This document shows positions 1 to 64,000 of a DNA stretch of 64,000 nucleotides, in pieces. The notes under the pieces are model-generated. The model made no database searches, was not told the origin of the DNA, and worked only from the letters and a program-made list of their open reading frames with translations. The stretch spans positions 1 to 64,000 of the IMG/VR virus record IMGVR_UViG_3300021400_001698. One strand, 5' to 3'. Made by a program: the position numbers and the translations under genes. The stretch is from a virus (lineage: Duplodnaviria > Caudoviricetes). How positions within the stretch are numbered: position 1 is the stretch's first letter; the number at the start of each line of letters is the position of its first letter.

Positions 1-21
1 ACAACTATTATCCTTTTATTT

Positions 22-107
22 CGGAGAGTAGTCCCGTAAGGAGCGGGGTCGGACTGTAAATCCGATGTCTTAGACCCGAGTGGGTTCGATACCCTCTTCT
101 CCGACCA
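22..107 (+). tRNA. trnY: tRNA-Tyr(GTA)
   Basis: Cloverleaf with CGGAGAG/TTCTCCG acceptor, anticodon loop CTGTAAA, long variable arm, TTCGATA T-loop and encoded CCA. Confidence 0.93.
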
Positions 108-138
108 GATTGAATTAAAAATAATAAAGGAGTTTTTA

Positions 139-282
139 ATGGATAAGCCTGATAGTGTTAAAATTTTAGCAGAAATTATTGCATTAACATATGCCATGGG
201 AGCCGAAGAAGATGGTTCTAATCCATATTTTGAGATGTTAGATGATAATACTAAGGAAGTATTAAAAAATTTTTTTGAATAA
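139..282 (+). CDS. small hypothetical protein (47 aa, MDKPDSVKIL...)
   Basis: AAGGAG RBS before ATG; open frame to TAA between two tRNAs. Confidence 0.6.
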   Translation: MDKPDSVKILAEIIALTYAMGAEEDGSNPYFEMLDDNTKEVLKNFFE

Positions 283-310
283 GTGAAGGAGATAGATGCC
301 CTTCCAATAT

Positions 311-387
311 CGGAATATAGCGCAGTTTGGTAGCGCGCCCCGCTTGGGACGGGAAGGCCGCAGGTTCAAATCCTGCTATTCCGACCA
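311..387 (+). tRNA. trnP: tRNA-Pro(TGG)
   Basis: CGGAATA/TATTCCG acceptor, loop CTTGGGA, TTCAAAT T-loop, CCA. Confidence 0.95.
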
Positions 388-480
388 TTAAAAACGTATA
401 TGTGCGGCCGCTTGCTATGTCGTGTACATTGACTTCGCTAGTGCGCAGACATTAGCGACCGCGCGCACCTGTACGTTTAA
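388..480 (+). ncRNA. putative long imperfect hairpin RNA/DNA element
   Basis: Nested complementarity AAACGTATA/TGTACGTTT, GTGCG/CGCAC, ATGTC/GACAT; GC-rich non-coding spacer. Confidence 0.4.
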
Positions 481-498
481 CTTAAAAGGAGACTTCTA

Positions 499-651
499 AT
501 GACAACAGTTGAACTTCGTAAAATTGAAAACCGTTCATACTTTCAAGTCAATCCAAACTTATATACGGAAGAAGAACTTAATTTAATTGACTTAGTTTTA
601 CAAGTTGCAAAAAATTTGGAAGAACTTCAATTTATACTTATGATTCATTAG
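499..651 (+). CDS. small hypothetical protein (50 aa); stop codon lies inside tRNA-Lys
   Basis: AAGGAG RBS, ATG at 499, TAG at 649-651. Confidence 0.55.
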   Translation: MTTVELRKIENRSYFQVNPNLYTEEELNLIDLVLQVAKNLEELQFILMIH

Positions 652-717
652 CTCAGGCGGTAGAGCACTTGACTTTTAATCAAGGTGTCCCGAGTTCGAC
701 CCTCGGATGGATCACCA
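642..717 (+). tRNA. trnK: tRNA-Lys(TTT)
   Basis: GATTCAT/ATGGATC acceptor, loop CTTTTAA, TTCGACC T-loop, CCA. Confidence 0.95.
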
Positions 718-769
718 TTCGAGATTTGGCGGCCCGCGTGTTCATCGTAATAAGAAATTAGGGCGTTAC

Positions 770-844
770 ACACCTATAGTCTAATGGAAAGAACGGATGG
801 CTACGGACTATCAGATGTGGGTTCAATTCCTACTAGGTGTACCA
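770..844 (+). tRNA. trnR: tRNA-Arg(ACG)
   Basis: ACACCTA/TAGGTGT acceptor, loop CTACGGA, TTCAATT T-loop, CCA. Confidence 0.92.
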
Positions 845-939
845 CCAGACTTCCCACCACCTCGTACCAAAGTGTGGAATCCTAGGAAAGCGAGGGAACT
901 CCAGACAAGAATGTCTGCGCAAGTAGGTTGTGCTACTTA

Positions 940-1016
940 GACTTATGCCTACGGGCGCCGCGAGATTGGCTCGCCAGGGTAGGGTTCGAATCCCTAGGGG
1001 TCCATAGGCATAAGTC
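940..1016 (+). ncRNA. tRNA-like RNA: acceptor + T-arm + one short hairpin, on a 12-bp perfect stem extension
   Basis: GACTTATGCCTA(940-951)/TAGGCATAAGTC(1005-1016); T-arm TAGGG-TTCGAAT-CCCTA (980-996); hairpin GCGAG-ATTGG-CTCGC. Confidence 0.6.
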
Positions 1017-1031
1017 AACTTTTAATAGTAA

Positions 1032-1106
1032 GTATCGGTAGCCAAGAAGTTAAGGCAAGTGGTTGCAACCCACTGACCGTTGGTGCGAATCCGACCCGAT
1101 ACTCCA
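1032..1106 (+). tRNA. trnC: tRNA-Cys(GCA)
   Basis: GTATCGG/CCGATAC acceptor, U73, loop TTGCAAC, variant T-loop TGCGAAT, CCA. Confidence 0.9.
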
Positions 1107-1110
1107 ATAT

Positions 1111-1186
1111 ACGCCTTGTCCTCGACGGTTTTGAGGGATGGCCTTATAAGCCATTACATAAAGTTCAACTCTTTAGGGGCGTACCA
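1111..1186 (+). tRNA. trnI: tRNA-Ile(TAT)
   Basis: Anticodon arm ATGGC-CTTATAA-GCCAT, T-arm TAAAG-TTCAACT-CTTTA, A73 and CCA. Confidence 0.8.
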
Positions 1187-1189
1187 TAT

Positions 1190-1266
1190 GGAACGATAGC
1201 TTAAGCAGTCTGAGCGCGGGTCTGAAGAACCCGAGGATGAGGGTGCGACACCTTCTCGTTCCACCA
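1190..1266 (+). tRNA. trnF: tRNA-Phe(GAA)
   Basis: GGAACGA/TCGTTCC acceptor, CGGGT-CTGAAGA-ACCCG, variant T-loop TGCGACA, CCA. Confidence 0.9.
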
Positions 1267-1270
1267 TTAA

Positions 1271-1361
1271 GTGGGCAAGGGTTGTCCCGCAAGTAAGATA
1301 TAAGTTCGATTCTTATCACCGTAGAGGTTCGACTCCTCTATATGTTGGCACTAAAACTTGC
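1271..1361 (+). ncRNA. double-T-arm RNA (two tandem TpsiC hairpins in a closing stem)
   Basis: ATAAG-TTCGATT-CTTAT (1300-1316) and TAGAGG-TTCGACT-CCTCTA (1322-1340) enclosed by GCAAGT(1289)/ACTTGC(1356). Confidence 0.55.
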
Positions 1362-1366
1362 TATAT

Positions 1367-1451
1367 GCGCTTGTGGCGGAATAGGCAGACGCAAGGGACT
1401 TAAAATCCCTCGGCTTCGGTCGTGCTGGTTCGACTCCAGTCAGGCGCACCA
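1367..1451 (+). tRNA. trnL: tRNA-Leu(TAA)
   Basis: GCGCTTG/CAGGCGC acceptor, loop CTTAAAA, variable arm, TTCGACT T-loop, CCA. Confidence 0.95.
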
Positions 1452-1456
1452 AAGAA

Positions 1457-1558
1457 TCTACGGTGGCGGAATAGGTAGACGCTTTAAGCGTAAGGTCAAG
1501 GCGTGGGCATCGCTTGAACAGCACTTGACTATGTGGGGTGCAAATCTTCACCCGTAGA
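1457..1558 (+). tRNA. aberrant tRNA-Leu-like gene with expanded anticodon arm and no CCA
   Basis: Leu-type D arm TGGCGGAATAGGTAGACGC, acceptor TCTACGG/CCGTAGA, T-loop TGCAAAT, 8-bp stem TTTAAGCG/CGCTTGAA with a 20-nt loop. Confidence 0.6.
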
Positions 1559-1565
1559 TTTATAT

Positions 1566-1640
1566 GCACCTATAGTTTAATTAGTAAAACACGAGCCTTG
1601 TAATCTTGAGACGTCCGAGCATAACGGACTGGGTGCTCCA
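1566..1640 (+). tRNA. trnT: tRNA-Thr(TGT), atypical T-loop
   Basis: GCACCTA/TGGGTGC acceptor, loop CTTGTAA, T-arm GTCCG-AGCATAA-CGGAC, CCA. Confidence 0.72.
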
Positions 1641-1836
1641 ATTGCTATAATTATATCGTAAAGTTGAGAGAGAAAACTCATAAAAACTCGGTCTTCGGGA
1701 GTAGTAAGAAGCGTGTGTCGGGTATAGGAACCCCGCGGGTGAACACACGACATGGAGCCTATTAACTTAGTTCACCATATAAGGTCAAAGAGGAATAAAT
1801 ATGAGCGGCCGCGCGTATATGTATGGCCGTAAATCT

Positions 1837-1929
1837 AGTGGGTTACTCAAGTTTGGCTTAAGAGGTTGCTCTGCTAAAGCAATAGGGCGCGCAGTCGTCG
1901 CAGGAGTTCGAATCTCCTACCCACTGCCA
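1837..1929 (+). tRNA. trnS: tRNA-Ser(GCT)
   Basis: AGTGGGT/ACCCACT acceptor, loop CTGCTAA, long variable arm, G73, CCA. Confidence 0.93.
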
Positions 1930-1932
1930 TAC

Positions 1933-2020
1933 CGAGGCGTACCGAAACGGTTATAACGGCGCTGACTTGAAATCAGTTGTGGCGAAAGCCCTGTGGGTTC
2001 GAATCCTACCGCCTCGGCCA
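1933..2020 (+). tRNA. trnS: tRNA-Ser(TGA)
   Basis: CGAGGCG/CGCCTCG acceptor, loop CTTGAAA, long variable arm, G73, CCA. Confidence 0.95.
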
Positions 2021-2130
2021 GAGAGTTGAGAGTGCTACTATATTAGTATTACGTACTACGGTATATGTGGCAGAAATGGCTTCATGATGATTCTCAATAT
2101 AGCCACTCTCACCATATCGGTATAGTATAA

Positions 2131-2238
2131 TTGAAAGTACAACTCGACTCCAAATCGAGAAGGCGTTTGTTTGATTCGAACTACCGGTGCCATTAGTTTA
2201 ACGTCGTACTTATATGTACGACGTTTCTTGTCTTTCAA
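2131..2238 (+). ncRNA. putative multibranched structured RNA
   Basis: Closing stem TTGAAAG/CTTTCAA; internal CTCGA/TCGAG hairpin and 10-bp AACGTCGTAC-TTATAT-GTACGACGTT hairpin. Confidence 0.4.
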
Positions 2239-2294
2239 AATCAATTTAAGTCGGAGGATTTGCCTATGAATAAATAATAAAGGAGGTATATAAA

Positions 2295-2360
2295 ATGGAA
2301 GTAAAAAATGCTGGTGGAACACATGGACCAGTTGTATGTCCATATCCACATCAAAAATAA
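2295..2360 (+). CDS. 21-aa peptide MEVKNAGGTHGPVVCPYPHQK
   Basis: Strong AAGGAGG RBS correctly spaced; very short, so uncertain. Confidence 0.4.
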   Translation: MEVKNAGGTHGPVVCPYPHQK

Positions 2361-2464
2361 ATTGACTTAAAAAAGTAGAGTCGAGCTTATAAACTGTAAC
2401 TTAAATTTAGAAATGAATACAAGTTCGCGTTTATGCGCCGACTTTTTACATATATTTTATCTCT

Positions 2465-2494
2465 GGGAGGTTTGGTTGCGAACTTCCCTTTTTT
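2465..2494 (+). terminator. intrinsic terminator closing the tRNA region
   Basis: GGGAGGTT...AACTTCCC stem followed by T-tract. Confidence 0.75.
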
Positions 2495-2513
2495 ATTAGG
2501 AGAGGAAAAGGAT

Positions 2514-4253
2514 ATGGCGATTAGTGAAAATTTATTAACTAATGAAGGACTAGAGCGATTATATTCTATGGGGCGTCCTTGGTTTAATAACTTAAGCTTA
2601 CAATTAGTACAGTCCGAAGGAACTAGTACTTTAATAGATGCTGTCATTCATAAAATTGAAAAATTACATGATCTTATGTCTAAAAATCAAATATTAGTTT
2701 TTAAGCGTCTTGGGGTTTCTAGTGAAGAAGAACTACAAAAACGTGTAAATGATTTTTACAATAGTAGTGATTATACCCAATTTTCTGGACCCGCTTTACA
2801 AAAAATTTTAGATGGGTATACTTTTGGTACAGATAAAGAATTAACTAGATTCAATAATTTATTAGTACATTATTATAATACTCAAGTACCACAATATATC
2901 AAAGATAATATTAAGAATAATGTAAATGGTTTAAAAGATAAATATATAGCTTTAGCTTTTAATTACATTAATCGTGCTTTAAGTTTTGGTAGTGCAAATA
3001 TTACGAGTAAAACAGTTACTAAAAGCAGAAAATTTGCAGTAATAGACGAAAACGCAATTATAAAGGCTACCGCTCAGTCGTTAACTTCATTACAAAGGGA
3101 CCGTTTAACAAAAAGAGTTGAAGAATTATCAGAAAAAGAACAAATTTTAATTTCTGACGTGGAGCTAGAAATTGATGATAATTTAATACAATTAGGATAT
3201 AAATGGGCTAGAACTACTCATGGTTTAAAAGGTGCTGATGTTAAAATGAGCATAGAAACTATAAAAGAAAAAAATATAGAAATTATAAATATGTTATTTA
3301 CATATATTACAGTTCCTAATGCAGAAGCTTTTAAACAAATTTTAATTAATAAAATTAATAATAACCCTAATAATTTAAAAGCCTTTTTTGTTGGCAAGGC
3401 TACAACTCAAATTACTGGATTACTAGGAGAAATTGCCGCTTATAATGCTATTATTCATTTGTTAGGTGATAGTTATACTAACGAAGCATTAGATTGGGTA
3501 GCAAATCATAAAGTAGATAAAAAGTCTTTAAGTATTGATATAGTTCTTAAAGATATAGCTGGTTTTCCAGTAGGTATACAAGTTAAAAATACTACCCATT
3601 TACGTGAAGAGATAGAAAATAATCCAATTAGTTTTGCTAAAGGAGAAGCAGATATTATTTTTCAAAGATTAGGTATACAGCAAGATCCAAACAATACTTT
3701 AACCTCACTTATTGCTAGTAATACTTTTAATGTTCCTTTTGCAATGGTGGGCAATAAATTTAAACAAGTTTCTTCTGATAAAAAATTTAGTAATGACCCA
3801 GGTGAAAGAGAAGAATTTCAAAACTTTTTAGATATACATAGTCTTATAGAACAATTGACGCAAGAAATATTTGATTTTTTAAAAGCTTATGCTCCTGATT
3901 TTTTATACGCTGGAGATAATAATTTTAGAAGCGCTTTAGCCACTCTTGAAACTAATATAGATAATTCTTTAAGTGAATTTAATGGCAATTATATATATAT
4001 AGTAGGGGGTCAAGTGTTTTTAATTACTAGCTTACTACAAAGATTATATAATAATTTATTATTACTAAAAAATATACAAGATTTAAATAAGCGACAAGAA
4101 TTAAAAATTAAAGAAACTTTTACTTTTCAATCTTACGTTCGAAATGGTTCTAAAGATAGTTCTGGAGTTACAATTGTTGATTATCGAAATGGCTCTACAA
4201 AAGAATTATCTAATTTAAGTTCTTTTTTAGTTTCTTCTTTTGCTTTTAACTAA
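2514..4253 (+). CDS. large protein with PD-(D/E)XK nuclease-like motif
   Basis: Start moved to ATG 2514 (GGAGAGG RBS); GLLGEIAA...SIDIVL...GIQVKN motif order. Confidence 0.55.
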   Translation: MAISENLLTNEGLERLYSMGRPWFNNLSLQLVQSEGTSTLIDAVIHKIEKLHDLMSKNQILVFKRLGVSSEEELQKRVNDFYNSSDYTQFSGPALQKILDGYTFGTDKELTRFNNLLVHYYNTQVPQYIKDNIKNNVNGLKDKYIALAFNYINRALSFGSANITSKTVTKSRKFAVIDENAIIKATAQSLTSLQRDRLTKRVEELSEKEQILISDVELEIDDNLIQLGYKWARTTHGLKGADVKMSIETIKEKNIEIINMLFTYITVPNAEAFKQILINKINNNPNNLKAFFVGKATTQITGLLGEIAAYNAIIHLLGDSYTNEALDWVANHKVDKKSLSIDIVLKDIAGFPVGIQVKNTTHLREEIENNPISFAKGEADIIFQRLGIQQDPNNTLTSLIASNTFNVPFAMVGNKFKQVSSDKKFSNDPGEREEFQNFLDIHSLIEQLTQEIFDFLKAYAPDFLYAGDNNFRSALATLETNIDNSLSEFNGNYIYIVGGQVFLITSLLQRLYNNLLLLKNIQDLNKRQELKIKETFTFQSYVRNGSKDSSGVTIVDYRNGSTKELSNLSSFLVSSFAFN

Positions 4254-4256
4254 AAT

Positions 4257-4286
4257 AAAAGAGTAGACATAAGTCTACTCTTTTTT
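4257..4286. terminator. bidirectional intrinsic terminator
   Basis: AAAAGAGTAGAC-ATAA-GTCTACTCTTTT. Confidence 0.85.
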
Positions 4287-4289
4287 AAT

Positions 4290-4318
4290 TTGACAAATTT
4301 TCAAATTTTTGATATAAT
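4290..4318 (+). promoter_or_regulatory. sigmaA consensus promoter
   Basis: TTGACA-17-TATAAT. Confidence 0.9.
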
Positions 4319-4352
4319 AATATTAGAAAAGATAAGAAAGGAGAAAATTCAA

Positions 4353-4895
4353 ATGTCGCAGTATACACAGTTTTTCATAAAAACAAATTCAAATATATTC
4401 TATCCAATCGGTACGTTCTCACGCAATGATGCTCGCGCGGCCGCCATCAACGATATACTTCCCTACGAATCAATTCGTCCTCTTACGAAATCAGATTGTG
4501 TTGAAGTAATTAATAATCTTGAATCTCAAATTAAGTCATACGAAGAAAGTAAGACAGGTTATAGAGAAAAAATTGAATGGCTTAAAACTGCAACGGGCGA
4601 CCTTAATGAAAGACTTGAACGTATAACTGATTATTTTGGTTATATTGAAGAGATTGATGAAGAGTTACCCGACCTCTATGATGCAATTGGTTTTTATAAA
4701 GGCATTATGGAAATAATTGATGAGGCTGAGATGGATGAGAAATATGGAGAAGGTATAGAGCATGGATTTAATCTCAAAGGGGATTCCTACGTCTATGCGG
4801 GTATAGAGGTTGGCAATCCTAATGTAACCTATGATAAAGATGGTTGGGATAAAGTACTTGAAAATAAAGCGACTGGTTATAAGAGGAAAGAATAA
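4353..4895 (+). CDS. hypothetical protein (coiled-coil, acidic)
   Basis: Start at ATG 4353 after AAGGAG; ORF track frame. Confidence 0.75.
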   Translation: MSQYTQFFIKTNSNIFYPIGTFSRNDARAAAINDILPYESIRPLTKSDCVEVINNLESQIKSYEESKTGYREKIEWLKTATGDLNERLERITDYFGYIEEIDEELPDLYDAIGFYKGIMEIIDEAEMDEKYGEGIEHGFNLKGDSYVYAGIEVGNPNVTYDKDGWDKVLENKATGYKRKE

Positions 4896-5083
4896 TGTCG
4901 ATATATGATACATTAAACAGATTAAAAGAACAGTGGGAGCGCGTACCGGAGTGGCGCCTTATGCAGTTAATTGTAAATTTTCAATCATATATTAGAAGTG
5001 ATGGCTTCTATATTTCAAATGAAGATTTAATTGAACGATTAGAAATTTATCTTAACGATATATTAAATGTAGAAGAAGAGTAA
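4895..5083 (+). CDS. small protein, DUF1040/YihD-like
   Basis: W-x3-P-E-W-R-L-M-Q-L motif resembles this family; translational coupling. Confidence 0.55.
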   Translation: MSIYDTLNRLKEQWERVPEWRLMQLIVNFQSYIRSDGFYISNEDLIERLEIYLNDILNVEEE

Positions 5084-5116
5084 AATGGAGAATCCTATAG
5101 AATAGGGGTAATTTAA

Positions 5117-5584
5117 ATGACTGATTTTGTTCTTTTATGCGCGGTTCCGGGCGCAGGCAAAACATATTTTGGAAAAGTAGCAGAGGAGTCTGGCGAGTAT
5201 AAGCTCGTTTCCTCAGATGACATACGTGAAGCTCTGTGGGGAGACGCAAGCATTCAGAAGAATCCAAAAAGAGTCTTTTCCGAAATGGAGGCCCGCACTA
5301 TTGCGAACTTACAGAAAGGTTATAGCGTAATTTATGACGCAACTAATATAAAAAGAAAGGATAGGCTTTCAATTTTAAACAAGGTAAAAGAGTTATGTCC
5401 ATCTGTAGGAACCTATTGCTTAAGATTTGATGTACCCCTTGATGAATGTATAAGGCGGGCGGCCGCACGTGAACGGAAGGTTTCTGCGGATGTCATATAT
5501 CGTATGGCAGAAAGGTTTGAAGAGCCTGAGTATGATGAAGGCTGGGATTATATATGTACAGTAAGACCAATTAAGGAGGAATAG
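5117..5584 (+). CDS. polynucleotide kinase-like P-loop kinase (AAA_33/PNK kinase domain)
   Basis: Walker A GAGKT, SSDDIRE, YDATN, and RxxxR lid motifs. Confidence 0.85.
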   Translation: MTDFVLLCAVPGAGKTYFGKVAEESGEYKLVSSDDIREALWGDASIQKNPKRVFSEMEARTIANLQKGYSVIYDATNIKRKDRLSILNKVKELCPSVGTYCLRFDVPLDECIRRAAARERKVSADVIYRMAERFEEPEYDEGWDYICTVRPIKEE

Positions 5585-5587
5585 TTT

Positions 5588-5914
5588 ATGAGACTTACTA
5601 AAGAAGAGTTTATAACTTATGTAAATAAATATAGAGATATGTCAAAAGAAGAAGAGAAAATTACTAAAATATTAGACGTAGATCCCGAATGGAAACCAGG
5701 TCAATGGGTTGACTCATATTATGATTTTTTAAACGATATGTGTGAGTTAAAAGAAAAATCTATATATGGAACAATACTTGACTGGTGGGTTTTTGAAACT
5801 AAATTTGGGACTAGAAAAGATAAGAATTTAATTGTAATAGATAATAAAGAGATAAGAATTACTAATACTGAAGAGTTATATGATTATATAATGAAAAATG
5901 AGGTAGAAAGATAG
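5588..5914 (+). CDS. hypothetical protein
   Basis: ORF with GGAGG RBS in operon. Confidence 0.75.
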   Translation: MRLTKEEFITYVNKYRDMSKEEEKITKILDVDPEWKPGQWVDSYYDFLNDMCELKEKSIYGTILDWWVFETKFGTRKDKNLIVIDNKEIRITNTEELYDYIMKNEVER

Positions 5915-5915
5915 A

Positions 5916-6470
5916 ATGGGAGATATATATATTACAAGCGATTTACATTTTTGTCATTCACAACCATTCTTATATGAGCCGCGCGGTTTTGAGAATGTAA
6001 ACCAGATGAATGCTGCGATTGTACAGCGGTGGAATTCATTAGTTGAGCCTTGTGATGAGGTTTATGTATTAGGCGATTTAATGCTTAATAATACCGAAGA
6101 AGGACTTGAATATTTTAAGTTACTTAACGGGTTCAAACATATAATAATTGGAAATCATGACACCGATAGGCGCATTGAGTTATATAAAGAACTGCCGAAT
6201 ACAGTTGTTGAAGGGTTTGCAGCGCGTATTAAATATTATGGATATAATTTTTATTTAACGCACTATCCAACTCTTGTATCTAACTTTGATTGTGAGGAAC
6301 CACTTAAAAAACAACTGATAAATTTATGTGGTCACTCTCATACACAACATTGGGATGCGGATATTGATAAAGGTTTAATTTTTCATTGTGAGTTAGATAC
6401 TAATAATTGCTATCCGTGGCATATGGCTACGATAGTTTCTATGTTGAAAAATTACAAAGAATCTCATTAA
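5916..6470 (+). CDS. calcineurin-like metallophosphoesterase
   Basis: SDLH, LGD, GNHD, HYP, GHSH motifs. Confidence 0.9.
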   Translation: MGDIYITSDLHFCHSQPFLYEPRGFENVNQMNAAIVQRWNSLVEPCDEVYVLGDLMLNNTEEGLEYFKLLNGFKHIIIGNHDTDRRIELYKELPNTVVEGFAARIKYYGYNFYLTHYPTLVSNFDCEEPLKKQLINLCGHSHTQHWDADIDKGLIFHCELDTNNCYPWHMATIVSMLKNYKESH

Positions 6471-6490
6471 TTCACCTCCATACTTCTTAA

Positions 6491-6518
6491 AGAGCAGACG
6501 TATCCGTTTGCTCTTTTT
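6491..6518 (+). terminator. intrinsic terminator
   Basis: AGAGCAGAC...GTTTGCTCT plus T-tract. Confidence 0.75.
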
Positions 6519-6521
6519 AAT

Positions 6522-6550
6522 TTGACTTTTTTAAAAAATTTTGATATAAT
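6522..6550 (+). promoter_or_regulatory. sigmaA promoter
   Basis: TTGACT-17-TATAAT followed by ATATATAGAAA. Confidence 0.88.
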
Positions 6551-6584
6551 ATATATAGAAAATGAAGAAAGGAAAAAAAATCTG

Positions 6585-7184
6585 ATGTACGCAATACCTA
6601 CAACTGAAGAATTTAAAAGGGCAAGAACCTACTTAGAAGAATTAGTTGAAAATGGTTTCGGTGATTGGGAATCCATGTCATATTATGAATGGTATAATGC
6701 TTATAGCCATGTGTTAGCAGCCAAAGGTTGGGAAGTTCATGATGGCTGTACTAAATCTGTAGTTATTTTTGATGACTTAAATTGGGTTATTAAATGCGAC
6801 CTTGAGGGTTGTGATTATTGCGAGAAGGAAGTTACAAATTGGGAATGTGCCATTAAAGAAGGGTTCACAACTTACCTTGCAGCGACTTATTTTCTAGATT
6901 GTAAGAATGGAATTAATTTTTATATACAGGAATATGCGGCGAGTGATACAGATTATTATGACTCAAAGTGTTATGAATACTACCATTCTGATTCGGAGTC
7001 AAATGAAGATGAAGACTGGTGGGAACCAGATGATGAAGAAATGGTTGTAGCATTAATTGGTGGGCCGCAGGTAGGTATGTTTATGCGTTTTTGTTGGGAA
7101 TTAGACATTAATGACTTACATGCTGGTAACTTCGGACAGACCCTGGACGGCCGCACGGTTATTTTTGATTACTCAGGCTATTAA
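6585..7184 (+). CDS. atypical protein-kinase-fold enzyme (RIO/APH-like)
   Basis: DGCTKSV glycine-loop-like, VIK lysine, DLHAGN catalytic loop, FDYSG as DFG equivalent; start moved to ATG 6585. Confidence 0.7.
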   Translation: MYAIPTTEEFKRARTYLEELVENGFGDWESMSYYEWYNAYSHVLAAKGWEVHDGCTKSVVIFDDLNWVIKCDLEGCDYCEKEVTNWECAIKEGFTTYLAATYFLDCKNGINFYIQEYAASDTDYYDSKCYEYYHSDSESNEDEDWWEPDDEEMVVALIGGPQVGMFMRFCWELDINDLHAGNFGQTLDGRTVIFDYSGY

Positions 7185-7193
7185 GGAGGAGAA

Positions 7194-7496
7194 ATGAAAG
7201 ACCTTTATAAAACATTAGATTATGCACATGAATTTAAACGTATGTGCCGCAGCCATCACATATGTCAGGGTTGTCCATTACAATATGATATGAATTGTCG
7301 TATTATTACTTCTATAACACCCGCCCGCATTGAAGTTGTAAAAAAGTGGAGCGAGACTCACCCCGAACAACTTAATGGTGAGAAGTTAATAGAAGATTTT
7401 AAAGCTTATTGGGGTCAAGACTTTGATACCGAAGCAGATTATGAACTTTATAAAAACTTATTAACTTGGTTACAGGAAGAGCTTGAGAAAATTTGA
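7194..7496 (+). CDS. hypothetical protein (Cys-rich N-half)
   Basis: AAGGAGG RBS; C-x5-C-x2-C pattern. Confidence 0.75.
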   Translation: MKDLYKTLDYAHEFKRMCRSHHICQGCPLQYDMNCRIITSITPARIEVVKKWSETHPEQLNGEKLIEDFKAYWGQDFDTEADYELYKNLLTWLQEELEKI

Positions 7497-7521
7497 CTTT
7501 TTCTCAAAATTCTTGTATAAT
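7493..7521 (+). promoter_or_regulatory. sigmaA promoter
   Basis: TTGACT-17-TATAAT. Confidence 0.85.
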
Positions 7522-7582
7522 ATATTTAGAAAGAGTTGAGAGAGAAACCTCATAAGTCCTCAGCTTATCGAAAGGAGAACAA

Positions 7583-7894
7583 ATGATAATCACCCCAGAT
7601 TACATCAATACCTATACTCGTATAGTATTAGAACAACCCTTAAAGAATGATAAGTATCTCCGCGAAGAGTATACTCGAAACGGAGCCTTATGGGAGCGAA
7701 TATTCTCCTCAAACTCTTCCTATCATCTCTGTCCGTTTGATGGTTCATTCAGGGACTGTAAGACGTGCGGGCTCGACAGCGAAGACTTTGACATTGCTTA
7801 CTGCCTCTCAAAGCAAGAGTATATCCCAATCTCCACTCTTGTTCGTAGAATAAAGCAGTGTCAAGCTGCGGGCCTGCAAGTAGAGATGTATTAA
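7583..7894 (+). CDS. hypothetical protein (CPFDG...CKTC)
   Basis: AAGGAG RBS, downstream of promoter. Confidence 0.75.
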   Translation: MIITPDYINTYTRIVLEQPLKNDKYLREEYTRNGALWERIFSSNSSYHLCPFDGSFRDCKTCGLDSEDFDIAYCLSKQEYIPISTLVRRIKQCQAAGLQVEMY

Positions 7895-7921
7895 CAATTT
7901 ATGAAATAGAAAGGAGACTTT

Positions 7922-8197
7922 ATGGATTTTTATCTTTTTGAAGTAACACTTAAATCTCAACTTGATTATGTAAATTATTATGAACATGGGGTCTTATATG
8001 CCGAGAGTTACGAAGAAGCCTTGGATAAACTAAAGAAGTTTTATAAGGATGATGACATTGAAGAGATTAATTTAAAGTTTTATTCTAGTGAGGGCGTGTG
8101 CGTTCTTTCGCCCGTACAGGTTGATGAAGTCGAAACTTTATTCGATGAAGTTGAGGGCGGCCGCACATATACAATTAACTTAGAAAACATTTCATAA
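7922..8197 (+). CDS. hypothetical acidic protein
   Basis: AAGGAG RBS. Confidence 0.75.
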   Translation: MDFYLFEVTLKSQLDYVNYYEHGVLYAESYEEALDKLKKFYKDDDIEEINLKFYSSEGVCVLSPVQVDEVETLFDEVEGGRTYTINLENIS

Positions 8198-8211
8198 ATT
8201 AATAGGAATGC

Positions 8212-8240
8212 AAACCACTAGTTTTTACTAGTGGTTTTTT
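8212..8240 (+). terminator. intrinsic terminator
   Basis: AAACCACTAGT...ACTAGTGGTTT plus T-tract. Confidence 0.85.
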
Positions 8241-8256
8241 ATTGGAGAAAAATAAT

Positions 8257-8285
8257 TTGAAATTTTTTAATTTTTCTGATATAAT
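8257..8285 (+). promoter_or_regulatory. sigmaA promoter
   Basis: TTGAAA-17-TATAAT followed by ATATATAGAAAG. Confidence 0.8.
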
Positions 8286-8318
8286 ATATATAGAAAGTAA
8301 GAAAGGAGAAAATTTTAA

Positions 8319-8552
8319 ATGGAGCTTACTAACAAGGAAATCAAAACGCTTAGAGCGGTGTTATATGACTTAACTACAACTTTTCAGGACTATGAGTTAA
8401 ATAGATTTATGGGTTCAGAAACAATAAAGGAAATGAAGGCACTTCAGCAGAAACTTTATTATTCTGATTATTGTAAGGAGCATGGAATTGCTTATGAAGA
8501 TATGACAGAAGATGATTTTATGCAGGAATATGAGGAAAGGATGTGTTGGTAG
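8319..8552 (+). CDS. hypothetical protein
   Basis: AAGGAG RBS. Confidence 0.75.
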   Translation: MELTNKEIKTLRAVLYDLTTTFQDYELNRFMGSETIKEMKALQQKLYYSDYCKEHGIAYEDMTEDDFMQEYEERMCW

Positions 8553-8553
8553 A

Positions 8554-8868
8554 ATGAGCGGCGGACTTTATGACTATCAAGATACATATCTGAAGAGTGA
8601 AATTTTCGGTTGGGAAAGAGAAAAAGGTAATGTATTCGAGGATATAGAAATTACTGAACTTATCTATGATGTGTTTGAACTGATTCATAGCTTTGATTGG
8701 TATAAGAGTGGTGATACAGATAGGGAAGATTATCTCGAAGCAAAAGCACTTTTTAAAGCTAAGTGGTTTGCAGACTCAAATGATAGGGTGCAAGAAATTG
8801 TAGATAAGGCAATTGGAAATTTAAAAGATGAGTTATATGAAACTTTTGGGGTTGAAAGGAACTTATAA
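8554..8868 (+). CDS. hypothetical phage protein (MSGGLYDY...)
   Basis: Start moved to ATG 8554; N-terminal MSGG-x-Y pattern is common in phage ORFs. Confidence 0.7.
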   Translation: MSGGLYDYQDTYLKSEIFGWEREKGNVFEDIEITELIYDVFELIHSFDWYKSGDTDREDYLEAKALFKAKWFADSNDRVQEIVDKAIGNLKDELYETFGVERNL

Positions 8869-8869
8869 A

Positions 8870-9199
8870 ATGAATGATTATAAAGTAGTATTAAAATATA
8901 AAAGACATGGAGTGACAGATGTCATTGAAACTTGGGATTCTAGTGGTGAAACTGGAATAGAAGCTTCTCAAAAAGCCAAAGAATGTCTTGAGCGTTATAA
9001 TAAAAGTTTTGATCCTGAAGCTGGTCCCGTATATATAGTAGAAGCATATCCAGTACATGAAGTAAAGACTGTAAGAGTTTGTCTTGGCGATAATTATATA
9101 GAATATGAAGAAGAGAATTTTGCAGATTTAAATAAAGAAGATTTTTATAAACAGGTTACAGAATATGTAATGAGTAATATATCAGTTGAGATAATTTAG
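8870..9199 (+). CDS. hypothetical protein
   Basis: Start at ATG 8870 after AAAGGA. Confidence 0.7.
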   Translation: MNDYKVVLKYKRHGVTDVIETWDSSGETGIEASQKAKECLERYNKSFDPEAGPVYIVEAYPVHEVKTVRVCLGDNYIEYEEENFADLNKEDFYKQVTEYVMSNISVEII

Positions 9200-9213
9200 G
9201 AAAGGAAATTAAG

Positions 9214-9423
9214 ATGACTGTATGGGAAACTGTTGCAAAAAAATATCAAGAAGCTACTGGTGCATATATAGATTGGGAAGAAAGATTTTTTGAGTGTGGG
9301 GAATGCGCACTTGAACCCATATATGAGGAAGATTATAATTCATATGAGGACTTTTATGATGATGAAGGTAATATAATTTGTCCGGTATGTGGGGAGATTT
9401 TGGTCGAAGCTGAAGATTTATAA
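9214..9423 (+). CDS. small zinc-ribbon protein
   Basis: CGEC...CPVC. Confidence 0.75.
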   Translation: MTVWETVAKKYQEATGAYIDWEERFFECGECALEPIYEEDYNSYEDFYDDEGNIICPVCGEILVEAEDL

Positions 9424-9433
9424 AGGAGTTTAT

Positions 9434-10324
9434 ATGAGTTACTTAGTGACAAATCCTAATGGCGCGACAGTTACAGTTTTTGCACCTTATGATTGCAAGA
9501 ATAACTGTCCGTTCTGTGTGAATAAAAAAGAATATAAAGATAATCCAGTCTTTGATATAGATAAAGTTGAAGATTCTATGATGATAATGAATGTGGTTTC
9601 ACCTAATTGTGATTTCGTAATTACTGGCGGAGAGCCGCTTGCAGATTTAAATCTATTTGATAGGATAGTCAATCTTGTTCGTAAGATGAATGCAGTGGGC
9701 GCGCATCATAAGCTGTTTGTAAATACAACTTTGCCAGTTAAGGTAGAAGATATTTTTCAGTTGAATTCATATGCTGATGTAATTACAGGCTTTAATATCT
9801 CACGTCATATAGGAAAGTATACCCATGAGAACGGTCGCGAACTTATAGACTTACTTAGAATTCCTGTAAGAATCAATTGCGTCTTATATAATGTTAAAGA
9901 TGTAGATGGGATTTGGGATTTTATAGATGAATATGATGGCTATGCTATTCAGTTTAGAGAAAATTATTTAGGAATTTATCCTTATAATGTATATAGTTCA
10001 AGTAAGATATTCGATGCACTTTATGAAAAGTTTGCAGAAAAGATAGAAGGATTTACTACCTATCATTATCAAAGAGATACTTTCCGTTGGAGCGTTGAGC
10101 TTGTGCCAAATATTTATTTTCATAGAACTGCTTGCTTCTCTACAGTATGGACTAAAGATGGACATCAGATGGTTAATGATGTAATAATCGACCCAAGAGG
10201 AGAGATATTAGGCGACTGGAATGGATATGGTGAGAAGTTAAAAGTAATTGAATACTATGAAGCTATGGGAAATGCTGAAAGAATGAGTAAGATTTTACCT
10301 TTGCTTATTGAAAAGAAGATATAA
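9434..10324 (+). CDS. radical SAM enzyme, substrate unknown
   Basis: CKNNCPFC (CxxxCxxC) and ITGGEP motif; start at ATG 9434 after AAGGAG. Confidence 0.85.
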   Translation: MSYLVTNPNGATVTVFAPYDCKNNCPFCVNKKEYKDNPVFDIDKVEDSMMIMNVVSPNCDFVITGGEPLADLNLFDRIVNLVRKMNAVGAHHKLFVNTTLPVKVEDIFQLNSYADVITGFNISRHIGKYTHENGRELIDLLRIPVRINCVLYNVKDVDGIWDFIDEYDGYAIQFRENYLGIYPYNVYSSSKIFDALYEKFAEKIEGFTTYHYQRDTFRWSVELVPNIYFHRTACFSTVWTKDGHQMVNDVIIDPRGEILGDWNGYGEKLKVIEYYEAMGNAERMSKILPLLIEKKI

Positions 10325-10335
10325 AGGAGAGAATA

Positions 10336-10485
10336 ATGTTTAGTGATTCCAAATTTTTCCAATATATTTTATTAGTTGTCTGTTGGGTAGCTTGTACTGT
10401 AGGCTATGTAAAAGAACTATATCCTCCTGGAATAGTGCCAATTGCATCTATGATATTAATTGTAGGTGGTATTATTATAAATAAA
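10336..10485 (+). CDS. small membrane protein (49 aa)
   Basis: AAGGAG RBS; two hydrophobic segments. Confidence 0.6.
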
Positions 10486-10582
10486 AGTTAGATGTATACG
10501 CGCGGCGGGTCGTAAATTTACGGGAAAAATAACGCTCGGCCGCACATAACTATCAACTTGAACGTAGAAATTTTCTAGAAAG

Positions 10583-10924
10583 GTGTATAATATGAATGAT
10601 TTAAATATGGTAATAGAAGAGTTATGTGAAAAATTTAATTGTACTTTAAATGAGTTAATACCTGCATATGCACACTATAAAATTGTTGGTTGTACTGTAG
10701 CATTAGTAATCTTTATATTAATTCTTGTGGCTTGTATTATCTGGTTGAAAGCATATATGCATAAGAAATACTTAATTAAAGATGAATATTTTTATGAAAT
10801 TAATGCTTGGCTTAGTGTTGTAGGTATTATAATTAGTGTTATAATAGTTATTGCATCGGTATTTGACCTTATTATGTGGATAACAATGCCGCAGATGCAA
10901 TTTCTTAATACTATTTGTGGGTAA
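10583..10924 (+). CDS. membrane protein (2 TM)
   Basis: ORF track; hydrophobic helices; start may be ATG 10592. Confidence 0.75.
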   Translation: MYNMNDLNMVIEELCEKFNCTLNELIPAYAHYKIVGCTVALVIFILILVACIIWLKAYMHKKYLIKDEYFYEINAWLSVVGIIISVIIVIASVFDLIMWITMPQMQFLNTICG

Positions 10925-10930
10925 ATTAAG

Positions 10931-10957
10931 AGTTGGTCTTTATGACCAACTTTTTTT
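10931..10957 (+). terminator. intrinsic terminator
   Basis: AGTTGGTC-TTTAT-GACCAACT plus T-tract. Confidence 0.85.
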
Positions 10958-11347
10958 ATTGCAATAATTTTCTAAAATTTTGGGAGTTCATGACGCTAAT
11001 TTACGGGCGGCCGCACATAAACGTCCAAAAATTTTTCAAAAACTTGTAATATTGGGATTAATTTTGGGAGAAATAATTTTGGGAGGTTCTATTGGCTAAT
11101 AATTTTGTAGAAATTTTCCAACTTATAAAAATTTCAAAAATTTTTCAAAATTCGTGTCTCAAAAAAATTGTAGAAACTTTTACTAAATTCTACTTATAAT
11201 CGTATTAAGAAAACTTATAATTATTACTTATATATATTACTTATAAGTAATACTTATATATATAACCAAATCAAATCCAAAAAGAAGTCAACCGCGTGCG
11301 AAGAATTAGCAAGGTCCAACGGACCGCAGTCTAATTCGAGCCGCGGA

Positions 11348-11653
11348 CTTCAACGGTTAACCTTAACGGTCAACTTATAAGTATATATATAATTATAACC
11401 TAAACGGTCAGCATATAAACGCGGCTTCATAAACGAACTACCTCAACGATTAACCTAAACGGTCAACTTAAACGGTTAACTTAAACTCAGCTTATAAGTA
11501 TACTTATATATAATACGACCGATGTATAAATTCTACTTATATATATAACCTAGCTTTTACTTAACCTAAACTTAACGGAGTTAACCTAACTGGGTCAGCT
11601 TAACTGGCCTGGCTTAACTGGCTAAACCTAACTAGTTGAACCTAACTGGCTAA
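11348..11653. repeat. iteron-like tandem repeats (6 x 13 bp CYTHAACGGTYAA; 6 x about 14 bp CYTAACTGG-type)
   Basis: 13-mers at 11348, 11361, 11399, 11441, 11454, 11467; 14-mers in tandem at 11571-11653. Confidence 0.8.
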
Positions 11654-11913
11654 CTTATAAGTTCTACTTATAAGTTATACTTATAAGTAAAGGCTATATG
11701 ACTGCGGACGTCGTGAAAACACAGCTGATAGGGCACTGACAGGGATGGAGTAATGATGGTACTATGGTAAAAAATGGCTGCCACATACACGCAAAAAAGT
11801 CAAATTTTATATAAAAAATGCTAACTTTTTACTATAAAAACTTTAAAAATGTTCGGATTTTCTATTAAAAACTTGAAATTTTTTGTCAAATTTTAAATAT
11901 ATATTTATATAAT

Positions 11914-11942
11914 AAAAAGACCGACGTTTAAGTCGGTCTTTT
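11914..11942. terminator. bidirectional terminator ending the minus-strand array
   Basis: AAAAAGACCGAC-GTTTAA-GTCGGTCTTTT. Confidence 0.85.
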
Positions 11943-11971
11943 ACGTATTACTTATAAGTTATACTTATAAG

Positions 11972-12307
11972 TTAAGCTCTTGTGTAGCCCTTGCACTTAC
12001 CCTTAGGACCCTTTACGTCCTGAGATACTGCAGCTCCCTGGCTTACTGCGGTTCTTGCGAGTGCGGAAGCCTTCTGAGGAGAAACCTCAAGTGCAGCTGC
12101 AATGTCAGTTGCGGTAAGCGGCTCATCGGTCAGCATCTCTACGAGCTTCTCTACGAGAGGTGCATTCTCCTGTGCTTTCTTGGAGACCTTCTCACGTCTT
12201 GCGGCGTTAGCTGCGTCCATCTTCTCGATGAGTTCCTGAGCCTTAGCGATAACTTCTTCGTTGATTGTTCCTGCTACGATTGTCTGATAAAATTCTCTCT
12301 GTGTCAT
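11972..12307 (-). CDS. winged-helix DNA-binding protein, paralogue 1
   Basis: MTQREFY start after AGAAGGA; LTATDIAAALEVSPQKASAL HTH; similar to 14782 and 18677 genes. Confidence 0.75.
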   Translation of the reverse strand: MTQREFYQTIVAGTINEEVIAKAQELIEKMDAANAARREKVSKKAQENAPLVEKLVEMLTDEPLTATDIAAALEVSPQKASALARTAVSQGAAVSQDVKGPKGKCKGYTRA

Positions 12308-12537
12308 TTTTAAATCCTTCTTTCTTGCGTAGGCCGCAACCCAGTTACGTTTGTGAATTTTTAATTTTATGAGAGAGGTTTCTTCTCTCACTTTCTATAT
12401 ATATTATAGCAGAATTTTCAGAACTTTTCAAATTTTCAGTTCTTATTTCCGCTCCGAAGATTCGAATAGATTATTTGTTTTCTTCTCTCATCTTCTATAA
12501 ATAGTATATCAAAAATTTGAAGCTTTTTCAAATTTTC

Positions 12538-12699
12538 GCAGCTCCTATAATTTTATATAAAGAAAATTTGACTTTAAAAATCAAATTTTGACGCAGCTCT
12601 CACGGGAAATAATAAAAAAATTTGACAAAAAAAGTCAAATTTCCATAGCAGCTCTATGTGCAGCTCCCAGCTCCGACGCAGCTCCTATAGGCGCAGCTC
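12538..12699. repeat. clustered GCAGCTC repeats
   Basis: GCAGCTC at 12538, 12593, 12648, 12660, 12678, 12693 and CAGCTC at 12668. Confidence 0.75.
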
Positions 12700-12910
12700 C
12701 TGGACGCGGCCACATACACATACGACACCTACGATGGCTACGGCGCTGCACCTGTGCATATTGTATACTGTATATTGTATACACAAATGGAAATTTGACT
12801 TTGTTAAAAATTTGACGAGGGCCGGCCAGTTTATACCCGGGGATCGGCCGGCCCGTGGTTTACATAATATATATATTGTAAACCCGTTGGTTGACATAAA
12901 AAAAGAGAGG

Positions 12911-13273
12911 TTAACCCTCTCTCTTCGCGGATATTTCCGCTTTGCGCTTGCGCACTTCCGCATCGCGCGCCACCTTTTTGGCTTTGCGTTCCGCGTTCTC
13001 GCGCGCCTTTTCCGCTTTGGCTTTGCACGACATCTCGTAGTCCTCCGCCATCGCGTACCCATCATATGGGGTCATACCCTTGTCCGCACCTGTGGGGACT
13101 TTAAAGGTGATAACGAGGAAGTCCTCGTTGCCCTCGCACCCTACTACAGGTAGTGCGATTTCGTTGGATTTCACGCGCAACACCTCATTATCTTGTGCGG
13201 TGAGGAATGCGGAAACGGATTCGAGGAACTGCGCGCGGATAAGTTCGCGCTCGGATTTTCTTGATACTGCCAT
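12911..13273 (-). CDS. hypothetical protein with basic C-terminal helix, paralogue of 17417-17773
   Basis: Shared VLRVKSNEIA.PVVGCEGNEDF.VIT.KVPTGADKGMTPYDGYAMAE. Confidence 0.85.
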   Translation of the reverse strand: MAVSRKSERELIRAQFLESVSAFLTAQDNEVLRVKSNEIALPVVGCEGNEDFLVITFKVPTGADKGMTPYDGYAMAEDYEMSCKAKAEKARENAERKAKKVARDAEVRKRKAEISAKREG

Positions 13274-13618
13274 ATGGAGTACCCCCTTTCTTTTATTTTC
13301 TATAGTAATTATAGCAAAATTTTACGGATTTGTCAAGGGAATTTGAAAAGTATTTTGTATACATTGGCTTTGCAATATAATAATTATGTAAACCTAATAG
13401 ATTGTAAATCGCAATTAGACGATGTGGTGGGCCGGCCCGGGACGATCTGCGGCCCGGCATCAACTATTCCGCATAAATTAATTTTAGGAATAGTTGCGGC
13501 CGAGATAAACCCATTGGATACGCAAGTTTAAACTAACTATTCCTATAAAACTAATTTTCGGAATAGTTGCACCGGATCGACCGGCCGTGAACATATGTTT
13601 GCATAAAAAAAAGACGAC

Positions 13619-13882
13619 TTAATCGTCGTCCTCTTCTTCATCATCACAATCATAAATTTTAAAGTCATTAACCTTAAGGTCATACCAATTAGTTTCAAAA
13701 GTTATTCCTACTTTTTCCCATTTTTCAATAAAGGCGTTGAGTTCTTCTACTGCTTGTTTTTTGAGTTCATATCTACGTCTTTTAAATTCTTCTTCAATAT
13801 CTTTCTGAATTTGCCGAAGGTCTTCTTCTGCAATTTCATTAAGGTTACAAGTTGACAGTTCATCAAATAATTCGTATGCCAT
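13619..13882 (-). CDS. hypothetical acidic protein
   Basis: Start moved to MAYEL after AAGGAG. Confidence 0.75.
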   Translation of the reverse strand: MAYELFDELSTCNLNEIAEEDLRQIQKDIEEEFKRRRYELKKQAVEELNAFIEKWEKVGITFETNWYDLKVNDFKIYDCDDEEEDDD

Positions 13883-13896
13883 TTTTATCTCCTTTC

Positions 13897-14094
13897 TTAA
13901 ATTATACTCCAAACGATTTCCTCAACTTCTGAAATTTCTTTTTTTGTATATTCATTATCATTGATTTCAACCGTTTCTATTTCTTCATTAAGCATTGCGG
14001 TATCAATTTCATCTATTAACTTATGAAATTTTCTAATGATTTCTTTTTCTTCGCTTGTAAATTCAACTCTCATTTGCTTGGTTATAATAGTCAT
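13897..14094 (-). CDS. hypothetical protein
   Basis: AAGGAG RBS. Confidence 0.75.
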   Translation of the reverse strand: MTIITKQMRVEFTSEEKEIIRKFHKLIDEIDTAMLNEEIETVEINDNEYTKKEISEVEEIVWSII

Positions 14095-14111
14095 TTTTTT
14101 ATCTCCTTTCT

Positions 14112-14342
14112 TTACTCTATTATATCACTTGGTTCTTCTATTGTCAAGAGATATTTTTGAAAATCTTCTATTTCATCTGTTTCAATAAGATGTTCAACAT
14201 ATACACGAGTCAATCCCTCATCAGTATAAACATTAACTTGTCCACCGCCCCACTCATATTTATCTTGCATATATTTTATAAAGGCATAACCATCTGTTTC
14301 TTTAGTTGAAAAAGTATATTTATCTGTTTTTATCATTAACAT
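14112..14342 (-). CDS. hypothetical protein
   Basis: AAGGAG RBS, own sigmaA promoter. Confidence 0.75.
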   Translation of the reverse strand: MLMIKTDKYTFSTKETDGYAFIKYMQDKYEWGGGQVNVYTDEGLTRVYVEHLIETDEIEDFQKYLLTIEEPSDIIE

Positions 14343-14396
14343 TTTTTTATCTCCTTTCTTATTACACTAATAGTATAACATATAATGCTTTAAAAG

Positions 14397-14573
14397 TCAA
14401 GAGGAATAATCAATTTTTATTCCAAATTCTTCCATTACTTGAGCAATTATCCAAATTAAATCATTTGGGGTTTCAATTATAAGTTTATTATTTTCTATTG
14501 TAAATTTTTCTTGCCACGCATTCATTACTTGAAAAGTGGTATGAGTTAAATCGTCAGTATATTTAATTGTCAT
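14397..14573 (-). CDS. hypothetical protein (58 aa, MTIKYTDDLT...)
   Basis: AAGGAG RBS and own promoter; below the ORF-track cutoff. Confidence 0.7.
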   Translation of the reverse strand: MTIKYTDDLTHTTFQVMNAWQEKFTIENNKLIIETPNDLIWIIAQVMEEFGIKIDYSS

Positions 14574-14781
14574 TTTTATCTCCTTTCTTATTACATTTAT
14601 ATTATATATTATAGGAACGAATTTGTCAACCCCTAAATTAAAAAATTTTTAACTGTTAAAAAATTCACAAGTGCGCCGGCCCGTAATTTTACTCGTCCGG
14701 CCGCGAACATACGTTCTTTGTTTGTTAATTAACAAACAAAGTAAAAGGAAAGAAAAGGACACCTTGCGGTGTCCCTATCTC

Positions 14782-15099
14782 TTAAAGGGAGTATGCGTTC
14801 TGCTCACCCTTACCCTTTACCTTTACCTTTGTAACCTTTACGCCCTCGATTCTCTTTACAAGACCGCTTACCTTCTGTGTTGAGAATCCCGTTGCGGTTG
14901 CAATCTCACTTGCAAGCATCGGAGTTTCGGTGAGTACATTTGCGATTGCGACTCTCTCGTCTGCGTGCTTGTCAACTCTCTGTTCTGCTCTCTTTGAGTT
15001 GCGTGCGTCAAGTTTCTCGATTGATTCTGTTGCGTGTGCGATAACTTCTGCGTTGATTTCTCCGTTGATAACTGCGTTGAAAAATTCTCTCTGTGTCAT
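14782..15099 (-). CDS. winged-helix DNA-binding protein, paralogue 2
   Basis: MTQREFF start; MLASEIATATGFSTQKVSGL HTH. Confidence 0.75.
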   Translation of the reverse strand: MTQREFFNAVINGEINAEVIAHATESIEKLDARNSKRAEQRVDKHADERVAIANVLTETPMLASEIATATGFSTQKVSGLVKRIEGVKVTKVKVKGKGEQNAYSL

Positions 15100-15240
15100 T
15101 TTAGACTCTCTTTCTCCCATCACTTCGGTAGTGGGCAACCAAGTTTCAATTGAGTTTGGGAGTTACTTTTCTCTCCCTTTTGTACTTTTATTATATCACC
15201 TTTTAAAAGGTTTGTCAAGAGGGTTTTAAAACTTTTTTAA

Positions 15241-15334
15241 AAGTTTTTAGTGGGACTACGTTTCATATCTACTGACCACTATTTCGATATAAAAGGTGAG
15301 GCAAGTTAACGTCTGATGCTCGACCCCTCTTGAC
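15241..15334 (-). ncRNA. promoter-driven small RNA candidate A
   Basis: TTGACA(15364-69)-17-TACAAT(15341-46); about 95 nt without RBS/ORF before the next promoter. Confidence 0.5.
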
Positions 15335-15384
15335 AATTATATTGTATCACCTTTTGGTGAATTTGTCAAGAGGTTTTCTAAAAA

Positions 15385-15468
15385 ATTTTTAGAAGTGAGA
15401 TTCGAACTCATATAATGCCGTTCAGTCAAGTCTTGCTTGCTTACTACACATCGCCATTCCCTCTTGAC
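15385..15468 (-). ncRNA. promoter-driven small RNA candidate B with T-arm
   Basis: TTGACA(15498-503)-17-TACAAT(15475-80); contains TGAG-TTCGAAT-CTCA. Confidence 0.55.
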
Positions 15469-15522
15469 AATTATATTGTATCACATTTCTGTGGTACTGT
15501 CAAGTACTTTTTTAAAAAGTTT

Positions 15523-15609
15523 AGAGAGAATTTGGATTTGAACCATCGGTGGCCACTTTATTGACTCGAACAATCGCCCTACCTTTTAGGGATTCTCTCT
15601 TCACTTTCT
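15523..15609 (-). ncRNA. promoter-driven small RNA candidate C, double-T-arm tRNA mimic
   Basis: TTGACT(15639-44)-17-TATAAT; 9-bp closing stem AGAGAGAAT/ATTCTCTCT enclosing CCCTA/TAGGG hairpin, ATTG-TTCGAGT-CAAT and TGG-TTCAAAT-CCA. Confidence 0.65.
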
Positions 15610-15734
15610 ATATATATTATAATCGAATTTTATAAAAAAGTCAAGATTTATTTTTCAAGTATATTGTATACATTACTTTTATACTTTACTACGCGAAAGC
15701 GCGGCCGGCCAAAGTGAACCGATTTCGGTTCACC

Positions 15735-16115
15735 TTACCAACCGAAGAACTTGGAAAATTCTTCATCGAGAAGTGGAGCAAGTCCAAACATAAACTTTTT
15801 TTGTCCATTCTCTGCAGTGTAACTGACAAGAAACTTCTTGTAGACACACCAATTTATTTCTTGCTCATACTCTGCCCCAAAGTGTTCTTTAAGTTCTGCG
15901 AGGGTGAAACTGTTGCCATAGGTGGGACAATAGTTTGCCCAATCGAGAATTTGATAACACTTGAAATGTGAGGGAGAAAGAGTCTTTTTTGCTACCCACA
16001 TTTTAAGTCTGCGCTCAAGTGGGTCTGTTAGTGTATACCAAAGTTGACAAAAGAAGTTGCGGATTGATTCGATTGTTGATTCGAAAAAAAATTCAAGATT
16101 GTCTATTACTGTCAT
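15735..16115 (-). CDS. hypothetical protein
   Basis: AAGGAG RBS, own promoter. Confidence 0.75.
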   Translation of the reverse strand: MTVIDNLEFFFESTIESIRNFFCQLWYTLTDPLERRLKMWVAKKTLSPSHFKCYQILDWANYCPTYGNSFTLAELKEHFGAEYEQEINWCVYKKFLVSYTAENGQKKFMFGLAPLLDEEFSKFFGW

Positions 16116-16255
16116 TGTATTATCTCCTTTCTTATTACACTATTAGTATACACCATTAAAATGAATTTGTCAACCCCAAATTAAAAAAAATTTTTACTTT
16201 AATACTTTAATTCATTGGAGTGCGGCCGGGCGAGATTGTGAAGTTAATCACAATC

Positions 16256-16456
16256 TCAACCATTCGTATCCCACCATTCTTCAAAATCAGGGTTCAATTC
16301 AACTTCTTCAATATCAAATTCATCATTCTGTAAATATTCTTCGCTGACTTCAAAAAGTTGAATACTTACTTTATTAGCAAACTCTATTGCCTTTTTTCGA
16401 GTGTCAAATAATGCTACACCGCCACCTAAATATTCTCTAAATAAATAATACTTCAT
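16256..16456 (-). CDS. hypothetical protein
   Basis: AAGGAG RBS, own promoter and terminator. Confidence 0.75.
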   Translation of the reverse strand: MKYYLFREYLGGGVALFDTRKKAIEFANKVSIQLFEVSEEYLQNDEFDIEEVELNPDFEEWWDTNG

Positions 16457-16598
16457 TTTTTATCTCCTTTCGTTTTCTGTATCTAAAGTATATCATATTA
16501 TAACCTATTTGTCAACCCCTAATTTAAAAGTTAAATAATTAACAATTACGCCCGGCCGCGCATAAATATACATCGCAATGTATAAACAAAGATGTGTC

Positions 16599-17243
16599 TT
16601 ACCACATCTTTGTTTCAAAGTTAGCACCACCTAACTCCCTACACTTCATTAAAATTTTGTATTCAATTTCACAATCTGCAAGTGCCGTGTGTTCCTCTGT
16701 GAAATTTTTATCAAAGAAATACTGTGCGACAATTTCTGCGGTGTATCTGTTTGCGTTTCTCTGTGTGAGATAGTTATTTACTTCACAAAATTTTCTGTAT
16801 TCACTTTCACACTTTAAAGTGTAACGAGAGAGAGCAAGTATATCGTGAAATTCTGTACCATAGGGGAAGAAATATCTATATTTAGATTTCGTTAAATATC
16901 TTTCGGTTGTTGCGGTTGAGATATAATCAAATCTGCAATTATATGCAAAAACTTTTGTTATCTCATTTTCTTTCATTATATGGCGAAGAGTCCATTTTAT
17001 ATTTTTAAAACTTGTAAGTGTCCTTTCGCCTTTCTTTATCTGTTCCCAATAGGTGGGAATTTTTTCTTTAAAATATGCGCTTTCCATTAACTCTTTATTA
17101 CAGAATACGTCTGCATTTACAAAAGAATGTTTTGAGTAAATATTGCCCTCAAAATCTGCAACGATAAAACCTATATCGTAACAAATAGGGTCATCAAGTG
17201 AATTTGTGGTTTCGGTATCTAATACTATAATTTTTTCTGTCAT
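16599..17243 (-). CDS. DEDDh 3'-5' exonuclease (DnaQ-like)
   Basis: LDTETT ExoI, YNCRFD ExoII, HTALAD ExoIII motifs. Confidence 0.88.
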   Translation of the reverse strand: MTEKIIVLDTETTNSLDDPICYDIGFIVADFEGNIYSKHSFVNADVFCNKELMESAYFKEKIPTYWEQIKKGERTLTSFKNIKWTLRHIMKENEITKVFAYNCRFDYISTATTERYLTKSKYRYFFPYGTEFHDILALSRYTLKCESEYRKFCEVNNYLTQRNANRYTAEIVAQYFFDKNFTEEHTALADCEIEYKILMKCRELGGANFETKMW

Positions 17244-17416
17244 CGTGTTTTGTCCTTTCGTTTTTCTGTAATTATATTATATCACATATATAGGAAAAGT
17301 CAAGCAAAATTTCGAAAAAATTTTTATACAATTTTAGGAATAATTATACGACGCGCCGGCCTTGTTTGTTAATTAACTAACAATTTTCCGAAATAAAAAA
17401 GTGAGTCATTTCTGAC

Positions 17417-17773
17417 TCACTCTCCCTTTTCTGCAATTTCCTTTTTCTTTCTGCGAATTTCCTCATCACGCTTGATTTTTTTTGCTTTCTTTTCGGCACT
17501 TGCCTTTGCCTTTTCTTCTTTCTCTTTCAGTTTCATTTCATATTCTTCTGCCATCGCATAACCATCGTAAGGAGTCATACCCTTATCTGCACCCGTTGGC
17601 ACCTTTACAGTAATTACGATAAAATCTTCGTTACCTTCACAACCCACAACGGGAAATGCAATCTCATTTGATTTGACCCTTAAAACTTCTTCAGTTTCGG
17701 CAAGTGTTTCGATTAACTTTGTTAAATAATTTTCTTTCAGTAATTCTCTTTCAACTTTTCTTGATACTCCCAT
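17417..17773 (-). CDS. hypothetical protein, paralogue of 12911-13273
   Basis: Long identical peptide stretches. Confidence 0.85.
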   Translation of the reverse strand: MGVSRKVERELLKENYLTKLIETLAETEEVLRVKSNEIAFPVVGCEGNEDFIVITVKVPTGADKGMTPYDGYAMAEEYEMKLKEKEEKAKASAEKKAKKIKRDEEIRRKKKEIAEKGE

Positions 17774-17995
17774 TCTGTGTATCTCCTTTCTTTATCTTAT
17801 ACCTTATTATAACATTTCAATCAATTTTTGTCAAGAGAAAATTCAAAACTTTTTTGGATTTTTAAATTTTCTTTTTTCATTTTCTATATATATTATAACA
17901 AAAATTTTAAAATTTGTCAAGTTTTAATTTGTAAGAATACTGTATACATTTCTTTAATTGTTTAACACTTTAATTCGCTAAAGTGCGCCCGGCCG

Positions 17996-18009
17996 CGAAC
18001 ATATGTTCG
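17996..18009. promoter_or_regulatory. Gram-positive SOS (LexA) box; one of nine copies at 13.6-25.0 kb
   Basis: CGAACATATGTTCG matches CGAAC-N4-GTTCG. Confidence 0.75.
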
Positions 18010-18039
18010 TATAAAAAAAGTTGTGAAATAAATCACAAC

Positions 18040-18210
18040 TTAATCTCCTATTATTTCGGGACTTAAATCCACCCAATCATTATAAATTTCAAGAATTTCA
18101 ACCTCATCTTTATCAAAAGTGCCACCACAACACCCACATATAATAGTATTATCGTCAGTCAGAATACCACCAAAAACTGCTTCAACATCTCTAAACTTAA
18201 TCTGCTTCAT
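18040..18210 (-). CDS. small zinc-binding protein (ICGCCGG)
   Basis: Start MKQIKF after AAGGAG. Confidence 0.7.
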   Translation of the reverse strand: MKQIKFRDVEAVFGGILTDDNTIICGCCGGTFDKDEVEILEIYNDWVDLSPEIIGD

Positions 18211-18226
18211 TTTTAAATCTCCTTTC

Positions 18227-18484
18227 TTATGAGTGAATGCCACCCAAAACCTTAATTAAAATTAAACCTGTTGTAATTCCTAACATACAGAAATCCTTTA
18301 CCTTATCTGCCATTGGTCTTTTTAATACAAAACATCTTACAACTGCAAGTACATTTGCACTAAAGTATATAAACTGTCCTACAAAAAAGTTACTACCAAC
18401 TGTACATTGTGCAGTAATTAACAAAGTCAAAACTAAATAGTTCGCAAGTTCAAAACCCTTTTCTATCTTTTCTCTAACTGTCAT
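18227..18484 (-). CDS. small membrane protein (3 TM)
   Basis: Hydrophobic segments; GAGGT RBS; own promoter. Confidence 0.75.
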   Translation of the reverse strand: MTVREKIEKGFELANYLVLTLLITAQCTVGSNFFVGQFIYFSANVLAVVRCFVLKRPMADKVKDFCMLGITTGLILIKVLGGIHS

Positions 18485-18676
18485 TCACTTTACCTCTCTT
18501 TCTTATCTCTTTGTACCTTAATTATACTCTATAAATCCTATCTTGTCAACCCCTTTTTTAAAAAAATATTTTAACTTTTACAATTTAGTGTGCGAAAGTG
18601 TGCCGGCCGCGGTCGTTTGTTAATTAACAAACAAAGTACCCTAAAAAGAAAAGGGTACTTGCGTACCCTTTATGCC

Positions 18677-19018
18677 CTATGCGAGAGTATATGCAACCCT
18701 CTTGCCAACCTTAGGCAACTTCACTTCGGAAGCCACTACCTTTCCTTCCTTTGCTAACTGTCCACAAAGGGAAGATGCCTTTGCGGTAGTGATACCAACC
18801 GCTTCACCTATCTCCTTTGCGATGTGAGTTTCTCCGTTGGCGAGGAACTCGAGGATAGAAGCCTTAATAGGCTCGTTGGCGAGTGCTACCTTTGAGGGTC
18901 TTGAAGCCCTATTAGCATTACGAGTGTCGAGCTTTGTGATTTCTTCCGTAGCCTTTGCTACTACCTCTTCGGTGATTTCTCCATTAACGATTGCGGTGTA
19001 GAATTCTCTGTAAGTCAT
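18677..19018 (-). CDS. winged-helix DNA-binding protein, paralogue 3
   Basis: MTYREFY; IAKEIGEAVGITTAKASSL HTH. Confidence 0.78.
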   Translation of the reverse strand: MTYREFYTAIVNGEITEEVVAKATEEITKLDTRNANRASRPSKVALANEPIKASILEFLANGETHIAKEIGEAVGITTAKASSLCGQLAKEGKVVASEVKLPKVGKRVAYTLA

Positions 19019-19399
19019 TTTAAGTTCCTTTCTTGCGTAGGTCGCAACCCTCTTTTACTTTTGGGAGTTTCTGTCTCCCTCTCTCATCTTACATTTAGAT
19101 TATAGCATATTTTTTTAGGTTTGTCAAGAGTTTTTTTAAACTTTTTTTAATTTTTTTCGTCTTTGGAAGTGGTCATTTCCATCTGCCAAAACCGAATTTT
19201 TATTTTCTTGACCTTTTGTAATTATATTATATATGAATTTTATTAATTTGTCAACTACTTTTTTCAATGTATATTGTATACATTACTTCAATGCTTTAAC
19301 GTGTGAAAGCGCGGGCCGGCCGAAGCGAACATATGTTCTTTTTAATCTAATAAAAAAATTGGCTTCTGTTCCCAAGTGCCAATTAACTCGGAGTCTTGC

Positions 19400-19618
19400 T
19401 CACCAGTGAGGGCGAACTCCCCAATAATCCTTGTGGAGGTCAGAGTAAATCTGCCAGTCCATAGGGTCATCGGTTTCCTCTGCAATCTTCAGAGCCTTCT
19501 GAAGGTTTTCCCAACATCTACGCTCTTCAGCGATTTCTTCGAAATCTGCGAGGATTCTGTTGCCAGTCTTTTCAGAGAGCCAACATTCGCACCCTGCGAT
19601 TATGTACTTGTAAAGCAC
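19400..19618 (-). CDS. hypothetical protein (GTG start)
   Basis: GGAGG RBS before GTG 19618; the ORF-track N-terminus overlaps the promoter. Confidence 0.65.
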   Translation of the reverse strand: MLYKYIIAGCECWLSEKTGNRILADFEEIAEERRCWENLQKALKIAEETDDPMDWQIYSDLHKDYWGVRPHW

Positions 19619-19835
19619 TAGGTAAGTCCTCCTTTCCTTGTTCTTTTGTACTTTTATTATAGCACCCTTTAGGTAGTTTGTCAACCCATTTTAAAAAATT
19701 TTTTTAACTTTTTTCTTTAACGCTTTAACGTACTAAAGTGCGGCCGGCTTACTTTAATACTTTAATTCGTTAAAGTCTACCCGGCCGCGATTGTTAAGTT
19801 ATTAACTTAACAAATTGAGTTCAATAAAAAAGGGA

Positions 19836-20282
19836 TTAATTTAATCCCTTTAATATCTCGATGATATTGTCAACATCATATGCAGTACCTATCCAATTTT
19901 CTCTGTTTGCGATTTCGTCATCGAATAAAATTCCATTCGGGAAATTTACCACCATTTCCTTCGGTGTGCCATATTCGGTGATGATAATTTCGTCAAACTT
20001 TACACTTGCAAGGTGAACGGTTAACCATTCCATTTTTGCATTTATAACCTTTGCGTTGTATTCGGTTGTACCATTCTTTGCTAACCACGATACAATGCCG
20101 ATTATATAACCATTTGCCTGAAGTCTGTTGAGAAGTCTTGCAAGTACATTTAACTTTACAAGAGGGGTTGCGTCTGTGTAAGGGCTTGCGTCCTCGTTCT
20201 GTAACTTTGTTAACCAATTATTTACACCGTAGAGGTTGGCGAGTGTGCCGTCCATATCGAAATATATTGCCTTGTTCATCAT
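19836..20282 (-). CDS. HAD-family phosphatase, 5'(3')-deoxyribonucleotidase-like, paralogue 1
   Basis: YFDMDGT motif I, LFDD motif IV. Confidence 0.82.
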   Translation of the reverse strand: MMNKAIYFDMDGTLANLYGVNNWLTKLQNEDASPYTDATPLVKLNVLARLLNRLQANGYIIGIVSWLAKNGTTEYNAKVINAKMEWLTVHLASVKFDEIIITEYGTPKEMVVNFPNGILFDDEIANRENWIGTAYDVDNIIEILKGLN

Positions 20283-20442
20283 TTTATTTACCTCTCTTTC
20301 TCTATATATAATATAGCATACTTTAAGAAATTTGTCAACCCCTGGGAAAAATTTTTTTCTATTGTATATCGGTATTAGACGATTTGGGTGGCCGGCCGCG
20401 AACATATGTTCATATAAAAAAATGTGCATAATCGCACATTTT

Positions 20443-20991
20443 TTACCAATCCTTTAAACATTCTTTTACGTGTTTGTCAAGTAAATATTCTGTGTAAAAT
20501 CTGTTTACTTGTGGTTCTGTAGTAATGGTTGCGTTCCAAAACTTAACTTGAATATGTTCCCCATTTACTACCACATCTCCGCACTCTGTACACTTTGCGG
20601 ACTTGTTTTCGTTCTGTGTTCCGTTGGTGTACTGTGCAAACATATCTTCGAAAAGGTTTCCACGGTTTCCCTTGTATCCATTTTCTCTCTGTTCTGTATA
20701 GAGTCTTTCAAACTCTTTTACTGAACACATCGGAATTATTTCCCTTGCGTATTCCTTAAGGATTGCAAATACTTCCATTTTGTTGTTCATTCTTACTCCC
20801 CAAACTGAACCGTGGCTTGCAGAATTTCTTTCGCAATAGGTTACAAGAGGAAGAACCTCATCGGCATTTTCTACGATAACGGCCTTGACCATTTTCTCGT
20901 CACGGATTGCAAATGCATATGTATTGGTATATTCAACTTTTGCCAGTCTTTCAAGAATTGTCATTTTTATTTCTTCGTTTGAGTTTCTCAT
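20443..20991 (-). CDS. PD-(D/E)XK-like protein, paralogue of 24144-24623
   Basis: NRGNLFE...GDVVVNGEHIQVKFWNATITTE. Confidence 0.6.
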   Translation of the reverse strand: MRNSNEEIKMTILERLAKVEYTNTYAFAIRDEKMVKAVIVENADEVLPLVTYCERNSASHGSVWGVRMNNKMEVFAILKEYAREIIPMCSVKEFERLYTEQRENGYKGNRGNLFEDMFAQYTNGTQNENKSAKCTECGDVVVNGEHIQVKFWNATITTEPQVNRFYTEYLLDKHVKECLKDW

Positions 20992-21259
20992 TTTTGTGTT
21001 CCTTTCTTTTTCTTTCCCTTCTGTGATTATATAATAACATATAACTGGCAAAATGTCAACCCCTAAATGAAAAAAGTTTAAAAAATTTTTTGGCACACTT
21101 CTTGCAAGGGGTGGCGGCCGGCCGAAACTTTAACGCTTTAGTGCGCGAAAGCGTCGATTGCACCCTCGGTGTTTGCGTCCTTGGTGTCCACTCCACTTCC
21201 CTTTCTCTATATATATAATAACATAGAAAAAGGACTTTGTCAAGTCCTTTTTTAAAAAT

Positions 21260-21475
21260 TTAGTGATGTAAAATTACTTCATATGAACACGTATTCGGTT
21301 CATTCAAATATACTTCTTCGAAACAACAAGGACAAAAGCACCCACGACTAATAAATTTACCATATGTTTTAAACATTTCTTCTTCTTCTGCGATAAAAAC
21401 ACATTCACACTTTTTACACATAATTCTATAAGAAGTTTTGACACTTAAATCTCTACCCATTGTAATTATCTTCAT
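21260..21475 (-). CDS. small zinc-ribbon protein
   Basis: CKKC...CPCC; AAGGAG RBS. Confidence 0.75.
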   Translation of the reverse strand: MKIITMGRDLSVKTSYRIMCKKCECVFIAEEEEMFKTYGKFISRGCFCPCCFEEVYLNEPNTCSYEVILHH

Positions 21476-21493
21476 TTTTTTTATCTCCTTTCT

Positions 21494-21655
21494 TTATGTA
21501 AATATCATTATTATTACTGATAATATTATGTAACAAATACTTATTATTATTCGTATAATGTAAGATATATTGATTTCTTGATATATACTTAATGTTACAT
21601 ACCACCAAGACAATATTGCTATACCTAAAATTGCCATTATTGATAAAATTATCAT
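21494..21655 (-). CDS. small membrane protein (53 aa)
   Basis: Start MIILS after GAGGT; the longer ORF-track version runs through promoter and repeats. Confidence 0.65.
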   Translation of the reverse strand: MIILSIMAILGIAILSWWYVTLSIYQEINISYIIRIIISICYIILSVIIMIFT

Positions 21656-21881
21656 TTTATTTACCTCTCTTTCTTTATCTATAATATACCATATATGAAG
21701 AGGAAAGTCAACCCCTAAATTAAAATTTTTTCGTACAAGTGCGCGCGGTCGTCCGTGTCCGTGCAATGACTCTGTTAAATCCTTAACAAGGACGGCCGGC
21801 CGCGAACATATGTTCGTTTTGTAATTAGAAAAAAGGCACAAGCAAGACTTGTGCCAATTTTCAAAGAAAAGGAGGTAAACA

Positions 21882-22031
21882 CTATAAAAACAATTTAAAG
21901 AGATTCCAATTTGATAAAACCGTTTCACTTTCAAAGTCTAAATTCTGTGAAGTGATTTCAATATAGGAAACTATGCCCCAAAGAATAAGTAATACCGATA
22001 TAACTATTATAATATTTCTAAAAATCTTCAT
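21882..22031 (-). CDS. small membrane protein (49 aa, MKIFRNIII...)
   Basis: AAAGGA RBS; hydrophobic N-terminal helix. Confidence 0.6.
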   Translation of the reverse strand: MKIFRNIIIVISVLLILWGIVSYIEITSQNLDFESETVLSNWNLFKLFL

Positions 22032-22063
22032 TTTCTTAATTCCTTTCTTTATCTCTTCTGTGA

Positions 22064-22255
22064 TTATATAATACCATACTTTTTAAAGTCTGTCAAGTCT
22101 TTTTCAAACTTTTGTTCAACTTTTTTTCTATTATATAACCGATTTCCTTCACAATAAGGACAAGACCCGTGATTTCTGCAAGTGTAATCAATTGCCTTTG
22201 ACCCGTAAAATGGTTTTCTATGTTCTTTTCCATTCTTAATCGCTTTATCTAACAT
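22064..22255 (-). CDS. small Cys/His phage protein (CRNHGSCPYC)
   Basis: Start MLDKAI after AAGGAG; own promoter. Confidence 0.72.
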   Translation of the reverse strand: MLDKAIKNGKEHRKPFYGSKAIDYTCRNHGSCPYCEGNRLYNRKKVEQKFEKDLTDFKKYGII

Positions 22256-22383
22256 TTTTCTTATCTCCTTTTCTATATATATTATACTATAACCAAAACG
22301 GGAAGTCAAGTGTTAATTTTTTAACAAGGGGTCGGCCGGCTGTGAATTTTTATACATTTCTATGTATATTTAAAAGGCACTTC

Positions 22384-22824
22384 TTAAAGTGCCTTTAAAA
22401 CTGTAAGGATTTCGGTTTCGTCAAAAGCCTTGCCTATCCAATTTTCTCTATTCTGAATTTCATCATCGAATAAAATTCCGTTTGGGAAGTTCACAACTTC
22501 TTCTTTTGGTGTTCCGTAAGGAACGATATTTATTTCATCGAATTTCACGCTTGCAAGGTGGGAATTTAACCAATTTGTCTTTGCCTTTGCAACTTCTATA
22601 TCATAATTTTCGGAAGAATTTTTTGCTAACCAACTAACAATGCCGATGACCCAACCCTTTTTCTGTAAATTATTGAGAAGTCTTGCAAGTACATTCAGTT
22701 TAAGGAGAGGAAGTGCCTCGATGTATAAACTTGCATCTTCATTTATAATTTTTTCTAACCAATTTTCAACTCCATAAAGGTTTGCGATTGTTCCGTCCAT
22801 ATCGAAGTAAATTGCCTTTGTCAT
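22384..22824 (-). CDS. HAD-family phosphatase, 5'(3')-deoxyribonucleotidase-like, paralogue 2
   Basis: YFDMDGT and LFDD; highly similar to 19836-20282. Confidence 0.82.
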   Translation of the reverse strand: MTKAIYFDMDGTIANLYGVENWLEKIINEDASLYIEALPLLKLNVLARLLNNLQKKGWVIGIVSWLAKNSSENYDIEVAKAKTNWLNSHLASVKFDEINIVPYGTPKEEVVNFPNGILFDDEIQNRENWIGKAFDETEILTVLKAL

Positions 22825-23117
22825 TTTATTTTCTCCTTTTCTCTTTTTCTATAATTATTATATACTTATTTTGAAAATTTGTCAATGGTTTTAGGAAAAT
22901 TTTTTATACAATTTTTTGAATAAAAATTGAAGAGGAAAACTTTTACGAAATAAACTTCAGAACTTTAATGTGTGAAAGCGCGGGCCGGCCAAAATTTTAA
23001 GACTTTAATTTACTAAACTTTAGAACTTTAACGCGTGAAATTACGGCCGGCCGCACCTATAAGTTTGTTAATTAACAAACAAGTTGATCGAGTCAAAAGA
23101 AAAACACCTTTCGGTGT

Positions 23118-23402
23118 TTAATCTTCTTTATGGAAGTAATCGCGTGTAATCCTTTCGAAAACTTCATCTGCGGTCATCCAACCCTTGACGTCATCGACCT
23201 CTTTTTCTTCTTCTGTAAGAAGTCCCTTTATCTCAAGGAGTCCGTCCTGATGTCCGTATGATACGTCATTGCAAATGACTGAACAAATGCAATTGTCGTG
23301 ATTGGGATATTCAAGATGTAAACCGCCAAGATGTTCTGTCATCTCGTAAGGAACGAGAACGCAAGCAAGCATGTATCCGAGTTTATTCATTTCTGTAAAC
23401 AT
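23118..23402 (-). CDS. hypothetical protein
   Basis: GAGGT RBS; SYGHQDGLLEI motif. Confidence 0.75.
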   Translation of the reverse strand: MFTEMNKLGYMLACVLVPYEMTEHLGGLHLEYPNHDNCICSVICNDVSYGHQDGLLEIKGLLTEEEKEVDDVKGWMTADEVFERITRDYFHKED

Positions 23403-23470
23403 TGTGTGTACCTCTCTTTCATTTACTATAGTAATTATACTCCTATATAATTACTTTGTCAATACCCTTT

Positions 23471-23641
23471 TTATTCTTCTTCTTCTCCATATCCAACACC
23501 GAGAAGTATATCATACATCATCTGCTTTAACTCTCTATCCGTCATCGTCATATCCTCTGCGTAACGACCGATTAAAAGAGTATATCTGTCCTCAAACCCT
23601 CTTACATATGCAACCTTTAAAACCATATCTGTTCTTGTCAT
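23471..23641 (-). CDS. hypothetical protein (56 aa)
   Basis: GGAGG RBS, own promoter. Confidence 0.7.
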   Translation of the reverse strand: MTRTDMVLKVAYVRGFEDRYTLLIGRYAEDMTMTDRELKQMMYDILLGVGYGEEEE

Positions 23642-23862
23642 TTCTGTGTTCCTCCTTTGTCTTTATCTATATAAAGTATAACGCATATTACTCAATTTGT
23701 CAAGTAGGAAATTAAAAGTTAAATTATTAACAATCGCGGTCGGCCGAATATATTGACTTTAGTATATTAAAGTTTAGAACTTCAACGCATTAAAGCATGG
23801 CCGGCCGCGACGTGTGGAACATATGTTCGTTTTGCTTATAAAAGAAAAGGACTCTTTGAGTC

Positions 23863-24042
23863 CTATATAAGTTTTTCTTCTTTTATTCTTTTATCTCCAA
23901 GGCTTGTTATTTCCTCGACTGTTAATCCCGCCGCATAACAACGACACATCCAATCAGACATCTTTATTTCTTCATCTCTACCAAGAGTCCAATCAATATA
24001 CATTTCAATAATTTCTTCTTTGATATTTTTAAGGGCTGTCAT
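23863..24042 (-). CDS. hypothetical protein (59 aa)
   Basis: GAGGT RBS, own promoter and terminator. Confidence 0.7.
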   Translation of the reverse strand: MTALKNIKEEIIEMYIDWTLGRDEEIKMSDWMCRCYAAGLTVEEITSLGDKRIKEEKLI

Positions 24043-24143
24043 TTTCTTTACCTCTTTTCTTTTCTTATCTTAGCTTCTATCTTATTATAACATATAGCTC
24101 GTAGCTTGTCAACTACTTTCTTAACCCTACCGAGGGAAGAGGC

Positions 24144-24623
24144 TTACGCCTCTCCCATCAGCTTGTACATCTGACTCTCGGTCATGTATGTGGCTCCTTC
24201 AAACTTGAGCTGATAGCCGATACCGTCAACCTCAAGGTCGGGGCCTTCCCAGAACGGCAGATTATCCTTTTCCCAGGTCTGACCGTTTAACTCTGTTACG
24301 AACTTCTCGAATACTTCACCACGATTATAAATACAAGTGGCTACTGTTTCATCAAAGAACTCAACGGAGCAGATAGCCTGTGAATCTTTTAACAGGCTCA
24401 TCTTTTGTGCTACGGTCGGCTTAAATCTCAGGCTGTAGCCCTTGCCACGGCTGGCTTTATCTAACTTCATAAACTGAGCTATATCGTCCGAGCCGATAAC
24501 GACAGCATACACAACGCCTTTGAATGTAAAGCCTAAAATGTAGTTGTGGCAGGCATTTCTTGTTTGATAAATCTTTGACATTGTCTTAAGTAAATCTGCG
24601 TTCATAGTGTACCTCACTTTCAT
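24144..24623 (-). CDS. PD-(D/E)XK-like protein, paralogue of 20443-20991
   Basis: NRGEVFE...PDLEVDGIGYQLKFEGATYMTE. Confidence 0.6.
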   Translation of the reverse strand: MKVRYTMNADLLKTMSKIYQTRNACHNYILGFTFKGVVYAVVIGSDDIAQFMKLDKASRGKGYSLRFKPTVAQKMSLLKDSQAICSVEFFDETVATCIYNRGEVFEKFVTELNGQTWEKDNLPFWEGPDLEVDGIGYQLKFEGATYMTESQMYKLMGEA

Positions 24624-25115
24624 ACTGTAAAGTATTAAATCCTTTTCAAATTCTACCTAATTATAACGCTTTTAAAGGTATATGTCAATAGAAATCAGCA
24701 AAGTTTTTTTATTCAGTTTTATGTATATTTATACAGTCATATATATATTGTATTTATATACATACAATGTATATTTTATTGTTAGCACTCAAACATATGT
24801 TCGTTTTTATTATACTGTATATTGTATACACGATTTTATTATACTAAAGTTTTAATGCGTTAAACTTTAGAACTTCACCGTACTAAAGTGAGACGGCCTG
24901 TCCCAAGAGGGTATATCCCCGGGTGGGTTACGCGAGGTAGATTGTGAAATTTTTAACTTATCACTTATCGAATGACACTCCTTTTTTTCGAAAAAATCTC
25001 GAACATATGTTCGTAGAACATACATTTACTTGTATGGGCCGGGGATGTTTATGGGTTAACGCGTTAATACTTTAACGTGTGAAAGTATCCTCTGGAAAAT
25101 AATCTCCATGAAATC

Positions 25116-25164
25116 AAAAATCAAAACCTAAAACCCAAAAACTAAAATTCAAAACCCAAAATTT
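25116..25164 (+). repeat. seven tandem 7-bp A-tract repeats abutting a promoter
   Basis: AAAAATC AAAACCT AAAACCC AAAAACT AAAATTC AAAACCC AAAATTT. Confidence 0.75.
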
Positions 25165-25191
25165 GACAAACTCCCAAACCCATGATATAAT
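25163..25191 (+). promoter_or_regulatory. sigmaA promoter with extended -10
   Basis: TTGACA-17-TATAAT with TG at -15/-14. Confidence 0.88.
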
Positions 25192-25244
25192 ATAAGTAGA
25201 GTAAAAAATTAGAGGAGGACCAACACTTACGTTGGCTTATATAA

Positions 25245-26558
25245 ATGCAAAATAGACTTAAATTAGATTTTAGTTTGGAAACTGCAGAAGAGCGTAAAAA
25301 CTTCCTCTCAACCTATCTCGTCCAATTTGACAATTTAACCCAAACCGAACTTGCGACTCTTGCAGACTATCTCCTTTGGGGTAAAGACGAAAGCGGCGAA
25401 GCCATAGGTAAAGGAACAGGTTTAAGAACTCGTTGGACCAAGGACGACGAATTCGAATCACTTGACTCTCTTCTTGAAAATCCAAACTTCAACGACCTAC
25501 AAATTCACACATTAAGTGAGACGGTCCCACTTAAACGTCCTAAAGCGACTTTTTCTCGGTCAGCCGCACTTAAAAACTGTCCTGAAGACCTTCGTAAAAC
25601 CTTCGAAGAACTTTGGCATCAAATTGACTCAACCGACTTACTCATTACCTACTATGAGTTATTAAACGGAAAAAGAACTCTCGCTCCAAGACAAGAACTT
25701 ATCGACCGTTTCACATTAGACGAAAGAAACAATTTACTTGCGGCGGCTCAAAAACTTACTCAATTTACCTATCTCAAAAAAAGACACGAATTAATTGATT
25801 TACGACGTCAGCAATTTACGCTAAAAGACTCATACAATGCGCCAATTAACACATTAAACCATTTACCACAACCGCAACTTATCAATACAATAACTTTTGA
25901 CGTTGACATTCCCGTTTATCCGCTTGGTTTGCGCGAAGGTCAACTCGCACAATTAATTTTTGACAAAAATCTTGACCCCGCGCACCTCAACGACGAACAA
26001 CTCAACCAACTTAACACCTTCTTAATTGAGAAACGAAAACCTAAACCTGCTCGAAACTTCGATTTCCGCGAACTTGAACCCGTTTATCAGTTATTCCTTT
26101 TTCATGAAGACCTAACCGATCGAATTGAGGAAGCCAAGGAAGCCCATTTAGTTGAATCAAACCTCGATAAGCTTATAGACACGCTAAACTTTTATATCGA
26201 CCTTACCGACCTAACCGAGGTTCAACAAGTTATCTTACAAAAGAAAATTAACCACGAAAAAAATTCTGATATAGCGGGGTATGTAAATAGGACCTACGGT
26301 AAGTCCTATACGGCAAACTATATAAGTACAATTTTTAGACAAAAAATTATACCGAAAATTAACGAGTCGGCAAAGTTCCACTTAGAAACCGTAAGCAACT
26401 ATTTCTTCCCTGAGAATTTTAAGAAATGTAGTGAATGCGGGCGGATTTTACTTCTCCATGAGAATAATTGGGTTAGAAAGGCAAGAAGCAAAGATGGATT
26501 TCAAAGTCGATGCAAGAGATGTGAGAAGAAGATAAGGGAGGAGAAGAAAAAGAAATGA
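25245..26558 (+). CDS. putative transcription regulator (sigma70 region-4-like HTH plus C-terminal Zn finger)
   Basis: LTEVQQVIL...KNSDIA...YISTIF HTH-like segment; CSEC...CKRC. Confidence 0.55.
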   Translation: MQNRLKLDFSLETAEERKNFLSTYLVQFDNLTQTELATLADYLLWGKDESGEAIGKGTGLRTRWTKDDEFESLDSLLENPNFNDLQIHTLSETVPLKRPKATFSRSAALKNCPEDLRKTFEELWHQIDSTDLLITYYELLNGKRTLAPRQELIDRFTLDERNNLLAAAQKLTQFTYLKKRHELIDLRRQQFTLKDSYNAPINTLNHLPQPQLINTITFDVDIPVYPLGLREGQLAQLIFDKNLDPAHLNDEQLNQLNTFLIEKRKPKPARNFDFRELEPVYQLFLFHEDLTDRIEEAKEAHLVESNLDKLIDTLNFYIDLTDLTEVQQVILQKKINHEKNSDIAGYVNRTYGKSYTANYISTIFRQKIIPKINESAKFHLETVSNYFFPENFKKCSECGRILLLHENNWVRKARSKDGFQSRCKRCEKKIREEKKKK

Positions 26559-26794
26559 AGTTACGACAGAATTTAACAGAAAAGATTGCAAGAGAACTTG
26601 TAAAGTTAGAAGCTACAGAGTTCTTAGGTGTATGTACAATCGTTGATGTGCGGCCGATTGATGAGGATGGTCATCCGAAGGAGTTTATAACTCTTTGGAA
26701 TGAAGTTATAGATAAGATTGATGGAATGAATAGGATAAGGAAAAGAAATTTAGAATCACTTGTGCGCGCGGCCATAAAAAAGGAGGGTAAGTAA
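26555..26794 (+). CDS. hypothetical protein
   Basis: Coupled ORF in the packaging operon. Confidence 0.75.
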   Translation: MKLRQNLTEKIARELVKLEATEFLGVCTIVDVRPIDEDGHPKEFITLWNEVIDKIDGMNRIRKRNLESLVRAAIKKEGK

Positions 26795-27783
26795 TGGCAG
26801 TTAAACCTAAAATTACTTTAGACTTTACTTTTAAGAATTGTGATTCATGCGGCCGCGCACTTGACTCACTTTCTTTTCTTAAAACGAAATCTTTTCTTTT
26901 CCCCTCTGGCCACATTAATATTTGTACTGATTGTCTTGCGAAAGAACTTGCGGCTAATAACTATAGTTGGAACGCAATGGATAGGTTATGTCAGTATTTA
27001 GATATACCTTTTATTCCTGATAAGTATGAAGAGTTAAAAGCTACGACTGGCGAAGGGCCGCAATTACTTGAAGCTTATAATCGTATTTTCTTTTCAGAAG
27101 AATATGAAGGAATTGACTGGGGTAGTTATGAAGAAGCTTATCGTGAGTTGGACGAACAGGGCGGCCTAGCGGAAGTTGTACCCGTCCTGGCAGAAGAAGA
27201 GCGTTCAAGACTCCAACAAAAATGGGGTATGAACTATGATGAAGAAGCACTTCGCTATTTAGAAAACCTCTACGATGGCATGACTTTGACTCAAAACATC
27301 AATGGGGCGCTCCAAATTGACCAAGCACTTAAAATTTGTAAAGTATCTTATGAAATAGATTGTTGCTTGCGCGAAGGTAAAGACATTGATAAGCTACTTG
27401 CATCCTATGATAAATTAGTTAAGACAGGAGAATTTACTCCTAAGAACGTAAAGAACGCAAGTGACTTTGAGTCAATGGGTGAGTTATGCCGTTGGCTTGA
27501 AAAGAAAGGCTTCGTAAATCAATTCTACGATGGAGAAACCCGTGATGTCGTAGATGAAACAATTAAAAATATACAAAGTTGGAATCAACGTTTATATACA
27601 AATGAATCTGGAATCGGCGATGAGATAACCCAACGTATTCAATCTCTTAAAACTGCGGCCGAGCTTGAAACTTATTATGACTTAGACCAAGATGTAGATT
27701 ATGATGACTATGAGAATGAAGGTTTTAACCAGTTAATGAAAGATGATGAGTTTGCGGCCGACCTTAATGGGGAGGGGTTATAA
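26794..27783 (+). CDS. putative terminase small subunit (SPbeta YonG-like, N-terminal Zn finger)
   Basis: CDSC...ICTDC; directly upstream of TerL. Confidence 0.6.
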   Translation: MAVKPKITLDFTFKNCDSCGRALDSLSFLKTKSFLFPSGHINICTDCLAKELAANNYSWNAMDRLCQYLDIPFIPDKYEELKATTGEGPQLLEAYNRIFFSEEYEGIDWGSYEEAYRELDEQGGLAEVVPVLAEEERSRLQQKWGMNYDEEALRYLENLYDGMTLTQNINGALQIDQALKICKVSYEIDCCLREGKDIDKLLASYDKLVKTGEFTPKNVKNASDFESMGELCRWLEKKGFVNQFYDGETRDVVDETIKNIQSWNQRLYTNESGIGDEITQRIQSLKTAAELETYYDLDQDVDYDDYENEGFNQLMKDDEFAADLNGEGL

Positions 27784-29594
27784 TGCAGGAAAAACGAAAG
27801 AAGGTTATCCTGGGTAATCGTAAACGGCTTTTAGAGACGGAATTAATTGAAAGGGCCGAAAGAGATGGAATTGAATTAGAAAAAGGTGCATCAATTACTG
27901 CCGAATGGCTTGAACGTCATTTTCAAATGCTGGCTAGTTGGATTCAACTTTTCTCGGCTTATCCAGACTATTATTTAGACATAATAAAACCAGTAGACTC
28001 TGAATTTGGACTTTTCTTTTATCAAAGAATAGTTTTACGAGTCTTAATGCGTTTTAAAGATATATTTATAACTGCGCCGCGTGCGTTTTCTAAATCATTT
28101 ATTATTATACTTGGTCTTTTCCTACAATGCGTGTTTATACCAGGCCGCAAAGTATTCATTTGCGCCAATACAAAACAACAGGCTGCGCAAATTACAAAAG
28201 AAAAAATCTTTGAAATATATGACCATTGGCCACTACTACGAAAAGAAGTTGTGGGCCATGAACTAAAAGAACAACCTGGTAATTTTGGTAAAGACTATGT
28301 AACAATTAGATTTAGAAATGGGTCGCAGTTAGATGTTGTGCTTGCCGGAGATGCCCAACGTGGAGGGCGCCGGCATGGTGGAGTTATTGATGAGATTAGA
28401 GATGGTGATGAAGAGGCTATTAACTCTGTAGTTCTTCCTCTCGTAAACGTATCTCGTCGTTTACCAAACAATACAGTTAATCCTAAAGAACCTAATCAGC
28501 AAATTATTGCGGCTACTTCCGCAGGCATGAAGGCTTCTTTCGCATATGATCGTTTAATTGATACTTTTGAAAATGCGATTATCGACCCTCAACATGCTTT
28601 TATGTTGGGATGCGACTGGCGACTGCCCGCCATGCATGGACTTATTGATCGTCAATTTATTAATAAATTGAAGATGAGTCCTTCATACAATGCAGAGTCT
28701 TTTGCTACAGAATATTTGAGTCTGTGGCAAGGTGGTAGTGAAGATTCTTGGTTCTCTTTTGATAAATTAACTAAATATAGAAAAATAAAAAATCCTGAAA
28801 CGCACGCAATTAATAGACCCGGCTCTGAACAATTCTACTTAATATCAGTGGATGTTGGTCGTATTTCTGACCAGACGGCAGTTTGCGTTTTTAGAGTTAA
28901 TATTATAAAAGGTAAGTTTTATGCAACTTTAGTAAATCTTATTGTTTTAGGTAGGACTCCTCAAACAAAACCGTTTGCTGTTCAGGCTGCGGACTTAAAA
29001 AAGATAATTCAAGCATTCAATCCGCGCGAGGTCGTGATTGATACCAATGGACTTGGTGTTGGATTAGGTGACGAATTAATAAAAACTCAATATGATGAGG
29101 TAGGTAATGAATTGCCACCACTTGGTTTCATTAATGATGATACTTATAAAGCAATTCAACCTAAAGATGCGCCACGTATTTTATATGGAGTTAAAGCTAA
29201 TCAACAACTTAACTCTAAAATGCATGGCAACTGTTATTCAAGACTCAATGCGGGCATGGTACATTTTTTGATTAAAGAACAAGAAGCAAAAAGTGCGCTA
29301 TTAGCTACTAAAGTGGGTCAACGAATGACAACGGAACAGCGTGTAATGCGACTGATGCCACACGAAATGACAACTAAACTGTTTGAAGAAATGAGTAATT
29401 TACGTTTGAAACGCACCGGAGTTAGTTTGGATATAGTATTAGAAAGAATTAATTCACGTTTCCCAAAAGATAAATTTTCTTCATTCGAATATGGACTTTA
29501 TAGGATTAAAGAAATGGAAGAAGAATATTATAAAAAGAAACAACGTCGAAGTGCGGGCGAGCGCAAATTAGTTTTCTTTACAGGGGGTAAATAA
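27783..29594 (+). CDS. terL: terminase large subunit
   Basis: APRAFSKS Walker A, VIDE Walker B, SVDVGR RNase H-fold nuclease motif, C-terminal KD.FS. Confidence 0.92.
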   Translation: MQEKRKKVILGNRKRLLETELIERAERDGIELEKGASITAEWLERHFQMLASWIQLFSAYPDYYLDIIKPVDSEFGLFFYQRIVLRVLMRFKDIFITAPRAFSKSFIIILGLFLQCVFIPGRKVFICANTKQQAAQITKEKIFEIYDHWPLLRKEVVGHELKEQPGNFGKDYVTIRFRNGSQLDVVLAGDAQRGGRRHGGVIDEIRDGDEEAINSVVLPLVNVSRRLPNNTVNPKEPNQQIIAATSAGMKASFAYDRLIDTFENAIIDPQHAFMLGCDWRLPAMHGLIDRQFINKLKMSPSYNAESFATEYLSLWQGGSEDSWFSFDKLTKYRKIKNPETHAINRPGSEQFYLISVDVGRISDQTAVCVFRVNIIKGKFYATLVNLIVLGRTPQTKPFAVQAADLKKIIQAFNPREVVIDTNGLGVGLGDELIKTQYDEVGNELPPLGFINDDTYKAIQPKDAPRILYGVKANQQLNSKMHGNCYSRLNAGMVHFLIKEQEAKSALLATKVGQRMTTEQRVMRLMPHEMTTKLFEEMSNLRLKRTGVSLDIVLERINSRFPKDKFSSFEYGLYRIKEMEEEYYKKKQRRSAGERKLVFFTGGK

Positions 29595-31100
29595 ATGGAT
29601 ATAAAGACACAAGAACAAATCACCTCCTTTACTTCTGCCTACCAGAAAATGATTGATAATGTTGATAAAGAAACAACAAGTTCAGGAATTATTGATTACT
29701 ATGGTTATTATAATCGTTGGTTAAAGCGCGATCCCAAAACTGGAAGCTATTCTCGTGAAGAGATCGACCGCATACTTGATTCTGCAGACTTGCAATCAAA
29801 AATTACTTTATCACGTTATTTCTTCGAACATAATAGTTTTTATCGTAGAATTTTATTGCACTATGCTACTTTATTAAAATATATAGGCATTTTAATTCCG
29901 AATCCAACTTTTGGTTTAAAGCTCTCCAAACCTAGTATTCAAAAGAAGTATAGAAACGCAGTAAATTTTATTGATAATGCTAAGTTCCCTTCTTTATTCA
30001 CTCATTTTGCTGTTAAGGCACTAAGAGATGGAACCTATTATGGTCTTATCTCAGACGTCTCAAACAAAGGTCTTGTCATTTTGGACTTACCGACAAAATA
30101 TTGTCGTTCTAATTATATTGATAGTGATGGAAACGATGTATTAGAATTTAATGTGCAGTACTTTGACACTATTGTTGATAGTGAAATCAGAGAAAACACA
30201 TTAGATGTTTATCCTGAGTTCATTGTAAATTGGTATAGAAAATATAAGAAAGGAAAGATTAAGAAATATTGGTGTCCATTACCTGGTGATATTGCAGTTT
30301 ATCTGCCGCTGGTTGATGGCATGCCTACTTTCTTAGAACTTATACCCGCCGCACTTGAATATGAAGAAGCAAAATCTATTAACAAGGCGCGCGACCTCAA
30401 TGAAATACGTAAAATTATCGTTCAAAAAATTCCCCACTTACAAGATGGTGGACTTTTATTCGAACCAGATGAAGCTGAATATATCCATAAAGGTACAGTT
30501 AATATGTTAAAGAATGACCCTAATGTCAGTGTTTTAACAACCTATGCCGATGTGGATTCAATTGTTGCTCATAGTAGTAATGATAATGCACTGAATAGTG
30601 TGGATAAGGCTTTAACGAATATCTATGCGGAATCGGGTTCAAGTAGCCAATTATTTGGTACTGAGTCAAATTTGTCTTTGGAAACTTCAATTAATAATGA
30701 TATGGCATTAATGATGATGTTTGCGAAGAGATTAGATAAACTGGTAACTCGAATTGTGAATGATAAGTTTAGTAATGGTGAAGTTGATTTTAACTATGAA
30801 CTTTTACCTATTACTTATTACAATGAATCTAAGTATATCGAAAATTCATTAAAACTTGCTAATTCTGGTTACAGTTTCATCATTCCTGCGCTTGCTATGG
30901 GAATTTCACAAAATGAAATTGTAAATATTAAAGATTTAGAAAATGATGTATTGAAACTTGGTGATAAACTTATTCCATTAAGTACTTCGTATACTCAATC
31001 CGGTAATTCCCCTGGGCGTCCTGCTTTAGACCCTCAGGATAAGAGTGAAAAGACCGTCGCTAATGAAGTTTCATTAGATAAAGGAGGAAATACGAACTAA
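29595..31100 (+). CDS. portal protein
   Basis: Position after TerL, about 500 aa, SPbeta YonE-like layout. Confidence 0.8.
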   Translation: MDIKTQEQITSFTSAYQKMIDNVDKETTSSGIIDYYGYYNRWLKRDPKTGSYSREEIDRILDSADLQSKITLSRYFFEHNSFYRRILLHYATLLKYIGILIPNPTFGLKLSKPSIQKKYRNAVNFIDNAKFPSLFTHFAVKALRDGTYYGLISDVSNKGLVILDLPTKYCRSNYIDSDGNDVLEFNVQYFDTIVDSEIRENTLDVYPEFIVNWYRKYKKGKIKKYWCPLPGDIAVYLPLVDGMPTFLELIPAALEYEEAKSINKARDLNEIRKIIVQKIPHLQDGGLLFEPDEAEYIHKGTVNMLKNDPNVSVLTTYADVDSIVAHSSNDNALNSVDKALTNIYAESGSSSQLFGTESNLSLETSINNDMALMMMFAKRLDKLVTRIVNDKFSNGEVDFNYELLPITYYNESKYIENSLKLANSGYSFIIPALAMGISQNEIVNIKDLENDVLKLGDKLIPLSTSYTQSGNSPGRPALDPQDKSEKTVANEVSLDKGGNTN

Positions 31101-32488
31101 TGAATAAAGAACAAATGACTAGTTTCTCTCTATCTGTCTATGGAAACGTTACTGCATATAATGAAGTTCTTTCACAAGCACGTTGCCGCATCTTTTATAA
31201 AGGCGCTAATAGAAATGGTACTTTTATTACAGATGAATTTGCGGAAAAGTTAGTTTCAACTTTACCTTATACTCCCGTTAAAGGAATCTATGATTCTATG
31301 GAAGATGACTTCACCGACCATGGAAAACAAAGATATGAGGGTCGCATTTATGGTATTGTGCCAGAGAATCCTAACTTTGCTTGGGAGCCTCATGTAGATG
31401 AAGATGGGGTTGAACGTATATATGCTTGTACTGACGTTTACCTCTTTACTGGAATCTATAAACAAGAAGCATTACAGATTGTAGATAAAGCACAGTCTAT
31501 GGAGTTATATGCTGACTCAATAGACGGAGAGTGGCAATTTATTAATGGTAAAAGATATTTTGTTTTTAAAGAAGGACGTTTTTTAGGTTTACAGGCACTT
31601 GGTGATGATTATGAGCCTTGCTTTGAAGGCGCGGCATTCTACACGTTCTGTGAGTCAATCAAAAACACCATCGAAGAGTTTGAGCAATTTAAAAAAGCTT
31701 TAGACGAATCGCAATTAGGAGGAGAACAGATGGAGTTTAAACTTTCCGATAATCAGAAGTTAAATATGATTTGGACTCTTCTTAATCCTAACTTCAACGA
31801 AGAAGGCGGCTGGGTGATGGATTACTCAGTTTGTGAAGTATATGATGAATATGCTTTAGTATTCAACTACGCTGAAGGTGGATATGAAAGAGTATATTAT
31901 ACAAAAGAGGATGAAACAGATTCTGTTGCTCTCGACAGGAAAGAAACTGCTTATATTCTTGATGTAAATGAAGAAGAAAAGAGAGCATTAGATATGCTTC
32001 ATTCAATTCGCAACAACTCATTTGAGCATGTTGATGAATATGTTATGGGTCTGGAAGATAAAATTACAGAATCCGACAGCAAAATTGAAGAGTGCAATAT
32101 GACTATTGCTACTTTACAAAAGGAAAATGAAGAAGCTGCAGAGCTTTATAATACAATTAAGACAGAACATGATAATTCTTTAGTAGAACTTGAAAAGTTA
32201 ACCCAAGAAAATGAACAATTAACTAGTTACAAGGCTGCCGCAGAATTAGCGAAGAAGGAAGCAATTCTGACTAAGTATTCTGCTCAACTTGATAACGAAA
32301 CAATTGAAGGTTTCAGAGGTGAACTTGATAATTATACTGAAGAAGGTTTAGAAAAAGAACTTGCTTTTGTATTAGTGCAAAGCAAACCAGCCATTTTTAC
32401 TACTGAAGAAAAAGTTCCTAACTTCGTTCCTAAAGATGATAGCCACAATGGCGGAATCGAGGAAATTCTTAGTAGATACAAAAAATAA
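31100..32488 (+). CDS. prohead protease/scaffold fusion
   Basis: N-terminal NRNGT...LPYTPVKG, QSMEL protease-like domain; C-terminal acidic coiled coil. Confidence 0.75.
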   Translation: MNKEQMTSFSLSVYGNVTAYNEVLSQARCRIFYKGANRNGTFITDEFAEKLVSTLPYTPVKGIYDSMEDDFTDHGKQRYEGRIYGIVPENPNFAWEPHVDEDGVERIYACTDVYLFTGIYKQEALQIVDKAQSMELYADSIDGEWQFINGKRYFVFKEGRFLGLQALGDDYEPCFEGAAFYTFCESIKNTIEEFEQFKKALDESQLGGEQMEFKLSDNQKLNMIWTLLNPNFNEEGGWVMDYSVCEVYDEYALVFNYAEGGYERVYYTKEDETDSVALDRKETAYILDVNEEEKRALDMLHSIRNNSFEHVDEYVMGLEDKITESDSKIEECNMTIATLQKENEEAAELYNTIKTEHDNSLVELEKLTQENEQLTSYKAAAELAKKEAILTKYSAQLDNETIEGFRGELDNYTEEGLEKELAFVLVQSKPAIFTTEEKVPNFVPKDDSHNGGIEEILSRYKK

Positions 32489-32502
32489 CGGAGGAAGAAA
32501 TT

Positions 32503-33093
32503 ATGGCTTTTAAAAGAATGACAATTGACGGTTTTGGTCAATTAGAATTAAATCAGGTAGCCTTCCCCAGAGATGGAAGAATCGAAGCTCAGTGCGCACT
32601 TGATGCAACTGATTTCGCTGATGTTCCTGCTGAAAATGGAATGCTGCTTGCTGTAGATAGAGTCAACAGAACAGTTAAGTTCCCTAAGAGCGCTGTTATA
32701 GCTACTTGCCCTGTTGCACTTAACTATACTACAGAACATATGTATGATGAAAGAGCAAATTCACTTAAGGACTTCAAGCTTGAAAGGGGAACCTTCCTTC
32801 CTAGACTTGGCTTCCTTTCTGTAGGTGAGCTCTTTACAACCAATTGCGTTGGTTATGCTGACACAGAGTGGACCGCTACTGGTTCTGGCGATTCTGCAAA
32901 AACAGCTGATGAGAACTTCATTGAGGCTTGTGAAGCTGTTGATACTACTCCGCTCTATGGTGGTGTTAGTGATGAGGGTGCGATTGCAGTAAGTGCTACT
33001 AAGCCTTCTGCTGGCCCGGTACTCAAGGTTGTTGAAGCCACAACTATGCCGGATGGTTCATTTGGTATTAAGTTCCAGGTTCTGAACGCATAA
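32503..33093 (+). CDS. head decoration/cement protein
   Basis: Position between scaffold and MCP; beta-rich composition. Confidence 0.6.
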   Translation: MAFKRMTIDGFGQLELNQVAFPRDGRIEAQCALDATDFADVPAENGMLLAVDRVNRTVKFPKSAVIATCPVALNYTTEHMYDERANSLKDFKLERGTFLPRLGFLSVGELFTTNCVGYADTEWTATGSGDSAKTADENFIEACEAVDTTPLYGGVSDEGAIAVSATKPSAGPVLKVVEATTMPDGSFGIKFQVLNA

Positions 33094-33115
33094 GAAGAAA
33101 GGAGGAGATTTAGAA

Positions 33116-34177
33116 ATGACTATAAATGAATTAAAACAGTTAGCAATTTATGCTGCTAAAGGTCAAGCCCCTACCAACTTCTCCGTAGAGAACGTGGATG
33201 AAGCACTGGCTGATGGCCTTAGAGAAATGGCTGGTTCAATTAACCAGTTCATGAAGAATAGATATGACATCTATGACATTGTAATCAGCGCTGCTGATGA
33301 GATTGTTCCTAAGAAGGTTATTGATGCCGTAGGCATGTTTGCTGAAGTTCAGCAAGTACCTCAAGGAACAAAAGCTATGTTTAGAACAAAGCTTGGAAGA
33401 ATGAGAGCAAAGAAATTCCTTACTCAAGTTGGTCTTTCTGGTGTTTATGAGACATTCAGACTTGATAATGGAAGATTTGAAGTTGCTGCTCACGCTGTAG
33501 GTGGCGGATGCAGAATTGACTTCGAAAGAATGCTTGACGGAGCTGAGAATATGGCTGAACTCGTTGACCTTCTTACTGAGGCTCAGACAGACGCTGTATA
33601 TCAGGAAGTTCAGAGAGCACTTCGTGCTGCAGTAAATCAGACTGGTGTTCCTGCTAACAACAGAGCAAACGTTACAGTTGGTAATACATTTGATGGAGCT
33701 GAAATGATGAAGCTTATTACAACTGTAAGAGCTTATGGTTCTGGCGCAGTTATCTTTGCACCACCTGAGTTCGTTGCTGCTATGGGTCCTGATGCTATCG
33801 TTCCTATTCCTCAGAGTGGAAACTATGGTGGAGTATATCATCCTCAAGACATCGATGCTATTCACAATACTGGATACATCAACCTGTTCAGAGGAACTCC
33901 TATCGTACAGATTCCTCAGTCATTCACTGATGAGTCAAATACTACAACTTGGATTGACCCTCAACTCGCTTATGTACTTCCTACTGGTGGTGAGAGAGTT
34001 GTTAAGGTTGTATTCGAGGGCAACACTCAAATGTGGGATTGGGTAAACAAAGACCAGTCCATGGAAGTTATGACATATAGAAAGCTTGGAACTGCTATCC
34101 TTGCTTATCATAACTGGGCTATTTATAAGAATGAGGCTATTCCTCAGACTTATAAGGAAATGTATCCTAACGTTTAA
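33116..34177 (+). CDS. major capsid protein
   Basis: Position, 353 aa, strongly biased high-expression codon usage, followed by a strong terminator. Confidence 0.85.
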   Translation: MTINELKQLAIYAAKGQAPTNFSVENVDEALADGLREMAGSINQFMKNRYDIYDIVISAADEIVPKKVIDAVGMFAEVQQVPQGTKAMFRTKLGRMRAKKFLTQVGLSGVYETFRLDNGRFEVAAHAVGGGCRIDFERMLDGAENMAELVDLLTEAQTDAVYQEVQRALRAAVNQTGVPANNRANVTVGNTFDGAEMMKLITTVRAYGSGAVIFAPPEFVAAMGPDAIVPIPQSGNYGGVYHPQDIDAIHNTGYINLFRGTPIVQIPQSFTDESNTTTWIDPQLAYVLPTGGERVVKVVFEGNTQMWDWVNKDQSMEVMTYRKLGTAILAYHNWAIYKNEAIPQTYKEMYPNV

Positions 34178-34186
34178 TTAGGTAAT

Positions 34187-34223
34187 AAGAGGGGAGGGGA
34201 ATAATCCCCTTCCCTTATTTTTT
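34187..34223 (+). terminator. intrinsic terminator after the MCP gene
   Basis: AAGAGGGGAGGGGA-ATAA-TCCCCTTCCCTT plus T-tract. Confidence 0.85.
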
Positions 34224-34351
34224 AATTTATGAGTAGTACGTATATGGCCTTCGGCGAGCGGCATCTCGACTCTGGTCCTGGACCAGCAGATTTATGGCAC
34301 GGCCGCCCTCTACGGTCTACGTAAATTTTTGGAGTTAAAAGGAGAATTACA

Positions 34352-34840
34352 ATGGAAGACAAAGTAAAGGTTAAGAGTTTAATTTCTCACAGAGTTGTAT
34401 TATCAGTACCTGATATGAGATTAAACAGAGTTTGGGAGAAAAAAGGAACAGTAAGAACAATCCCGTTTGATGTTTTAGAAGAAGCATTTTATGATCCCGG
34501 TGTTCAGGCATTATTTACGAATGGAATCCTTGGCATTGATGACATGGATGTAAAGAAGAGACTTGGAATTGAGCCTGAAGACGCGACTGAGCCTGTGAAT
34601 GTAGTTGCTTTAGATGACGCGCAGATGTTACGTTATCTTACAGTATTACCAATTCATGAGTTTAGGGAAAAAATAAATGAACTTCCAATTGAACAAGTTT
34701 ATGAGTTAATTCGTTATGCTATCGAACATGAAATTGCTAATTTTGAAAAAGCTGAAATGCTGAAACAAGTTACTGGTATTGATATCATAAGTGCAATTAA
34801 ATTAAATAGAGATGATTTAGCTGCTCAAAAGGAGGAATAA
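34352..34840 (+). CDS. head completion/assembly protein (putative)
   Basis: Synteny after MCP. Confidence 0.6.
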   Translation: MEDKVKVKSLISHRVVLSVPDMRLNRVWEKKGTVRTIPFDVLEEAFYDPGVQALFTNGILGIDDMDVKKRLGIEPEDATEPVNVVALDDAQMLRYLTVLPIHEFREKINELPIEQVYELIRYAIEHEIANFEKAEMLKQVTGIDIISAIKLNRDDLAAQKEE

Positions 34841-34841
34841 A

Positions 34842-35273
34842 ATGACCTCAATACAAGCCGTCTATGATGCTTTTCTTACAAAGATGTTAGAAGACGAATG
34901 GTTAAATTGGACCGATGAAGAAAATCAGCAAGACTGGCGTTCGTTATTAGATGGAGCAATTCCTTGGTTTAAGTTTCCGCGCGTTAGTTTGGAAATTGAT
35001 GAAGATGGATACTTTGTTGATGAAAATATTACTAATGCAGAAATTCAAATTTTAGCAACTTATATGAAGTGTGAGTGGTTAAATAGGGAAATTTTAACTT
35101 GGGAGAATGTGAAACCCTTATACGTCGAGAGAGACTTCTCTCAAGCAAACCTAATTGATAAATTAAAACAATTACTTGAACGGGAGGAATATAAAGCGTT
35201 AAAATTAGAACGTGTTTATTATCGCTCGCGTAAAGGTAAACCTTTCGATTTTAGAGTACTCGCGGGAGAGTAA
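34842..35273 (+). CDS. head-tail adaptor (putative)
   Basis: Synteny; small helical protein. Confidence 0.55.
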   Translation: MTSIQAVYDAFLTKMLEDEWLNWTDEENQQDWRSLLDGAIPWFKFPRVSLEIDEDGYFVDENITNAEIQILATYMKCEWLNREILTWENVKPLYVERDFSQANLIDKLKQLLEREEYKALKLERVYYRSRKGKPFDFRVLAGE

Positions 35274-35274
35274 A

Positions 35275-35535
35275 ATGGAATATAATCCTACCGTACAAGA
35301 AGGCTATTATAATAATTTAAAAAATAGACTTTTTGGATTGCTTTGCGAGTATGAGAAGGGTAGAGAATGGGAGAAATTCCTTGACTCAATTTTAATTGAA
35401 CTTTTAGGTTTTGACGAAGACGAACGCACAATCAATTATTATAGATTATACCACAAGCTTGCGGCCTGTCGGTATTTGAATTATGAGAGGTTTAGAAGTA
35501 CAATTTTTGATTGTATGTCTTTACTTTCTAAATAG
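35275..35535 (+). CDS. hypothetical virion-module protein
   Basis: Start moved to ATG 35275 after GGGAG. Confidence 0.7.
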   Translation: MEYNPTVQEGYYNNLKNRLFGLLCEYEKGREWEKFLDSILIELLGFDEDERTINYYRLYHKLAACRYLNYERFRSTIFDCMSLLSK

Positions 35536-35547
35536 GAGGTTGCCGCG

Positions 35548-36285
35548 ATGGAAGATTATTATCACAATGTCTATCTAAAGCGGTTAAACCGCTATGGAAT
35601 AGATTTTCAATCTCGTATGCAGAGGCAGAGAGAGGAAAATTTTAAATTACAATTGAAGAAGTCTGTATATTATGTTGAGTTTGAATATAAGGATGAAATT
35701 CACGCAGGTGAGTTAACTCCTTTAAGACAAAATGAAACAAAGACGATGCAGTATCTGCTTACAGATGTTCATTTAGATATGCCGAATGGAACAATTTTGT
35801 TTATTCCCGATAAGGATATGGAATTGCGTCCATGGATGATTTATTATCTTGAAGATATAAAAGCTAGTGGATATAATAGGTATATCGTAATTAAAATGAC
35901 ACATTATCTGATTTGGAAAGATAGAGAAGGAAGAGAACAAGGTACTTGGGCTTACTTCTATGGGCAAGAAGATAATATGTTAAAGGATGAACTTAAATCT
36001 AGAAGTAGAAACAAGACATTATATACAGAAAATTTAAAGTTAAGTTTCTTTATAATGCCAAGGAACGAATTCCTGCGTAAAGATGATTATATGGAAGTAG
36101 GTGAAGGGCCGTTAAAAGAGGCTTATGTAGTTACGGGTTATGATATTCAATCAACTCCTGGAGTTGAATTCGTATCTGTTGACCCTCAATATGTAAGAGA
36201 TCAAACTCCGCCACCGGAACAGCAAGAAGAAGATAATAAAGATGATTTCTTCTGGATTAATAAGGGGGTAGAGAATAATGGCTGA
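35548..36285 (+). CDS. head closure/neck protein (putative)
   Basis: Synteny; beta-rich. Confidence 0.55.
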   Translation: MEDYYHNVYLKRLNRYGIDFQSRMQRQREENFKLQLKKSVYYVEFEYKDEIHAGELTPLRQNETKTMQYLLTDVHLDMPNGTILFIPDKDMELRPWMIYYLEDIKASGYNRYIVIKMTHYLIWKDREGREQGTWAYFYGQEDNMLKDELKSRSRNKTLYTENLKLSFFIMPRNEFLRKDDYMEVGEGPLKEAYVVTGYDIQSTPGVEFVSVDPQYVRDQTPPPEQQEEDNKDDFFWINKGVENNG

Positions 36286-36778
36286 ATATAAAGTTAGGAA
36301 TTGTTTAGATTTAGGTGTAAATGCACAGAAGATTATTAAACGTCTTTTTGCAAATCAAAATCTAATGAAACTTTTATATTATACTGATAAAGACCCACTT
36401 TCACATGAAGATTTGACTAAAGAGCAGATTGAAAAAGAGGTATTTGAGAAACTTGTAAAAATAGTTCCACGAGTTGGGCCTAAGGAAACGGCGCACTCAA
36501 TTATCGCACTTAGAATTGCGCGCGGCCGTCAAGATATGAATAACTCTGAATTTAAACATGTAACAATTAGTTTGGAAATATTCGTTCCACTGACTCAATG
36601 GATTATTAAAGATACGAATTTACGCCCGTTCGCAATTATGGGTGAAATTCAAAAGTCATTAGATGGAAAGAAAATTGATGGTTTAGGTAAAATGAGTGGT
36701 GGCGATTTTGACCTTGACTTTTTAACAGAAGAAATTTCCGCCTATTTAATGACTTTTACTCTTACAAGTTATGATTGA
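36278..36778 (+). CDS. tail terminator/neck protein (putative)
   Basis: Synteny; RPFAIMGEIQKSLDG pattern. Confidence 0.55.
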   Translation: MAEYKVRNCLDLGVNAQKIIKRLFANQNLMKLLYYTDKDPLSHEDLTKEQIEKEVFEKLVKIVPRVGPKETAHSIIALRIARGRQDMNNSEFKHVTISLEIFVPLTQWIIKDTNLRPFAIMGEIQKSLDGKKIDGLGKMSGGDFDLDFLTEEISAYLMTFTLTSYD

Positions 36779-37532
36779 TGATAGGGTATTACTGGGTTTT
36801 CCTATTACCTTTAAAAATATATGTAAAGTTTATCCGCCTACTGTAAATGATGTATCGGGAAATGAATATTTTAGTATCTACCATGCATTATTTACGATTA
36901 CGCAAGAAGATTTAAATGATGAGTATTTAAAAAATGAGAATATAAAGCATATTCCTACACCTTTTGAATATTTGTTATTAAACTATTATCAAGGTGGAGA
37001 AATGCAGCAGCACATATTGGATGGGTTTCAGTTTTTCTTACATGAACCTGTTACAATAGTACCAGAGATTAATATGTTACTAATTGGGAAAAGCGAGGAT
37101 GAGTTAGACCCTGATAAGGATTTAGATAATCCTCGCCTTCTCACCGAAGAGAATTATTTTGATTTTCAGAATATGATACGTATGGTAATGGGAAGTTCGG
37201 AAGTAAAGCCACCAGACCCAGAAGAACAGAATCTAGACCCGCGCATTTTGCGTTATAAGAGAAAGATTAGAGAAGCAGATAAAATACGTGCGAAAAAGAA
37301 ACAAAAAGATGGACCAAAATTTGGAACTTTATTAGCAGCAATTTGTTGTATGGGAATAGGTTTAACTCCACTTAATATCGGAGAGATAAGCTATGCGTGC
37401 GTTCATTGGTTAATAGCAATGGAACAGCAGAAAGAAGCGTATGATATAGATATACGTTCATTACTTGCTGGTGCGGATAGTAAAAAAATAAAACCAAAAT
37501 ATTGGATTAAAAATTTAGACGAAAATTTATAG
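36771..37532 (+). CDS. tail assembly protein (SPbeta YomV-like position)
   Basis: Immediately before the tail tube; C-terminal IDIRSLLAGA...KYW. Confidence 0.5.
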   Translation: MIDDRVLLGFPITFKNICKVYPPTVNDVSGNEYFSIYHALFTITQEDLNDEYLKNENIKHIPTPFEYLLLNYYQGGEMQQHILDGFQFFLHEPVTIVPEINMLLIGKSEDELDPDKDLDNPRLLTEENYFDFQNMIRMVMGSSEVKPPDPEEQNLDPRILRYKRKIREADKIRAKKKQKDGPKFGTLLAAICCMGIGLTPLNIGEISYACVHWLIAMEQQKEAYDIDIRSLLAGADSKKIKPKYWIKNLDENL

Positions 37533-37545
37533 GAGGCTATTTAAT

Positions 37546-38553
37546 ATGGCAATTATTCTTGATAAATATGCTATAAAAGAAGTCGCTGACGTAATGTTCT
37601 ATGAGTTAGACTCAAAGGGCGCACCTTCCGCTCCAGTGCTTTATCTTGATACTCTTAAGACTTCTACTCTGTCACAGAGCTCTGAAGTTGTAGATGCTAG
37701 AGGCGGAAAGGGTAATGTTAAGATTCTTTCTTGGGATACTAATAAAGAGCTGACCATCGAAATGGAAGATGCTGTATATAGTGCTAAATCACTTGGCATC
37801 ATGTTTGGTGGTGAGATGAGAGTTTATGGTGATAAGCAAGAAGTTTTAAGAACTCTGCCTTTCCGTACAGATAGTATTCAAGAAATTGGTGCCTCTCCTG
37901 CTTCTTCTACAAAAGACTTTTTAACTTTTTCTATTAATGATAATAAATTATATATTGCAAAGAGTTTAGTTACTGTCTTTAGTTATCAAGAAGCTGACGG
38001 AACAGAGGTCGCAAATCCAGTTGTAGTCGATCGTGCATCTGTTGATTGGACTACAGGTAAGGCTGGAAAGCAAACAGTTGAATTTATTACTTTTGACTTA
38101 CTTGATTGTACTTCTACTGCTGAAGCTAGAGGTACTGAAAATGGTGTAATTTCTGGTGGTGTAACTATTGATATTGGTGCTAAATTTAATTCAAACACCT
38201 ACTATATCACTGGTGATACTTATGCTAGAAACGTTGCTTCTGGTAAGGATGAGTTCCTTCAGTTCATTATTCCTAAGGGAAAAGTTTCTGCAGAAGATGT
38301 AAGTCTTACTATGGAAGCTGATGGTGACCCCGCTACTTTCTCAATGTCAGTACAATGTCTGAAGTCAGAGAGTGGTTCAATGGTTAAGTTAGTTAAGTAC
38401 AACCTTGGTAAGGGTGGTACTACTACTGGTATTGGTAATAAGGGTGTTGCTTCTGTACTTGATGATTTTGAAAGTGCTCATGATGATTATACAGAAACAT
38501 ATGCACCTATTACTGGAACCTCACAAAACGATCCTAACGTTACTTGGGAGTAA
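37546..38553 (+). CDS. major tail tube protein
   Basis: YLDTLKTS...ARGGKGN...SWD...EDA pattern; high-expression codon bias; terminator follows. Confidence 0.75.
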   Translation: MAIILDKYAIKEVADVMFYELDSKGAPSAPVLYLDTLKTSTLSQSSEVVDARGGKGNVKILSWDTNKELTIEMEDAVYSAKSLGIMFGGEMRVYGDKQEVLRTLPFRTDSIQEIGASPASSTKDFLTFSINDNKLYIAKSLVTVFSYQEADGTEVANPVVVDRASVDWTTGKAGKQTVEFITFDLLDCTSTAEARGTENGVISGGVTIDIGAKFNSNTYYITGDTYARNVASGKDEFLQFIIPKGKVSAEDVSLTMEADGDPATFSMSVQCLKSESGSMVKLVKYNLGKGGTTTGIGNKGVASVLDDFESAHDDYTETYAPITGTSQNDPNVTWE

Positions 38554-38623
38554 TTTAATAATTAAAACTAATGGCGGGGAGGCGGCGAGCCTCTCCGTCT
38601 TTTATTTATAGGAGATAAAATAA

Positions 38624-39427
38624 ATGGATAATCAATTCGGAATGCAAGAGCTATACTCAGTGCAACTAAAAGCGACTTATCCTATAGAGGTAAATGGAAA
38701 ACAAATTGCGGCTGGTGAAGTAGTTGCCGCATTTGATAAGATAATGATGAGTAGGTTTGATGAGATAAATCGTCAGGTAGCCGCGCAAGGTGGTTACTTT
38801 AACCGAAAATTAGTTGTCTTTACGAGGACTGAAGGAGTAAACCTTGCGTTTACGCAAGGGATTTTTTCAAAGAGTCAGTTTGGACTTATGAATAATTCAA
38901 AGTTATTAAATATAGATACAGATACTAAATCAGTTTTAATCTCACAACGTGATGAGTTAGAAACAGATGAAGATGGTATTATTGAATTAACTCATAAGCC
39001 TGCTGACAAATGGATTTTTATTTACAATAAAGAAACTGGTGAGAAAATAACTGGCGCACAGATGCTAGATGAAATACATATACAAACTCCTTTAGTTTAT
39101 ACAGACGTTATTGTAGATTATACTTATGAGTATAAAAATACAGTTACGCAAGCAATTATAGGCGATCCGTTTATGGAAGGATATTTGAGTTTAGAGGGTC
39201 GTACAAGATTCAAAGATGACGTAACTGGTGAAACACACACTGCAATTATTAAGATTCCAAAATTAAAAATAACGTCAAGTTTGAATCTGACTTTAGGAGA
39301 AAATGCACAACCAGTTGTGGGAGTTTTTGAAGGTGTGGCTTTACCGATTGGAAGAAGTCATGAATTGAAAGCGGTAGAGATTTTCTTTTTAGAAGATGAT
39401 ATAGATGAGGATGATGAATGGCGTTAA
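38624..39427 (+). CDS. second tail-tube-like protein
   Basis: FGMQE N-terminus, AQGG, SLEGRTRFKD...IPKLK parallel the tube protein. Confidence 0.6.
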   Translation: MDNQFGMQELYSVQLKATYPIEVNGKQIAAGEVVAAFDKIMMSRFDEINRQVAAQGGYFNRKLVVFTRTEGVNLAFTQGIFSKSQFGLMNNSKLLNIDTDTKSVLISQRDELETDEDGIIELTHKPADKWIFIYNKETGEKITGAQMLDEIHIQTPLVYTDVIVDYTYEYKNTVTQAIIGDPFMEGYLSLEGRTRFKDDVTGETHTAIIKIPKLKITSSLNLTLGENAQPVVGVFEGVALPIGRSHELKAVEIFFLEDDIDEDDEWR

Positions 39428-39469
39428 TTTTTAATTGACGCTATTTTTTATTATAAGGAGGGAGAAAGG

Positions 39470-42400
39470 ATGGCAGACACCTTTACCTTTACGATTAAAC
39501 CTATAACTGATTTATCGGATGTAAAGGCAAATGTTGGTGAAATACAAAAAGCCTTTAGTAAATTAAAACTACCTGATAAATTAGGCGAAGGACTAAATAA
39601 AAATATTAAAAGCTTTTTTACGGAATTTGAGAAATATGAATCAAAAGTAAAAGAAGGCATTAAAACATCAGGTGATTATCGTCAAGCAGAAAGCTCTTTA
39701 AATAAAATTAATTCTCTTTATTCAGAAATTGTAAAGGATATACAAACTATTTCTAAAGGAGATTTAAGTGATGTCTTTGATTTAGATTCTGGTGAATTTA
39801 AAGTAGTTGGCGATCAAATTAAAGAGATTGTTAAACAGCTTGATAATATTAAAATTGATCCTAATAAGATTACGGGACCAATTGAGCAATTAAGAAGTCT
39901 TATAAAAAATGATAAAGTTTCTGGCAAAACCGGTATTTTAAATAACTTAATAGGACATGTTGAAAAAGGTGAATTAGATGAGGCAAAAGCTGCTTTATCT
40001 GATTTAGAAAAGTATATTAAAAAAGTTAGTTTACCAGAAGGGCAGACCGAAAGAATAGTCGGCAAGATGACTCGTAGTCACAGCGATGCAGCGCGAGAAG
40101 CATTAACCGTAATTCAACAAGTCTTTGCCGAGGCTCAAAATAAAGGATTACCATTAGAACAAACATTAGATACTTTAAGGCAACGTTTTCAAGACGTTCA
40201 AAATAGTTCTGCTAATTCTTTAAGAGATTTTACTACACAAGCGGGTGAATCTGTCGAAGCCACAGAATCTTTAGTTGGGGCTTTACAAAAAGCTCATAAG
40301 GAAGATTTTAACTTTGATAACCAAGTTAAATCAATAGATAGACAGATACAAAGTTATTTTGGTCTTGGCCAAATGATTCATAAAGTTGGTAATATCGCGC
40401 GTGATGCTTTTGGCACTATTCAAGAATTAGATAAAGCCATGACTGAAACTGCAGTAGTTACCAATTTTGACGTTGGTGATATGTGGGAAAAGTTACCTTT
40501 ATATACAGCACAAGCCAACAAACTTGGTTCATCTATTAAAGATGTATATGAAGCAACAACTCTTTATTATCAACAGGGTTTAAATACAACTCAATCTATG
40601 GGATTAGCAGTAGAGACATTAAAAATGGCTCGTATTGCTAATATGAGTGCAAAAGATGCCACTGATGCAATGACTGCAGCACTTCGTGGTTTTAATTTAG
40701 AATTGAACCAAACATCTGCTCAACGTATTAATGACGTTTATTCTGAATTAGCTGCTATCACGGCATCAGATACTCAAGAAATTAGTACTGCTATGGAAAA
40801 GGTTGCTTCTCTTGCTCATAACGCGGGTATGGAAGTTGAAACAACATCTGCTTTCTTAGCACAAATGATTGAAACAACCCGTGAAGCACCTGAAAACTTA
40901 GGTACTGCTTTAAAAACTGTAGTAGCTAGATTCCAAGAAATGAAGCAAGACCCTACAAAATTAATTGATTCTGAAGGGGTAATGCTTGATGCTAATAAGG
41001 TTGATAAAGCATTAAAATCTATTGGGGTTAATCTTTTAGATACAAATGGACAATTTAGAAAATTAGACGATGTTTTTCTTGAAATAGCCTCTAAATGGGA
41101 TACTATGTCAATGGGTCAGCAAAGATATATTGCTACTATGGCTGCGGGCTCTAGACAACAATCACGTTTCATCGCTATGATGAGTAATTATAGTCGTACA
41201 ATGGAATTAGTTGATGCGGCTTATAATTCTAGTGGTGCCTCTCAAAGACAATTTGAAAAAACTCTTGAATCTTTAGATGCAAAGTTAAACAAACTAAGAA
41301 ATGCTTGGAATCAATTTACTATGGGACTCATGAATGATGAGTTATTAAAAGGGGGAATTGATTTATTAACAATCTTTATTGATAAGATTAATGATTTAGT
41401 TGATTTTATTGGGAATATACCACCTGATCCATTTAAAGGAATTACTAAATCGTTAACTACACTTATATTAACTTTAGGTGGTTTAGGTGCAGCACGAAAA
41501 GTCTTATCAAGAGGTATCGAAAGTGGAGTTGGCTGGTTTAGAGGAGATATGAATGGCAAACAGGCCATCGCCAATCTTTTCTTTTCCCCTAAAAATGCTC
41601 TCACTGAAGCAAAAGCTGAAAAAGAGGCAGCAACAAAAGCTGGAAAAGAAGCAGGAAGTGCTTTTAGTATTGCTTATGCAAATGCACGTGATAATATATT
41701 AAAAAATAAACCTTTTATTCCAACTTTAGCTAAAAATGGAGAAATTTTAAATTATAAACAAGTTGCGAGTATGGTTGGTGAAGGAACCGAACAACAGCAA
41801 GAGGCTTTAAGACAATACCAAAGAGAAGAAATTTCAAAGGAAGATTTTGCTAAACAAGTAGGGCTGTCATTAAATAAAGACGGAGATTTCGTAAAAGGAG
41901 CAGAAATATCTACGACCAAAATAGCTCAATTTTCACAAGGGGTACAATCTGCTGGAGTTGCTTTGCAATCTTTTGGAAATATTTTACAAGGAACTCCTTT
42001 AGCACCTTTTGGTAAATTAGTTTCTACTACTGGTATGCTTCTTAGTAATTTTGGCGGTCTAGTTGCTAAAGCTGCAACTACTGCTGCAGTAGGAGTAACT
42101 ACTGCGAGTGGGGCAACGGTTACTGGAATTAGGGCTATAGGTTTAGCAATATTACAATCACCATTAACTCCTTGGATTTTAGGATTAATGGCTTTAGTTG
42201 CAGTTGGAAAATTAATTTATAATGAATTAACTCGAGAAAAACGTGAAATGGAAGCACTTGCTGAAGCAGCAAAAACTTCTAGTGATGCTTTTGATAATCT
42301 CAAAACCGCAACCGAAACCCTTAAAAATTCAATTGAAGAATTACGCAATTCTGACAGTTTATTTGACGGTCTTGTGGTAGGTACAACTGAATGGAATCTT

Positions 42401-45400
42401 GCTCTTGTTGAAGCAAATCAACAAGTTCTTGATTTAATTAAAAAGTATCCTATGCTTCAAAAATATATGACTACCGATGCTAATGGTCGTATGAGTATTT
42501 CTGAAGCAGGTTTTAAAGCAGTTCAGGACGAACAAAATAAATTATTAGGACAAGCACAAGCTTTAGATATATATAATAATGCATTACATAATGCTGCATT
42601 AGAAAGACAAGAACAAGATAAGTTATTAAAAGACGAAGGTGTTACAAAAACAAAAGCTAAAACAGTAAAACATGGACGAGATAGTTATACAATTACTGAA
42701 GAACAAGCCGATGAGATAAATTATAATGCACTTTCTGATGAAGGTAAAAGAGAATGGGAAAGTATTGAAGCTAGAATAAAGGCAGAATCTGAAGCAGCAA
42801 ATAAACAAGCTATTCGTGCTGCTTTGTCAACTAGTGGAGAATTAAATGATACTGTTTTAAATCTGTTTAGTCAGAATTTTGAGGATGCACAAAAAGCTTT
42901 TAAGGGCGAAACAGATATGTCTGTAATGAAACAGGCTTATGCAGATTTCATTGGCGGCGTTTTTGATAGTGCAACTGGAACAATTACTGATTTAAGCGGT
43001 GAAGAAGTAGATATAGACAAAGAAGCAATTCAAAAAATATATCCTCAAATTATGGCACTTCTTCACTTCCAAGACCAAGCACCACAAGTTGAAAGTGCAG
43101 TTAAATCTCTTGGGCAGTCATTTAACTCATTATTTGAAAATAAAGAAGGATCTACTTTTATTAATGATCTTTTAGACAATAATCTTGAGGCAGATGCTTT
43201 TGCAATTAATAAATTCTTAGATATGTCTGATACAGAAATTGAAAAAGTATTAGAAAATATATCTGATGAAGAAGTTAAAGCTATAATGCAGAGCGATACT
43301 GCACAAAAAAGTGATTTAATTAATTTATTAAAAACGAATGCAGATAATTTAAGACAAGCTCAAACTCAATCTTATAAAGATGCTGCAGTATGGTATGCTA
43401 AATCGGTAAAAAAATGGAATGCTGATACCGCAAAAAATCAAAGTACTTATTTAGCCAATCAAATGAAAAAAATGTCAGTTGGAAGTGCTGATGCAATTAA
43501 TAACTTTATGAACCAAATGTCTCAATCTTTTGATTCTGCAGCACTTTCTACAATGGGCGAAAGTTTATTTGATGCTTTACTTGGACAAACTGATGTAGTT
43601 CAACAAAAATTAGCTGGAATTATTAATAATGTAGATTGGTCGAGCGCGATTGAACGTGGTAGATTCTATGAAGAGTTTGAAGAAGGTACAGATGCTTTTA
43701 AAGAATTAAATGCAGAAGGACAGAAATTCATTAAAACTACAAAACAAGTAGATAAAGGACTTGATTTAACTGGAAAGCAATTCGAAGAACTTGTACAATC
43801 ATCTGATTTTCTTGAAATATTAACTGAAAAGTGGTCTGATTTCGCAGATGATTCTGGCAAAATTGATGCTAGTGGCGTTCGTGAAATGGCCAAAGAATGT
43901 GGTACATTAGGAAAACTCTTAGATTTAGATGAATTTAAAGCTGAAAACTTAGCTACTGCATTAAATTATTTCCAACAGACAGGAAGCTTTGATGGTATTA
44001 ATTCCGCAACGCTTGCTGCAATGCAACATTTTGATGCATTAGGCAATTTAGTTGGGCAAGTTAAGAAAGACATAGATGATTTTGACGAAGGCCAAGACTA
44101 TAGTGAAGGTATTGAAACATATCGTAGCCGGATGGAAGAATTACAAAAAATGTTTGAGTCCGGCCAATATAGTAATGAAAAGACTCTAAATCTGGCTAAG
44201 AATTTATTTGGAGTAGATCAATTTCAAAATTTAGTCAATGAATATGGAAGTAATAAAGCTGCAGAAGCACATTTAATGGATGCTGCACCACTATTGGCAG
44301 AAAATCTACAAGATACTGCTTTAATGGCTTTAGAATCTATGGCTAATGGAGTTAATATTTTTGGCGAAACTATTAATGATGAAATTGATGACCGATTAAA
44401 AGTAGCCTTTAATGCTGATGATATAGACCTTCAAATTGGTGATATGACCCAAGAAGAGGTTGTTGCCGAAATGGCAAAACGACTTGATGTAAGTGAGGAA
44501 CTTGCTAGAGGTATTCTTGAAGGACTAGTTGGCCAAGATTGGGGTCTTGTTGGAGATAATTTAGCTTTAGATTTAAAACGTAATGGACGTTTAAAGGGTT
44601 TACAAGAATTTGCAAAAACTCAAGATACTACTAGAGGCTTTAATACAGACAATGGTCAAATGGCTATTAGTCAAAGCGTATTTGATACATTATTAGAAAC
44701 AGGTGGTTATCTTGATGAAATAGGTACTACTTATAAGGACAGGGCCGCGGCAGAAAATGCTCTCAAAGAACAAATGATTACTGCCTTTACGGATAGTACT
44801 AATAGAACCGTTGAAGCTATTAATGTATTTGATAATACCGCTGAAACCTTAGACGGCTATTTACAAGCAAAATATGGAAAGGCTGTTAGTGTTGAAAGTG
44901 CTGCGATGCAGTTATTAAATGTAGATGCTAAAAAAGGCATTGGAGATTTTACTGCAGCAATTCAACAATTGCAAGCTGATGGTTACAATTATCAACAGGC
45001 AACTGAGTTAATTTATAATCAAGCCAAAGATTTAAATCTTCAAAAATTATTGGTTGACGGAAAAGAGGTTAATCTTGAAGATATATTAAATGTTACTGAA
45101 TTTAATGATGCTATTGACAATTTAGAAGAAGCAAGTCATTGGGAAGATGTAGGTACTATTATTGCTAATACTATTGCAGACATTTTACATGAAGCAGGTA
45201 TTGGCAATGGTTCTAATAATGATAATACAACTACTGGGAATACTACAATAGCACCAATTGAGGCTGAAGCTAAATTACATATAGTAGAGAATTTAGAAGT
45301 TAAAAAAGAAGATGCGGTAAAAAATTTAACTTATACACAAAATGAAGTTAAGGCATTAGAAGCACAAATTAATGATTTAAAACAAGCAGATCCAACATGT

Positions 45401-48400
45401 GATACTTCAGAGTTGGAGGCACGTTTAGAGGAAGTAAAAGCTAAAGCACAAAGTTTTAGAGATGAAATAGATATTATTAATACCAAATTAAATAATTTGG
45501 CTAATAAAACAGTTAATATTCATTACTCAACTTCAGGTTCTGCAGTTCCTAGTAATTTACCTACTTCAGTAAGGGCTGGAATCGTTTATAAAGGTAAAAA
45601 TAATTATATTTCTACAACTGGTTTCTATACTGGTTCCGCTGCTAGAGGTCGATATGGTACAGTAGGTCCAAAGGATAGAGGTGGTTTAACTCTTACTGGT
45701 GAAAAAGGTTTTGAAATAGCTTGGCTTCCTAGTGAGAATCGCTCTATGATTGTCGGTGCCACAGGGCCACAAATGGTAAATTTACCTAGTGATGCTGTTG
45801 TATATACACATGAACAATCTAAAAAAATTATTTCACAGAAATCTATTCCCGCTGGTTCTCATGCAAAATATGATCGCTCTAGTTATTATTATGGTGGTTC
45901 TGGTGGTTCTGGTTCTAGTTCGGGCTCTGGAAGCGGTTCAAGCTCAAGCTCATCTTCTGATAAAGAAAAAGACCCTAAACGTACAAATTGGTATAAAGAA
46001 GAAATTACTCGTTATAACCTTAACCAATCAATTAACCAAATTACCGCCCAAATTGAAAAAACCACAAAGTCAATCGAAAAATCTCTTGATAAACTTGGTA
46101 CAAAATATAGTGACATTGCAAAAGACGTTGATACTCAAGCTAAACTTATTAACCAAAACATTTCAAACCAAAAAGCACTTCAAAAATCATATCAAGACCA
46201 AATTAATCTCCTTACAAATGGCGGTCGTTCACTCTGGATTGATATAACCGATTCTGCAGGCAATTCAAGTCAAAAATCAATTTCAACTTCTCAATTTATC
46301 TCAAAACAATCAGATGGTTCATATTATGTAAATAGAGATAAAGTTATGAGTTATGCAGCTGGCCTTGGTGGAGATTATGAATTACAAAAAGTAAATGCTG
46401 AGTCAATTTTTAATACAATTCAAGGCGAACTTTCAAACTTAACTTCTGGTTTATTAAATGCAACTAAAGCAATTCAAGATGGAGAAGATGAACTTCAACA
46501 ACTTATTCAACAAGTTGCAGATGCATTCTATGCTTGGGAAAATGAGCTTACAAAAATTTATGATTTAAATCAGCAACTTGAATTGAGTGATTCTCGTAGA
46601 GGACGCCTGGCTGCGGAAAACTCTATGTTACTTGCTCAAATTGAAGCAGGATTTAGTTCAGCTGCGAAGGCTGCAGATAGATTAATACAAATTCAAAAAG
46701 ATGATGCTACTTTAATCAAAGACAGAATTCAGTTATTAAAAGATGACATTAAAGCAAAGCAAGACCAATTAAAACTTTTGGCAGAATCATCCGATGAAGA
46801 AAGTGATTGGGCAAAATATAATTATAATAACCAACAAAAAGTAAATAATGGCGGCACGATTAGTATAGAAGAGCAAGCACTCGAAAAAGTTGCACGTGAT
46901 AACTTAATTGCCGCGAGAGCAATTGAAGCTTATGTAAAAATTACTCGTAATCAAGATGGTACTTATAGTTTTGATTTAAATGAAGATTTAATTGAGTCGG
47001 AAAGATTAAGTGGCAGATTAAATGAACAAACATATAATGCAGTTAAAGAAGGTTTTGATAAATTAGTTGAAACTAATGAAGATTTACAACAGTCTATAAT
47101 AGATGCTTCAGATTTAATGACTGAATTATACGAAGAATATAATGATCATATTAAAACTTTAGCTGATTTAGAAAATGATTTAATAAAAGCATTTGAAGAA
47201 ACAGCCAAAATGGAAGTTAGTAAACTTGAAGCGCTTAATTCTTCACTTACTGCTACAGCTAAGGCTATAGTTGAACAAGTTAAAAAAAATCTAGACGCTA
47301 GACGTAAAGCTGAAGATAATGCAAAAACTGAATCTGATATTGCAAAAAAACAACAAAGATTAAACGCTTTACGTGCGAATACAGATGGCGGAAATGCAGT
47401 TGAAATTGCTCAATTAGAGAAAGAAATTGGAGATGCACAAAAGTCTTATGGACGTACTCTTGAAGACCAAATGTTATCTCAAATGCAAACTCAAGCAGAT
47501 GAGGCTTCTAAACAGCGTCAAGAACAAATTGATTTAGCTAAACAACAGATTGAATATAATAAGCAAGCTGGTGTTTATGCTGAAATGGCAGATTACTTAC
47601 TTGATAACATTAATAAGGAATCTGATGCTATTGCGACAACATTAAATAGCACTGCTGATTTAGGTACTGGTAAATGGCAACAATTAGTAGACGACTTAGA
47701 AATACAAAATCAAGTTGCAGAAGCTTTAAGAGCTGCAACAGGAGTTAAGGAATTAGAAGATATATTAGGCGATAACATACTTTCTGCTAATGGTCAGACT
47801 ACTAATGCCATTAATACTATAGGCGGAGAACTTATTCAAATAATTAGTGGTGCTAATGGGGTTATGCTTAATACAAAAGAGCAAGTAAGTTCAGGTACCG
47901 GAGGAGCAAAGACAATTACTGCCCCTGAAGTTACTCAAAACGCCGCTCCAAAAACTTCTTCAAGTTCAAGTTCTTCAAAGAGTTCATCAACTCCTAAAGC
48001 AAAGGACTATTCATCTGGTTGGCTTGCTACTCTACCAGAAACCAATTCAAATTACTTTAGTGCTTCACAAGTCCAAACCTTACAACATGGCTTGAATACA
48101 ATGAAGTGGTCAGGTTTAATTAGTTTTGGTGCTGATTTAGCAATTGATGGTATAATTGGTCCTAAAACAACTACTGCAATTAAAGCACTTCAGAAACTCG
48201 TCGGTACAACACAGGATGGTATTTGGGGACCGCAGACTGGTTCAGCTACACATAAAAAATATCCGAAATATGCACGTGGCGGCCTTGCGAATAAAACTGG
48301 TCCCGCTTGGCTTGACGGCACTCCAACAAAACCTGAACTTGTATTAAATGCACAAGATACAAAGAACTTTATTGCATTAAAAGATATACTTTCTGGTGTA

Positions 48401-48586
48401 ATGCGTTCCATTTCTCATACAGACACATCTAACATATACAATTCACCCACAAACTTTGAAATCAACGTAAATGTAGATAAAATTTCAAGTGATTATGATG
48501 TAGATAAACTTACTGAACGTATTAAACGTAATATTGTAAAAGATGCAACTTATAGAAATGTAACTGCAGTACGGAATTTTAGATAA
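39470..48586 (+). CDS. tape measure protein (3038 aa) with TP901-type domain and C-terminal peptidoglycan-binding domain
   Basis: LDKAMTE...VV, GNxLKT-like ENLGTALKTVVARF, QYIATMAAGSRQQSRF; VQTLQ...DGIIGPKT...DGIWGPQT PG_binding_1 motif. Confidence 0.92.
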   Translation: MADTFTFTIKPITDLSDVKANVGEIQKAFSKLKLPDKLGEGLNKNIKSFFTEFEKYESKVKEGIKTSGDYRQAESSLNKINSLYSEIVKDIQTISKGDLSDVFDLDSGEFKVVGDQIKEIVKQLDNIKIDPNKITGPIEQLRSLIKNDKVSGKTGILNNLIGHVEKGELDEAKAALSDLEKYIKKVSLPEGQTERIVGKMTRSHSDAAREALTVIQQVFAEAQNKGLPLEQTLDTLRQRFQDVQNSSANSLRDFTTQAGESVEATESLVGALQKAHKEDFNFDNQVKSIDRQIQSYFGLGQMIHKVGNIARDAFGTIQELDKAMTETAVVTNFDVGDMWEKLPLYTAQANKLGSSIKDVYEATTLYYQQGLNTTQSMGLAVETLKMARIANMSAKDATDAMTAALRGFNLELNQTSAQRINDVYSELAAITASDTQEISTAMEKVASLAHNAGMEVETTSAFLAQMIETTREAPENLGTALKTVVARFQEMKQDPTKLIDSEGVMLDANKVDKALKSIGVNLLDTNGQFRKLDDVFLEIASKWDTMSMGQQRYIATMAAGSRQQSRFIAMMSNYSRTMELVDAAYNSSGASQRQFEKTLESLDAKLNKLRNAWNQFTMGLMNDELLKGGIDLLTIFIDKINDLVDFIGNIPPDPFKGITKSLTTLILTLGGLGAARKVLSRGIESGVGWFRGDMNGKQAIANLFFSPKNALTEAKAEKEAATKAGKEAGSAFSIAYANARDNILKNKPFIPTLAKNGEILNYKQVASMVGEGTEQQQEALRQYQREEISKEDFAKQVGLSLNKDGDFVKGAEISTTKIAQFSQGVQSAGVALQSFGNILQGTPLAPFGKLVSTTGMLLSNFGGLVAKAATTAAVGVTTASGATVTGIRAIGLAILQSPLTPWILGLMALVAVGKLIYNELTREKREMEALAEAAKTSSDAFDNLKTATETLKNSIEELRNSDSLFDGLVVGTTEWNLALVEANQQVLDLIKKYPMLQKYMTTDANGRMSISEAGFKAVQDEQNKLLGQAQALDIYNNALHNAALERQEQDKLLKDEGVTKTKAKTVKHGRDSYTITEEQADEINYNALSDEGKREWESIEARIKAESEAANKQAIRAALSTSGELNDTVLNLFSQNFEDAQKAFKGETDMSVMKQAYADFIGGVFDSATGTITDLSGEEVDIDKEAIQKIYPQIMALLHFQDQAPQVESAVKSLGQSFNSLFENKEGSTFINDLLDNNLEADAFAINKFLDMSDTEIEKVLENISDEEVKAIMQSDTAQKSDLINLLKTNADNLRQAQTQSYKDAAVWYAKSVKKWNADTAKNQSTYLANQMKKMSVGSADAINNFMNQMSQSFDSAALSTMGESLFDALLGQTDVVQQKLAGIINNVDWSSAIERGRFYEEFEEGTDAFKELNAEGQKFIKTTKQVDKGLDLTGKQFEELVQSSDFLEILTEKWSDFADDSGKIDASGVREMAKECGTLGKLLDLDEFKAENLATALNYFQQTGSFDGINSATLAAMQHFDALGNLVGQVKKDIDDFDEGQDYSEGIETYRSRMEELQKMFESGQYSNEKTLNLAKNLFGVDQFQNLVNEYGSNKAAEAHLMDAAPLLAENLQDTALMALESMANGVNIFGETINDEIDDRLKVAFNADDIDLQIGDMTQEEVVAEMAKRLDVSEELARGILEGLVGQDWGLVGDNLALDLKRNGRLKGLQEFAKTQDTTRGFNTDNGQMAISQSVFDTLLETGGYLDEIGTTYKDRAAAENALKEQMITAFTDSTNRTVEAINVFDNTAETLDGYLQAKYGKAVSVESAAMQLLNVDAKKGIGDFTAAIQQLQADGYNYQQATELIYNQAKDLNLQKLLVDGKEVNLEDILNVTEFNDAIDNLEEASHWEDVGTIIANTIADILHEAGIGNGSNNDNTTTGNTTIAPIEAEAKLHIVENLEVKKEDAVKNLTYTQNEVKALEAQINDLKQADPTCDTSELEARLEEVKAKAQSFRDEIDIINTKLNNLANKTVNIHYSTSGSAVPSNLPTSVRAGIVYKGKNNYISTTGFYTGSAARGRYGTVGPKDRGGLTLTGEKGFEIAWLPSENRSMIVGATGPQMVNLPSDAVVYTHEQSKKIISQKSIPAGSHAKYDRSSYYYGGSGGSGSSSGSGSGSSSSSSSDKEKDPKRTNWYKEEITRYNLNQSINQITAQIEKTTKSIEKSLDKLGTKYSDIAKDVDTQAKLINQNISNQKALQKSYQDQINLLTNGGRSLWIDITDSAGNSSQKSISTSQFISKQSDGSYYVNRDKVMSYAAGLGGDYELQKVNAESIFNTIQGELSNLTSGLLNATKAIQDGEDELQQLIQQVADAFYAWENELTKIYDLNQQLELSDSRRGRLAAENSMLLAQIEAGFSSAAKAADRLIQIQKDDATLIKDRIQLLKDDIKAKQDQLKLLAESSDEESDWAKYNYNNQQKVNNGGTISIEEQALEKVARDNLIAARAIEAYVKITRNQDGTYSFDLNEDLIESERLSGRLNEQTYNAVKEGFDKLVETNEDLQQSIIDASDLMTELYEEYNDHIKTLADLENDLIKAFEETAKMEVSKLEALNSSLTATAKAIVEQVKKNLDARRKAEDNAKTESDIAKKQQRLNALRANTDGGNAVEIAQLEKEIGDAQKSYGRTLEDQMLSQMQTQADEASKQRQEQIDLAKQQIEYNKQAGVYAEMADYLLDNINKESDAIATTLNSTADLGTGKWQQLVDDLEIQNQVAEALRAATGVKELEDILGDNILSANGQTTNAINTIGGELIQIISGANGVMLNTKEQVSSGTGGAKTITAPEVTQNAAPKTSSSSSSSKSSSTPKAKDYSSGWLATLPETNSNYFSASQVQTLQHGLNTMKWSGLISFGADLAIDGIIGPKTTTAIKALQKLVGTTQDGIWGPQTGSATHKKYPKYARGGLANKTGPAWLDGTPTKPELVLNAQDTKNFIALKDILSGVMRSISHTDTSNIYNSPTNFEINVNVDKISSDYDVDKLTERIKRNIVKDATYRNVTAVRNFR

Positions 48587-48590
48587 AATA

Positions 48591-48620
48591 AAAAGAGGAC
48601 TCAATTAAGAGTCCTCTTTT
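48591..48620. terminator. bidirectional terminator at the strand switch
   Basis: AAAAGAGGACTC-AATTAA-GAGTCCTCTTTT. Confidence 0.88.
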
Positions 48621-48633
48621 AAATTTGTTTTAA

Positions 48634-49020
48634 TTAAGAAAAGAAAGGCATGAGAGCATCTAAATCTTCAGTAGTAACTTCAATTCCTTCTCCAAGGTCT
48701 TCAATTGTGAGATTATAATTTTCAATACCAACCTCTAAAGTATGAAGTTCCTCTATTTTCTGATTACATTCAGCAATCATTCCATCTTTAATAAGAATCT
48801 GAGTTTTATCTTCATTATACATAAGATTTCCATCTTCATCTTTCTTGGCATATGTGTCAACGATTTCTTGGAATTTTTCTGCATAGTATTCAGTTTCTTT
48901 TTCAACTGCATTTTTAATCTTTGTCAGCTTATAAGCTGCCTTCAGCGGAAGTTTAATTGAGTTGAAGAAGTTATAAGCATTTCTAAAATTTAAAGCCTGT
49001 TGCATTGTAACAGTAATCAT
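48634..49020 (-). CDS. hypothetical phage protein (DUF1617-like)
   Basis: KLPLKAAYKLTKIK...IVDTYAKKDEDG pattern. Confidence 0.6.
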   Translation of the reverse strand: MITVTMQQALNFRNAYNFFNSIKLPLKAAYKLTKIKNAVEKETEYYAEKFQEIVDTYAKKDEDGNLMYNEDKTQILIKDGMIAECNQKIEELHTLEVGIENYNLTIEDLGEGIEVTTEDLDALMPFFS

Positions 49021-49036
49021 TTACCTTTTCCTCCAA

Positions 49037-49768
49037 TTATTCCCAGTTGAATATTTCAACTTTTTTCTTATATGTATTTGCAACGTATTTTCCTAATCCT
49101 ATTGCATCAGCAACATCATCAGAAACGGTTACGTCAAACCACTCTTTAACCAAATTTTGCATAGAACGTTTTTTATCCGCGCGGGTGCGGCCTTTGACTC
49201 CACAATGCGCTCGCCATGTTGCTGGCGCGCACACTACAGTATCAACTCCATTTTCTTTACAAGCCACAAGTAATGCGCCCTGTAATCGTGCAAGAGTGCG
49301 ATAAGTTGTAACACCAATAATTTTATTATTAAATTGTTGCAACTGGATATCTTCCATTCCGACTATATCAATTTTTTCTTTTATAATAAATTGTACGAGC
49401 CAGTTTTTAATTTGTATATCTCTTTCTATCTCATCATCCGCGGCCGCCTCAAACGTTCCGGCATTAACTAACTCCTCCCCATCAAAAACAGAATATCCAG
49501 TTATATGCGTCGCTTGGTCTAAACCTAAAGTACGCTGTACATTCTTTTTCTTTGTGGGTAAAGTCTCACTAAAATTATAATATTTATTTTGTTCACAAAT
49601 TGGACATTTCCATCTATCTCTTACTTTTTTATAAGGAAGATAAACTTGATGTCCCTCTTCGCATTCAAAAGTTAAATCAGTATCTAAATTTTTATATTCT
49701 TTAGATATTAATTTCCAATTATGTTCTATCGCCGCCTTTCGTATATCATCTATTCTAATTTTACTCAC
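49037..49768 (-). CDS. ruvC: RuvC-like Holliday junction resolvase with N-terminal Zn ribbon
   Basis: LGLDQATHITGYS, GMEDIQ, DDVADAIG acidic motifs; CEEGH...CPIC. Confidence 0.8.
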   Translation of the reverse strand: MSKIRIDDIRKAAIEHNWKLISKEYKNLDTDLTFECEEGHQVYLPYKKVRDRWKCPICEQNKYYNFSETLPTKKKNVQRTLGLDQATHITGYSVFDGEELVNAGTFEAAADDEIERDIQIKNWLVQFIIKEKIDIVGMEDIQLQQFNNKIIGVTTYRTLARLQGALLVACKENGVDTVVCAPATWRAHCGVKGRTRADKKRSMQNLVKEWFDVTVSDDVADAIGLGKYVANTYKKKVEIFNWE

Positions 49769-50706
49769 TTTCCGGTATGTCCAAATCCGCCTTGACGGTT
49801 GACTCCAATATTTTCTACAGAAGGAACTTCGATTAAATGCGCCTGCGGCACTTTAACAAGTCTCATCTGTGCAATTCTATCTCCTTCAGAAATTGTATAT
49901 ACATTTCCATGGAGTATTGACTTAATATGGATTTCACCGTTATCGTCAAATTCATATTCTATATCTTTAAAAGGTGGCTCTATGTTTTCAATTATTACAC
50001 CAATTTCATCTCTATAACCGCTGTCAATTAAACCAGGTGTATTTGCAATACGAAGTTTAGTTTTTGCTGATAGACCACTACGTGGCTGAATAAGTATTGC
50101 ATAACCTTCAGGTATTGCCATTTTAATTCCTGTTGGAATTATAATTGACTGACCTGGTTCAAGAGTATACTCTTCTTTGGCATATATATCCATTCCCGCA
50201 TCGCCAATACGTGCATAGCTTGGTTCTTTTGCGTCTTCAGTTTTTGTATACGGTATAGATACAATTTCTACGGCGCCGAGTCGAGTTTTTATTGCATCCC
50301 CCATTTGGATTAATACACGACGAACAAATGCTTTCTTAATATCACTTAATTCATCAATTGAGTCTATAACATATATAAATGTATCCATATCATTATCAAT
50401 AGAATCAATTGTTAATCCGCCTTCAATCATTGCGGTAGTTATAATTTCATCAAATTCATGTGTATTGAATGTTTCAGTTACAGCTTGGTTAAGTGAATCT
50501 TGAAGTATTTCAAAATCTTCATCACTCATAGTAAAAAGTGTTCCAATTACATCTGCTCCACCAACCATATCCAAAAAGTCGGGATTATCTTCGACAAGTT
50601 TTTTTAAATCTTCTGCAATCTGTGGATTTTCTTCTGCAAGTTTATCAAGTAAGTGCGCGCCGACTAGTTCTAAATTATAATCATTCGGCATCCCAAATAC
50701 CTCCAA
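49765..50706 (-). CDS. dut: trimeric dUTPase with about 150-aa acidic N-terminal extension
   Basis: AGMDI, PRSG, PGLIDSGYRDEI, RIAQ, RQGGFGHTG motifs I-V. Confidence 0.92.
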   Translation of the reverse strand: MEVFGMPNDYNLELVGAHLLDKLAEENPQIAEDLKKLVEDNPDFLDMVGGADVIGTLFTMSDEDFEILQDSLNQAVTETFNTHEFDEIITTAMIEGGLTIDSIDNDMDTFIYVIDSIDELSDIKKAFVRRVLIQMGDAIKTRLGAVEIVSIPYTKTEDAKEPSYARIGDAGMDIYAKEEYTLEPGQSIIIPTGIKMAIPEGYAILIQPRSGLSAKTKLRIANTPGLIDSGYRDEIGVIIENIEPPFKDIEYEFDDNGEIHIKSILHGNVYTISEGDRIAQMRLVKVPQAHLIEVPSVENIGVNRQGGFGHTGK

Positions 50707-50899
50707 AAATCTTTGTTACTTTTGTGGGCCAAGCCTCATCAATAATTTCGCCTTTTGCTTTCTTAGTTTTATATGTATAACTACATCCACCAAGAATGTA
50801 TCCTTTTTCTGCAGCATCTTTTCTGTATGATTCAATTATAGTAATTGCTTCTTGTTCTGAATCTGCTACATATTCTTCTGTTACCTTATAAAGTCTCAT
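50681..50899 (-). CDS. hypothetical protein
   Basis: AAGGA RBS; coupled ORF. Confidence 0.72.
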   Translation of the reverse strand: MRLYKVTEEYVADSEQEAITIIESYRKDAAEKGYILGGCSYTYKTKKAKGEIIDEAWPTKVTKIFGGIWDAE

Positions 50900-51758
50900 T
50901 TTCCTTCTTCTCCTCTAAACAAATTAATTCTTTTGCCCAAGGGAGAGATTCAATCCATTGGCAGAATTCTCTCCACTCAGTTAATTTATGATTGCGCCTT
51001 GCAAAATATATATTTCTTAAAACAGCATAGTTTGCTGTCCAAGTACGAGTTTGATTATATGATTCAGGTAATAACTGTATAAGTGCGCGCCAATAATAAT
51101 TTTCCTTAGTTTCAACATATTTTTGTCTTAACCATTCACAATTTTGTATAATTTGGTCAAACATTTCACGAACTTCATAATCATATTTATAAGTTCCATT
51201 TTCTAATATTGAATTAGAATAAAAACACAAATCAAAACTAAAATCAAAGTTTTTAATTGGTCTAGAAGTTAACTTATGCATTGTAGATGTTGAATTAGCG
51301 GTTGTTCCAACTTTATATGTATCCATTTCTTTCCACCAATAAAGAGGTGCAGTAATATCAACCGAAATAAAAATTTGTCTCATAAACTTTGCTTCATCTG
51401 TGCCGGCGCGCACAAGACTTTGCGCAAGTTTTAAATCTTTTGGTCCAAAATAAAATCTATGCTCATAAGGTCCATCTTTGTCTAATAAAGATGAATCCCA
51501 TAGCCAATCTCCAGTTTCTTGTTCTGTCTTTAACCATTGTTTGCGGTCAGCTTCTGATTCTATATCTTCTAAGAAGCCATATCCTAAATATTCCATCCAA
51601 GCATCAGTAGAATCAAATAAACGACTTGCACAATACTCATCGTCGCAATCTCCCAGTCCATAACGACTATCAGATTGTTTCCATGATTCTAATGGATTAC
51701 GCATACCTCTAATTGCATTCTCAAAATTAGATACACATTGATTATCAAACTTAATCAT
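50886..51758 (-). CDS. thyX: flavin-dependent thymidylate synthase-like protein
   Basis: KFMRQI...APLYWWKEMDTY...NSTSTMH...LLPESY...ARRNHKLTEW; start moved to ATG 51758. Confidence 0.72.
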   Translation of the reverse strand: MIKFDNQCVSNFENAIRGMRNPLESWKQSDSRYGLGDCDDEYCASRLFDSTDAWMEYLGYGFLEDIESEADRKQWLKTEQETGDWLWDSSLLDKDGPYEHRFYFGPKDLKLAQSLVRAGTDEAKFMRQIFISVDITAPLYWWKEMDTYKVGTTANSTSTMHKLTSRPIKNFDFSFDLCFYSNSILENGTYKYDYEVREMFDQIIQNCEWLRQKYVETKENYYWRALIQLLPESYNQTRTWTANYAVLRNIYFARRNHKLTEWREFCQWIESLPWAKELICLEEKKENETL

Positions 51759-51846
51759 ATAAAACTCCTTTTTATTTTCACTTTCTATATATATTATACC
51801 ACAAAAAAAATTTTTTTTCAAATTTTCGTAAAAGAAAAAGTCAGAA

Positions 51847-52041
51847 TTATTTCTGACTTTCTTTTAATCCTTCAGCATAACCTAATGCATGCTGTCTTCG
51901 TAATTCTGCTTTAACGTTTTCAAGAGCATTAGGAAAACAACTACCGACTAAAAATCCAAAGCTAACTTCTTTAATCTTATCTTTCTTTAATTGTTTTACA
52001 ATTCTGTCCAAAAAAGCTACTTCAACTTTTAATTCATTCAT
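51847..52041 (-). CDS. hypothetical protein
   Basis: GGAGG RBS before ATG 52041. Confidence 0.7.
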   Translation of the reverse strand: MNELKVEVAFLDRIVKQLKKDKIKEVSFGFLVGSCFPNALENVKAELRRQHALGYAEGLKESQK

Positions 52042-52534
52042 TGTTTTTCCTCCACTCATCGTTTACGTGTTCCCAAATGTTTTGATTTGAGCTACCACGT
52101 AATTTTAAACTTAAATCTTTTTTTGATTCATCAAACGTACCGTCTATTAAAAAATCAATTTTAGATAAGATGGAATCTATCTTGTTATTCGTAGAATTAA
52201 TTAAATCTGTGAATAAAAAACCAGTCCATACATAAATTTTAATGTGCGGATAAGCCGCGCGCACAGCGGATATTATTTCCTCTGTCATTTCTACATTTTG
52301 GGCAGCTAAGGGTTCACCGCCCAATACAGAAAAGTTTCTATTTATTCCATTAGCACCAATTAATTTAATTATTTCCCATTTAGTTTCTGACGTATACTCG
52401 CGGCCGCCCGTAAAATCCCAGGTTTCGGGATTAAAACAGCCTTTGCACCTATGGGGACATCCTTGAACGAAGAGGGAGACACAAACTCCCTCTCCATTTG
52501 TTACATCATTAGGTATTATTGCATTATATCTCAT
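52034..52534 (-). CDS. nrdG: anaerobic ribonucleotide reductase activating enzyme
   Basis: GCPHRCKGCFN CxxxCxxC, GGEPL; adjacent to nrdD. Confidence 0.95.
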   Translation of the reverse strand: MRYNAIIPNDVTNGEGVCVSLFVQGCPHRCKGCFNPETWDFTGGREYTSETKWEIIKLIGANGINRNFSVLGGEPLAAQNVEMTEEIISAVRAAYPHIKIYVWTGFLFTDLINSTNNKIDSILSKIDFLIDGTFDESKKDLSLKLRGSSNQNIWEHVNDEWRKNNE

Positions 52535-54717
52535 TATAGTTTCCTTGAATGTTTAAATCTATCTTCTACTTCTTTCTGTTTTCCATAATTAAATGCTGTT
52601 TTATAATCACCAGTAAGATAACCCGTTACTCTACGAAGTCTTTGTATATGCGTTGAACCACATTCAGGACATTCATTTTCAATCTCACCCGTCCAACCAC
52701 ATTCTAAACATGTATCATTAGGAACATTGATAGCAAAATATGGAATATCTTTATCCATCGCATAGGTTACAATTTGCTCTAATGCGGATAAGTTTTTCAG
52801 AACTGCACCTTCTAATTCAACATATGTGATACAACCAGCACTTGAATATCCCGTAAGCTGACTCTCAATGTCTATTTTATCGAAAGGTGAAATTTCTTTC
52901 CATACGGGTACATGCATTGAATTGGTAAAGTAATCACGCTCACTGACATTTGGAATTACTCCAAAATCTTCTTTGAATTTAGTCATAGCAGTATAGCATA
53001 AATTCTCTGCAGGTGTATAGTATACACCGAAATTAAGTTTATATTGCTGTTTGAACTCGGCGCACCTATCTTTAAAGAGTTGCTCAATGCGCTTTGCAAG
53101 TTCCATTCCTTTTTCAGTTGTGTGGTCGCAGCCGATAAGAATTTGAAGAGCTTCTGCAAGTCCAAGTTGACCAATTACAATTGTTCCATGCTTAAGTGCA
53201 GAACGAATTCCCTCTTCTGGAACATATCCTTCCATTGTACCATTTTCGTACATGAATTTTGCACTTGCAGGAGACTGAGAACAGATATATTCAAAACGTT
53301 CAAGTAACATATCTTTAGCTTCATGAATTTTTTCGTCAAGTAAATACATAAAGTCTTCTACATTACCTGCCTCCATCGCGAGGGTTGGAAGTATAATTGT
53401 TACTGGACAAATGTTTCCGCGGCCGTCTTTAAGTTGACCAAAACCATTAATATCAAAACCATTAGCTGTACGGCAACCCATTGTGCTGAAATATGTGCGC
53501 GGATCATTTCTATCATATCCCGCATTACCACTCCAATCTACATTTGCATAATTTGGATATAAACGCTTTGCAGTTGACTCAAGAGCCAGTTGGAATAAAT
53601 CATAATTCGGTGTACCGGGCTTATCATTAACTCCTTTCATATACTGAAAAATTCCACAAGGGAAAATTGGAGTTTTATGAAGCTTACCAACACCTTTAAT
53701 TGAACCTTGAAGTAAAGCTCTAATAACCATACGACCTTCAGGTAAAGTACAAGTGCCATAATTGATTGAAGTGAAAGGAAGCTGATTACCGCTTCTACTC
53801 TGAAGAGTATTAAGATTATGGTACATACCTTCTACCGCTTGTTGAGTTTCTCTTTCAGTCATATCCATTGCATAAGTATATGCTTTTTCATATGCTTTGA
53901 AATCCTGGTCTTCAATAGACTTATCTTTCATATCATTAAGCCATTCAATAGTATAAATATGCGGTTCAATATACTTCATTCCATCGCAAAAATGTTTGTA
54001 GAATGATTTACGTACATAAGGAACCATAGTCCAATCTAAATGGCTTGCACTCACTCCACCAAATTGCTGAAGCGATTGAAGTTGAAATAAAACTGCCACA
54101 AGTTGAAAAGCAGTATTAACTGAATTGGCAGGGCGCACATCCGTTTGCCTTGTATTAAAGCCTTCTGCAAGTAATTTATCAAAAGGAACTGTAAGGCAAT
54201 TGTGCATACCTAAGATATAAGCATCTAAATCGTGAATATAAATTTCATTATTTAAATGATTATTTCTTGCCATTTCACTTATAATATTATCAAGTGCATA
54301 TTGTTTAAAGATTACGGAATCAGCTTCGCCTCTGCGGCCGCCGAAACTATATTCATCAACATTAGCATTTTGATTCTGAACATCAGTCGCTGCGAGTTTA
54401 ACTGCGACCTTATCCATCATTTGTGTGTTCCAATTACGAACACGAGTTCTTTCGATACGATAGGCTATATAGGCACGAGCTACATCTTTTCTACGTGTGC
54501 TCATTAAACCTTGCTCTACCATATCTTGAATTTCTTCAACGGTAAGTATTTTACCTTTGCTTTTAGCTTCTACAAAATCAGCAATATTATTTGCTTTTTC
54601 AGTGGCATAAGGTGTTATATCTCCGTCAATTGATTTAAAAGCTTTGATGATAGCTTCGATAATTTTATTTTTATTAAATTCAACTAATCTACCATCTCTT
54701 TTCTTAATATATTGCAT
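52534..54717 (-). CDS. nrdD: class III anaerobic ribonucleotide reductase with ATP cone
   Basis: IKKRDGR ATP cone, TMGCRT, CLEC...CPEC, RRVTGYL glycyl-radical motif. Confidence 0.97.
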   Translation of the reverse strand: MQYIKKRDGRLVEFNKNKIIEAIIKAFKSIDGDITPYATEKANNIADFVEAKSKGKILTVEEIQDMVEQGLMSTRRKDVARAYIAYRIERTRVRNWNTQMMDKVAVKLAATDVQNQNANVDEYSFGGRRGEADSVIFKQYALDNIISEMARNNHLNNEIYIHDLDAYILGMHNCLTVPFDKLLAEGFNTRQTDVRPANSVNTAFQLVAVLFQLQSLQQFGGVSASHLDWTMVPYVRKSFYKHFCDGMKYIEPHIYTIEWLNDMKDKSIEDQDFKAYEKAYTYAMDMTERETQQAVEGMYHNLNTLQSRSGNQLPFTSINYGTCTLPEGRMVIRALLQGSIKGVGKLHKTPIFPCGIFQYMKGVNDKPGTPNYDLFQLALESTAKRLYPNYANVDWSGNAGYDRNDPRTYFSTMGCRTANGFDINGFGQLKDGRGNICPVTIILPTLAMEAGNVEDFMYLLDEKIHEAKDMLLERFEYICSQSPASAKFMYENGTMEGYVPEEGIRSALKHGTIVIGQLGLAEALQILIGCDHTTEKGMELAKRIEQLFKDRCAEFKQQYKLNFGVYYTPAENLCYTAMTKFKEDFGVIPNVSERDYFTNSMHVPVWKEISPFDKIDIESQLTGYSSAGCITYVELEGAVLKNLSALEQIVTYAMDKDIPYFAINVPNDTCLECGWTGEIENECPECGSTHIQRLRRVTGYLTGDYKTAFNYGKQKEVEDRFKHSRKL

Positions 54718-54753
54718 TAAAGCGTCCTCCTAGGTATTTGTATAGTTTAAGGA

Positions 54754-54942
54754 TTATTCTTCTTTTCCACAATAAATGCAAAATCCATTCTCAAATTTGT
54801 GATTACATTGCTCTCTTAATTCATTGTTTTCATCTAAAAGTTCTTGAACTTCAGGTTGTAAAATGAAAACAGAAGGGTCTAATAATTTAGCAATTTCTTT
54901 GTTGTTGAAATTAATTTTTTCTCTAATTTCTTCTGGTGTCAT
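54754..54942 (-). CDS. small zinc-finger protein
   Basis: C-x-H...CIYC; GAGGT RBS before ATG 54942. Confidence 0.7.
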   Translation of the reverse strand: MTPEEIREKINFNNKEIAKLLDPSVFILQPEVQELLDENNELREQCNHKFENGFCIYCGKEE

Positions 54943-54946
54943 ATTA

Positions 54947-56041
54947 TCACCTCTCATTTTCATAAAATAAAGTAAATAACTCATAATTTTGCTCGCGCAC
55001 GAATTGGAAACTTTCAATTACTTTTTGTTTTGAAAAGTTTAAACTTTTATAATTTTCTTCGCTTAAATGAGCAAAAAAGCTATACATCGTATCGTATATT
55101 AGTTTTGTTTTGCGAGTACGATGTTCTACAAGCGCGCGGCAGTGGTCTGTGTAAAAGTCAAACAATTTCATCACTTGAATCCAACGTTTATCATGGAAAA
55201 AGTTGTCATCATAAATAAGTGAAAAATTTAATGCTTGACTACGTAAAGTTGATATGGTGCGCATTAGTTGTACTATATCTTGTGTTATAAATTTATCATA
55301 AGTAGTATTATCAGTTACATTTAAGGTTGTTTGTTTTATTACTGATGGGGAAGAAGCCTTAGATATAAGTTCTGGCCACCACTCAAGGTTAGGTATTCCA
55401 TTATATTGTATAGAATAAAATTTACCACTTGGAAGTAATTGATACCAAGGAATTAAATCTGATTCTGAATTAATTTGAACTGGAAATTTCATTCCCACAC
55501 GTTGGCGCATAGGTATTAAATTTTCTTCTAAAAGTTCATGTATCATTTCAAGACTTCCGTTGATGCGCGCGAGGTCGAAATCATGTAGCATGAGCATATT
55601 ATGCGGCCGGTCTTTAGGAATTTGACGTTTGAGTTTATCCCATAGATTCTGCTCGTCCAATGAAAGTCTCATATGTAATGCATTTTGCATTATTTTTAGC
55701 ATTTGAGGTTCTGTTTGAGTACGCCACATGTAGTTTTCAACAGTATTATAAATACTTATATCTGGGGCGCACATTTCAATTTCAATTGGTAAAGCTTTAT
55801 ATTTCCATCCATCATACGCTCGGCCGCCGTAAACGACATTTTTACGATATGGCAAATATTTCGGTGATGGATAATCTTGTCTTACTAAATAATTTGAATA
55901 TCGTTCAGGAATAAAACGAGGAGTAAAACTTACTATTTGACGTTTACGTTTATAGTAAGTAGATAATTTCATTAGTTCTAAGTTAAAGACGGGGACAGAG
56001 GGGTATAATTTTAAATCCCCGTCATATAAACCATAACTCAT
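54947..56041 (-). CDS. degenerate radical-SAM-associated protein
   Basis: N-terminus GLYDGD...FNLELMKLSTYYK...GG...LPIEIE...PDISIY resembles the N-domain of phage radical SAM proteins; no CxxxCxxC. Confidence 0.5.
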   Translation of the reverse strand: MSYGLYDGDLKLYPSVPVFNLELMKLSTYYKRKRQIVSFTPRFIPERYSNYLVRQDYPSPKYLPYRKNVVYGGRAYDGWKYKALPIEIEMCAPDISIYNTVENYMWRTQTEPQMLKIMQNALHMRLSLDEQNLWDKLKRQIPKDRPHNMLMLHDFDLARINGSLEMIHELLEENLIPMRQRVGMKFPVQINSESDLIPWYQLLPSGKFYSIQYNGIPNLEWWPELISKASSPSVIKQTTLNVTDNTTYDKFITQDIVQLMRTISTLRSQALNFSLIYDDNFFHDKRWIQVMKLFDFYTDHCRALVEHRTRKTKLIYDTMYSFFAHLSEENYKSLNFSKQKVIESFQFVREQNYELFTLFYENER

Positions 56042-59000
56042 ATTTCAATTCTTTCTGTTTGAGTTTTAATATATCCATCTTCATCAATTGAAGTTATTAA
56101 TTCAACTAAATGATGTGGAGTTGACTTATATTTCTTTGCAATAAAATTATCTTCTCGTTTAATTCCTGTTATAATAACTTTATTTCCCCTTGAAAGCCAT
56201 GATTTCTCAACTACGTGTTTGTGACCATCTGCGCCCTTTTCAGAAATTTGTTTATCATAATGAGTAAACGCATCACCAAAAATTTTAACAGTTACAACAC
56301 TATCAGTTGTTAATAAAGTTACTGTTTTCTTATTCTTATCTTTATCTAAAACAGTTCCTGCTATACGATAAATTTTATATAATGGAATTTTTTGACCAGT
56401 TTGTTTTGAAGTAAATTCATAATTTACTGTTGGTTCATCGGATAACTTCGAGAAATCTGAAAAACCATAAATTATATTTTTTACTTTACTCAATTCATGG
56501 TCATGTATATAACAAGAAATTGAATCCATTTCCCATTTACTTATATTACCATCACAATATTTATCCCATAAATCTTTATATAATCTACGATTTACTTTAT
56601 TTAATAAATCTAAATTATTTTTTTGAATAAATGGACGAATTATATCCATTTGTTTCTTATATAACATATCCCATTTAACTTGTTTGATTGTAAATAAAAT
56701 TCCATCTTGATTATATGGTGTTAAATAATCTATATCAAAGTTATTACTATAAAAAGTAAAAGCTGGCATATCTAATCCATATGAATCATTAATTTTATTT
56801 TTCTTTATATACTTATTAAAGTTAAATACTCTACATTGAAAATCATATTCTTTAGGAATTAGTTTAAAGTCAATTAACATCTTCATATTTTGAAGAGTTA
56901 TTCTCTTCTTTTTATCACTAATTAAATCTATATAAAGTTCCATCGCTGAAACTCTATCATTATATAAATTATCAAATGCTCCCGATTTAATTAAATTAAC
57001 CATTTGAGGTTTATTAATTTTAACTTTACTCAAAAAGTCTGGAATTGATTCATACGGACGATTATTCATAATTTCACGAATTAAATCATCACCAACTCTT
57101 GTAATTCCACTTAAACCGTAAATAATTAAATTCTTTTCTACATCTGGCGCAAATGTATATGAAGATTTATTTATATCTGTTGCAACAATTGTAATACCAT
57201 TATTTTTCATTTTACCAATTGCTGTTGCAATCTTACCATAATTTGCTGTCTTATTTGTTTTCTTTTTAGGTGCGGCCGGTCCATCTTCTTCTTCATCAAC
57301 TTCTTCCTCTTCTTCAGATTCTTCTTCGAAGTTACCTATATCATTAGAATAAAATTCTTCAACCGCATTAACTATTTCATCTTCTTCTTCAATTTCTTTT
57401 TCTGCGCCGCCGCTATCTGTTATCAGACACGCGCAATCCCATAAAATCAATGGATACCTATATGCTAAATTTAACTCTTGAAGTCCAATTAATGAATATG
57501 CTAACGTATGAGATAAGTTGAAACCATAACCTTTACTCATCGCAATTAATATATTCCAAGTATAATCACAAAGTTTTTCATCTAAACCTTTTTCTTTAAT
57601 TGTCTTAAAATATTCTTCAGTTAATTTATCATATTCTGCTGGATTCTTCTTTGCAATTGATTTTCTTAACTTATCTGCCCAAGTAAGATTAAATCCACCT
57701 AACTCTGGAAGTTGAACCAACTGCATAAACTGCTCCTGTGCAATACATAAACCATATGAAACTCCTAAAACTGGTTCAAGGATTTTCTTTGCTTCTGCGC
57801 CAAGACCATACTTTTTAAGTTCTTTATCCCAATCACCTGGATGTGCTTTAAATCTTGCAAGTTTATTAACTGGCATTTCTCCGCCCTTTTCAGTCGCCAT
57901 TAATCTAATTGCAGAATTAAGAATTGCTAAGTCATCTACTGAGGTCGGTTTCATCGCTGCAATTCCACTAATACCAGATTGCTTTTCCATTTGGAATAAA
58001 CTTTGAACTTTATGCTCCCAACACATTTTCCACATCTCAGGTGCTTCACGTTCTAACTTATAAATTCCAATGATTTTTTCATAAGTTTCTCTCAAAGTAT
58101 TCTCTCTTGACTCATATCCATAATCACAAATTAAATCAATACAATTATGAATTTTATCTAATGCTTCAACTGAAAGAATATCATATTTAATTAAACCTGT
58201 ATCTTCAGCGGCATGAAGATCAAACTGAGTTATAATCTCTCCATTGGGTGCGCGCATAAGTGCAGCTGAATCAGTAAATGGTTCATCAACAAAGATAACT
58301 CCACCCGCATGAACTCCACAACCATTTATTAATCCCTCAATTCCTTGAGCTACTTTCCATAACTCAGGATAATTTTCTTCCATTTCAATTCTAAATTGTT
58401 TTGAAGCACTTATTCCATTTTCAGAATCTCCATAAAAAGTTTGCTTTAAAGTTCTTAATTGTCCTCTATCTGCCTCAATAAATGAAGATAAATATTGAGC
58501 TGTATCTACATCAATTCCCAAACCACGTGCCGCGGTTAAGATTGCAGACTTAGATTTTTCAGTTTTTAAAGTCAAAACATTCGCAACTCTATCTTCTCCA
58601 TAGATACGACGAAAGTTCTTTAAAACTTCTGCTCTGCGGCCGCCTTCAATATCAATATCTACATCAAGAACTGATACACGTTCAGGATTTAAAAATCTCC
58701 AACGCTTCGTCTGGCTCTTTTCTCTTAATGGATTAATTTGAGTTATACCTAACAAATATAATAAGATAAATCCTACCCCAGACCCACGGCCGCATCCAAC
58801 TAATGTTCCTGCGTCCCAACATGAGTCAATTATATTTTGAAGATTTAAGAAATATGCGCTCCATCTACTTCCATTTACTTCAGAACTAATCCATGTATCT
58901 TCAAGACAAGCATTAATTTCATCAGCAGTTTCTTTATTCCATAAGTTATCTTCTACTGTACTATTAACTAATCTATCAATAATTGCATAAGCAAGATGTT

Positions 59001-60039
59001 TATCTTCATCATATTCTGACTTTAAGAAAGTTTTTAAATATGGAATTTTATCACTCCAAAATTGTATAGTATCAGGTTTAACTTTATAATACTTCCAATT
59101 TAATCTCGGAATTTTTAATGGCTTCATTAAAGAATAATCTTGACATTTATCTTTAATTTCTAAAATTGTTTTATATGCTTTTTGAAGAACTTCTTCTCCC
59201 ATTTCTTTTAACATATAAAATTCAATTTCTTCCGTATTCATAAGATAAGTTGTTGCATAGAAATCATCAACTTCTCTATCGCCCTGCTGTGAATTAAGAA
59301 ATGCTTTATGAATCGTTCTATCTTCTTTCTTCAAATAGTGCGCATCATTTGTAATTATATATTTTATCCCTAATTCTTCACTTAATTCAACTAATTTATG
59401 ATTTACATAAATCTGGTCTTTATTAAATGATGGTTGCATTTCAAAATAAAAGTCATCTTTTCCAAAGATAGCTTGCATTTGCAAAATCCATCTTTTAATT
59501 AAGTCAATTGATGGCGCGCCATTATCTCTATTACGAAGAAGTTGAGTTGGCAAACATCCACCAAGACAAGCGGTTGAACCTATAACATGACCTGGGTTAG
59601 TACTAATTATGTCGATTAAATCTTGATAATATGTTGGAACTCTTCTCATGCGGCGCGCGACATAACTTCTCATCCATGCGCGCGTTGAAATTTCACGAAT
59701 TTGTTGATGTCCAATTTCATCTTTTGCGAGAAGAATAAAGTGGAAATATCTATCTTTATCCTTATCAAAATTATCAGAGTTTAATCCATTTCTTACAAGA
59801 TAAATTTCATTTCCAAGAATTATTTTGAAATTTGGATTTTTATCTTTAATTTTCTTATAATATTTTTCTGCACGAATATGTGATGCGATTGTGTCGTGCT
59901 CGGTAATCGCTACTACTTCTTGTCCAAGTTCGACGGCATAGTCAACTAGAGACTCAACCGTATTAATTGAGTCCCTAAGACGAAAATTACTAAAGTCTGT
60001 GTGATTATGCAGCGAACCCGGAAATTTTAATTTCTCCAT
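56038..60039 (-). CDS. dnaE: DNA polymerase III alpha subunit (DnaE type)
   Basis: PHP HNHTDFS, GRGSG, NPER, DVDID catalytic motif, HAGG, GYGFNLSH, OB fold. Confidence 0.97.
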   Translation of the reverse strand: MEKLKFPGSLHNHTDFSNFRLRDSINTVESLVDYAVELGQEVVAITEHDTIASHIRAEKYYKKIKDKNPNFKIILGNEIYLVRNGLNSDNFDKDKDRYFHFILLAKDEIGHQQIREISTRAWMRSYVARRMRRVPTYYQDLIDIISTNPGHVIGSTACLGGCLPTQLLRNRDNGAPSIDLIKRWILQMQAIFGKDDFYFEMQPSFNKDQIYVNHKLVELSEELGIKYIITNDAHYLKKEDRTIHKAFLNSQQGDREVDDFYATTYLMNTEEIEFYMLKEMGEEVLQKAYKTILEIKDKCQDYSLMKPLKIPRLNWKYYKVKPDTIQFWSDKIPYLKTFLKSEYDEDKHLAYAIIDRLVNSTVEDNLWNKETADEINACLEDTWISSEVNGSRWSAYFLNLQNIIDSCWDAGTLVGCGRGSGVGFILLYLLGITQINPLREKSQTKRWRFLNPERVSVLDVDIDIEGGRRAEVLKNFRRIYGEDRVANVLTLKTEKSKSAILTAARGLGIDVDTAQYLSSFIEADRGQLRTLKQTFYGDSENGISASKQFRIEMEENYPELWKVAQGIEGLINGCGVHAGGVIFVDEPFTDSAALMRAPNGEIITQFDLHAAEDTGLIKYDILSVEALDKIHNCIDLICDYGYESRENTLRETYEKIIGIYKLEREAPEMWKMCWEHKVQSLFQMEKQSGISGIAAMKPTSVDDLAILNSAIRLMATEKGGEMPVNKLARFKAHPGDWDKELKKYGLGAEAKKILEPVLGVSYGLCIAQEQFMQLVQLPELGGFNLTWADKLRKSIAKKNPAEYDKLTEEYFKTIKEKGLDEKLCDYTWNILIAMSKGYGFNLSHTLAYSLIGLQELNLAYRYPLILWDCACLITDSGGAEKEIEEEDEIVNAVEEFYSNDIGNFEEESEEEEEVDEEEDGPAAPKKKTNKTANYGKIATAIGKMKNNGITIVATDINKSSYTFAPDVEKNLIIYGLSGITRVGDDLIREIMNNRPYESIPDFLSKVKINKPQMVNLIKSGAFDNLYNDRVSAMELYIDLISDKKKRITLQNMKMLIDFKLIPKEYDFQCRVFNFNKYIKKNKINDSYGLDMPAFTFYSNNFDIDYLTPYNQDGILFTIKQVKWDMLYKKQMDIIRPFIQKNNLDLLNKVNRRLYKDLWDKYCDGNISKWEMDSISCYIHDHELSKVKNIIYGFSDFSKLSDEPTVNYEFTSKQTGQKIPLYKIYRIAGTVLDKDKNKKTVTLLTTDSVVTVKIFGDAFTHYDKQISEKGADGHKHVVEKSWLSRGNKVIITGIKREDNFIAKKYKSTPHHLVELITSIDEDGYIKTQTERIEI

Positions 60040-60073
60040 TCACGCTACCTCTCTTTCTACTTTCTATATATAT

Positions 60074-60102
60074 ATTATATCAAAATTTTATTAAATTGTC
60101 AA
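60074..60102 (-). promoter_or_regulatory. sigmaA promoter for dnaE
   Basis: TTGACA-17-TATAAT then ATATATAGAAAG on the minus strand. Confidence 0.8.
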
Positions 60103-60324
60103 GTTATTTAATAATTTTTGACGTAAATCTTCTTTATTAAAACTCTTACATCCAAAATAACTTTCATCATCAAAGGTTTCCATTAGAAATAATTCAATTA
60201 AATGATTAAAATCCATTTTGAAGTCTAAAGAATCTGCATCTTTAAAAGAATCTCCAATGATATAATTATCGGTTTCAGTACAATGAGTTAAAACAAATAA
60301 CAAAAACATAGTATTAAAATTCAT
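60091..60324 (-). CDS. hypothetical protein
   Basis: GAGGT RBS. Confidence 0.6.
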   Translation of the reverse strand: MNFNTMFLLFVLTHCTETDNYIIGDSFKDADSLDFKMDFNHLIELFLMETFDDESYFGCKSFNKEDLRQKLLNNLTI

Positions 60325-60334
60325 TATATACCTC

Positions 60335-62083
60335 TTAAAATCCTAATGTTCCATCGTCAATTTGAAAATCAGTAATAAAAATTTGTGGCGTTATTCTTCC
60401 CGCAAACTCATTTAAATTTGCTCTACCTACAATTTCTAATTTAATTGAATCAGAAGGTACTGTCGCCAATTGTTCAATCATTTCTTTTGCATGAAATTTA
60501 AGATAAGTAACTCCAAACTTTTCAATTCTAATAGTATCTGCATTCTTACCAATAACTGCGATATCATTTCTTTTTAAATTAATATCAGTTACATGAATAA
60601 GTGGTTCAGAATTATGCTGTCCAAATATATCTTCATTCGCGGCAAGGTCGTAAATCAATGGAATTATATCTGGGTCTGCCGCGAAACGTTCGAAGTTGAC
60701 TTCATACCAATTCTCACCAAAATCCATATCTGCTAACTCTTTATTCGCATATTCATGGAAATCATGTAAATTCTTATCAAGAATTGAAATACCGCAAGCA
60801 TTATCATGACCAGCTGTATATTCAAAATATCCACTTTCATTCATAAAGTCTTTAAAAGACTTAAGCGCAGATTCATTTAAGCCTCTACTTGAACCTCTAT
60901 CATATCCTTCATCATTTAATCGAGCTACAATTGTTGGACGCTTATACTTCGCAGCCAACTTCATTGCAGTTAATCCATTTAATTCTGCAGGGAAATCTTC
61001 TTCATCTAATCTAACGAATAAAATTTTATTTTCTAAAAGGTCATATTTAAAAATTTTAATTTCAAGTTCTTCTACAGCCTTATCGAGAATTCGATTTTGC
61101 TTTGCTCTTGCATTTGTACACTCGCGCGCAGACTCAATCGCAACTTCTTCATACGTTCCCTTCGCGCCACGCTTTTGACTTGGAACCATCTGATGTCCAT
61201 CAATAAATGCTTCAAAGCATCTGCGCTTTTCATCCATTGTACCTACACGAATTAATGCGTTGATTAAAGGTGTGATATAGAAAGCAATTGTTGTGGGATT
61301 AATTTTACCTCCCATTGAAAAAGACTGCTTTTCACAAAGAGCAAGGAAGAAATAGTTTTTAATATTTCTTAAACCTTCATAGATGATATATCTATTCTCA
61401 GGCGATATAACACTCATCATATCACTGACAATTCCAAGCGCGGCGAGGTCAATTAAATCATCAGCATAATCTGTTCCTTTGCGCATATCACAGAAGCGAC
61501 AAAATTGCCAAGCTACACCCGCGCCACAAAGGTCTTTGTTTTGATACCTTTGTGATAGCTGATTATTAATAATTACTGCAGAAGACGAGAACTGAGTATC
61601 TTCTTCTACAATATGATGGTCGAGAACAAGACATTTAATTCCTTGCGCGCCCAGTCGTTCATGAAATACATAATCATTACTACTACTATCAGGTAAAATT
61701 ACATATCTTAAGTTATCTTCTCCTTCAAGAATTGTATCTATTACATCGCTAAGTCCATGACCCTTACCTTCATGAAGAATATAATCAATTTGTAAGTTTG
61801 GGTTTACTCGCTTTAAATAAGTATACATGATTGCACTAGAAGTAAAGCCATCTACATCAGAATCTACAACTAATAAGATTCGCTTATCTGGGGCGAGATT
61901 GGTTATTTCTTCGAACAGATTATAACCTTGAAAGATATTATCAAAAGCTTCGGGGTCTTGTAATAAACCTTGAACTGGTTCTCCTAAAAAGTAAGGTAAT
62001 ACATCTTCCGTAACTCCACGTTCCTTTAAAAGTTCTGCAGTATAATCTTGTCTTATATCTTTATTTACTAATTTTGTCTTCAC
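60335..62083 (-). CDS. recJ: ssDNA 5'-3' exonuclease RecJ (DHH family)
   Basis: DSDVDG, ILPD, LDHH, LCGAGV, GSSRG, AGH motifs. Confidence 0.93.
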   Translation of the reverse strand: MKTKLVNKDIRQDYTAELLKERGVTEDVLPYFLGEPVQGLLQDPEAFDNIFQGYNLFEEITNLAPDKRILLVVDSDVDGFTSSAIMYTYLKRVNPNLQIDYILHEGKGHGLSDVIDTILEGEDNLRYVILPDSSSNDYVFHERLGAQGIKCLVLDHHIVEEDTQFSSSAVIINNQLSQRYQNKDLCGAGVAWQFCRFCDMRKGTDYADDLIDLAALGIVSDMMSVISPENRYIIYEGLRNIKNYFFLALCEKQSFSMGGKINPTTIAFYITPLINALIRVGTMDEKRRCFEAFIDGHQMVPSQKRGAKGTYEEVAIESARECTNARAKQNRILDKAVEELEIKIFKYDLLENKILFVRLDEEDFPAELNGLTAMKLAAKYKRPTIVARLNDEGYDRGSSRGLNESALKSFKDFMNESGYFEYTAGHDNACGISILDKNLHDFHEYANKELADMDFGENWYEVNFERFAADPDIIPLIYDLAANEDIFGQHNSEPLIHVTDINLKRNDIAVIGKNADTIRIEKFGVTYLKFHAKEMIEQLATVPSDSIKLEIVGRANLNEFAGRITPQIFITDFQIDDGTLGF

Positions 62084-63129
62084 TTTACAATAACTCTCCT
62101 TTGTAACAATTTTTCAAATGTATCTTGTCCTTTATCTGTAGGAGAGTCCTTTAATTCAAGTAAATTCTCCATATCATAAATAAAAGAAAAGTTTGCATAA
62201 TTTTTATATTTATTGCATAGTTTATATAGTTTATTAAAATATATATCTTCACCAGGTTTTTCTTCCTTATCGAAGCAAATTACAATTTCATTTGGATGGC
62301 AATTTTGAATTAAAATTTTAAGTGCAAATTTATTAAACTGACTTCCGCATACGGCGGCCGCGCAATTTAAACGGTCAAAACTATCCATTTGTAATACTGA
62401 TTTTTCTGCTTCAAAAATAAAACATATACCTGTCTTTTTTATATTTTCTTTTGTCTTATTAAGTCCATATAAGTTAAGAGATAAAGGATGACTATACCAT
62501 TTACCTTCAATTTGAACTGGCATATATTTACCTATATTCTCTACTTCCCAAGGATTCAAGGCTCGGCCGCGCACACCTACTAACTTATTATCAATATTAT
62601 AATGAGGTATTATAATTTTATTCTGTGGTATGGAATATAAAATATTAAATTTATCCATCGCAGTTTTACTAATTCCATCATTAAGCCATTCTGGTGGATA
62701 GAACTTAGTAAAAGTATTTAAAATACCTTCTGAATATGTGGGAAGCTGTATATGTTCAGGACGTCTATATTGGTCGCGAATTGATTTATAAGTTGCATGT
62801 CCAGGCGCGGCCAGCCGAAAATTACTGCAATCAAGAACGACCTTATATATATCTTCATACCAGTCAAAGTCAATTCCTCTCGTTTCATAGTAGTGTCGAA
62901 GGAATTTAAAAATTGACATATTACCATCCTCTGTATAGCATACAAAAAGATGATTATTTTCATAGTAATATAATTTCATTGAAGCTTGCGCGGGGTCCTC
63001 ATTATGACATATCGTCGGAAAAATCACATAACCGGGGCGCCGCACATATGTTTCAACTCCTAATCGTTCCATTAAGTCAATTATCTTATCTGTATTTAAC
63101 TGTTCAATAATACCTTGATAATCAATCAA
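62080..63129 (-). CDS. dnaG: DnaG-like primase (Zn-binding-like N-domain plus TOPRIM)
   Basis: ICH...CYT N-domain, IIPHY...GVRGR, LYGL, IFEAEKSV, ICFDKE. Confidence 0.8.
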   Translation of the reverse strand: MIDYQGIIEQLNTDKIIDLMERLGVETYVRRPGYVIFPTICHNEDPAQASMKLYYYENNHLFVCYTEDGNMSIFKFLRHYYETRGIDFDWYEDIYKVVLDCSNFRLAAPGHATYKSIRDQYRRPEHIQLPTYSEGILNTFTKFYPPEWLNDGISKTAMDKFNILYSIPQNKIIIPHYNIDNKLVGVRGRALNPWEVENIGKYMPVQIEGKWYSHPLSLNLYGLNKTKENIKKTGICFIFEAEKSVLQMDSFDRLNCAAAVCGSQFNKFALKILIQNCHPNEIVICFDKEEKPGEDIYFNKLYKLCNKYKNYANFSFIYDMENLLELKDSPTDKGQDTFEKLLQRRVIVK

Positions 63130-64000
63130 CTACTTCACCATTTTCTAACCTTTCAATTATTTCTTTTAATCTTTTATCTTCTTCAGAATCCCAATTCTTA
63201 ATCTGATATTCTTCTCTTTCATAAAAATTTTCAACTGGAACCATTCTTGCATCAGTTACAAATAAATCTTTTCTTTTTAAAGTTCCTAAATTCATAACTG
63301 ACCAAATGCGGACTTGTGTCCATTCTCCACTTCTCACTTTATATATATCAGTTACTAAATTCGGTGTATCAGGCATTCCCGCTAAAATTGGAGTTAACAC
63401 ATCTAATTCTTCTTTTGTTGGTCTTGCCATAATCGCACCATTATCTGCCTTATTAATTGTACTACGACCACCCGCGAGACTTCCTTCATTTCTTATATCT
63501 TTATTATCATCGCCTTTTGCATTTAACTGAGTTGAAGTAAACATCGCTACATCTAACTCAACCGCTAAATCTTTTAAAGCCGTTGCAAACATTAACAATA
63601 CTTCATCATTTCTTAAAGCGAATCCTCTAAATTCATCAAGTAATGCTGGACCAATAAAAATATAATCATAAAATACATAACCTATATCTCGAGTGATACA
63701 ATTTTCTCTGACTAAAGTTTTTACAAGTTCAATTGTCGGATTCGGCATCTTAACGAGAGTCAAATTCTCTTCATAATGTTTCATTAATCCAATCGCTTGA
63801 GCGATTACAGCCTGCTCTCTCTCATTAAAATCTCCATATTTAAAACGACTTTCACTAAAATCAGTTAAGTAAGCCAAAATCATTTTTCTAACTTCTTTAA
63901 ACTGTTGCTCTGTTACTATAAATAAAACTTTTTCACAATTTCCAACCTGTTCCCATTCACAAGTTTCTGAATTATATCTAATCGGATAAGCTAAATAACA
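63122..64000 (-). CDS. dnaB: DnaB-like replicative helicase, C-terminal part (truncated by window end)
   Basis: Frame stays open to 64000 (VLFIVTEQ); YVFYDYI, STQLN, KAD motifs. Confidence 0.85.
   Translation of the reverse strand, partial: CYLAYPIRYNSETCEWEQVGNCEKVLFIVTEQQFKEVRKMILAYLTDFSESRFKYGDFNEREQAVIAQAIGLMKHYEENLTLVKMPNPTIELVKTLVRENCITRDIGYVFYDYIFIGPALLDEFRGFALRNDEVLLMFATALKDLAVELDVAMFTSTQLNAKGDDNKDIRNEGSLAGGRSTINKADNGAIMARPTKEELDVLTPILAGMPDTPNLVTDIYKVRSGEWTQVRIWSVMNLGTLKRKDLFVTDARMVPVENFYEREEYQIKNWDSEEDKRLKEIIERLENGEVVD

What the first reader, a model, noticed from the sequence alone, without database searches (positions are those of the whole stretch)
1..64000. Window-wide excess of the palindrome CGGCCG in an AT-rich phage
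By eye I count about 45 CGGCCG (often GCGGCCGC or GGCCGGCC). A base-composition estimate at about one-third GC gives only 1-2. About half sit in the 12-24 kb intergenic modules. The rest lie inside genes on both strands (e.g. 4438, 5459, 7147, 26650, 27656, 36521, 52401, 54335, 58636, 62355), fitted in through Ala/Gly/Arg codons. I saw none in the portal-capsid genes or the 9-kb tape measure gene. Phages usually deplete palindromic 6-mers to avoid restriction, so this is the opposite of expectation. It resembles HIP1- or Chi-like sequences. Inference: a site for a phage DNA-binding/packaging/recombination protein or a methylation mark.
Basis: partly seen in the sequence, partly recalled or inferred. 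Interest (0 to 1): 0.8.

Follow-up and report, generated by a model that had tools for sequence, protein, structure and literature searches.

The report
Switchable GC palindrome marks in phage
An AT-rich gut phage writes the 6-letter palindrome CGGCCG about 24 times more often than chance into silent codon positions and into every early-gene spacer, its relatives do the same with other all-GC palindromes, and nothing in the phage genomes explains what reads these words.

Summary
CGGCCG occurs 47 times in 64 kb, against 2 expected from dinucleotide shuffles. Inside genes it occurs 23 times, against 3.3 expected from synonymous-codon shuffles. Twenty-two sites are a fixed GC core in the spacers of a promoter-cassette array, between a terminator plus operator and the next promoter. 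The rest sit in all three reading frames of early and replication genes. There, 25-40% of the positions that could encode the word silently do so, against 1 of 70 in late structural genes.

The signal is the exact hexamer: A/T one-letter variants are at expectation. It is strand-symmetric and better conserved than the same codons elsewhere. The whole phage family (110-145 kb genomes from animal gut metagenomes) enriches GCGCGC/CGCGCG. Lineages differ in the extra palindrome: CGGCCG here, GGCGCC plus CCCGGG in a relative, and CGGCCG purged in a sister clade. A relative carries GCCCGGGCGCC in the same spacer slot.

No cytosine or N4/N6 methyltransferase and no Vsr gene was found, and there is no very-short-patch repair footprint. 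The best reading is a selected, HIP-like DNA word read by an unidentified two-fold-symmetric protein and tied to early/middle transcription units. The scan has noted similar unexplained word excesses in other phages.

The parts
405..410 (.). CGGCCG (as GCGGCCGC) between tRNA-Pro and tRNA-Lys in the tRNA cluster
1806..1811 (.). CGGCCG in an 11-base GC run just upstream of tRNA-Ser
4438..4443 (.). genic site, early + strand ORF 4290-4895, written as Ala-Ala (GCG GCC)
5460..5465 (.). genic site in ORF 5117-5584; conserved in relative G001
7148..7153 (.). genic site 36 nt before the stop of ORF 6522-7184 (CGGCCGCAC form)
8158..8163 (.). genic site 39 nt before the stop of ORF 7922-8197 (CGGCCGCACATA form)
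10537..10542 (.). intergenic site (CGGCCGCACATA form)
11008..11013 (.). intergenic site (CGGCCGCACATA form)
12845..23807 (-). Cassette array with 22 CGGCCG sites in about 19 spacer cores, at 12845, 13497, 13582, 14698, 15702, 16223, 16553, 17990, 18604, 19317, 19741, 19782, 20393, 21115/21119, 21793/21797, 22333, 23044/23048, 23741 and 23802. Read on the minus strand, each module runs: terminator, AT-rich palindromic operator (for example CGAACATATGTTCG or TTGTTAATTAACAA), GC core holding CGGCCG(G), CTTTA..TAAAG repeat, then a TTGACA-17-TATAAT promoter.
   Evidence: Where a terminator was called, the core lies about 25-45 bp past it and about 50-80 bp before the -35 box.
26651..26656 (.). genic site in small ORF 26555-26794, downstream of the sigma-factor gene (25245-26558)
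26850..27760 (.). three genic sites (26850, 27656, 27755) in ORF 26794-27783 (phrog_3314), the last gene before the large terminase; 27656 is conserved in G002, G003 and G004
34300..34305 (.). one of only two sites in the late region; intergenic between 34177 and 34352
36523..36528 (.). the only genic site of the structural module (ORF 36278-36778)
49441..49446 (.). genic site in the RuvC-like resolvase gene (49037-49768, minus strand)
52401..52406 (.). genic site in the NrdG gene (52034-52534); conserved in G001
53420..54340 (.). two genic sites (53420, 54335) in the 727-aa gene 52534-54717, assigned to NrdD by size (a NrdD hit was reported among the 64 window proteins, not mapped to an ORF)
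55604..55826 (.). two genic sites (55604, 55821) in ORF 54947-56041 (no family found)
57273..58792 (.). three genic sites (57273, 58637, 58787) in the 1333-aa gene 56038-60039, assigned to DNA polymerase III alpha by size (hit not mapped to an ORF); 58637 and 58787 are conserved in G001
62355..62569 (.). two genic sites (62355, 62564) in the primase gene (62080-63129); both conserved in G001

Best explanation
CGGCCG is this lineage's version of a highly iterated palindrome. It is a short all-GC word kept on duplex phage DNA by selection, as the recognition site of a two-fold-symmetric DNA-binding protein or enzyme that has not been identified.

The phage places it in two ways. First, it is the constant GC core of every spacer in the array of host-sigma-type early cassettes, between the upstream terminator and operator and the next promoter. 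Second, it is scattered through early and replication genes at silent codon positions. It is nearly absent from the late structural genes that follow the phage's own sigma-factor gene.

Related lineages keep the same architecture but use a different all-GC palindrome, so reader and word appear to change together.

The function I think most likely is a boundary or regulatory mark of the early/middle transcription units, acting as topological insulation or temporal control. The family's own type IIA topoisomerase (GyrA/GyrB-like) and a small dimeric regulator are the leading candidate readers.

Shown: the excess, its hexamer specificity, strand symmetry, conservation, module bias, fixed spacer position and lineage switching. 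Inferred: that a protein reads it, which protein, and what binding achieves.
For: Size of the excess:
- 47 sites against 1.98 expected.
- 23 against 3.25 expected inside genes under synonymous shuffling.
- All three frames are used: Gly-Arg in 12 sites, Ala-Ala in 10, Arg-Pro in 5.

Specificity, pooled over the window and six relatives (clade A):
- CGGCCG is 168 against 31.7 expected (5.3x).
- Every A/T one-letter variant is 0.67-1.41x.
- The 5-mers CGGCC and GGCCG outside the hexamer are 1.1x.
- Enriched non-palindromic words and their reverse complements have equal ratios on the coding strand, which points to duplex DNA.

Maintenance:
- Third codon positions inside sites are retained in 82 of 134 cases, against 47.4 expected from the same codons outside sites.

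Module bias, as sites realised over positions that could hold the word silently:
- early genes 4/11
- array genes 5/20
- 24.7-27.8 kb region 4/10
- replication genes 11/39
- structural genes 1/70
- Pooled over eight genomes (clade A plus G016), replication genes are about 11x (41/3.8) and structural genes about 2.8x (13/4.6) over codon-shuffle expectation.

Fixed slot:
- The array modules run terminator, operator, CGGCCG core, promoter.
- Relative G002 has the same module with GCCCGGGCGCC in that slot. All 17 of its copies lie in its array.
- G002's genes are enriched in GGCGCC instead: 43 against 3.3 genome-wide.

Lineage switching:
- This is seen across 24 genomes.
- In each lineage the top word is a palindrome.

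Candidate readers:
- GyrA- and GyrB-like genes are core to the family.
- A sigma-factor gene sits at 25245-26558, just before the site-poor late module.
Against: - No reader was identified.
- No accessory gene cluster is present in the CGGCCG-rich genomes and absent from the CGGCCG-poor ones.
- Site spacing looks random given local density.
- Known type IIA topoisomerases read DNA loosely and indirectly (PMC6379681), not as exact hexamers. Flanks of the (GC)3 sites show no 10.5-bp periodicity. The weak signal at CGGCCG flanks is confounded by homologous flanks.
- Relatives that also carry the topoisomerase enrich non-palindromic words such as GCGGCAC or CGCCGC.
- There is also a general excess of GC-only runs that grows with run length and has very diverse sequences. 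Part of the signal may therefore be a looser 'GC island' effect rather than a strict site.
- The conservation test counts orthologous sites in six related genomes, so the counts are not independent.
Confidence: 0.4

Rival explanations
1. This is a HIP-type methylation process driven by the host. A host Type II-like cytosine methyltransferase (EagI/NotI-type here, other specificities in other hosts) marks these palindromes. Either a methylation-dependent mismatch repair creates and keeps the sites, or the methyl marks themselves are useful to the phage.
For: - The enriched words are exactly classical Type IIP restriction-modification hexamers, and lineages switch among them.
- A sister clade purges CGGCCG (3 against 15.5 expected) and GCGGCC. 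The same genomes avoid GATC, CTAG and sometimes GGCC. Restriction-modification pressure on these words is therefore real.
- No phage gene tracks the word, which fits a host-encoded factor.
- Elhai (PMC4390886) found that alternate GC-rich HIPs in cyanobacteria go with a cognate methyltransferase, and proposed such a repair drive.
Against: - No C5 or N4/N6 methyltransferase and no Vsr were found in the phage genomes.
- C-to-T neighbours are not depleted: TGGCCG 0.97, CGGTCG 1.03, CGGCTG 1.09.
- A repair drive should act on all phage DNA, yet the structural module is spared (1 of 70 against 11 of 39).
- In the one MAG that bins a related phage with putative host contigs, those contigs lack CCGCGG (1 against 11.3 expected) while the phage has 45 against 2.9.
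- The host of this phage is unknown.
Confidence: 0.25
2. The sites are preferred gate-segment sites of the phage-encoded type IIA topoisomerase. They would act like REP/BIME-2 elements or the Mu strong gyrase site, relieving supercoils between and within heavily transcribed early/middle units. This is a specific sub-case of the best explanation.
For: - GyrA- and GyrB-like genes are present in every complete genome of the family and in distant relatives.
- A 6-bp palindrome fits a 4-bp staggered cut with one flanking base on each side. This is an inference from enzyme geometry.
- The array cores lie exactly where positive and negative supercoils of neighbouring units meet.
- Gyrase is drawn downstream of transcribed units and cleaves intergenic BIME-2 repeats in E. 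coli (PMC6379681).
Against: - The gyrase motif known from E. coli is 130 bp long, degenerate and read indirectly (PMC6379681), not as an exact hexamer.
- There is no flank periodicity at (GC)3 sites.
- Relatives with the enzyme use non-palindromic words.
- The late genes should also be heavily transcribed, yet they lack sites.
Confidence: 0.12
3. The word is a Chi-like signal that attenuates the host AddAB/RecBCD nuclease and so protects replicating or entering phage DNA.
For: - Chi words are short, GC-rich and host-lineage-specific, and phages that rely on host recombination accumulate them (PMC3784561).
- No Gam-like inhibitor was noticed among the listed families.
Against: - The word is a perfect palindrome, and the enriched shifted words are strand-symmetric. 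Known Chi sites are asymmetric and oriented.
- Several different words are enriched at once in one genome.
- Assemblies are circular with no defined ends to protect.
- The structural third of the genome is left without sites.
Confidence: 0.06
4. There is no dedicated function. The excess is a by-product of one repeated spacer module plus neutral context effects, such as clustering of rare GC-rich codons, dinucleotide-step preferences, or slower decay of GC islands in an AT-biased genome.
For: - 22 of the 47 sites belong to one repeat family.
- GC-only runs of 6-12 bases are generally 1.3- to 11-fold enriched, with diverse sequences.
- GC-rich codon pairs with CG/GC junctions are broadly favoured.
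Against: - The enrichment is specific to the exact hexamer. GC-only neighbours are only 1.1-2.5x and GGGCCC is 0.1x.
- There is a 26-fold contrast between sister clades for the same word (5.3x against 0.2x).
- Sites are retained above same-codon controls.
- The spacer core and the genic word change together between lineages.
- Module bias exists at equal GC3: 0.217 in structural genes and 0.211 in replication genes.
Confidence: 0.07

Closest known systems
HIP1 (GCGATCGC) and alternate highly iterated palindromes of cyanobacteria (PMC4390886, PMC5861425)
   Same: - A GC-rich palindrome 15-fold or more over-represented.
- Present within and between genes and in all frames.
- Conserved above background.
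- Replaced by a different GC-rich palindrome in some lineages.
- Function still unknown.
   Different: - Here it is in a phage family, not a cellular chromosome.
- The word is 6 bp (partly 8 bp) and all-GC, in a 35% GC genome.
- No cognate methyltransferase is found in the same genome.
- The excess is confined to early/middle modules.
- Half of the copies are a fixed part of a promoter-cassette spacer.
- No spacing regularity was seen among neighbouring sites.
REP/BIME-2 elements and strong gyrase sites (Mu SGS) (PMC6379681)
   Same: - GC-rich symmetric elements placed between transcription units, downstream of terminators.
- A type IIA topoisomerase is encoded by the phage family itself.
   Different: - REPs are about 35-bp imperfect palindromes that can form hairpins, and they are extragenic.
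- Here the cores are 6-14 bp, and about half of the sites are inside genes.
- Binding by a topoisomerase is untested.
Restriction-site avoidance in phages
   Same: The same class of words (Type IIP palindromes) is involved. The family shows classical avoidance of GATC, CATG, CTAG and GGGCCC, and clade B also avoids CGGCCG.
   Different: The sign is opposite in this lineage: the word is accumulated and retained, not purged.
Chi sites accumulated by phages (PMC3784561)
   Same: A short GC-rich, lineage-specific word enriched genome-wide on phage DNA.
   Different: Chi is asymmetric and oriented. Here the word is palindromic and strand-symmetric, several words co-occur, and a whole module is exempt.
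Very-short-patch repair footprints (Dcm/Vsr, CCWGG in E. coli; from general knowledge)
   Same: This is a known route by which a methylated palindrome becomes over-represented.
   Different: Neither the Vsr gene nor the depletion of T-variants was found, and the effect here is far larger.

Membership tests
Highly iterated palindromes (HIP) | GC-rich palindromic oligomer at least about 15-fold over-represented | tested here: met
   47 against 1.98. GCGGCCGC is 12 against 0.1 and GGCCGGCC is 11 against 0.1.
Highly iterated palindromes (HIP) | Occurs inside and between genes, in every reading frame | tested here: met
   Frames 0, 1 and 2 hold 5, 10 and 12 sites, and 20 sites are intergenic.
Highly iterated palindromes (HIP) | Sites conserved above background (selection rather than replenishment) | tested here: met
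   82 of 134 silent positions are retained against 47.4 expected. 7 of 14 sites are kept in G001, against 0.35-0.46 for other 6-mers. The counts are not independent across genomes.
Highly iterated palindromes (HIP) | Cognate DNA methyltransferase in the same genome | tested here: not met
   There are no PF00145 or PF01555 hits in five complete relatives, and no PF00145 hits in G001-G004. None is among the listed families of the window's 64 proteins. Only G001 and G039 carry an SPPY-type methylase. The host was not testable.
Highly iterated palindromes (HIP) | Alternate palindromes in related lineages | tested here: met
Highly iterated palindromes (HIP) | Periodic distribution along the chromosome | tested here: inconclusive
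   Neighbour distances match a local-density null. The 10-90 kb periods reported for HIP1 cannot be assessed on a genome of about 120 kb.
Chi-like nuclease-attenuation sites | Asymmetric word with orientation bias | tested here: not met
   The word is a palindrome, and shifted words equal their reverse complements (177 against 180).
Chi-like nuclease-attenuation sites | Same word enriched and oriented in the host chromosome | not testable with these tools
   The host is unknown. No genome is held for the window, and MAG bins give inconsistent taxa.
Very-short-patch repair footprint | Vsr endonuclease gene | tested here: not met
   PF03852 is absent from G001-G004. The complete relatives were not searched, and the host is unknown.
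Very-short-patch repair footprint | Depletion of the C-to-T variants of the site | tested here: not met
   TGGCCG 0.97, CGGTCG 1.03, CGGCTG 1.09, CAGCCG 0.87, CGACCG 1.41, CGGCCA 1.13.
REP/BIME-type topoisomerase sites | Intergenic position downstream of transcription units | tested here: met
   Met for the 22 array sites but not for the 27 sites inside called ORFs.
REP/BIME-type topoisomerase sites | Imperfect palindrome of about 35 bp able to form a hairpin | tested here: not met
   The cores are GC runs of 6-14 bases.
REP/BIME-type topoisomerase sites | Bound or cleaved by a type IIA topoisomerase; phased flanking arms | tested here: inconclusive
   The enzyme genes are present in the family. 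Flank periodicity is weak for CGGCCG and absent for (GC)3. Binding is not testable here.
Restriction-site avoidance | Word under-represented against a codon-preserving null | tested here: not met
   The opposite sign holds in this lineage (5.3x). Avoidance is met in sister clade B (0.2x).

The most novel reading that the evidence does not exclude
A large family of animal-gut phages carries a previously undescribed chromosome-marking system. Exact all-GC palindromes are written at every early-cassette boundary and through early/middle genes, but kept out of the late module. The word is swapped between lineages together with its unknown reader. The system could be a phage-specific way to partition the chromosome into temporal or topological domains, or to label phage DNA as self.
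Probability: 0.3. Interest if true: 0.85.

Novelty: new variant of a known kind. Interest (0 to 1): 0.72.

Why it matters
Phages are expected to purge restriction-type palindromes. This family does purge GATC, CTAG and GGGCCC, yet it accumulates and conserves other palindromes of the same class. The chosen word differs between close lineages, and the same word appears in genes and in a fixed regulatory-spacer slot.

That makes the old HIP question (what reads an iterated palindrome?) approachable in a small system. The genome is about 120 kb, more than 100 natural variants exist, the contrast between marked and unmarked modules is clear, and the list of candidate readers is short.

The finding is also a practical warning for motif-based host prediction and for restriction-avoidance statistics on phage genomes.

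Tried and rejected
1. Phage-encoded methyltransferase or Vsr. HMM searches were empty: PF00145 and PF03852 on G001-G004, and PF00145 and PF01555 on five complete genomes. A motif scan found xPPY-motif ORFs in four genomes (G001, G005, G028, G039), and only G001's was checked against Pfam (PF01555).
2. Very-short-patch footprint. C-to-T neighbours are not depleted.
3. A 5-mer core (CGGCC, GCSGC) as the true unit. Outside the hexamer, CGGCC/GGCCG are 1.1x and GCGGC/GCCGC are 1.4-1.7x.
4. Paired or periodic spacing. None was found.
5. Link to genome ends. The 'terminal repeats' are 107-127-bp assembly overlaps, so the assemblies are circular.
6. Accessory gene tracking CGGCCG-rich genomes. None was found. 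Earlier associations only reflected clade structure.
7. Host identification. No genome is held for the window. MAG bins holding relatives span Methanobrevibacter, Clostridia, Erysipelotrichaceae, Acutalibacteraceae and Melainabacteria, so they are unreliable. The one phage/putative-host comparison was contradictory.
8. Close isolated relatives. Nucleotide search of the phage collection found none, and the best protein match was 40% identical.
9. Public reads. All 20 runs are kept only as contigs, so nicks, ends or modification cannot be seen. Read laying was not spent.
10. Literature. Word searches for CGGCCG or GC-palindrome excess in phages found nothing relevant.
11. Gyrase-like phased flanks. 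The result was inconclusive.
12. 7-deazaguanine or other base-modification genes in the window. Both radical-SAM proteins match NrdG-type families.

Full report
**Observation**

CGGCCG occurs 47 times in the 64-kb window (34.6% GC). One hundred dinucleotide-preserving shuffles give a mean of 1.98 and at most 6. It is the most deviant of all 4096 hexamers. Twelve copies are GCGGCCGC and eleven are GGCCGGCC. Twenty-two copies lie at 12.8-23.8 kb. None lies between 27,761 and 34,299, or between 36,529 and 49,440, which includes the 9-kb tape-measure gene.

**What the window is**

- A cluster of 12 tRNA genes at 22-2192.
- A plus-strand early block at 2.4-11.9 kb.
- A minus-strand array of small cassettes at 11.9-24.7 kb. 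It has 14 perfect and about 15 near-perfect TTGACA-17-TATAAT promoters and many terminators.
- A sigma-factor gene at 25,245-26,558.
- A packaging and structural module starting with an SPbeta/YonF-type large terminase at 27,783.
- A minus-strand replication module at 48.6-64 kb. Among its proteins are a RuvC-like resolvase, dUTPase, NrdG, primase and DnaB (mapped). DNA polymerase III alpha, NrdD and a RecJ-like exonuclease were also reported and assigned to ORFs by size.

No close isolate exists. More than 100 related contigs of 110-145 kb are in IMG/VR. The sequence is held by ruminant and other animal gut metagenomes from 8 studies. Relatives show that the rest of the genome encodes GyrA- and GyrB-like topoisomerase subunits, a UvrD-like helicase, a ligase and homing endonucleases.

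**The excess is not explained by composition, codons or proteins**

- Shuffling synonymous codons within each of 69 genes gives 3.25 sites (maximum 9 in 500 shuffles) against 23 observed.
- The sites use all three frames: GGC-CGN (Gly-Arg) 12, GCG-GCC (Ala-Ala) 10, CGG-CCG (Arg-Pro) 5.
- Alignment with relatives shows that sites differ mainly by point substitutions, largely at silent positions, with few insertions or deletions.
- Pooled over seven genomes of the same clade, the hexamer is 5.3-fold over the codon-shuffle expectation (168 against 31.7).
- Every A/T one-letter variant is at 0.67-1.41.
- The 5-mers CGGCC and GGCCG outside the hexamer are at 1.1.
- Enriched non-palindromic neighbours such as GCGGCC and GGCCGC have equal ratios on the coding strand (177 and 180). 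The signal is therefore on duplex DNA, not on mRNA.
- Third codon positions inside sites are retained between the window and six relatives in 82 of 134 cases. The same codons outside sites predict 47.4. These comparisons share ancestry, so the size of the effect matters more than any p-value.

**Two populations of sites**

The first population is the array. Read on the minus strand, each spacer runs in this order:

1. terminator hairpin and T-run
2. an AT-rich palindromic operator (a perfect Gram-positive SOS box CGAACATATGTTCG, or TTGTTAATTAACAA, or a TGTATA..TATACA type)
3. directly abutting it, a GC core containing CGGCCG(G)
4. a CTTTA..TAAAG inverted repeat
5. the next TTGACA promoter

Where terminators were called, the core lies about 25-45 bp past the terminator and about 50-80 bp before the -35 box.

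The second population is genic and strongly module-biased. The table gives sites realised over all positions where the protein sequence would allow CGGCCG to be written silently.

| Module | Realised / possible |
|---|---|
| Early genes | 4 / 11 |
| Array genes | 5 / 20 |
| 24.7-27.8 kb | 4 / 10 |
| Replication genes | 11 / 39 |
| Structural genes | 1 / 70 |

GC3 is the same in the replication and structural modules: 0.211 and 0.217. The same contrast holds when eight related genomes (clade A plus G016) are pooled. Replication genes are at 41 against 3.8 (about 11-fold) and structural genes at 13 against 4.6 (about 2.8-fold) over codon-shuffle expectation.

**CGGCCG is one member of a family-wide, switchable set**

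- In the window, GCGCGC (24), CGCGCG (22) and GCCGGC (18) are also about 7-10 times expectation.
- Across 24 related genomes, (GC)3 words are enriched 5-15-fold almost everywhere. The extra palindrome differs:
  - CGGCCG at 23-40 per 100 kb in the window's clade.
  - GGCGCC (43 against 3.3) plus CCCGGG (19 against 2.4) in G002.
  - CGGCCG plus CCGCGG without GCGCGC in G016.
  - GCCGGC (79) plus CCGCGG (45) in a 172-kb relative.
- In sister clade B, CGGCCG is purged (3 against 15.5 under codon shuffling) and so is GCGGCC.
- GGGCCC and G or C homopolymer words are depleted in clade A and, less strongly, in clade B.
- More distant relatives at 29-30% GC enrich non-palindromic GC words such as CGCCGC or GCGGCAC.
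- In each lineage examined the top word is a palindrome. In the window's clade the top three of 36 all-GC word classes are all palindromes.
- G002's 43 GGCGCC sites are not shared with the window (0 of 9 aligned), so they are lineage-specific gains.
- G002 has the same spacer architecture as the window, but with GCCCGGGCGCC in the slot where the window has CGGCCGG. All 17 copies of GCCCGGGC lie in its array.

The word used in the spacer slot and the word used in genes therefore change together.

**What was excluded**

- Phage methyltransferase. PF00145 and PF01555 are absent from five complete CGGCCG-rich genomes, and PF00145 from four further contigs. Nothing appears among the listed Pfam and PHROG families of the window's proteins. 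Only G001 and G039 carry an SPPY-type methylase, which the window lacks at the orthologous place.
- Vsr. No gene was found, and C-to-T variants are not depleted.
- Chi-like orientation. The palindrome and the strand symmetry argue against it.
- Spacing rule. None was found.
- Genome ends. The assemblies are circular.
- Accessory genes. None tracks the CGGCCG-rich state.
- Host. It could not be identified. In the one bin that pairs a relative with putative host contigs, the two agree on GATC avoidance and GCCGGC excess but disagree on CCGCGG and GCGC.

**Interpretation**

The shown facts are:

- exact-hexamer specificity
- duplex symmetry
- retention above same-codon controls
- palindromy of the top words
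- a fixed slot in a regulatory spacer
- co-variation of spacer and genic words between lineages
- confinement to early/middle modules

Together they fit a selected recognition site for a two-fold-symmetric DNA-binding protein or enzyme. I take this as the best explanation (confidence about 0.4).

The most likely role is as a boundary or regulatory mark of the early/middle units that carry host-sigma-type promoters. The site-poor late module begins just after the phage's own sigma-factor gene.

The family's own type IIA topoisomerase is an attractive candidate reader. The array cores sit where supercoils of neighbouring units collide. Gyrase is known to target intergenic REP/BIME-2 elements and regions downstream of transcription (PMC6379681). 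However, known enzymes of this class do not read exact hexamers, and the flank test was inconclusive.

The main rival (about 0.25) is a host-driven, HIP-type methylation process of the kind proposed for cyanobacteria (PMC4390886). It explains the restriction-enzyme-like words, the switching and the absence of a phage gene. It does not explain the spared structural module or the lack of a deamination-repair footprint.

A purely neutral origin is unlikely, given the 26-fold contrast between sister clades for one word.

**Comparison with what is known**

The closest analogue is HIP1 and its alternates. These are over-represented GC-rich palindromes, conserved within and between genes, replaced in some lineages, and of unknown function (PMC4390886, PMC5861425).

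The differences here are:

- a phage family rather than a cellular chromosome
- a 6-bp all-GC word in an AT-rich genome
- no cognate methyltransferase in the genome
- module restriction
- a fixed place in a promoter-cassette spacer

Earlier notes of this scan report comparable unexplained word excesses in other phages: CGCG, GGGGCC, AGTACT and GTTTAAAC. I did not test those. They suggest that the phenomenon is wider than this family.

Noticed in passing
window 12400-24800 (minus strand): There are 14 perfect and about 15 near-perfect TTGACA-17-TATAAT promoters. The scan also finds 22 terminator-like hairpins on both strands (7.4 expected). Together they form an array of about 30 tiny early cassettes. 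The spacers carry several different AT-rich palindromic operators, including perfect Gram-positive SOS boxes.
   Followed up: partly
window 25245-26558: A 437-aa protein has a C-terminal part that matches a phage sigma-factor family (phrog_5767, E 3.7e-14). It sits just upstream of the late module, which lacks CGGCCG.
   Followed up: partly
window, whole: GATC is strongly avoided (30 against 157-197 expected). CATG and CTAG are at about 0.55-0.6 of maximal-order Markov expectation (CTAG 0.34 against dinucleotide expectation). The phage is therefore under ordinary restriction pressure at other palindromes.
   Followed up: yes
G001 (IMG/VR contig of L004) 64322-65311: A 329-aa N4/N6-type DNA methylase gene (PF01555) lies between the 582-aa gene (matching the window's RecJ-size ORF) and the DNA polymerase III alpha gene. 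The window has only 258 bp at that place.
   Followed up: partly
G001 50170-55096 and all complete relatives: GyrB-like (about 620 aa) and GyrA-like (about 782 aa, with the C-terminal beta-pinwheel domain) genes are core genes of the family. By synteny they lie a few kb beyond the right end of the window.
   Followed up: partly
G045:C1 (L236-L243), 153-kb relative at 28.7% GC: The 10-bp palindrome GTTATATAAC occurs 48 times against 0.5 expected. CGCCGC/GCGGCG occurs 40 times against 1.2.
   Followed up: no
G048:C4 (L216-L224), 172-kb relative: The 10-bp palindrome TGCCGCGGCA occurs 17 times against about 0 expected. The asymmetric word GCGGCAC occurs 60 times against 1.3. GATC is almost absent (3 against 530).
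   Followed up: no
G048:C1 and C2 (L225-L235), Melainabacteria MAG contigs: These are putative host contigs with extreme avoidance of GCGC (5 against 408) and CGCG (7 against 328). GGCC is at 0.21 and GATC at 0.09. CCGG is enriched 1.85-fold.
   Followed up: no
G025 (L167-L172), clade B genome: CTAG is completely absent (0 against 257 expected) and GGCC is nearly absent (9 against 106).
   Followed up: no
window 5460, 7148, 8158, 10537, 11008: In the early plus-strand block the site recurs as CGGCCGCAC(ATA), close to gene ends or between genes. This resembles the array form CGGCCGCGAACATA and hints at a second, looser spacer module.
   Followed up: no

Follow-up and report, generated by a model that had tools for sequence, protein, structure and literature searches.

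Closest described systems

Mobile regulatory cassettes of T4-type phages have been described as promoter-early stem-loop (PeSL) elements (Arbiol et al. 2010, PMC2839356; Comeau et al. 2014, PMC4122927). The host-takeover module of SPO1 packs about 26 small early genes into about 12 kb, and both their promoters and their ribosome-binding sites are exceptionally strong (Stewart et al. 1998, summarised in PMC6873191). In the lytic phages phi29 and Nf, Spo0A boxes, which are sites of a host global regulator, lie around early promoters, so that the lytic programme depends on the state of the host (PMC2731898). Furthermore, two temperate systems with an identified phage repressor are known, namely the asymmetric, genome-wide stoperators of Cluster A mycobacteriophages (PMC6550527) and the SPBRE/MrpR system of SPbeta (PMC10516654).

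Herein, a 12.7-kb array is described in a 64,000-nucleotide stretch of phage DNA (the window); in it, a common regulatory spacer lies between some 30 small, self-contained promoter-gene units. It is highly probable that these units form cassettes shuffled through their spacers. Like PeSL regions, the array carries a composite intergenic motif in which the stop codon is followed by a stem-loop terminator, an A/T tract, a consensus early promoter of sigma-70 type, a Shine-Dalgarno and the next start codon; such motifs cluster in a hyperplastic region made up of orphan ORFs, delimit what close relatives have inserted, deleted or replaced, and leave one chimeric copy behind when a unit is lost. 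Unlike PeSL regions, it belongs to a phage lineage and host type unrelated to the T4-type, forms one dense array instead of several hyperplastic regions, places the terminator well upstream of the promoter and not inside it, and adds ordered operator-like palindromes whose type switches between relatives. It resembles the SPO1 module in cluster size, in gene count and in the strength of promoters and ribosome-binding sites, and both lie in large phages that infect Bacillota, here a probable host; however, its ORFs lack detected homology to known families, and the SPO1 description includes neither comparative shuffling nor operator content. The array is likely to be an immediate-early gene block of the same kind, early timing being suggested by promoter sequence. 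The earlier note had drawn both comparisons and remarked on the richer operator content here, a description that holds.

As in phi29 and Nf, putative host-regulator sites lie near early promoters of a probably lytic phage, but here up to three host-type operators occur, in 5–20 copies each and outside the promoter cores. As with stoperators and SPBRE, many copies of one short operator with a lineage-specific consensus occupy intergenic DNA, whereas the present sites are palindromic and confined to the array, one type coincides with the LexA box expected for the host (published Bacillota consensus), and neither an integrase nor a cognate repressor was found in five complete relatives.

Organization of the array

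On the array (minus) strand, 27 TTGACA-17-TATAAT sites matched at least 11 of 12 positions with a 17-nt spacer, including 14 perfect ones, against none at 12/12 and one at ≥11/12 on the plus strand; first-order Markov simulation yielded 0.115 sites on average and never more than 2. A few listed promoters (21243, 17372 and 12638) are doubtful because each overlaps a terminator or palindrome. For 23 of the 26 ORFs, a strong Shine-Dalgarno sequence is preceded by a dedicated promoter at a distance of 30–45 nt, the exceptions being g09, g15 and g24. Most units end in a terminator (26 terminator-like hairpins vs 8.4 expected), and strand skew reverses at about 12 kb and about 25 kb of the window. 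The earlier note's counts of about 28 minus-strand promoters and about 30 separately promoted units were accurate, and so were its four paralogue families (g01/g10, g05/g11, g13/g20/g26 and g16/g25) and its identical block in distant units, a 19-mer found exactly twice (15177-15195 and 19643-19661).

Searches of the array ORFs against Pfam and PHROGs left nearly all as orphans, and the anti-host or anti-defence function that the earlier note proposed for them is putative. The g05 product is HAD/NT5C-like, with a match below threshold; g13 belongs to the near-universal family H00; and g17 matches phrog_20187, with a DnaQ-like exonuclease N-terminus. Two of the three ORF-less units at 15241..15644 have tRNA T-arm-like ends, and these units gave no Rfam match and no ARAGORN call. 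Units g21–g24 are tightly packed, without operator spacers.

Table 1. Features of the cassette array and its control region (window positions; promoter scores out of 12)
Feature	Position	Strand	Description
Whole early-gene cassette array	11972..24690	-	26 ORFs and ~5 ORF-less promoter units
Divergent control region	24689..25244	.	LexA-type boxes 24791 and 25001; HisR-like and TGTATACA motifs
Perfect promoter for 437-aa anchor gene	25163-25191	+	within divergent control region
g01	24144..24688	-	promoter 24688-24660 (12/12); 153-aa ORF 24605-24144; family H04; g10 paralogue
g02	23863..24112	-	promoter 24112 (12/12); 59-aa ORF; other ORF in its place in L005
LexA/Cheo box	23817..23828	.	L009 homology block ends at 23828
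g03	23471..23703	-	promoter 23703 (11/12); 56-aa ORF
g04	23118..23462	-	promoter 23462 (12/12); 94-aa ORF
g05	22384..22885	-	promoter 22885 (12/12); 146-aa ORF; g11 paralogue; near-universal family H02
g06	22064..22309	-	promoter 22309 (11/12); 63-aa Cys-rich ORF
g07	21882..22096	-	promoter 22096 (11/12), within g06 3' end; 49-aa hydrophobic ORF
LexA consensus palindrome, perfect 14 bp	21803..21816	.	fused to GC core
g08+g09	21260..21711	-	promoter 21711 (10/12); ORFs 53 and 71 aa
g10	20443..21059	-	promoter 21059 (11/12); 182-aa ORF
LexA/Cheo box	20400..20411	.	fused to GC core; L005 homology block ends at 20411
g11	19836..20338	-	promoter 20338 (11/12); 148-aa NT5C-like ORF
Two HisR-like sites	19721..19777	.	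1 and 2 mismatches; GC core beside each
g12	19400..19684	-	promoter 19684 (12/12); 72-aa ORF; replaced in L005
LexA/Cheo box	19327..19338	.	then GC core and HisR-like site
g13	18677..19254	-	tandem promoters 19254 and 19127 (both 12/12); long leader; 113-aa winged-helix-like ORF
18-bp palindrome GTTTGTTAATTAACAAAC	18615..18632	.	repeat family D12; other copies 14720, 23063; imperfect 17366
g14+g15	18040..18549	-	promoter 18549 (12/12); ORFs 85 and 56 aa
LexA consensus palindrome, perfect 14 bp	17996..18009	.	fused to GC core (17989-17996)
HisR operator consensus, exact match	17966..17985	.	cacTTTA-N6-TAAAgtg
g16	17417..17920	-	tandem promoters 17920 and 17834 (both 12/12); 118-aa ORF; family H01; g25 paralogue
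g17	16599..17303	-	promoter 17303 (11/12); 214-aa ORF; family H03
g18	16256..16515	-	promoter 16515 (11/12); 66-aa ORF
g19	15735..16173	-	promoter 16173 (11/12); 126-aa ORF
Three ORF-less promoter units	15241..15644	-	promoters 15644, 15503, 15369
g20	14782..15218	-	promoter 15218 (12/12); long leader; 105-aa winged-helix-like ORF
LexA/Cheo box	14705..14716	.	adjoins GC core; TTGTTAATTAACAA palindrome at 14722-14735
g21-g24	13619..14629	-	promoters 14629 (12/12), 14400 (10/12), 14147 (12/12); ORFs 58, 76, 65, 87 aa
LexA/Cheo-box-like site	13589..13600	.	1 mismatch; adjoins CGGCCG
g25	12911..13336	-	promoter 13336 (12/12); 120-aa ORF; g16 paralogue
g26	11972..12431	-	promoter 12431 (11/12); long leader; 111-aa winged-helix-like ORF
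Terminator 3' of g26	11942-11915	-	after last array unit

Spacer module and operator-like motifs

Different units have no sequence in common except their regulatory spacers. Promoter-leader-Shine-Dalgarno blocks of 60–95 nt recur in 5–10 copies at 60–80% identity, and operator blocks of 34–40 nt likewise recur. The spacers follow the order terminator, palindrome, GC core, CTTTA-N6-TAAAG, TGTATACA, A/T tract and promoter; 50 of 55 motif pairs are in this canonical order and five are not, in agreement with the ordered intergenic module proposed earlier. The LexA/Cheo, GC-core, CTTT-N7-TAAAG and TTGTTAATTAACAA motifs are restricted to 12.8–25.1 kb of the window. The LexA/Cheo box, which the earlier note had read as SOS-box palindromes, occurs at nine sites (0.46 expected), GGCCGG has 34 of its 37 window matches in the array (whole-window expectation 4.8), CTTT-N7-TAAAG has 20 matches (2.5 expected), and TTGTTAATTAACAA has three exact copies and one near copy. 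CTTTA-N6-TAAAG is the published HisR operator consensus, matched 32 times at ≤3 mismatches (6.2 expected). The clostridial-type Rex pattern has 15 matches (2.0 expected); the sites previously called Rex-like do approach the Rex consensus, but none matches exactly and two of the seven one-mismatch sites are terminator stems. All three motifs were taken from published Bacillota consensuses, which may not be those of the host; on this basis, three submotifs resemble host operators, LexA and HisR exactly and Rex nearly.

Comparison with related arrays

The comparison covered 54 related arrays, whose 875 ORFs were clustered into 315 families. Only four families are near-universal, 219 occur in one locus only, and the order of core families varies between lineages. 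The architecture, unlike the gene content, persists: each array has 4–27 strong promoters on its own strand vs 0–6 on the other (0–2 in all except L019). In each of four complete genomes there is one 10–15-kb array, to which the palindromes are restricted. The lineage has genomes of 125–140 kb and a terminase nearest to those of Geobacillus virus E3 and SPbeta-like phages; the carrier is probably a large, uncultured, virulent phage of gut or rumen Bacillota.

Exchange is apparent at several levels. Families F05 and F08 trade places between two slots in the window, L005 and L011, and the g10 slot of L005 is occupied by the unrelated F08. L011 is mosaic, its anchor gene having 69% nucleotide identity to the window and its array blocks 91–92%. 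Gene interiors were avoided by 33 of the 38 homology-block ends, which fell in spacers or ≤15 nt from a gene end (45% expected, p=1.4e-7), a figure to be read with the imprecision of BLAST block ends and the non-independence of the 38 ends. In L005, g18 is replaced, with breaks at its start codon (16457) and stop codon. Two junctions were reconstructed as chimeric spacers, both in L005: alignment showed that loss of g19 left a single chimeric spacer, and the g08 junction lies inside a shared Shine-Dalgarno block. Counting against spacer-mediated exchange, some junction homologies are short (about 10–35 nt). Relatives thus differ by gain, loss, swapping and re-ordering of units at spacers, a signature that recombination would explain. 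The recombination-shuffled array of self-contained early units put forward in the earlier note is supported by variable order, block ends and chimeric spacers; the fixed gene order and module-avoiding breakpoints named there as counter-evidence are not what the relatives display.

Possible roles of the palindromes and origin of the rearrangements

The most likely reading of the spacer palindromes, held tentatively, is that they are putative docking sites for host repressors. They lie downstream of the terminator and 25–130 nt upstream of the next -35, and it speaks against this reading that classical repression is unexpected at sites outside promoter cores. Docking would tune early expression to the host regulators LexA, HisR and Rex, or would sequester them. 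A rather unlikely alternative is that the palindromes are operators of a phage-encoded shut-off or insulator protein of lineage-varying specificity, the LexA match being convergence or coincidence. Stoperator repressor and MrpR/SPBRE are precedents, and the confinement of sites to the array fits. So does their distribution: each genome has one type in 5–20 copies; five types, never found together, account for 42 of the 54 arrays, and no type was recognised in the remaining 12. The palindrome slot is polymorphic, with types exchanged slot-for-slot among relatives; in one orthologous spacer with both flanks conserved, LexA box and GC core are exactly replaced by TTAGACGT-N3-ACGTCTAA. Types B, B' and C share one design, an 8–9-bp arm with a 3-bp spacer, and thus resemble allelic operators. 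To our knowledge, no known host operator matches the four other types of the relatives, which counts against docking of host repressors. However, no array-encoded family follows palindrome type one-to-one, no LexA-like protein is encoded in five complete relatives, a lysogeny repressor is unlikely because the phages look virulent, and the fit of three submotifs to three host operator consensuses is hard to ascribe to chance.

The rearrangements themselves could also be produced by an integron-like system, in which active excision and insertion of cassettes would be the work of a site-specific recombinase or nuclease that reads the palindromes or the GC core. Palindromes do mark cassette boundaries, several block ends (20411, 23828) coincide with LexA-box or GC-core edges, and the first-slot family H04 has invariant E, D and Q-x-K residues and occurs in none of the 15 TTAGACG-type arrays, as against 30 of the 39 remaining arrays. 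This reading is nevertheless very improbable: five complete relatives yielded neither a tyrosine nor a serine recombinase, 12 of the 38 block ends lie within the promoter-to-ATG block, away from palindromes, g21–g24 have no palindromes at all, and the confident g01 AF2 model (pLDDT 93) matched no nuclease or other known fold in the PDB. Relatives without the GC core shuffle equally well; it is a lineage-specific extra, unnecessary for shuffling. Only slightly less improbable is an ordinary early operon region, with repeats that are convergent consensus signals without a role in rearrangement and differences that stem from illegitimate recombination and selection. Consensus signals by themselves yield 60–80% identity over short stretches, and selection for intact genes partly accounts for breakpoints at gene boundaries whatever the type of recombination, biasing surviving junctions toward intergenic DNA. 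Yet the chimeric spacers cross over inside shared segments, two independent relatives share breakpoint 16457, and the non-signal motifs (GC core, HisR-like and TGTATACA) keep a fixed order.

Implications for the proposed shuffling of early genes

Each unit joins a near-consensus sigma-A promoter, preceded by an A/T-rich tract, to a short leader and a consensus Shine-Dalgarno; its payload is one small ORF, sometimes two or RNA alone, and an intrinsic terminator usually closes it. Given these near-consensus signals, host RNA polymerase could therefore express units independently on entry. Homologous recombination between spacer repeats, dispersed both in a single genome and across co-infecting relatives, would delete, insert, replace, duplicate and re-order whole units while genes stay unbroken. 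No dedicated recombinase would be needed, and the mechanism would be the one proposed for PeSL cassettes. It is highly probable that PeSL-type modular shuffling also operates in this lineage, which is unrelated to T4-type phages.

Organization of the early-gene array

The array is transcribed from the minus strand, and the strand skew changes sign at both of its ends. A consensus scan found 14 perfect TTGACA-17-TATAAT sites on this strand, and sites matching at least 11 of 12 positions numbered 27, against one on the plus strand and 0.115 expected from Markov simulations. The description in the earlier note of small units with their own promoters is borne out by these counts, as 23 of the 26 array ORFs (g01 to g26, 49–214 aa) carry one; g09, g15 and g24 have none and are co-transcribed with a neighbouring ORF. 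A strong Shine-Dalgarno sequence lies 30–45 nt downstream of the promoter and is followed by a small ORF. About five promoters are ORF-less. The three ORF-less units gave no ARAGORN or Rfam call, and an Rfam search of the array returned nothing credible. At the end of two of these units lie sequences resembling a tRNA T arm (GGTTCAAATCC and GAGTTCGAATCTC), and similar units are present in the related locus L013.

The spacers between units were found to share an ordered module, as had been proposed. From a terminator it runs through a palindrome, a GC core, CTTTA-N6-TAAAG, TGTATACA and an A/T tract to the -35 element, and this order is kept in 50 of 55 motif pairs. Predicted terminator-like hairpins (26 versus 8.4 expected) stand at the head of most spacers, and A/T-rich tracts precede the promoters within the repeated motif. 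The spacer motifs are restricted to 12.8–25.1 kb of the window: this zone holds 34 of the 37 matches to the GC core, GGCCGG. CTTT-N7-TAAAG has 20 matches (2.5 expected), and an 18-bp palindrome centred on TTAATTAA occurs in three exact copies. Repeat families of 34–95 nt, with 4–10 copies at 60–88% identity, span the promoter-leader-Shine-Dalgarno block and the operator block. The identical blocks reported between distant units were recovered, the 19-mer quoted for them occurring exactly twice in the window, and all four of the scattered paralogue families were found.

Several further repeats were observed. GGAGCTG has eight window matches against 3.0 expected, five of them within one cluster upstream of the g26 promoters. 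The window, 64 kb of 34% G+C DNA, contains 47 copies of CGGCCG, some of them inside genes, and relatives without the GGCCGG core hold 6–7 copies per 13 kb. The leaders common to g13, g20 and g26 contain a hairpin, GAGAG...CTCCC, and, ahead of the Shine-Dalgarno sequence, a GGTTGC box that is conserved.

Features of the array and its flank, in window coordinates
Feature	Position	Strand	Description
Array	11972-24690	-	Transcribed block of 26 ORFs
g01	24144-24605	-	153 aa; family H04 (with g10); alignment A3
Anchor gene	25245-26558	+	437 aa; sigma-factor-like C-terminal part (phrog_5767, E=4e-14); C-terminal CxxC...CxxC tail
Three ORF-less units	15241-15644	-	Tandem consensus promoters; predicted transcripts of about 90 nt each
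ORF-less promoters	19254, 17920		Each in tandem with the next promoter
ORF-less promoters	15644, 15503, 15369
Perfect LexA-like palindromes	17996-18009, 21803-21816, 25000-25013		14 bp
Exact HisR consensus match	17966-17985		20 bp
Long leaders of g13, g20, g26	18960-19100, 15100-15190, 12310-12400	-	About 80-100 nt
GAGCTGC/GGAGCTG cluster	12540-12700	-	6-7 repeats in a 480-nt non-coding, G+C-richer spacer

The phage and its relatives

The window encodes a tRNA cluster, terminase, portal, anaerobic ribonucleotide reductase and RecJ. The nearest terminases are those of Geobacillus virus E3 and SPbeta-like phages, large Bacillota phages, at 28–40% identity, and a megablast search with the array found no counterpart among 50,697 phage records. 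Beside the array, and divergent from it, a perfect promoter precedes the plus-strand anchor gene, which has more than 1,000 homologues among metagenomic proteins and whose product is a candidate middle or late transcription factor. With the anchor as bait, 10 metagenome loci and 80 viral contigs were collected; the comparison set was made up of the 54 arrays that extended 6 kb or more upstream of the anchor. The closest relatives have anchor identities of 97%, 88% and 81%.

Across the 54 arrays, strong promoters number 4–27 on the array strand and 0–2 on the opposite strand, with the exception of L019, which has six. In four complete relatives (126–140 kb), promoters and palindromes are restricted to a single 10–15-kb array, which lies internally in the assembled relatives, assemblies that may be permuted. 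The phage group looks virulent, because tyrosine (PF00589) and serine (PF00239) recombinases are absent from five complete relatives, control genomes being positive in the same search.

The anchor search of genome_contigs found no relative. Eight contigs of that collection (L124, L133, L161, L167, L170, L179, L184 and L192) carry 3–11 copies each of a TTAGACGT-N3-ACGTCTAA palindrome and were assigned to MAGs from ruminant gut that bear the labels Clostridia, Eubacteriales or Acutalibacteraceae. These are probably mis-binned phage contigs, and they offer a hint of host range.

Shuffling of units among relatives

Units have been gained, lost, replaced and re-ordered among the relatives. From the 54 arrays come 875 ORFs in 315 families; 219 of the families were each seen at one locus alone, and near-universal ones number just four (winged-helix-like, g16-like, NT5C-like and g17-like). 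The relative order of the core families varies between lineages, and close relatives are mostly collinear, differing by unit-sized gains, losses and replacements. For instance, two unrelated ORF families, F05 and F08, trade two slots across the window and the related loci L005 and L011. Furthermore, L011 is a mosaic, with an anchor only 69% identical in nucleotides to that of the window, yet array blocks that are 91–92% identical.

The positions of the exchanges were examined through homology blocks (80% identity or more, 150 nt or longer) shared by the window with six relatives, which yielded 38 internal ends. Only five of these fall deeper than 15 nt within a gene, against 54.5% expected (binomial p=1.4e-7); 12 fall between the -35 element and the ATG, and 21 in the stop/terminator/operator part. 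Two junctions could be read directly. In L005, which lacks g19, the single spacer left is a chimera of the two window spacers that flank g19, with the crossover within their shared GC-core/TAAAG segment; where g08 is absent, its promoter is fused to g09 within a shared Shine-Dalgarno block. Only 6 of the 54 arrays are rich in the GC core, which is therefore dispensable for shuffling. An integron-like reading was rejected, since the five complete relatives encode no site-specific recombinase of either family. The claim of a recombination-shuffled array thus holds on the comparison that had been suggested for it, that of cassette order and breakpoints in relatives: order is not fixed, and 33 of the 38 block ends avoid gene interiors and fall in spacers or within 15 nt of gene ends.

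Host-operator look-alikes in the spacers

The LexA (SOS) operator core of Bacillota is GAAC-N4-GTTC. LexA-like (Cheo box) sites number nine in the window, against 0.46 expected, with seven exact 12-mers and three perfect 14-bp palindromes; the latter we take, from the B. subtilis literature, to be the ideal Bacillota LexA box. These boxes sit 50–130 nt upstream of the next -35 element. The CTTTA-N6-TAAAG element resembles a second operator, that of HisR (TrpR family), a 20-bp palindrome cacTTTA-N6-TAAAgtg in the Firmicutes consensus (PMC9413887). One spacer matches this consensus exactly, although the consensus is that of Firmicutes and may not be the host's, and several others match with one or two mismatches; at up to three mismatches there are 32 matches versus 6.2 expected, 23 of them in 15.6–25.1 kb. 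The Rex-like sites of the earlier note stood in part. The pattern is enriched (seven matches versus 0.27 expected at one mismatch, and 15 versus 2.0 for the TTGTTAA form), but none is exact and two are terminator stems. Comparison of TGTATACA and the GC core with known operators led to no assignment.

The palindrome slot, immediately after the terminator, differs between relatives, and its types are never mixed within an array. It holds the LexA box in 24 arrays, TTAGACG-N5-CGTCTAA (type B) in 13, a TTAGATG variant with up to 20 copies in two, TTCGTACGT-N3-ACGTACGAA in two and GTTAGTT-N2-AACTAAC in one; in 12 none was recognised. In one orthologous spacer compared across six phages, the TTAGACG palindrome precisely substitutes for the LexA box plus GC core, with the terminator kept on one side and the HisR-like element, TGTATACA and promoter on the other.

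Gene products of the array

Nearly all array ORFs are orphans with no informative homology in Pfam and PHROGs. The weak matches are HAD/NT5C nucleotidase-like for g05 and g11, winged-helix-like for g13, g20 and g26, and phrog_20187 for g17, with a DnaQ-like N-terminus. By analogy with the host-takeover module of phage SPO1, an anti-host or anti-defence function may reasonably be supposed for these ORFs. Family H04 has four invariant residues, E100, D123, Q132 and K134 (the last two forming Q-x-K), and the AF2 model of its member g01 is very confident (pLDDT 93.4). An identity as a PD-(D/E)xK nuclease with the GC core as its target was considered on these grounds but is unsupported, as the g01 model matches no PDB fold, its best hits reaching E=0.12 with Foldseek and Z=2.9 with VIA-align. 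H04 is missing from all 15 TTAGACG-type arrays and found in 30 of the 39 others. Arrays L070-L075, L078 and L079 encode a small DNA-binding protein that resembles AbrB/SpoVT (family H17).

What may bind the palindromes

Either a phage-encoded factor or repressors of the host could recognise these sites, and precedents are available for both. Families of phage-repressor sites are known as stoperators (PMC6550527) and as SPBRE/MrpR (PMC10516654), while the Spo0A boxes of phi29 place host-regulator sites on a lytic phage (PMC2731898). Among the 54 arrays, no ORF family or subfamily is a one-to-one partner of a palindrome type, the associations being confounded by lineage, and a LexA-like gene was not found in the five complete relatives. 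For type B, a host operator was considered and set aside, with no bacterial regulon recognised among its exact copies in bacterial genomes. In Arthrobacter, where it lies upstream of a transporter, and in CPR bacteria such a copy stands alone. The contigs with multiple copies look phage-like and were binned with MAGs of Clostridia or Eubacteriales.

For the window itself, putative docking of host repressors appears a likelier reading than a phage-encoded factor, because each of three distinct submotifs has its own match among host consensuses. A bolder version can be put forward tentatively, with our own judgement leaning against it: that of a virulent phage with putative docks for host LexA, HisR and Rex between all its immediate-early units, which would read or soak up stress, amino-acid and redox signals, and whose relatives would swap operator type slot for slot, in concert over 10–20 spacers.

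Relation to known systems and implications

The suggested resemblance to the promoter-early stem-loop (PeSL) cassettes of T4-type phages (PMC2839356, PMC4122927) and to SPO1 is confirmed at the level of shared features. As in PeSL, a repeated intergenic motif combines a strong sigma-70-like early promoter and A/T-rich upstream tract with a predicted terminator stem-loop, the motifs flank orphan ORFs of a hyperplastic region, and motif-bounded indels or replacements between close relatives leave chimeric motifs behind. Excised mini-circles are a further mark of the PeSL family. The SPO1 host-takeover module, which is placed in the terminal redundancy and whose proteins inhibit host processes, likewise groups small early genes whose promoters and ribosome-binding sites are strong. 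PeSL, however, were defined in T4-like myoviruses, whereas the window's terminase has its closest counterparts in Geobacillus virus E3 and SPbeta-like phages. As judged from sequence, the array is an analogue of PeSL in mechanism and not a member by descent; with SPO1 included, it is a mechanistic analogue of both systems in an uncultured phage lineage. Beyond these parallels it carries an unexplained addition, the ordered, type-switching operator module with host-operator look-alikes.

Shuffling of the PeSL type has so far been described only in T4-like phages; it would be a general route of early-gene turnover in large phages of Gram-positive-type gut bacteria. With their 315 families, the 54 arrays form a large stock of orphan early genes, providing natural candidates for host-takeover and counter-defence screens. 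In addition, the PeSL model leaves the concerted slot-for-slot exchange of palindromes unexplained, and this exchange, together with the host-operator look-alikes of the spacers, points to a possible layer of regulatory coupling between host and phage.

Follow-up and report, generated by a model that had tools for sequence, protein, structure and literature searches.

Why would a phage keep near-perfect copies of a host repressor's operator in DNA that it does not transcribe? The question is raised by a cluster of LexA-type boxes in a window of 64,000 nucleotides (the whole stretch of DNA analysed here), which is part of a phage of about 130 kb with a Gram-positive host. It is a large, uncultured phage of gut or rumen, and we regard it as novel because a near-identity search of isolated-phage DNA with positions 13000-26000 gave zero matches. 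A sequence-only reading of the window had offered two ideas, SOS sensing from distal sites and a decoy array for LexA, and these are still the two leading readings. We propose that the phage probably soaks up or reads LexA and two other host repressors rather than performing ordinary promoter switching, because near-perfect boxes are found in untranscribed gaps beside two other host-repressor motifs.

Searching the window for GAACATATGTTC with at most one mismatch gave nine matches where 0.26 were expected, a 35-fold enrichment, and none of 100 shuffled windows reached nine. The matches start at 13589, 14705, 17997, 19327, 20400, 21804, 23817, 24791 and 25001, and six of them are exact 12-mers. 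Extended to 14 bp, three sites are full copies of CGAACATATGTTCG (17996, 21803 and 25000), four have one mismatch and two have two mismatches, while the remaining 50 kb of the window holds no 14-mer match with fewer than three mismatches. Nine sites at these coordinates, with "two or more" full 14-mers among them, had been announced from the sequence alone, and both counts were confirmed.

The 14-mer CGAACATATGTTCG is the published LexA consensus of Bacillus subtilis (PMC8270828 Table 1), with which the LexA motif obtained by DAP-seq in Clostridium thermocellum agrees (PMC8457756). The phage boxes have the expected dyad, CGAAC-N4-GTTCG with an AT-rich centre, in three perfect 14-mers and four sites with one mismatch. 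For the 101 sites with one or two mismatches, the number of mismatches per position is lowest in the GAAC/GTTC cores (3.6), against 16.8 for the central and 25.5 for the outer bases, a core-intolerant pattern that is also seen in the LexA-bound sites of phage SPbeta. Both the 14-bp dyad and this intolerance of the core, with tolerant centre and outer bases, are shared with the SOS (Cheo) boxes of Firmicutes (LexA/DinR; B. subtilis, C. difficile, C. thermocellum). Identification as Gram-positive LexA boxes, already proposed at the outset, is therefore well supported by the exact consensus match, the LexA-like mismatch tolerance, the failure to find a phage LexA homologue in five complete relatives and the presence of other host-repressor motifs in the same spacers.

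The boxes belong to the spacers of an early cassette array on the minus strand (11972-24690), in which short ORFs are combined with intrinsic terminators and with about 30 promoters close to the consensus TTGACA-17-TATAAT. The two sites with two mismatches are TGAACATATGTTTG (13588-13601), located after the terminator 13627-13613 (minus strand), and CGAACATACGTTCT (14704-14717), which adjoins the palindrome TTTGTTAATTAACAAA and lies between the terminator 14776-14755 (minus strand) and the next -35 at 14629. Those with one mismatch are CGAACATATGTTCT (19326-19339; next -35 at 19254), CGAACATATGTTCA (20399-20412; next -35 at 20338), placed directly past the hairpin and T-run that end the ORF 20443-20991, GGAACATATGTTCG (23816-23829; after the minus-strand terminator 23864-23848, next -35 at 23703) and CAAACATATGTTCG (24790-24803), which precedes the first early promoter (minus strand, 24688-24660) by 102 bp. 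As for the perfect copies of CGAACATATGTTCG, the one at 17996-18009 begins a few nucleotides past the T-run of the terminator 18041-18018 (minus strand; next -35 at 17920); after it come a GGCCGG block and, at 17967-17984, a HisR-like box without mismatches. The copy at 21803-21816 comes after the terminator 21855-21835 (minus strand; next -35 at 21711) and is followed by GGCCGGCC and a Rex-like site (21772-21789), and that at 25000-25013 belongs to the divergent control region and has the plus-strand promoter 25163-25191, which serves a sigma-like gene (25245-26558), 150 bp downstream.

This placement agrees in most respects with the sequence-only reading, in which the sites that were measured lay just past terminators, 60-115 bp upstream of the next -35 and too far from it for simple occlusion. 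A minus-strand terminator hairpin with its T-run precedes seven of the nine boxes, the exceptions being those at 24791 and 25001, which have no terminator and stand between the divergent promoters 24688-24660 (minus) and 25163-25191 (plus). The distance to the next minus-strand -35 is also in the proposed range for seven sites (61, 72, 75, 76, 92, 102 and 113 bp), the site at 13589 being at 252 bp and that at 25001 at 313 bp, with the plus-strand -35 at 25163 nearer to it (150 bp). The argument against occlusion applies to all: none of the nine boxes overlaps a -35 or -10 element, and each lies 61-313 bp upstream of a -35. Cellular Cheo boxes, in contrast, overlap the promoters of SOS genes and are usually off consensus, whereas those of the phage are of consensus grade, borne in spacers and present at 9-21 per 130 kb. 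Since they do not overlap promoters, the boxes cannot be classical operators, and we conclude that the nine sites are selected, near-consensus predicted docking sites for host LexA.

Could such an array have arisen for reasons unrelated to any repressor? Simple repeat expansion, or a copied repeat, was rejected because conservation stops at the box edges: on both flanks the information content drops almost to zero within 5 nt. An alignment of the spacers between relatives, meant to measure selection, could not be used as the spacers do not align. The box and its neighboring GC block might have no dedicated binder and serve as a shared linker for recombination between cassettes, in the manner of the promoter/stem-loop cassettes of T4-type phages, or else as a small DNA or RNA hairpin. 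The cassettes are indeed heavily shuffled (the commonest family has 20 different downstream neighbors in 26 junctions) and the box is able to form a 5-bp hairpin. We nevertheless judge this explanation very improbable: a 14-bp linker needs neither the LexA consensus nor a LexA-like mismatch spectrum, the unconserved flanks offer little homology for recombination, no compensatory changes were seen that would point to a hairpin, and an Rfam search of positions 11800-25400 matched no family.

The same spacers contain other motifs. Of the 37 GC-rich blocks (GGCCGG/CCGGCC) that the window contains, 34 fall between 12820 and 25042, and such a block usually stands 0-12 nt from a LexA-type box, on the side facing the promoter. 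HisR-like boxes ACTTTA-N6-TAAAGT, which agree with the Firmicute HisR consensus cacTTTAnnnnnnTAAAgtg (PMC9413887), have 25 of their 37 window matches (11.7 expected) between 15683 and 25086, with perfect copies at 17967, 19759 and 23756. Rex-like sites TTGTTAA-N4-TTAACAA, which match the clostridial Rex operators (PMC8457756), have 14 of 15 window matches at up to two mismatches between 12801 and 23733 (e.g., 16528, 21772, 22310 and 23716) against 2.0 expected, a count in which some matches are offset hits on a spacer-less palindrome, TTGTTAATTAACAA. Because motifs of HisR type and Rex type are enriched in the same spacers, a chance likeness of the boxes to a host operator seems unlikely.

To see how far the arrangement extends, relatives were gathered from IMG/VR by exact-pattern and terminase searches. 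The trait is common to about 50 related viral contigs, with arrays in about 30 related loci and in four of five complete genomes, which carry 11-21 sites clustered in one stretch of about 8-16 kb. The early regions of the relatives contain 125 distinct sites with at most two mismatches (31, 51 and 43 with 0, 1 and 2 mismatches) versus 0, 0 and 0 in an equal length of other DNA, and 80 of 89 good boxes are intergenic, although coding sequence takes up 47% of the region. The five complete relatives yielded neither a tyrosine or serine recombinase nor an integrase. The family looks virulent, though it may persist in other ways; the relative L002 carries a parS-like site. A search of the five complete genomes for LexA_DNA_bind and Peptidase_S24 domains found none. 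The data establish that the sites exist and are under selection, where they are placed and how they are spread across the family, and no LexA homologue was found in the complete phage genomes. The array is not universal: more distant relatives (terminase 44-64% identical) have no LexA-box arrays, and a close one, G003/L048 (terminase 83% identical), has zero boxes and a different palindrome, TTAGACGT-TAA-ACGTCTAA, which means that the boxes are dispensable. Other relatives have arrays of CGTACGT-N3-ACGTACG or GTTAGTT-N2-AACTAAC, and phage proteins may be the users of some of the spacer palindromes; a literature search for TTAGACGT and ACGTCTAA as known operators returned primer hits only. The HisR-like, Rex-like and GC-block company of the boxes, their family-wide spread, the virulent look of the phages and the box-free close relative are observations additional to those of the sequence-only reading.

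The exchange of the whole motif set for other palindromes is what one would expect if operator and binder co-evolved, and it brings in another explanation, in which a dimeric protein encoded by the phage, mimicking or converged on LexA specificity, would bind the boxes as phage operators, for example for early shut-off. There is a precedent in GIL01, whose own LexA homologue, gp6, binds promoter DNA (PMC6182141), and the candidates here are a 154-aa family and one winged-helix paralogue. The former is represented by the first early gene (24144-24605, minus strand; a 153-154-aa protein assigned to no family) and its paralogue at 20443-20991. This family tracks the boxes: it is present in the window and in all four box-bearing complete relatives and missing from the box-free one, and in the early regions that were sampled, 15 of 20 box-rich loci contain it against one of six box-poor loci, an association uncorrected for shared ancestry. 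Its structural model is confident (pLDDT of 93), yet Foldseek gave no match and VIA-align reached a Z of 2.9 at best; the protein has no recognizable DNA-binding fold, which speaks against it as the binder. A putative PD-(D/E)xK-like motif was noticed by eye in the family alignment. The winged-helix paralogues gave weak MarR/CodY-type matches only, and a role for them as binder is unsupported because their recognition helix, identical in box-bearing and box-free phages, does not follow the motif type. With no LexA-like domain found in the five complete genomes, and since an exact LexA consensus accompanied by HisR- and Rex-type matches would be very unlikely for unrelated phage operators, we find a phage-encoded binder rather improbable.

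If host LexA is the binder, what would the phage gain? Our preferred reading, to which we give tentative credence, is that the boxes form a sink for the host repressor through stoichiometric capture, and we slightly favor it over its main rival, the sensing of host state. The boxes are placed in the one part of the early region that is left untranscribed, from the terminator of one cassette to the next sigma-A promoter, and these consensus-grade sites, 9-21 per genome, would capture LexA stoichiometrically. This number is about that of a whole clostridial LexA regulon, which comprises 16 sites in C. difficile (PMC4234289) and 41 non-coding sites in C. thermocellum (PMC8457756). During replication, the sites on phage DNA would come to exceed those of the host in number and pull LexA away from them, HisR and Rex likewise, and the host genes for repair, recombination, histidine and redox functions would be derepressed with no need for a phage protein. 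LexA binding, titration and a benefit to the phage are here what we infer; if LexA does bind, the high-affinity sites of a replicating genome would be more numerous than those of the whole host regulon, and some sequestration seems hard to avoid. The number of boxes also seems to outweigh the gene served, as box presence showed no significant tie to the flanking gene family on either side (p of 0.16 and 0.07). Like the known decoy and titration loci, such as repeated sites in yeast (PMC3322331) and DnaA titration in E. coli (PMC12371093), the array combines many sites of predicted high affinity with the absence of a regulated promoter; in those loci the copy number sets the capture of the factor, as it would in this phage. 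A literature search for a natural decoy array of transcription-factor sites in a phage found none, and if the sink is real it would represent a natural transcription-factor decoy and a sequence-based manipulation of the host that is invisible to ordinary gene annotation. A broader version, in which a virulent phage tiles its spacers with consensus operators of LexA, HisR and Rex and strips all three from the host chromosome on replication, is in our opinion possible but doubtful; if true, it would mean host takeover through DNA sequence alone, with repair and recombination, histidine supply and redox functions switched on. In this version the 154-aa protein might stabilize LexA on the boxes, by analogy with gp7 in GIL01.

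Several observations argue against a sink. One is the box-free close relative, together with the co-occurrence of the 154-aa family with the boxes. Another is that a lytic phage could be harmed when the SOS response is induced, e.g., by waking prophages or defence genes. The third is the tight spacing to the terminators, which hints at a role in cis: of about 98 cases that could be scored, 45 have the start of the box 10-14 nt past the T-run, while the distance from box to -35 is broad (40-120 bp). Such spacing would put bound LexA right at the front of a polymerase located on the U-tract, and it supports the reading as a host-state sensor, in which bound LexA, HisR and Rex would adjust early transcription to DNA damage, redox state and histidine supply, either as a roadblock that sharpens upstream termination, as a cassette insulator or by remote action on the next promoter. 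Rex-like sites 0-25 nt upstream of several -35 elements point in the same direction, as do tandem clusters of three to four boxes directly upstream of a promoter in two relatives (L003, 7915-8040; L002, 2568-2621). The -35 and -10 elements are, however, free of boxes, no link between the boxes and particular gene families emerged, and the fixed spacing could be inherited with a unit of terminator plus box. Read-through would add little since every cassette has its own consensus promoter, and we know of no mechanism by which LexA would act from 60-115 bp upstream, which we count against a sensor. Altogether, we consider the sensor reading somewhat unlikely. It would result in a lytic deferment comparable to the control of phi29 by Spo0A.

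Phages phi29 and Nf are indeed the precedent for the sensor, as they are likewise classed as lytic and keep sites for a global host regulator that couple infection to the host state (PMC2731898), and sites of host-regulator type are conserved among related, apparently lytic phages here too. The Spo0A boxes of phi29 and Nf overlap early promoters and replication origins and repress directly, whereas the present boxes do neither, and in this phage several different repressor motifs are combined. Host LexA boxes are also known in genomes of temperate phages such as GIL01 and CTXphi (PMC4551915, PMC6182141). In GIL01 they lie inside the promoters P1 and P3 and, with the co-factor gp7, maintain lysogeny; here the sites are more numerous and outside promoters, and the lack of recombinases in the five complete relatives does not fit a temperate switch of that type. 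SPbeta, a distant relative (DNA polymerase 37% identical), has about 10 LexA boxes, some bound by LexA in vitro, but it is a temperate phage and its boxes, with 3-5 mismatches and near specific promoters, are farther from consensus than those described here. What is new with respect to the known phage operators is therefore a consensus-grade set, outside promoters, combined with other repressor motifs and conserved in a whole family of large gut and rumen phages that look virulent.

The identity of the host was also approached. The MAG bins of related contigs conflict (Acutalibacteraceae, Clostridia, Erysipelotrichaceae, Methanobrevibacter and Melainabacteria), and the spacer-like matches obtained from 401 genomes were short and outside CRISPR arrays, with no CRISPR match. 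A parS search of the window found none. One MAG bins an 83%-identical contig, and in its family, a candidate host family, 24 of 31 genomes have LexA. In this candidate family, to be read with the conflict between MAG bins in mind, GAAC-N4-GTTY boxes lie upstream of lexA at four of 12 loci, and the phage boxes are nearer to the consensus than these.

Searching the window with GAACATATGTTC at one mismatch or fewer returned nine matches against 0.26 expected, a number reached in none of 100 shuffles, and these were the nine sites proposed by the sequence-only reading and no others. Its claim of two or more full-length boxes was borne out by three perfect copies of the 14-mer CGAACATATGTTCG (17996, 21803 and 25000); four of the nine sites carry one mismatch to this 14-mer and two carry two, and elsewhere in the window (50 kb) no site has fewer than three. 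The shorter GAAC-N4-GTTC occurs eight times in the window, seven of them within 14.7-25.0 kb. CGAACATATGTTCG is the B. subtilis LexA consensus as printed in Table 1 of PMC8270828 (after Au et al. 2005); it served as our scoring reference, and DAP-seq of C. thermocellum LexA reportedly yields a motif that agrees with it (PMC8457756).

The window belongs to the genome of a large phage and encodes a 12-tRNA array (22-2192, including tRNA-Ile(tat)), a large terminase, a portal, a sigma-like protein and a PolC-like polymerase with 37% identity to SPbeta YorL. The portal is less than 28% identical to that of every isolated phage, and a DNA search against 50,697 phage records gave no match. On the minus strand, about 30 near-consensus TTGACA-17-TATAAT promoters, short ORFs and intrinsic terminators between ~12.0 and 24.7 kb form an early cassette array. 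The typical spacer, read on that strand, runs from a terminator hairpin with its T-run through a few A/T bases to CGAACATATGTTCG and a GGCCGG(CC) block, then to at least one CACTTTA-N6-TAAAGTG, sometimes TGTATACA or TTGTTAA-N4-TTAACA, an A/T tract and the -35. A terminator precedes the box in seven of nine cases, and none of the nine overlaps a core promoter. The placement given in the sequence-only reading for the cases it measured holds for these seven, with 61-113 bp separating box and next -35; those at 24790 and 25000 are situated between divergent promoters (24688-24660, minus; 25163-25191, plus). A CIRCE/HrcA half-site, TTAGCACTC (24780-24790), adjoins box 24790 and is probably a coincidence, its second half-site being missing. 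In this phage of 34% GC, 34 of the 37 window copies of GGCCGG/CCGGCC fall in the early region (12820-25042), usually adjoining a LexA-type box or the palindrome TTGTTAATTAACAA; relatives have CCCGGGC-type blocks in their place.

Three viral contigs matched the box plus GC flank in an exact search, and two of these hold 12-13 boxes each. A terminase search retrieved 50 loci of ~80% identity from many metagenomes (genomes of 115-137 kb); their boxes rarely occur outside the early region, which lies upstream of the terminase. Non-redundant early regions totalling 215 kb hold 31 perfect sites, 51 with one mismatch and 43 with two, against zero in 217 kb of non-early DNA from the same loci, and four of five complete genomes pack 11-21 sites into a single stretch of ~8-16 kb. 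Of 89 good boxes, 80 are intergenic, although coding sequence makes up 47% of the early region. The consensus over 145 distinct sites is aaaCGAACATATGTTCGt, with a T-run 12-20 nt upstream, G/C-rich DNA downstream and an information content near zero in the immediate flanks. Spacers could not be aligned between relatives, so the boxes have been maintained while the sequence around them diverged fully. The 147 mismatches in the 101 imperfect sites spare the GAAC/GTTC cores (3.6 per position, against 25.5 in the outer and 16.8 in the central positions), a pattern like that of the LexA-bound boxes of SPbeta (PMC8270828). Tandem clusters of three to four boxes were seen in two relatives, spaced 33-47 bp at L003:7915-8040, immediately upstream of promoter-like sequence, and 14-28 bp at L002:2568-2621. 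An early spacer of relative L002 (L002:4660-4680) carries a consensus parS-like site, GTTTCACGTGAAACA, which the window lacks.

The same spacers are enriched in two other motifs that match host-repressor operators. ACTTTA-N6-TAAAGT, which equals the Firmicute HisR consensus cacTTTAnnnnnnTAAAgtg (PMC9413887), is matched 37 times in the window where 11.7 would be expected; 25 of these matches fall in the early region, and three are perfect. TTGTTAA-N4-TTAACAA, the Rex consensus used for Clostridia (PMC8457756), has 15 against 2.0 expected, 14 in the early region, some being offset hits on the spacer-less TTGTTAATTAACAA. Three independent matches to host-repressor operators in shared spacers are hard to explain by chance, and together they argue that the boxes target host LexA or at least imitate its code. 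The Rex variant and MAG bins point to Clostridia as candidate host. Neither a LexA_DNA_bind nor a Peptidase_S24 domain turned up in the five complete relatives, nor did a tyrosine or serine recombinase; lacking these recombinases, the family looks virulent, and a role in prophage induction is unlikely. Such arrays were not described in the literature that we searched. Nearest to them are cellular Cheo boxes, the temperate phages GIL01 and CTXphi, whose LexA boxes lie inside promoters (PMC4551915, PMC6182141), and phi29/Nf with their Spo0A boxes (PMC2731898); unlike these, the present boxes are consensus-grade, outside promoters and accompanied by motifs of other repressors, in a seemingly virulent family.

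If LexA binds the boxes, phage replication must sequester it. One genome has about as many consensus-grade boxes as there are sites in the LexA regulon of a clostridium (16 published for C. difficile, PMC4234289; 41, all non-coding, for C. thermocellum, PMC8457756). Since LexA, HisR and Rex each act by repression, their removal would increase the host's capacity for repair and recombination, its histidine supply and its redox capacity, for which reason we tentatively rank first a repressor sink, as in the decoy array suggested earlier. Second, and rather unlikely, comes a cis-acting sensor, roadblock or insulator. In 45 of ~98 scorable cases the box begins 10-14 nt past the T-run; the box-to--35 distance is broad (40-120 bp), and box presence shows no significant association with the gene family on either side (p 0.16 upstream, 0.07 downstream). 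No DNA here other than the terminator-to-promoter spacer escapes the passage of polymerase, and decoy and insulator alike would have to occupy this spacer. Cassette order is strongly shuffled; a recombination linker or hairpin nevertheless ranks last, as highly improbable, below a phage-encoded binder.

Such a binder, itself improbable, would be favored by the different palindromes of other relatives and by a protein family that co-occurs with the boxes. The complete relative G003 (L048), its terminase 83% identical, has zero boxes and hardly any GC block; the spacers of this genome (L048:1-7400) carry ~35 copies of TTAGACGT / ACGTCTAA, arranged in the terminator-to-promoter gap as TTAGACGT-TAA-ACGTCTAA plus the half-site TTAGACGTCAAAA, as also in L036 and L058. 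This palindrome matched no known regulator. L036 is mainly of this type, and one of its spacers reads terminator, LexA box, GC block, TTAGACGT-TAA-ACGTCTAA, -35, an order that places the box nearest the terminator and the other palindromes towards the promoter. The co-occurring family, of 154 aa (24144-24605, with a paralogue at 20443-20991, both minus strand), was shown by whole-genome comparison to be present in the window and all four box-bearing complete genomes and missing from G003; among sampled early regions it occurs in 15 of 20 box-rich against one of six box-poor loci, a count that ignores shared ancestry. AlphaFold models this family with confidence (pLDDT 93), but the predicted fold matched no solved structure; the conserved motifs NxGExFE ... 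GD..V.G..YQxK are reminiscent of PD-(D/E)xK nucleases. A second candidate, three winged-helix paralogues of ~110 aa (11972-12391, 14782-15138 and 18677-19018, minus strand), is not supported, since the recognition helix is the same in box-bearing and box-free phages and the family thus does not track the motif. It has a conserved N-terminal helix pair (MTQREF...KLDxRN) and one to three copies in nearly every relative, in two subfamilies with differing recognition helices.

Still other relatives (L052, L045, L055) carry lineage-specific early-region arrays of CGTACGT-N3-ACGTACG (7 copies) or GTTAGTT-N2-AACTAAC (11 copies), and a distant member of this set has 20 copies of TGTTAT-ATAACA. Within the window, the palindrome TTTGTTAATTAACAAA (14717-14740, 17361-17383, 18612-18634 and 23060-23082), not a canonical Rex site because the central spacer is absent, takes the slot of the LexA-type box, past the terminator and ahead of the GC block.
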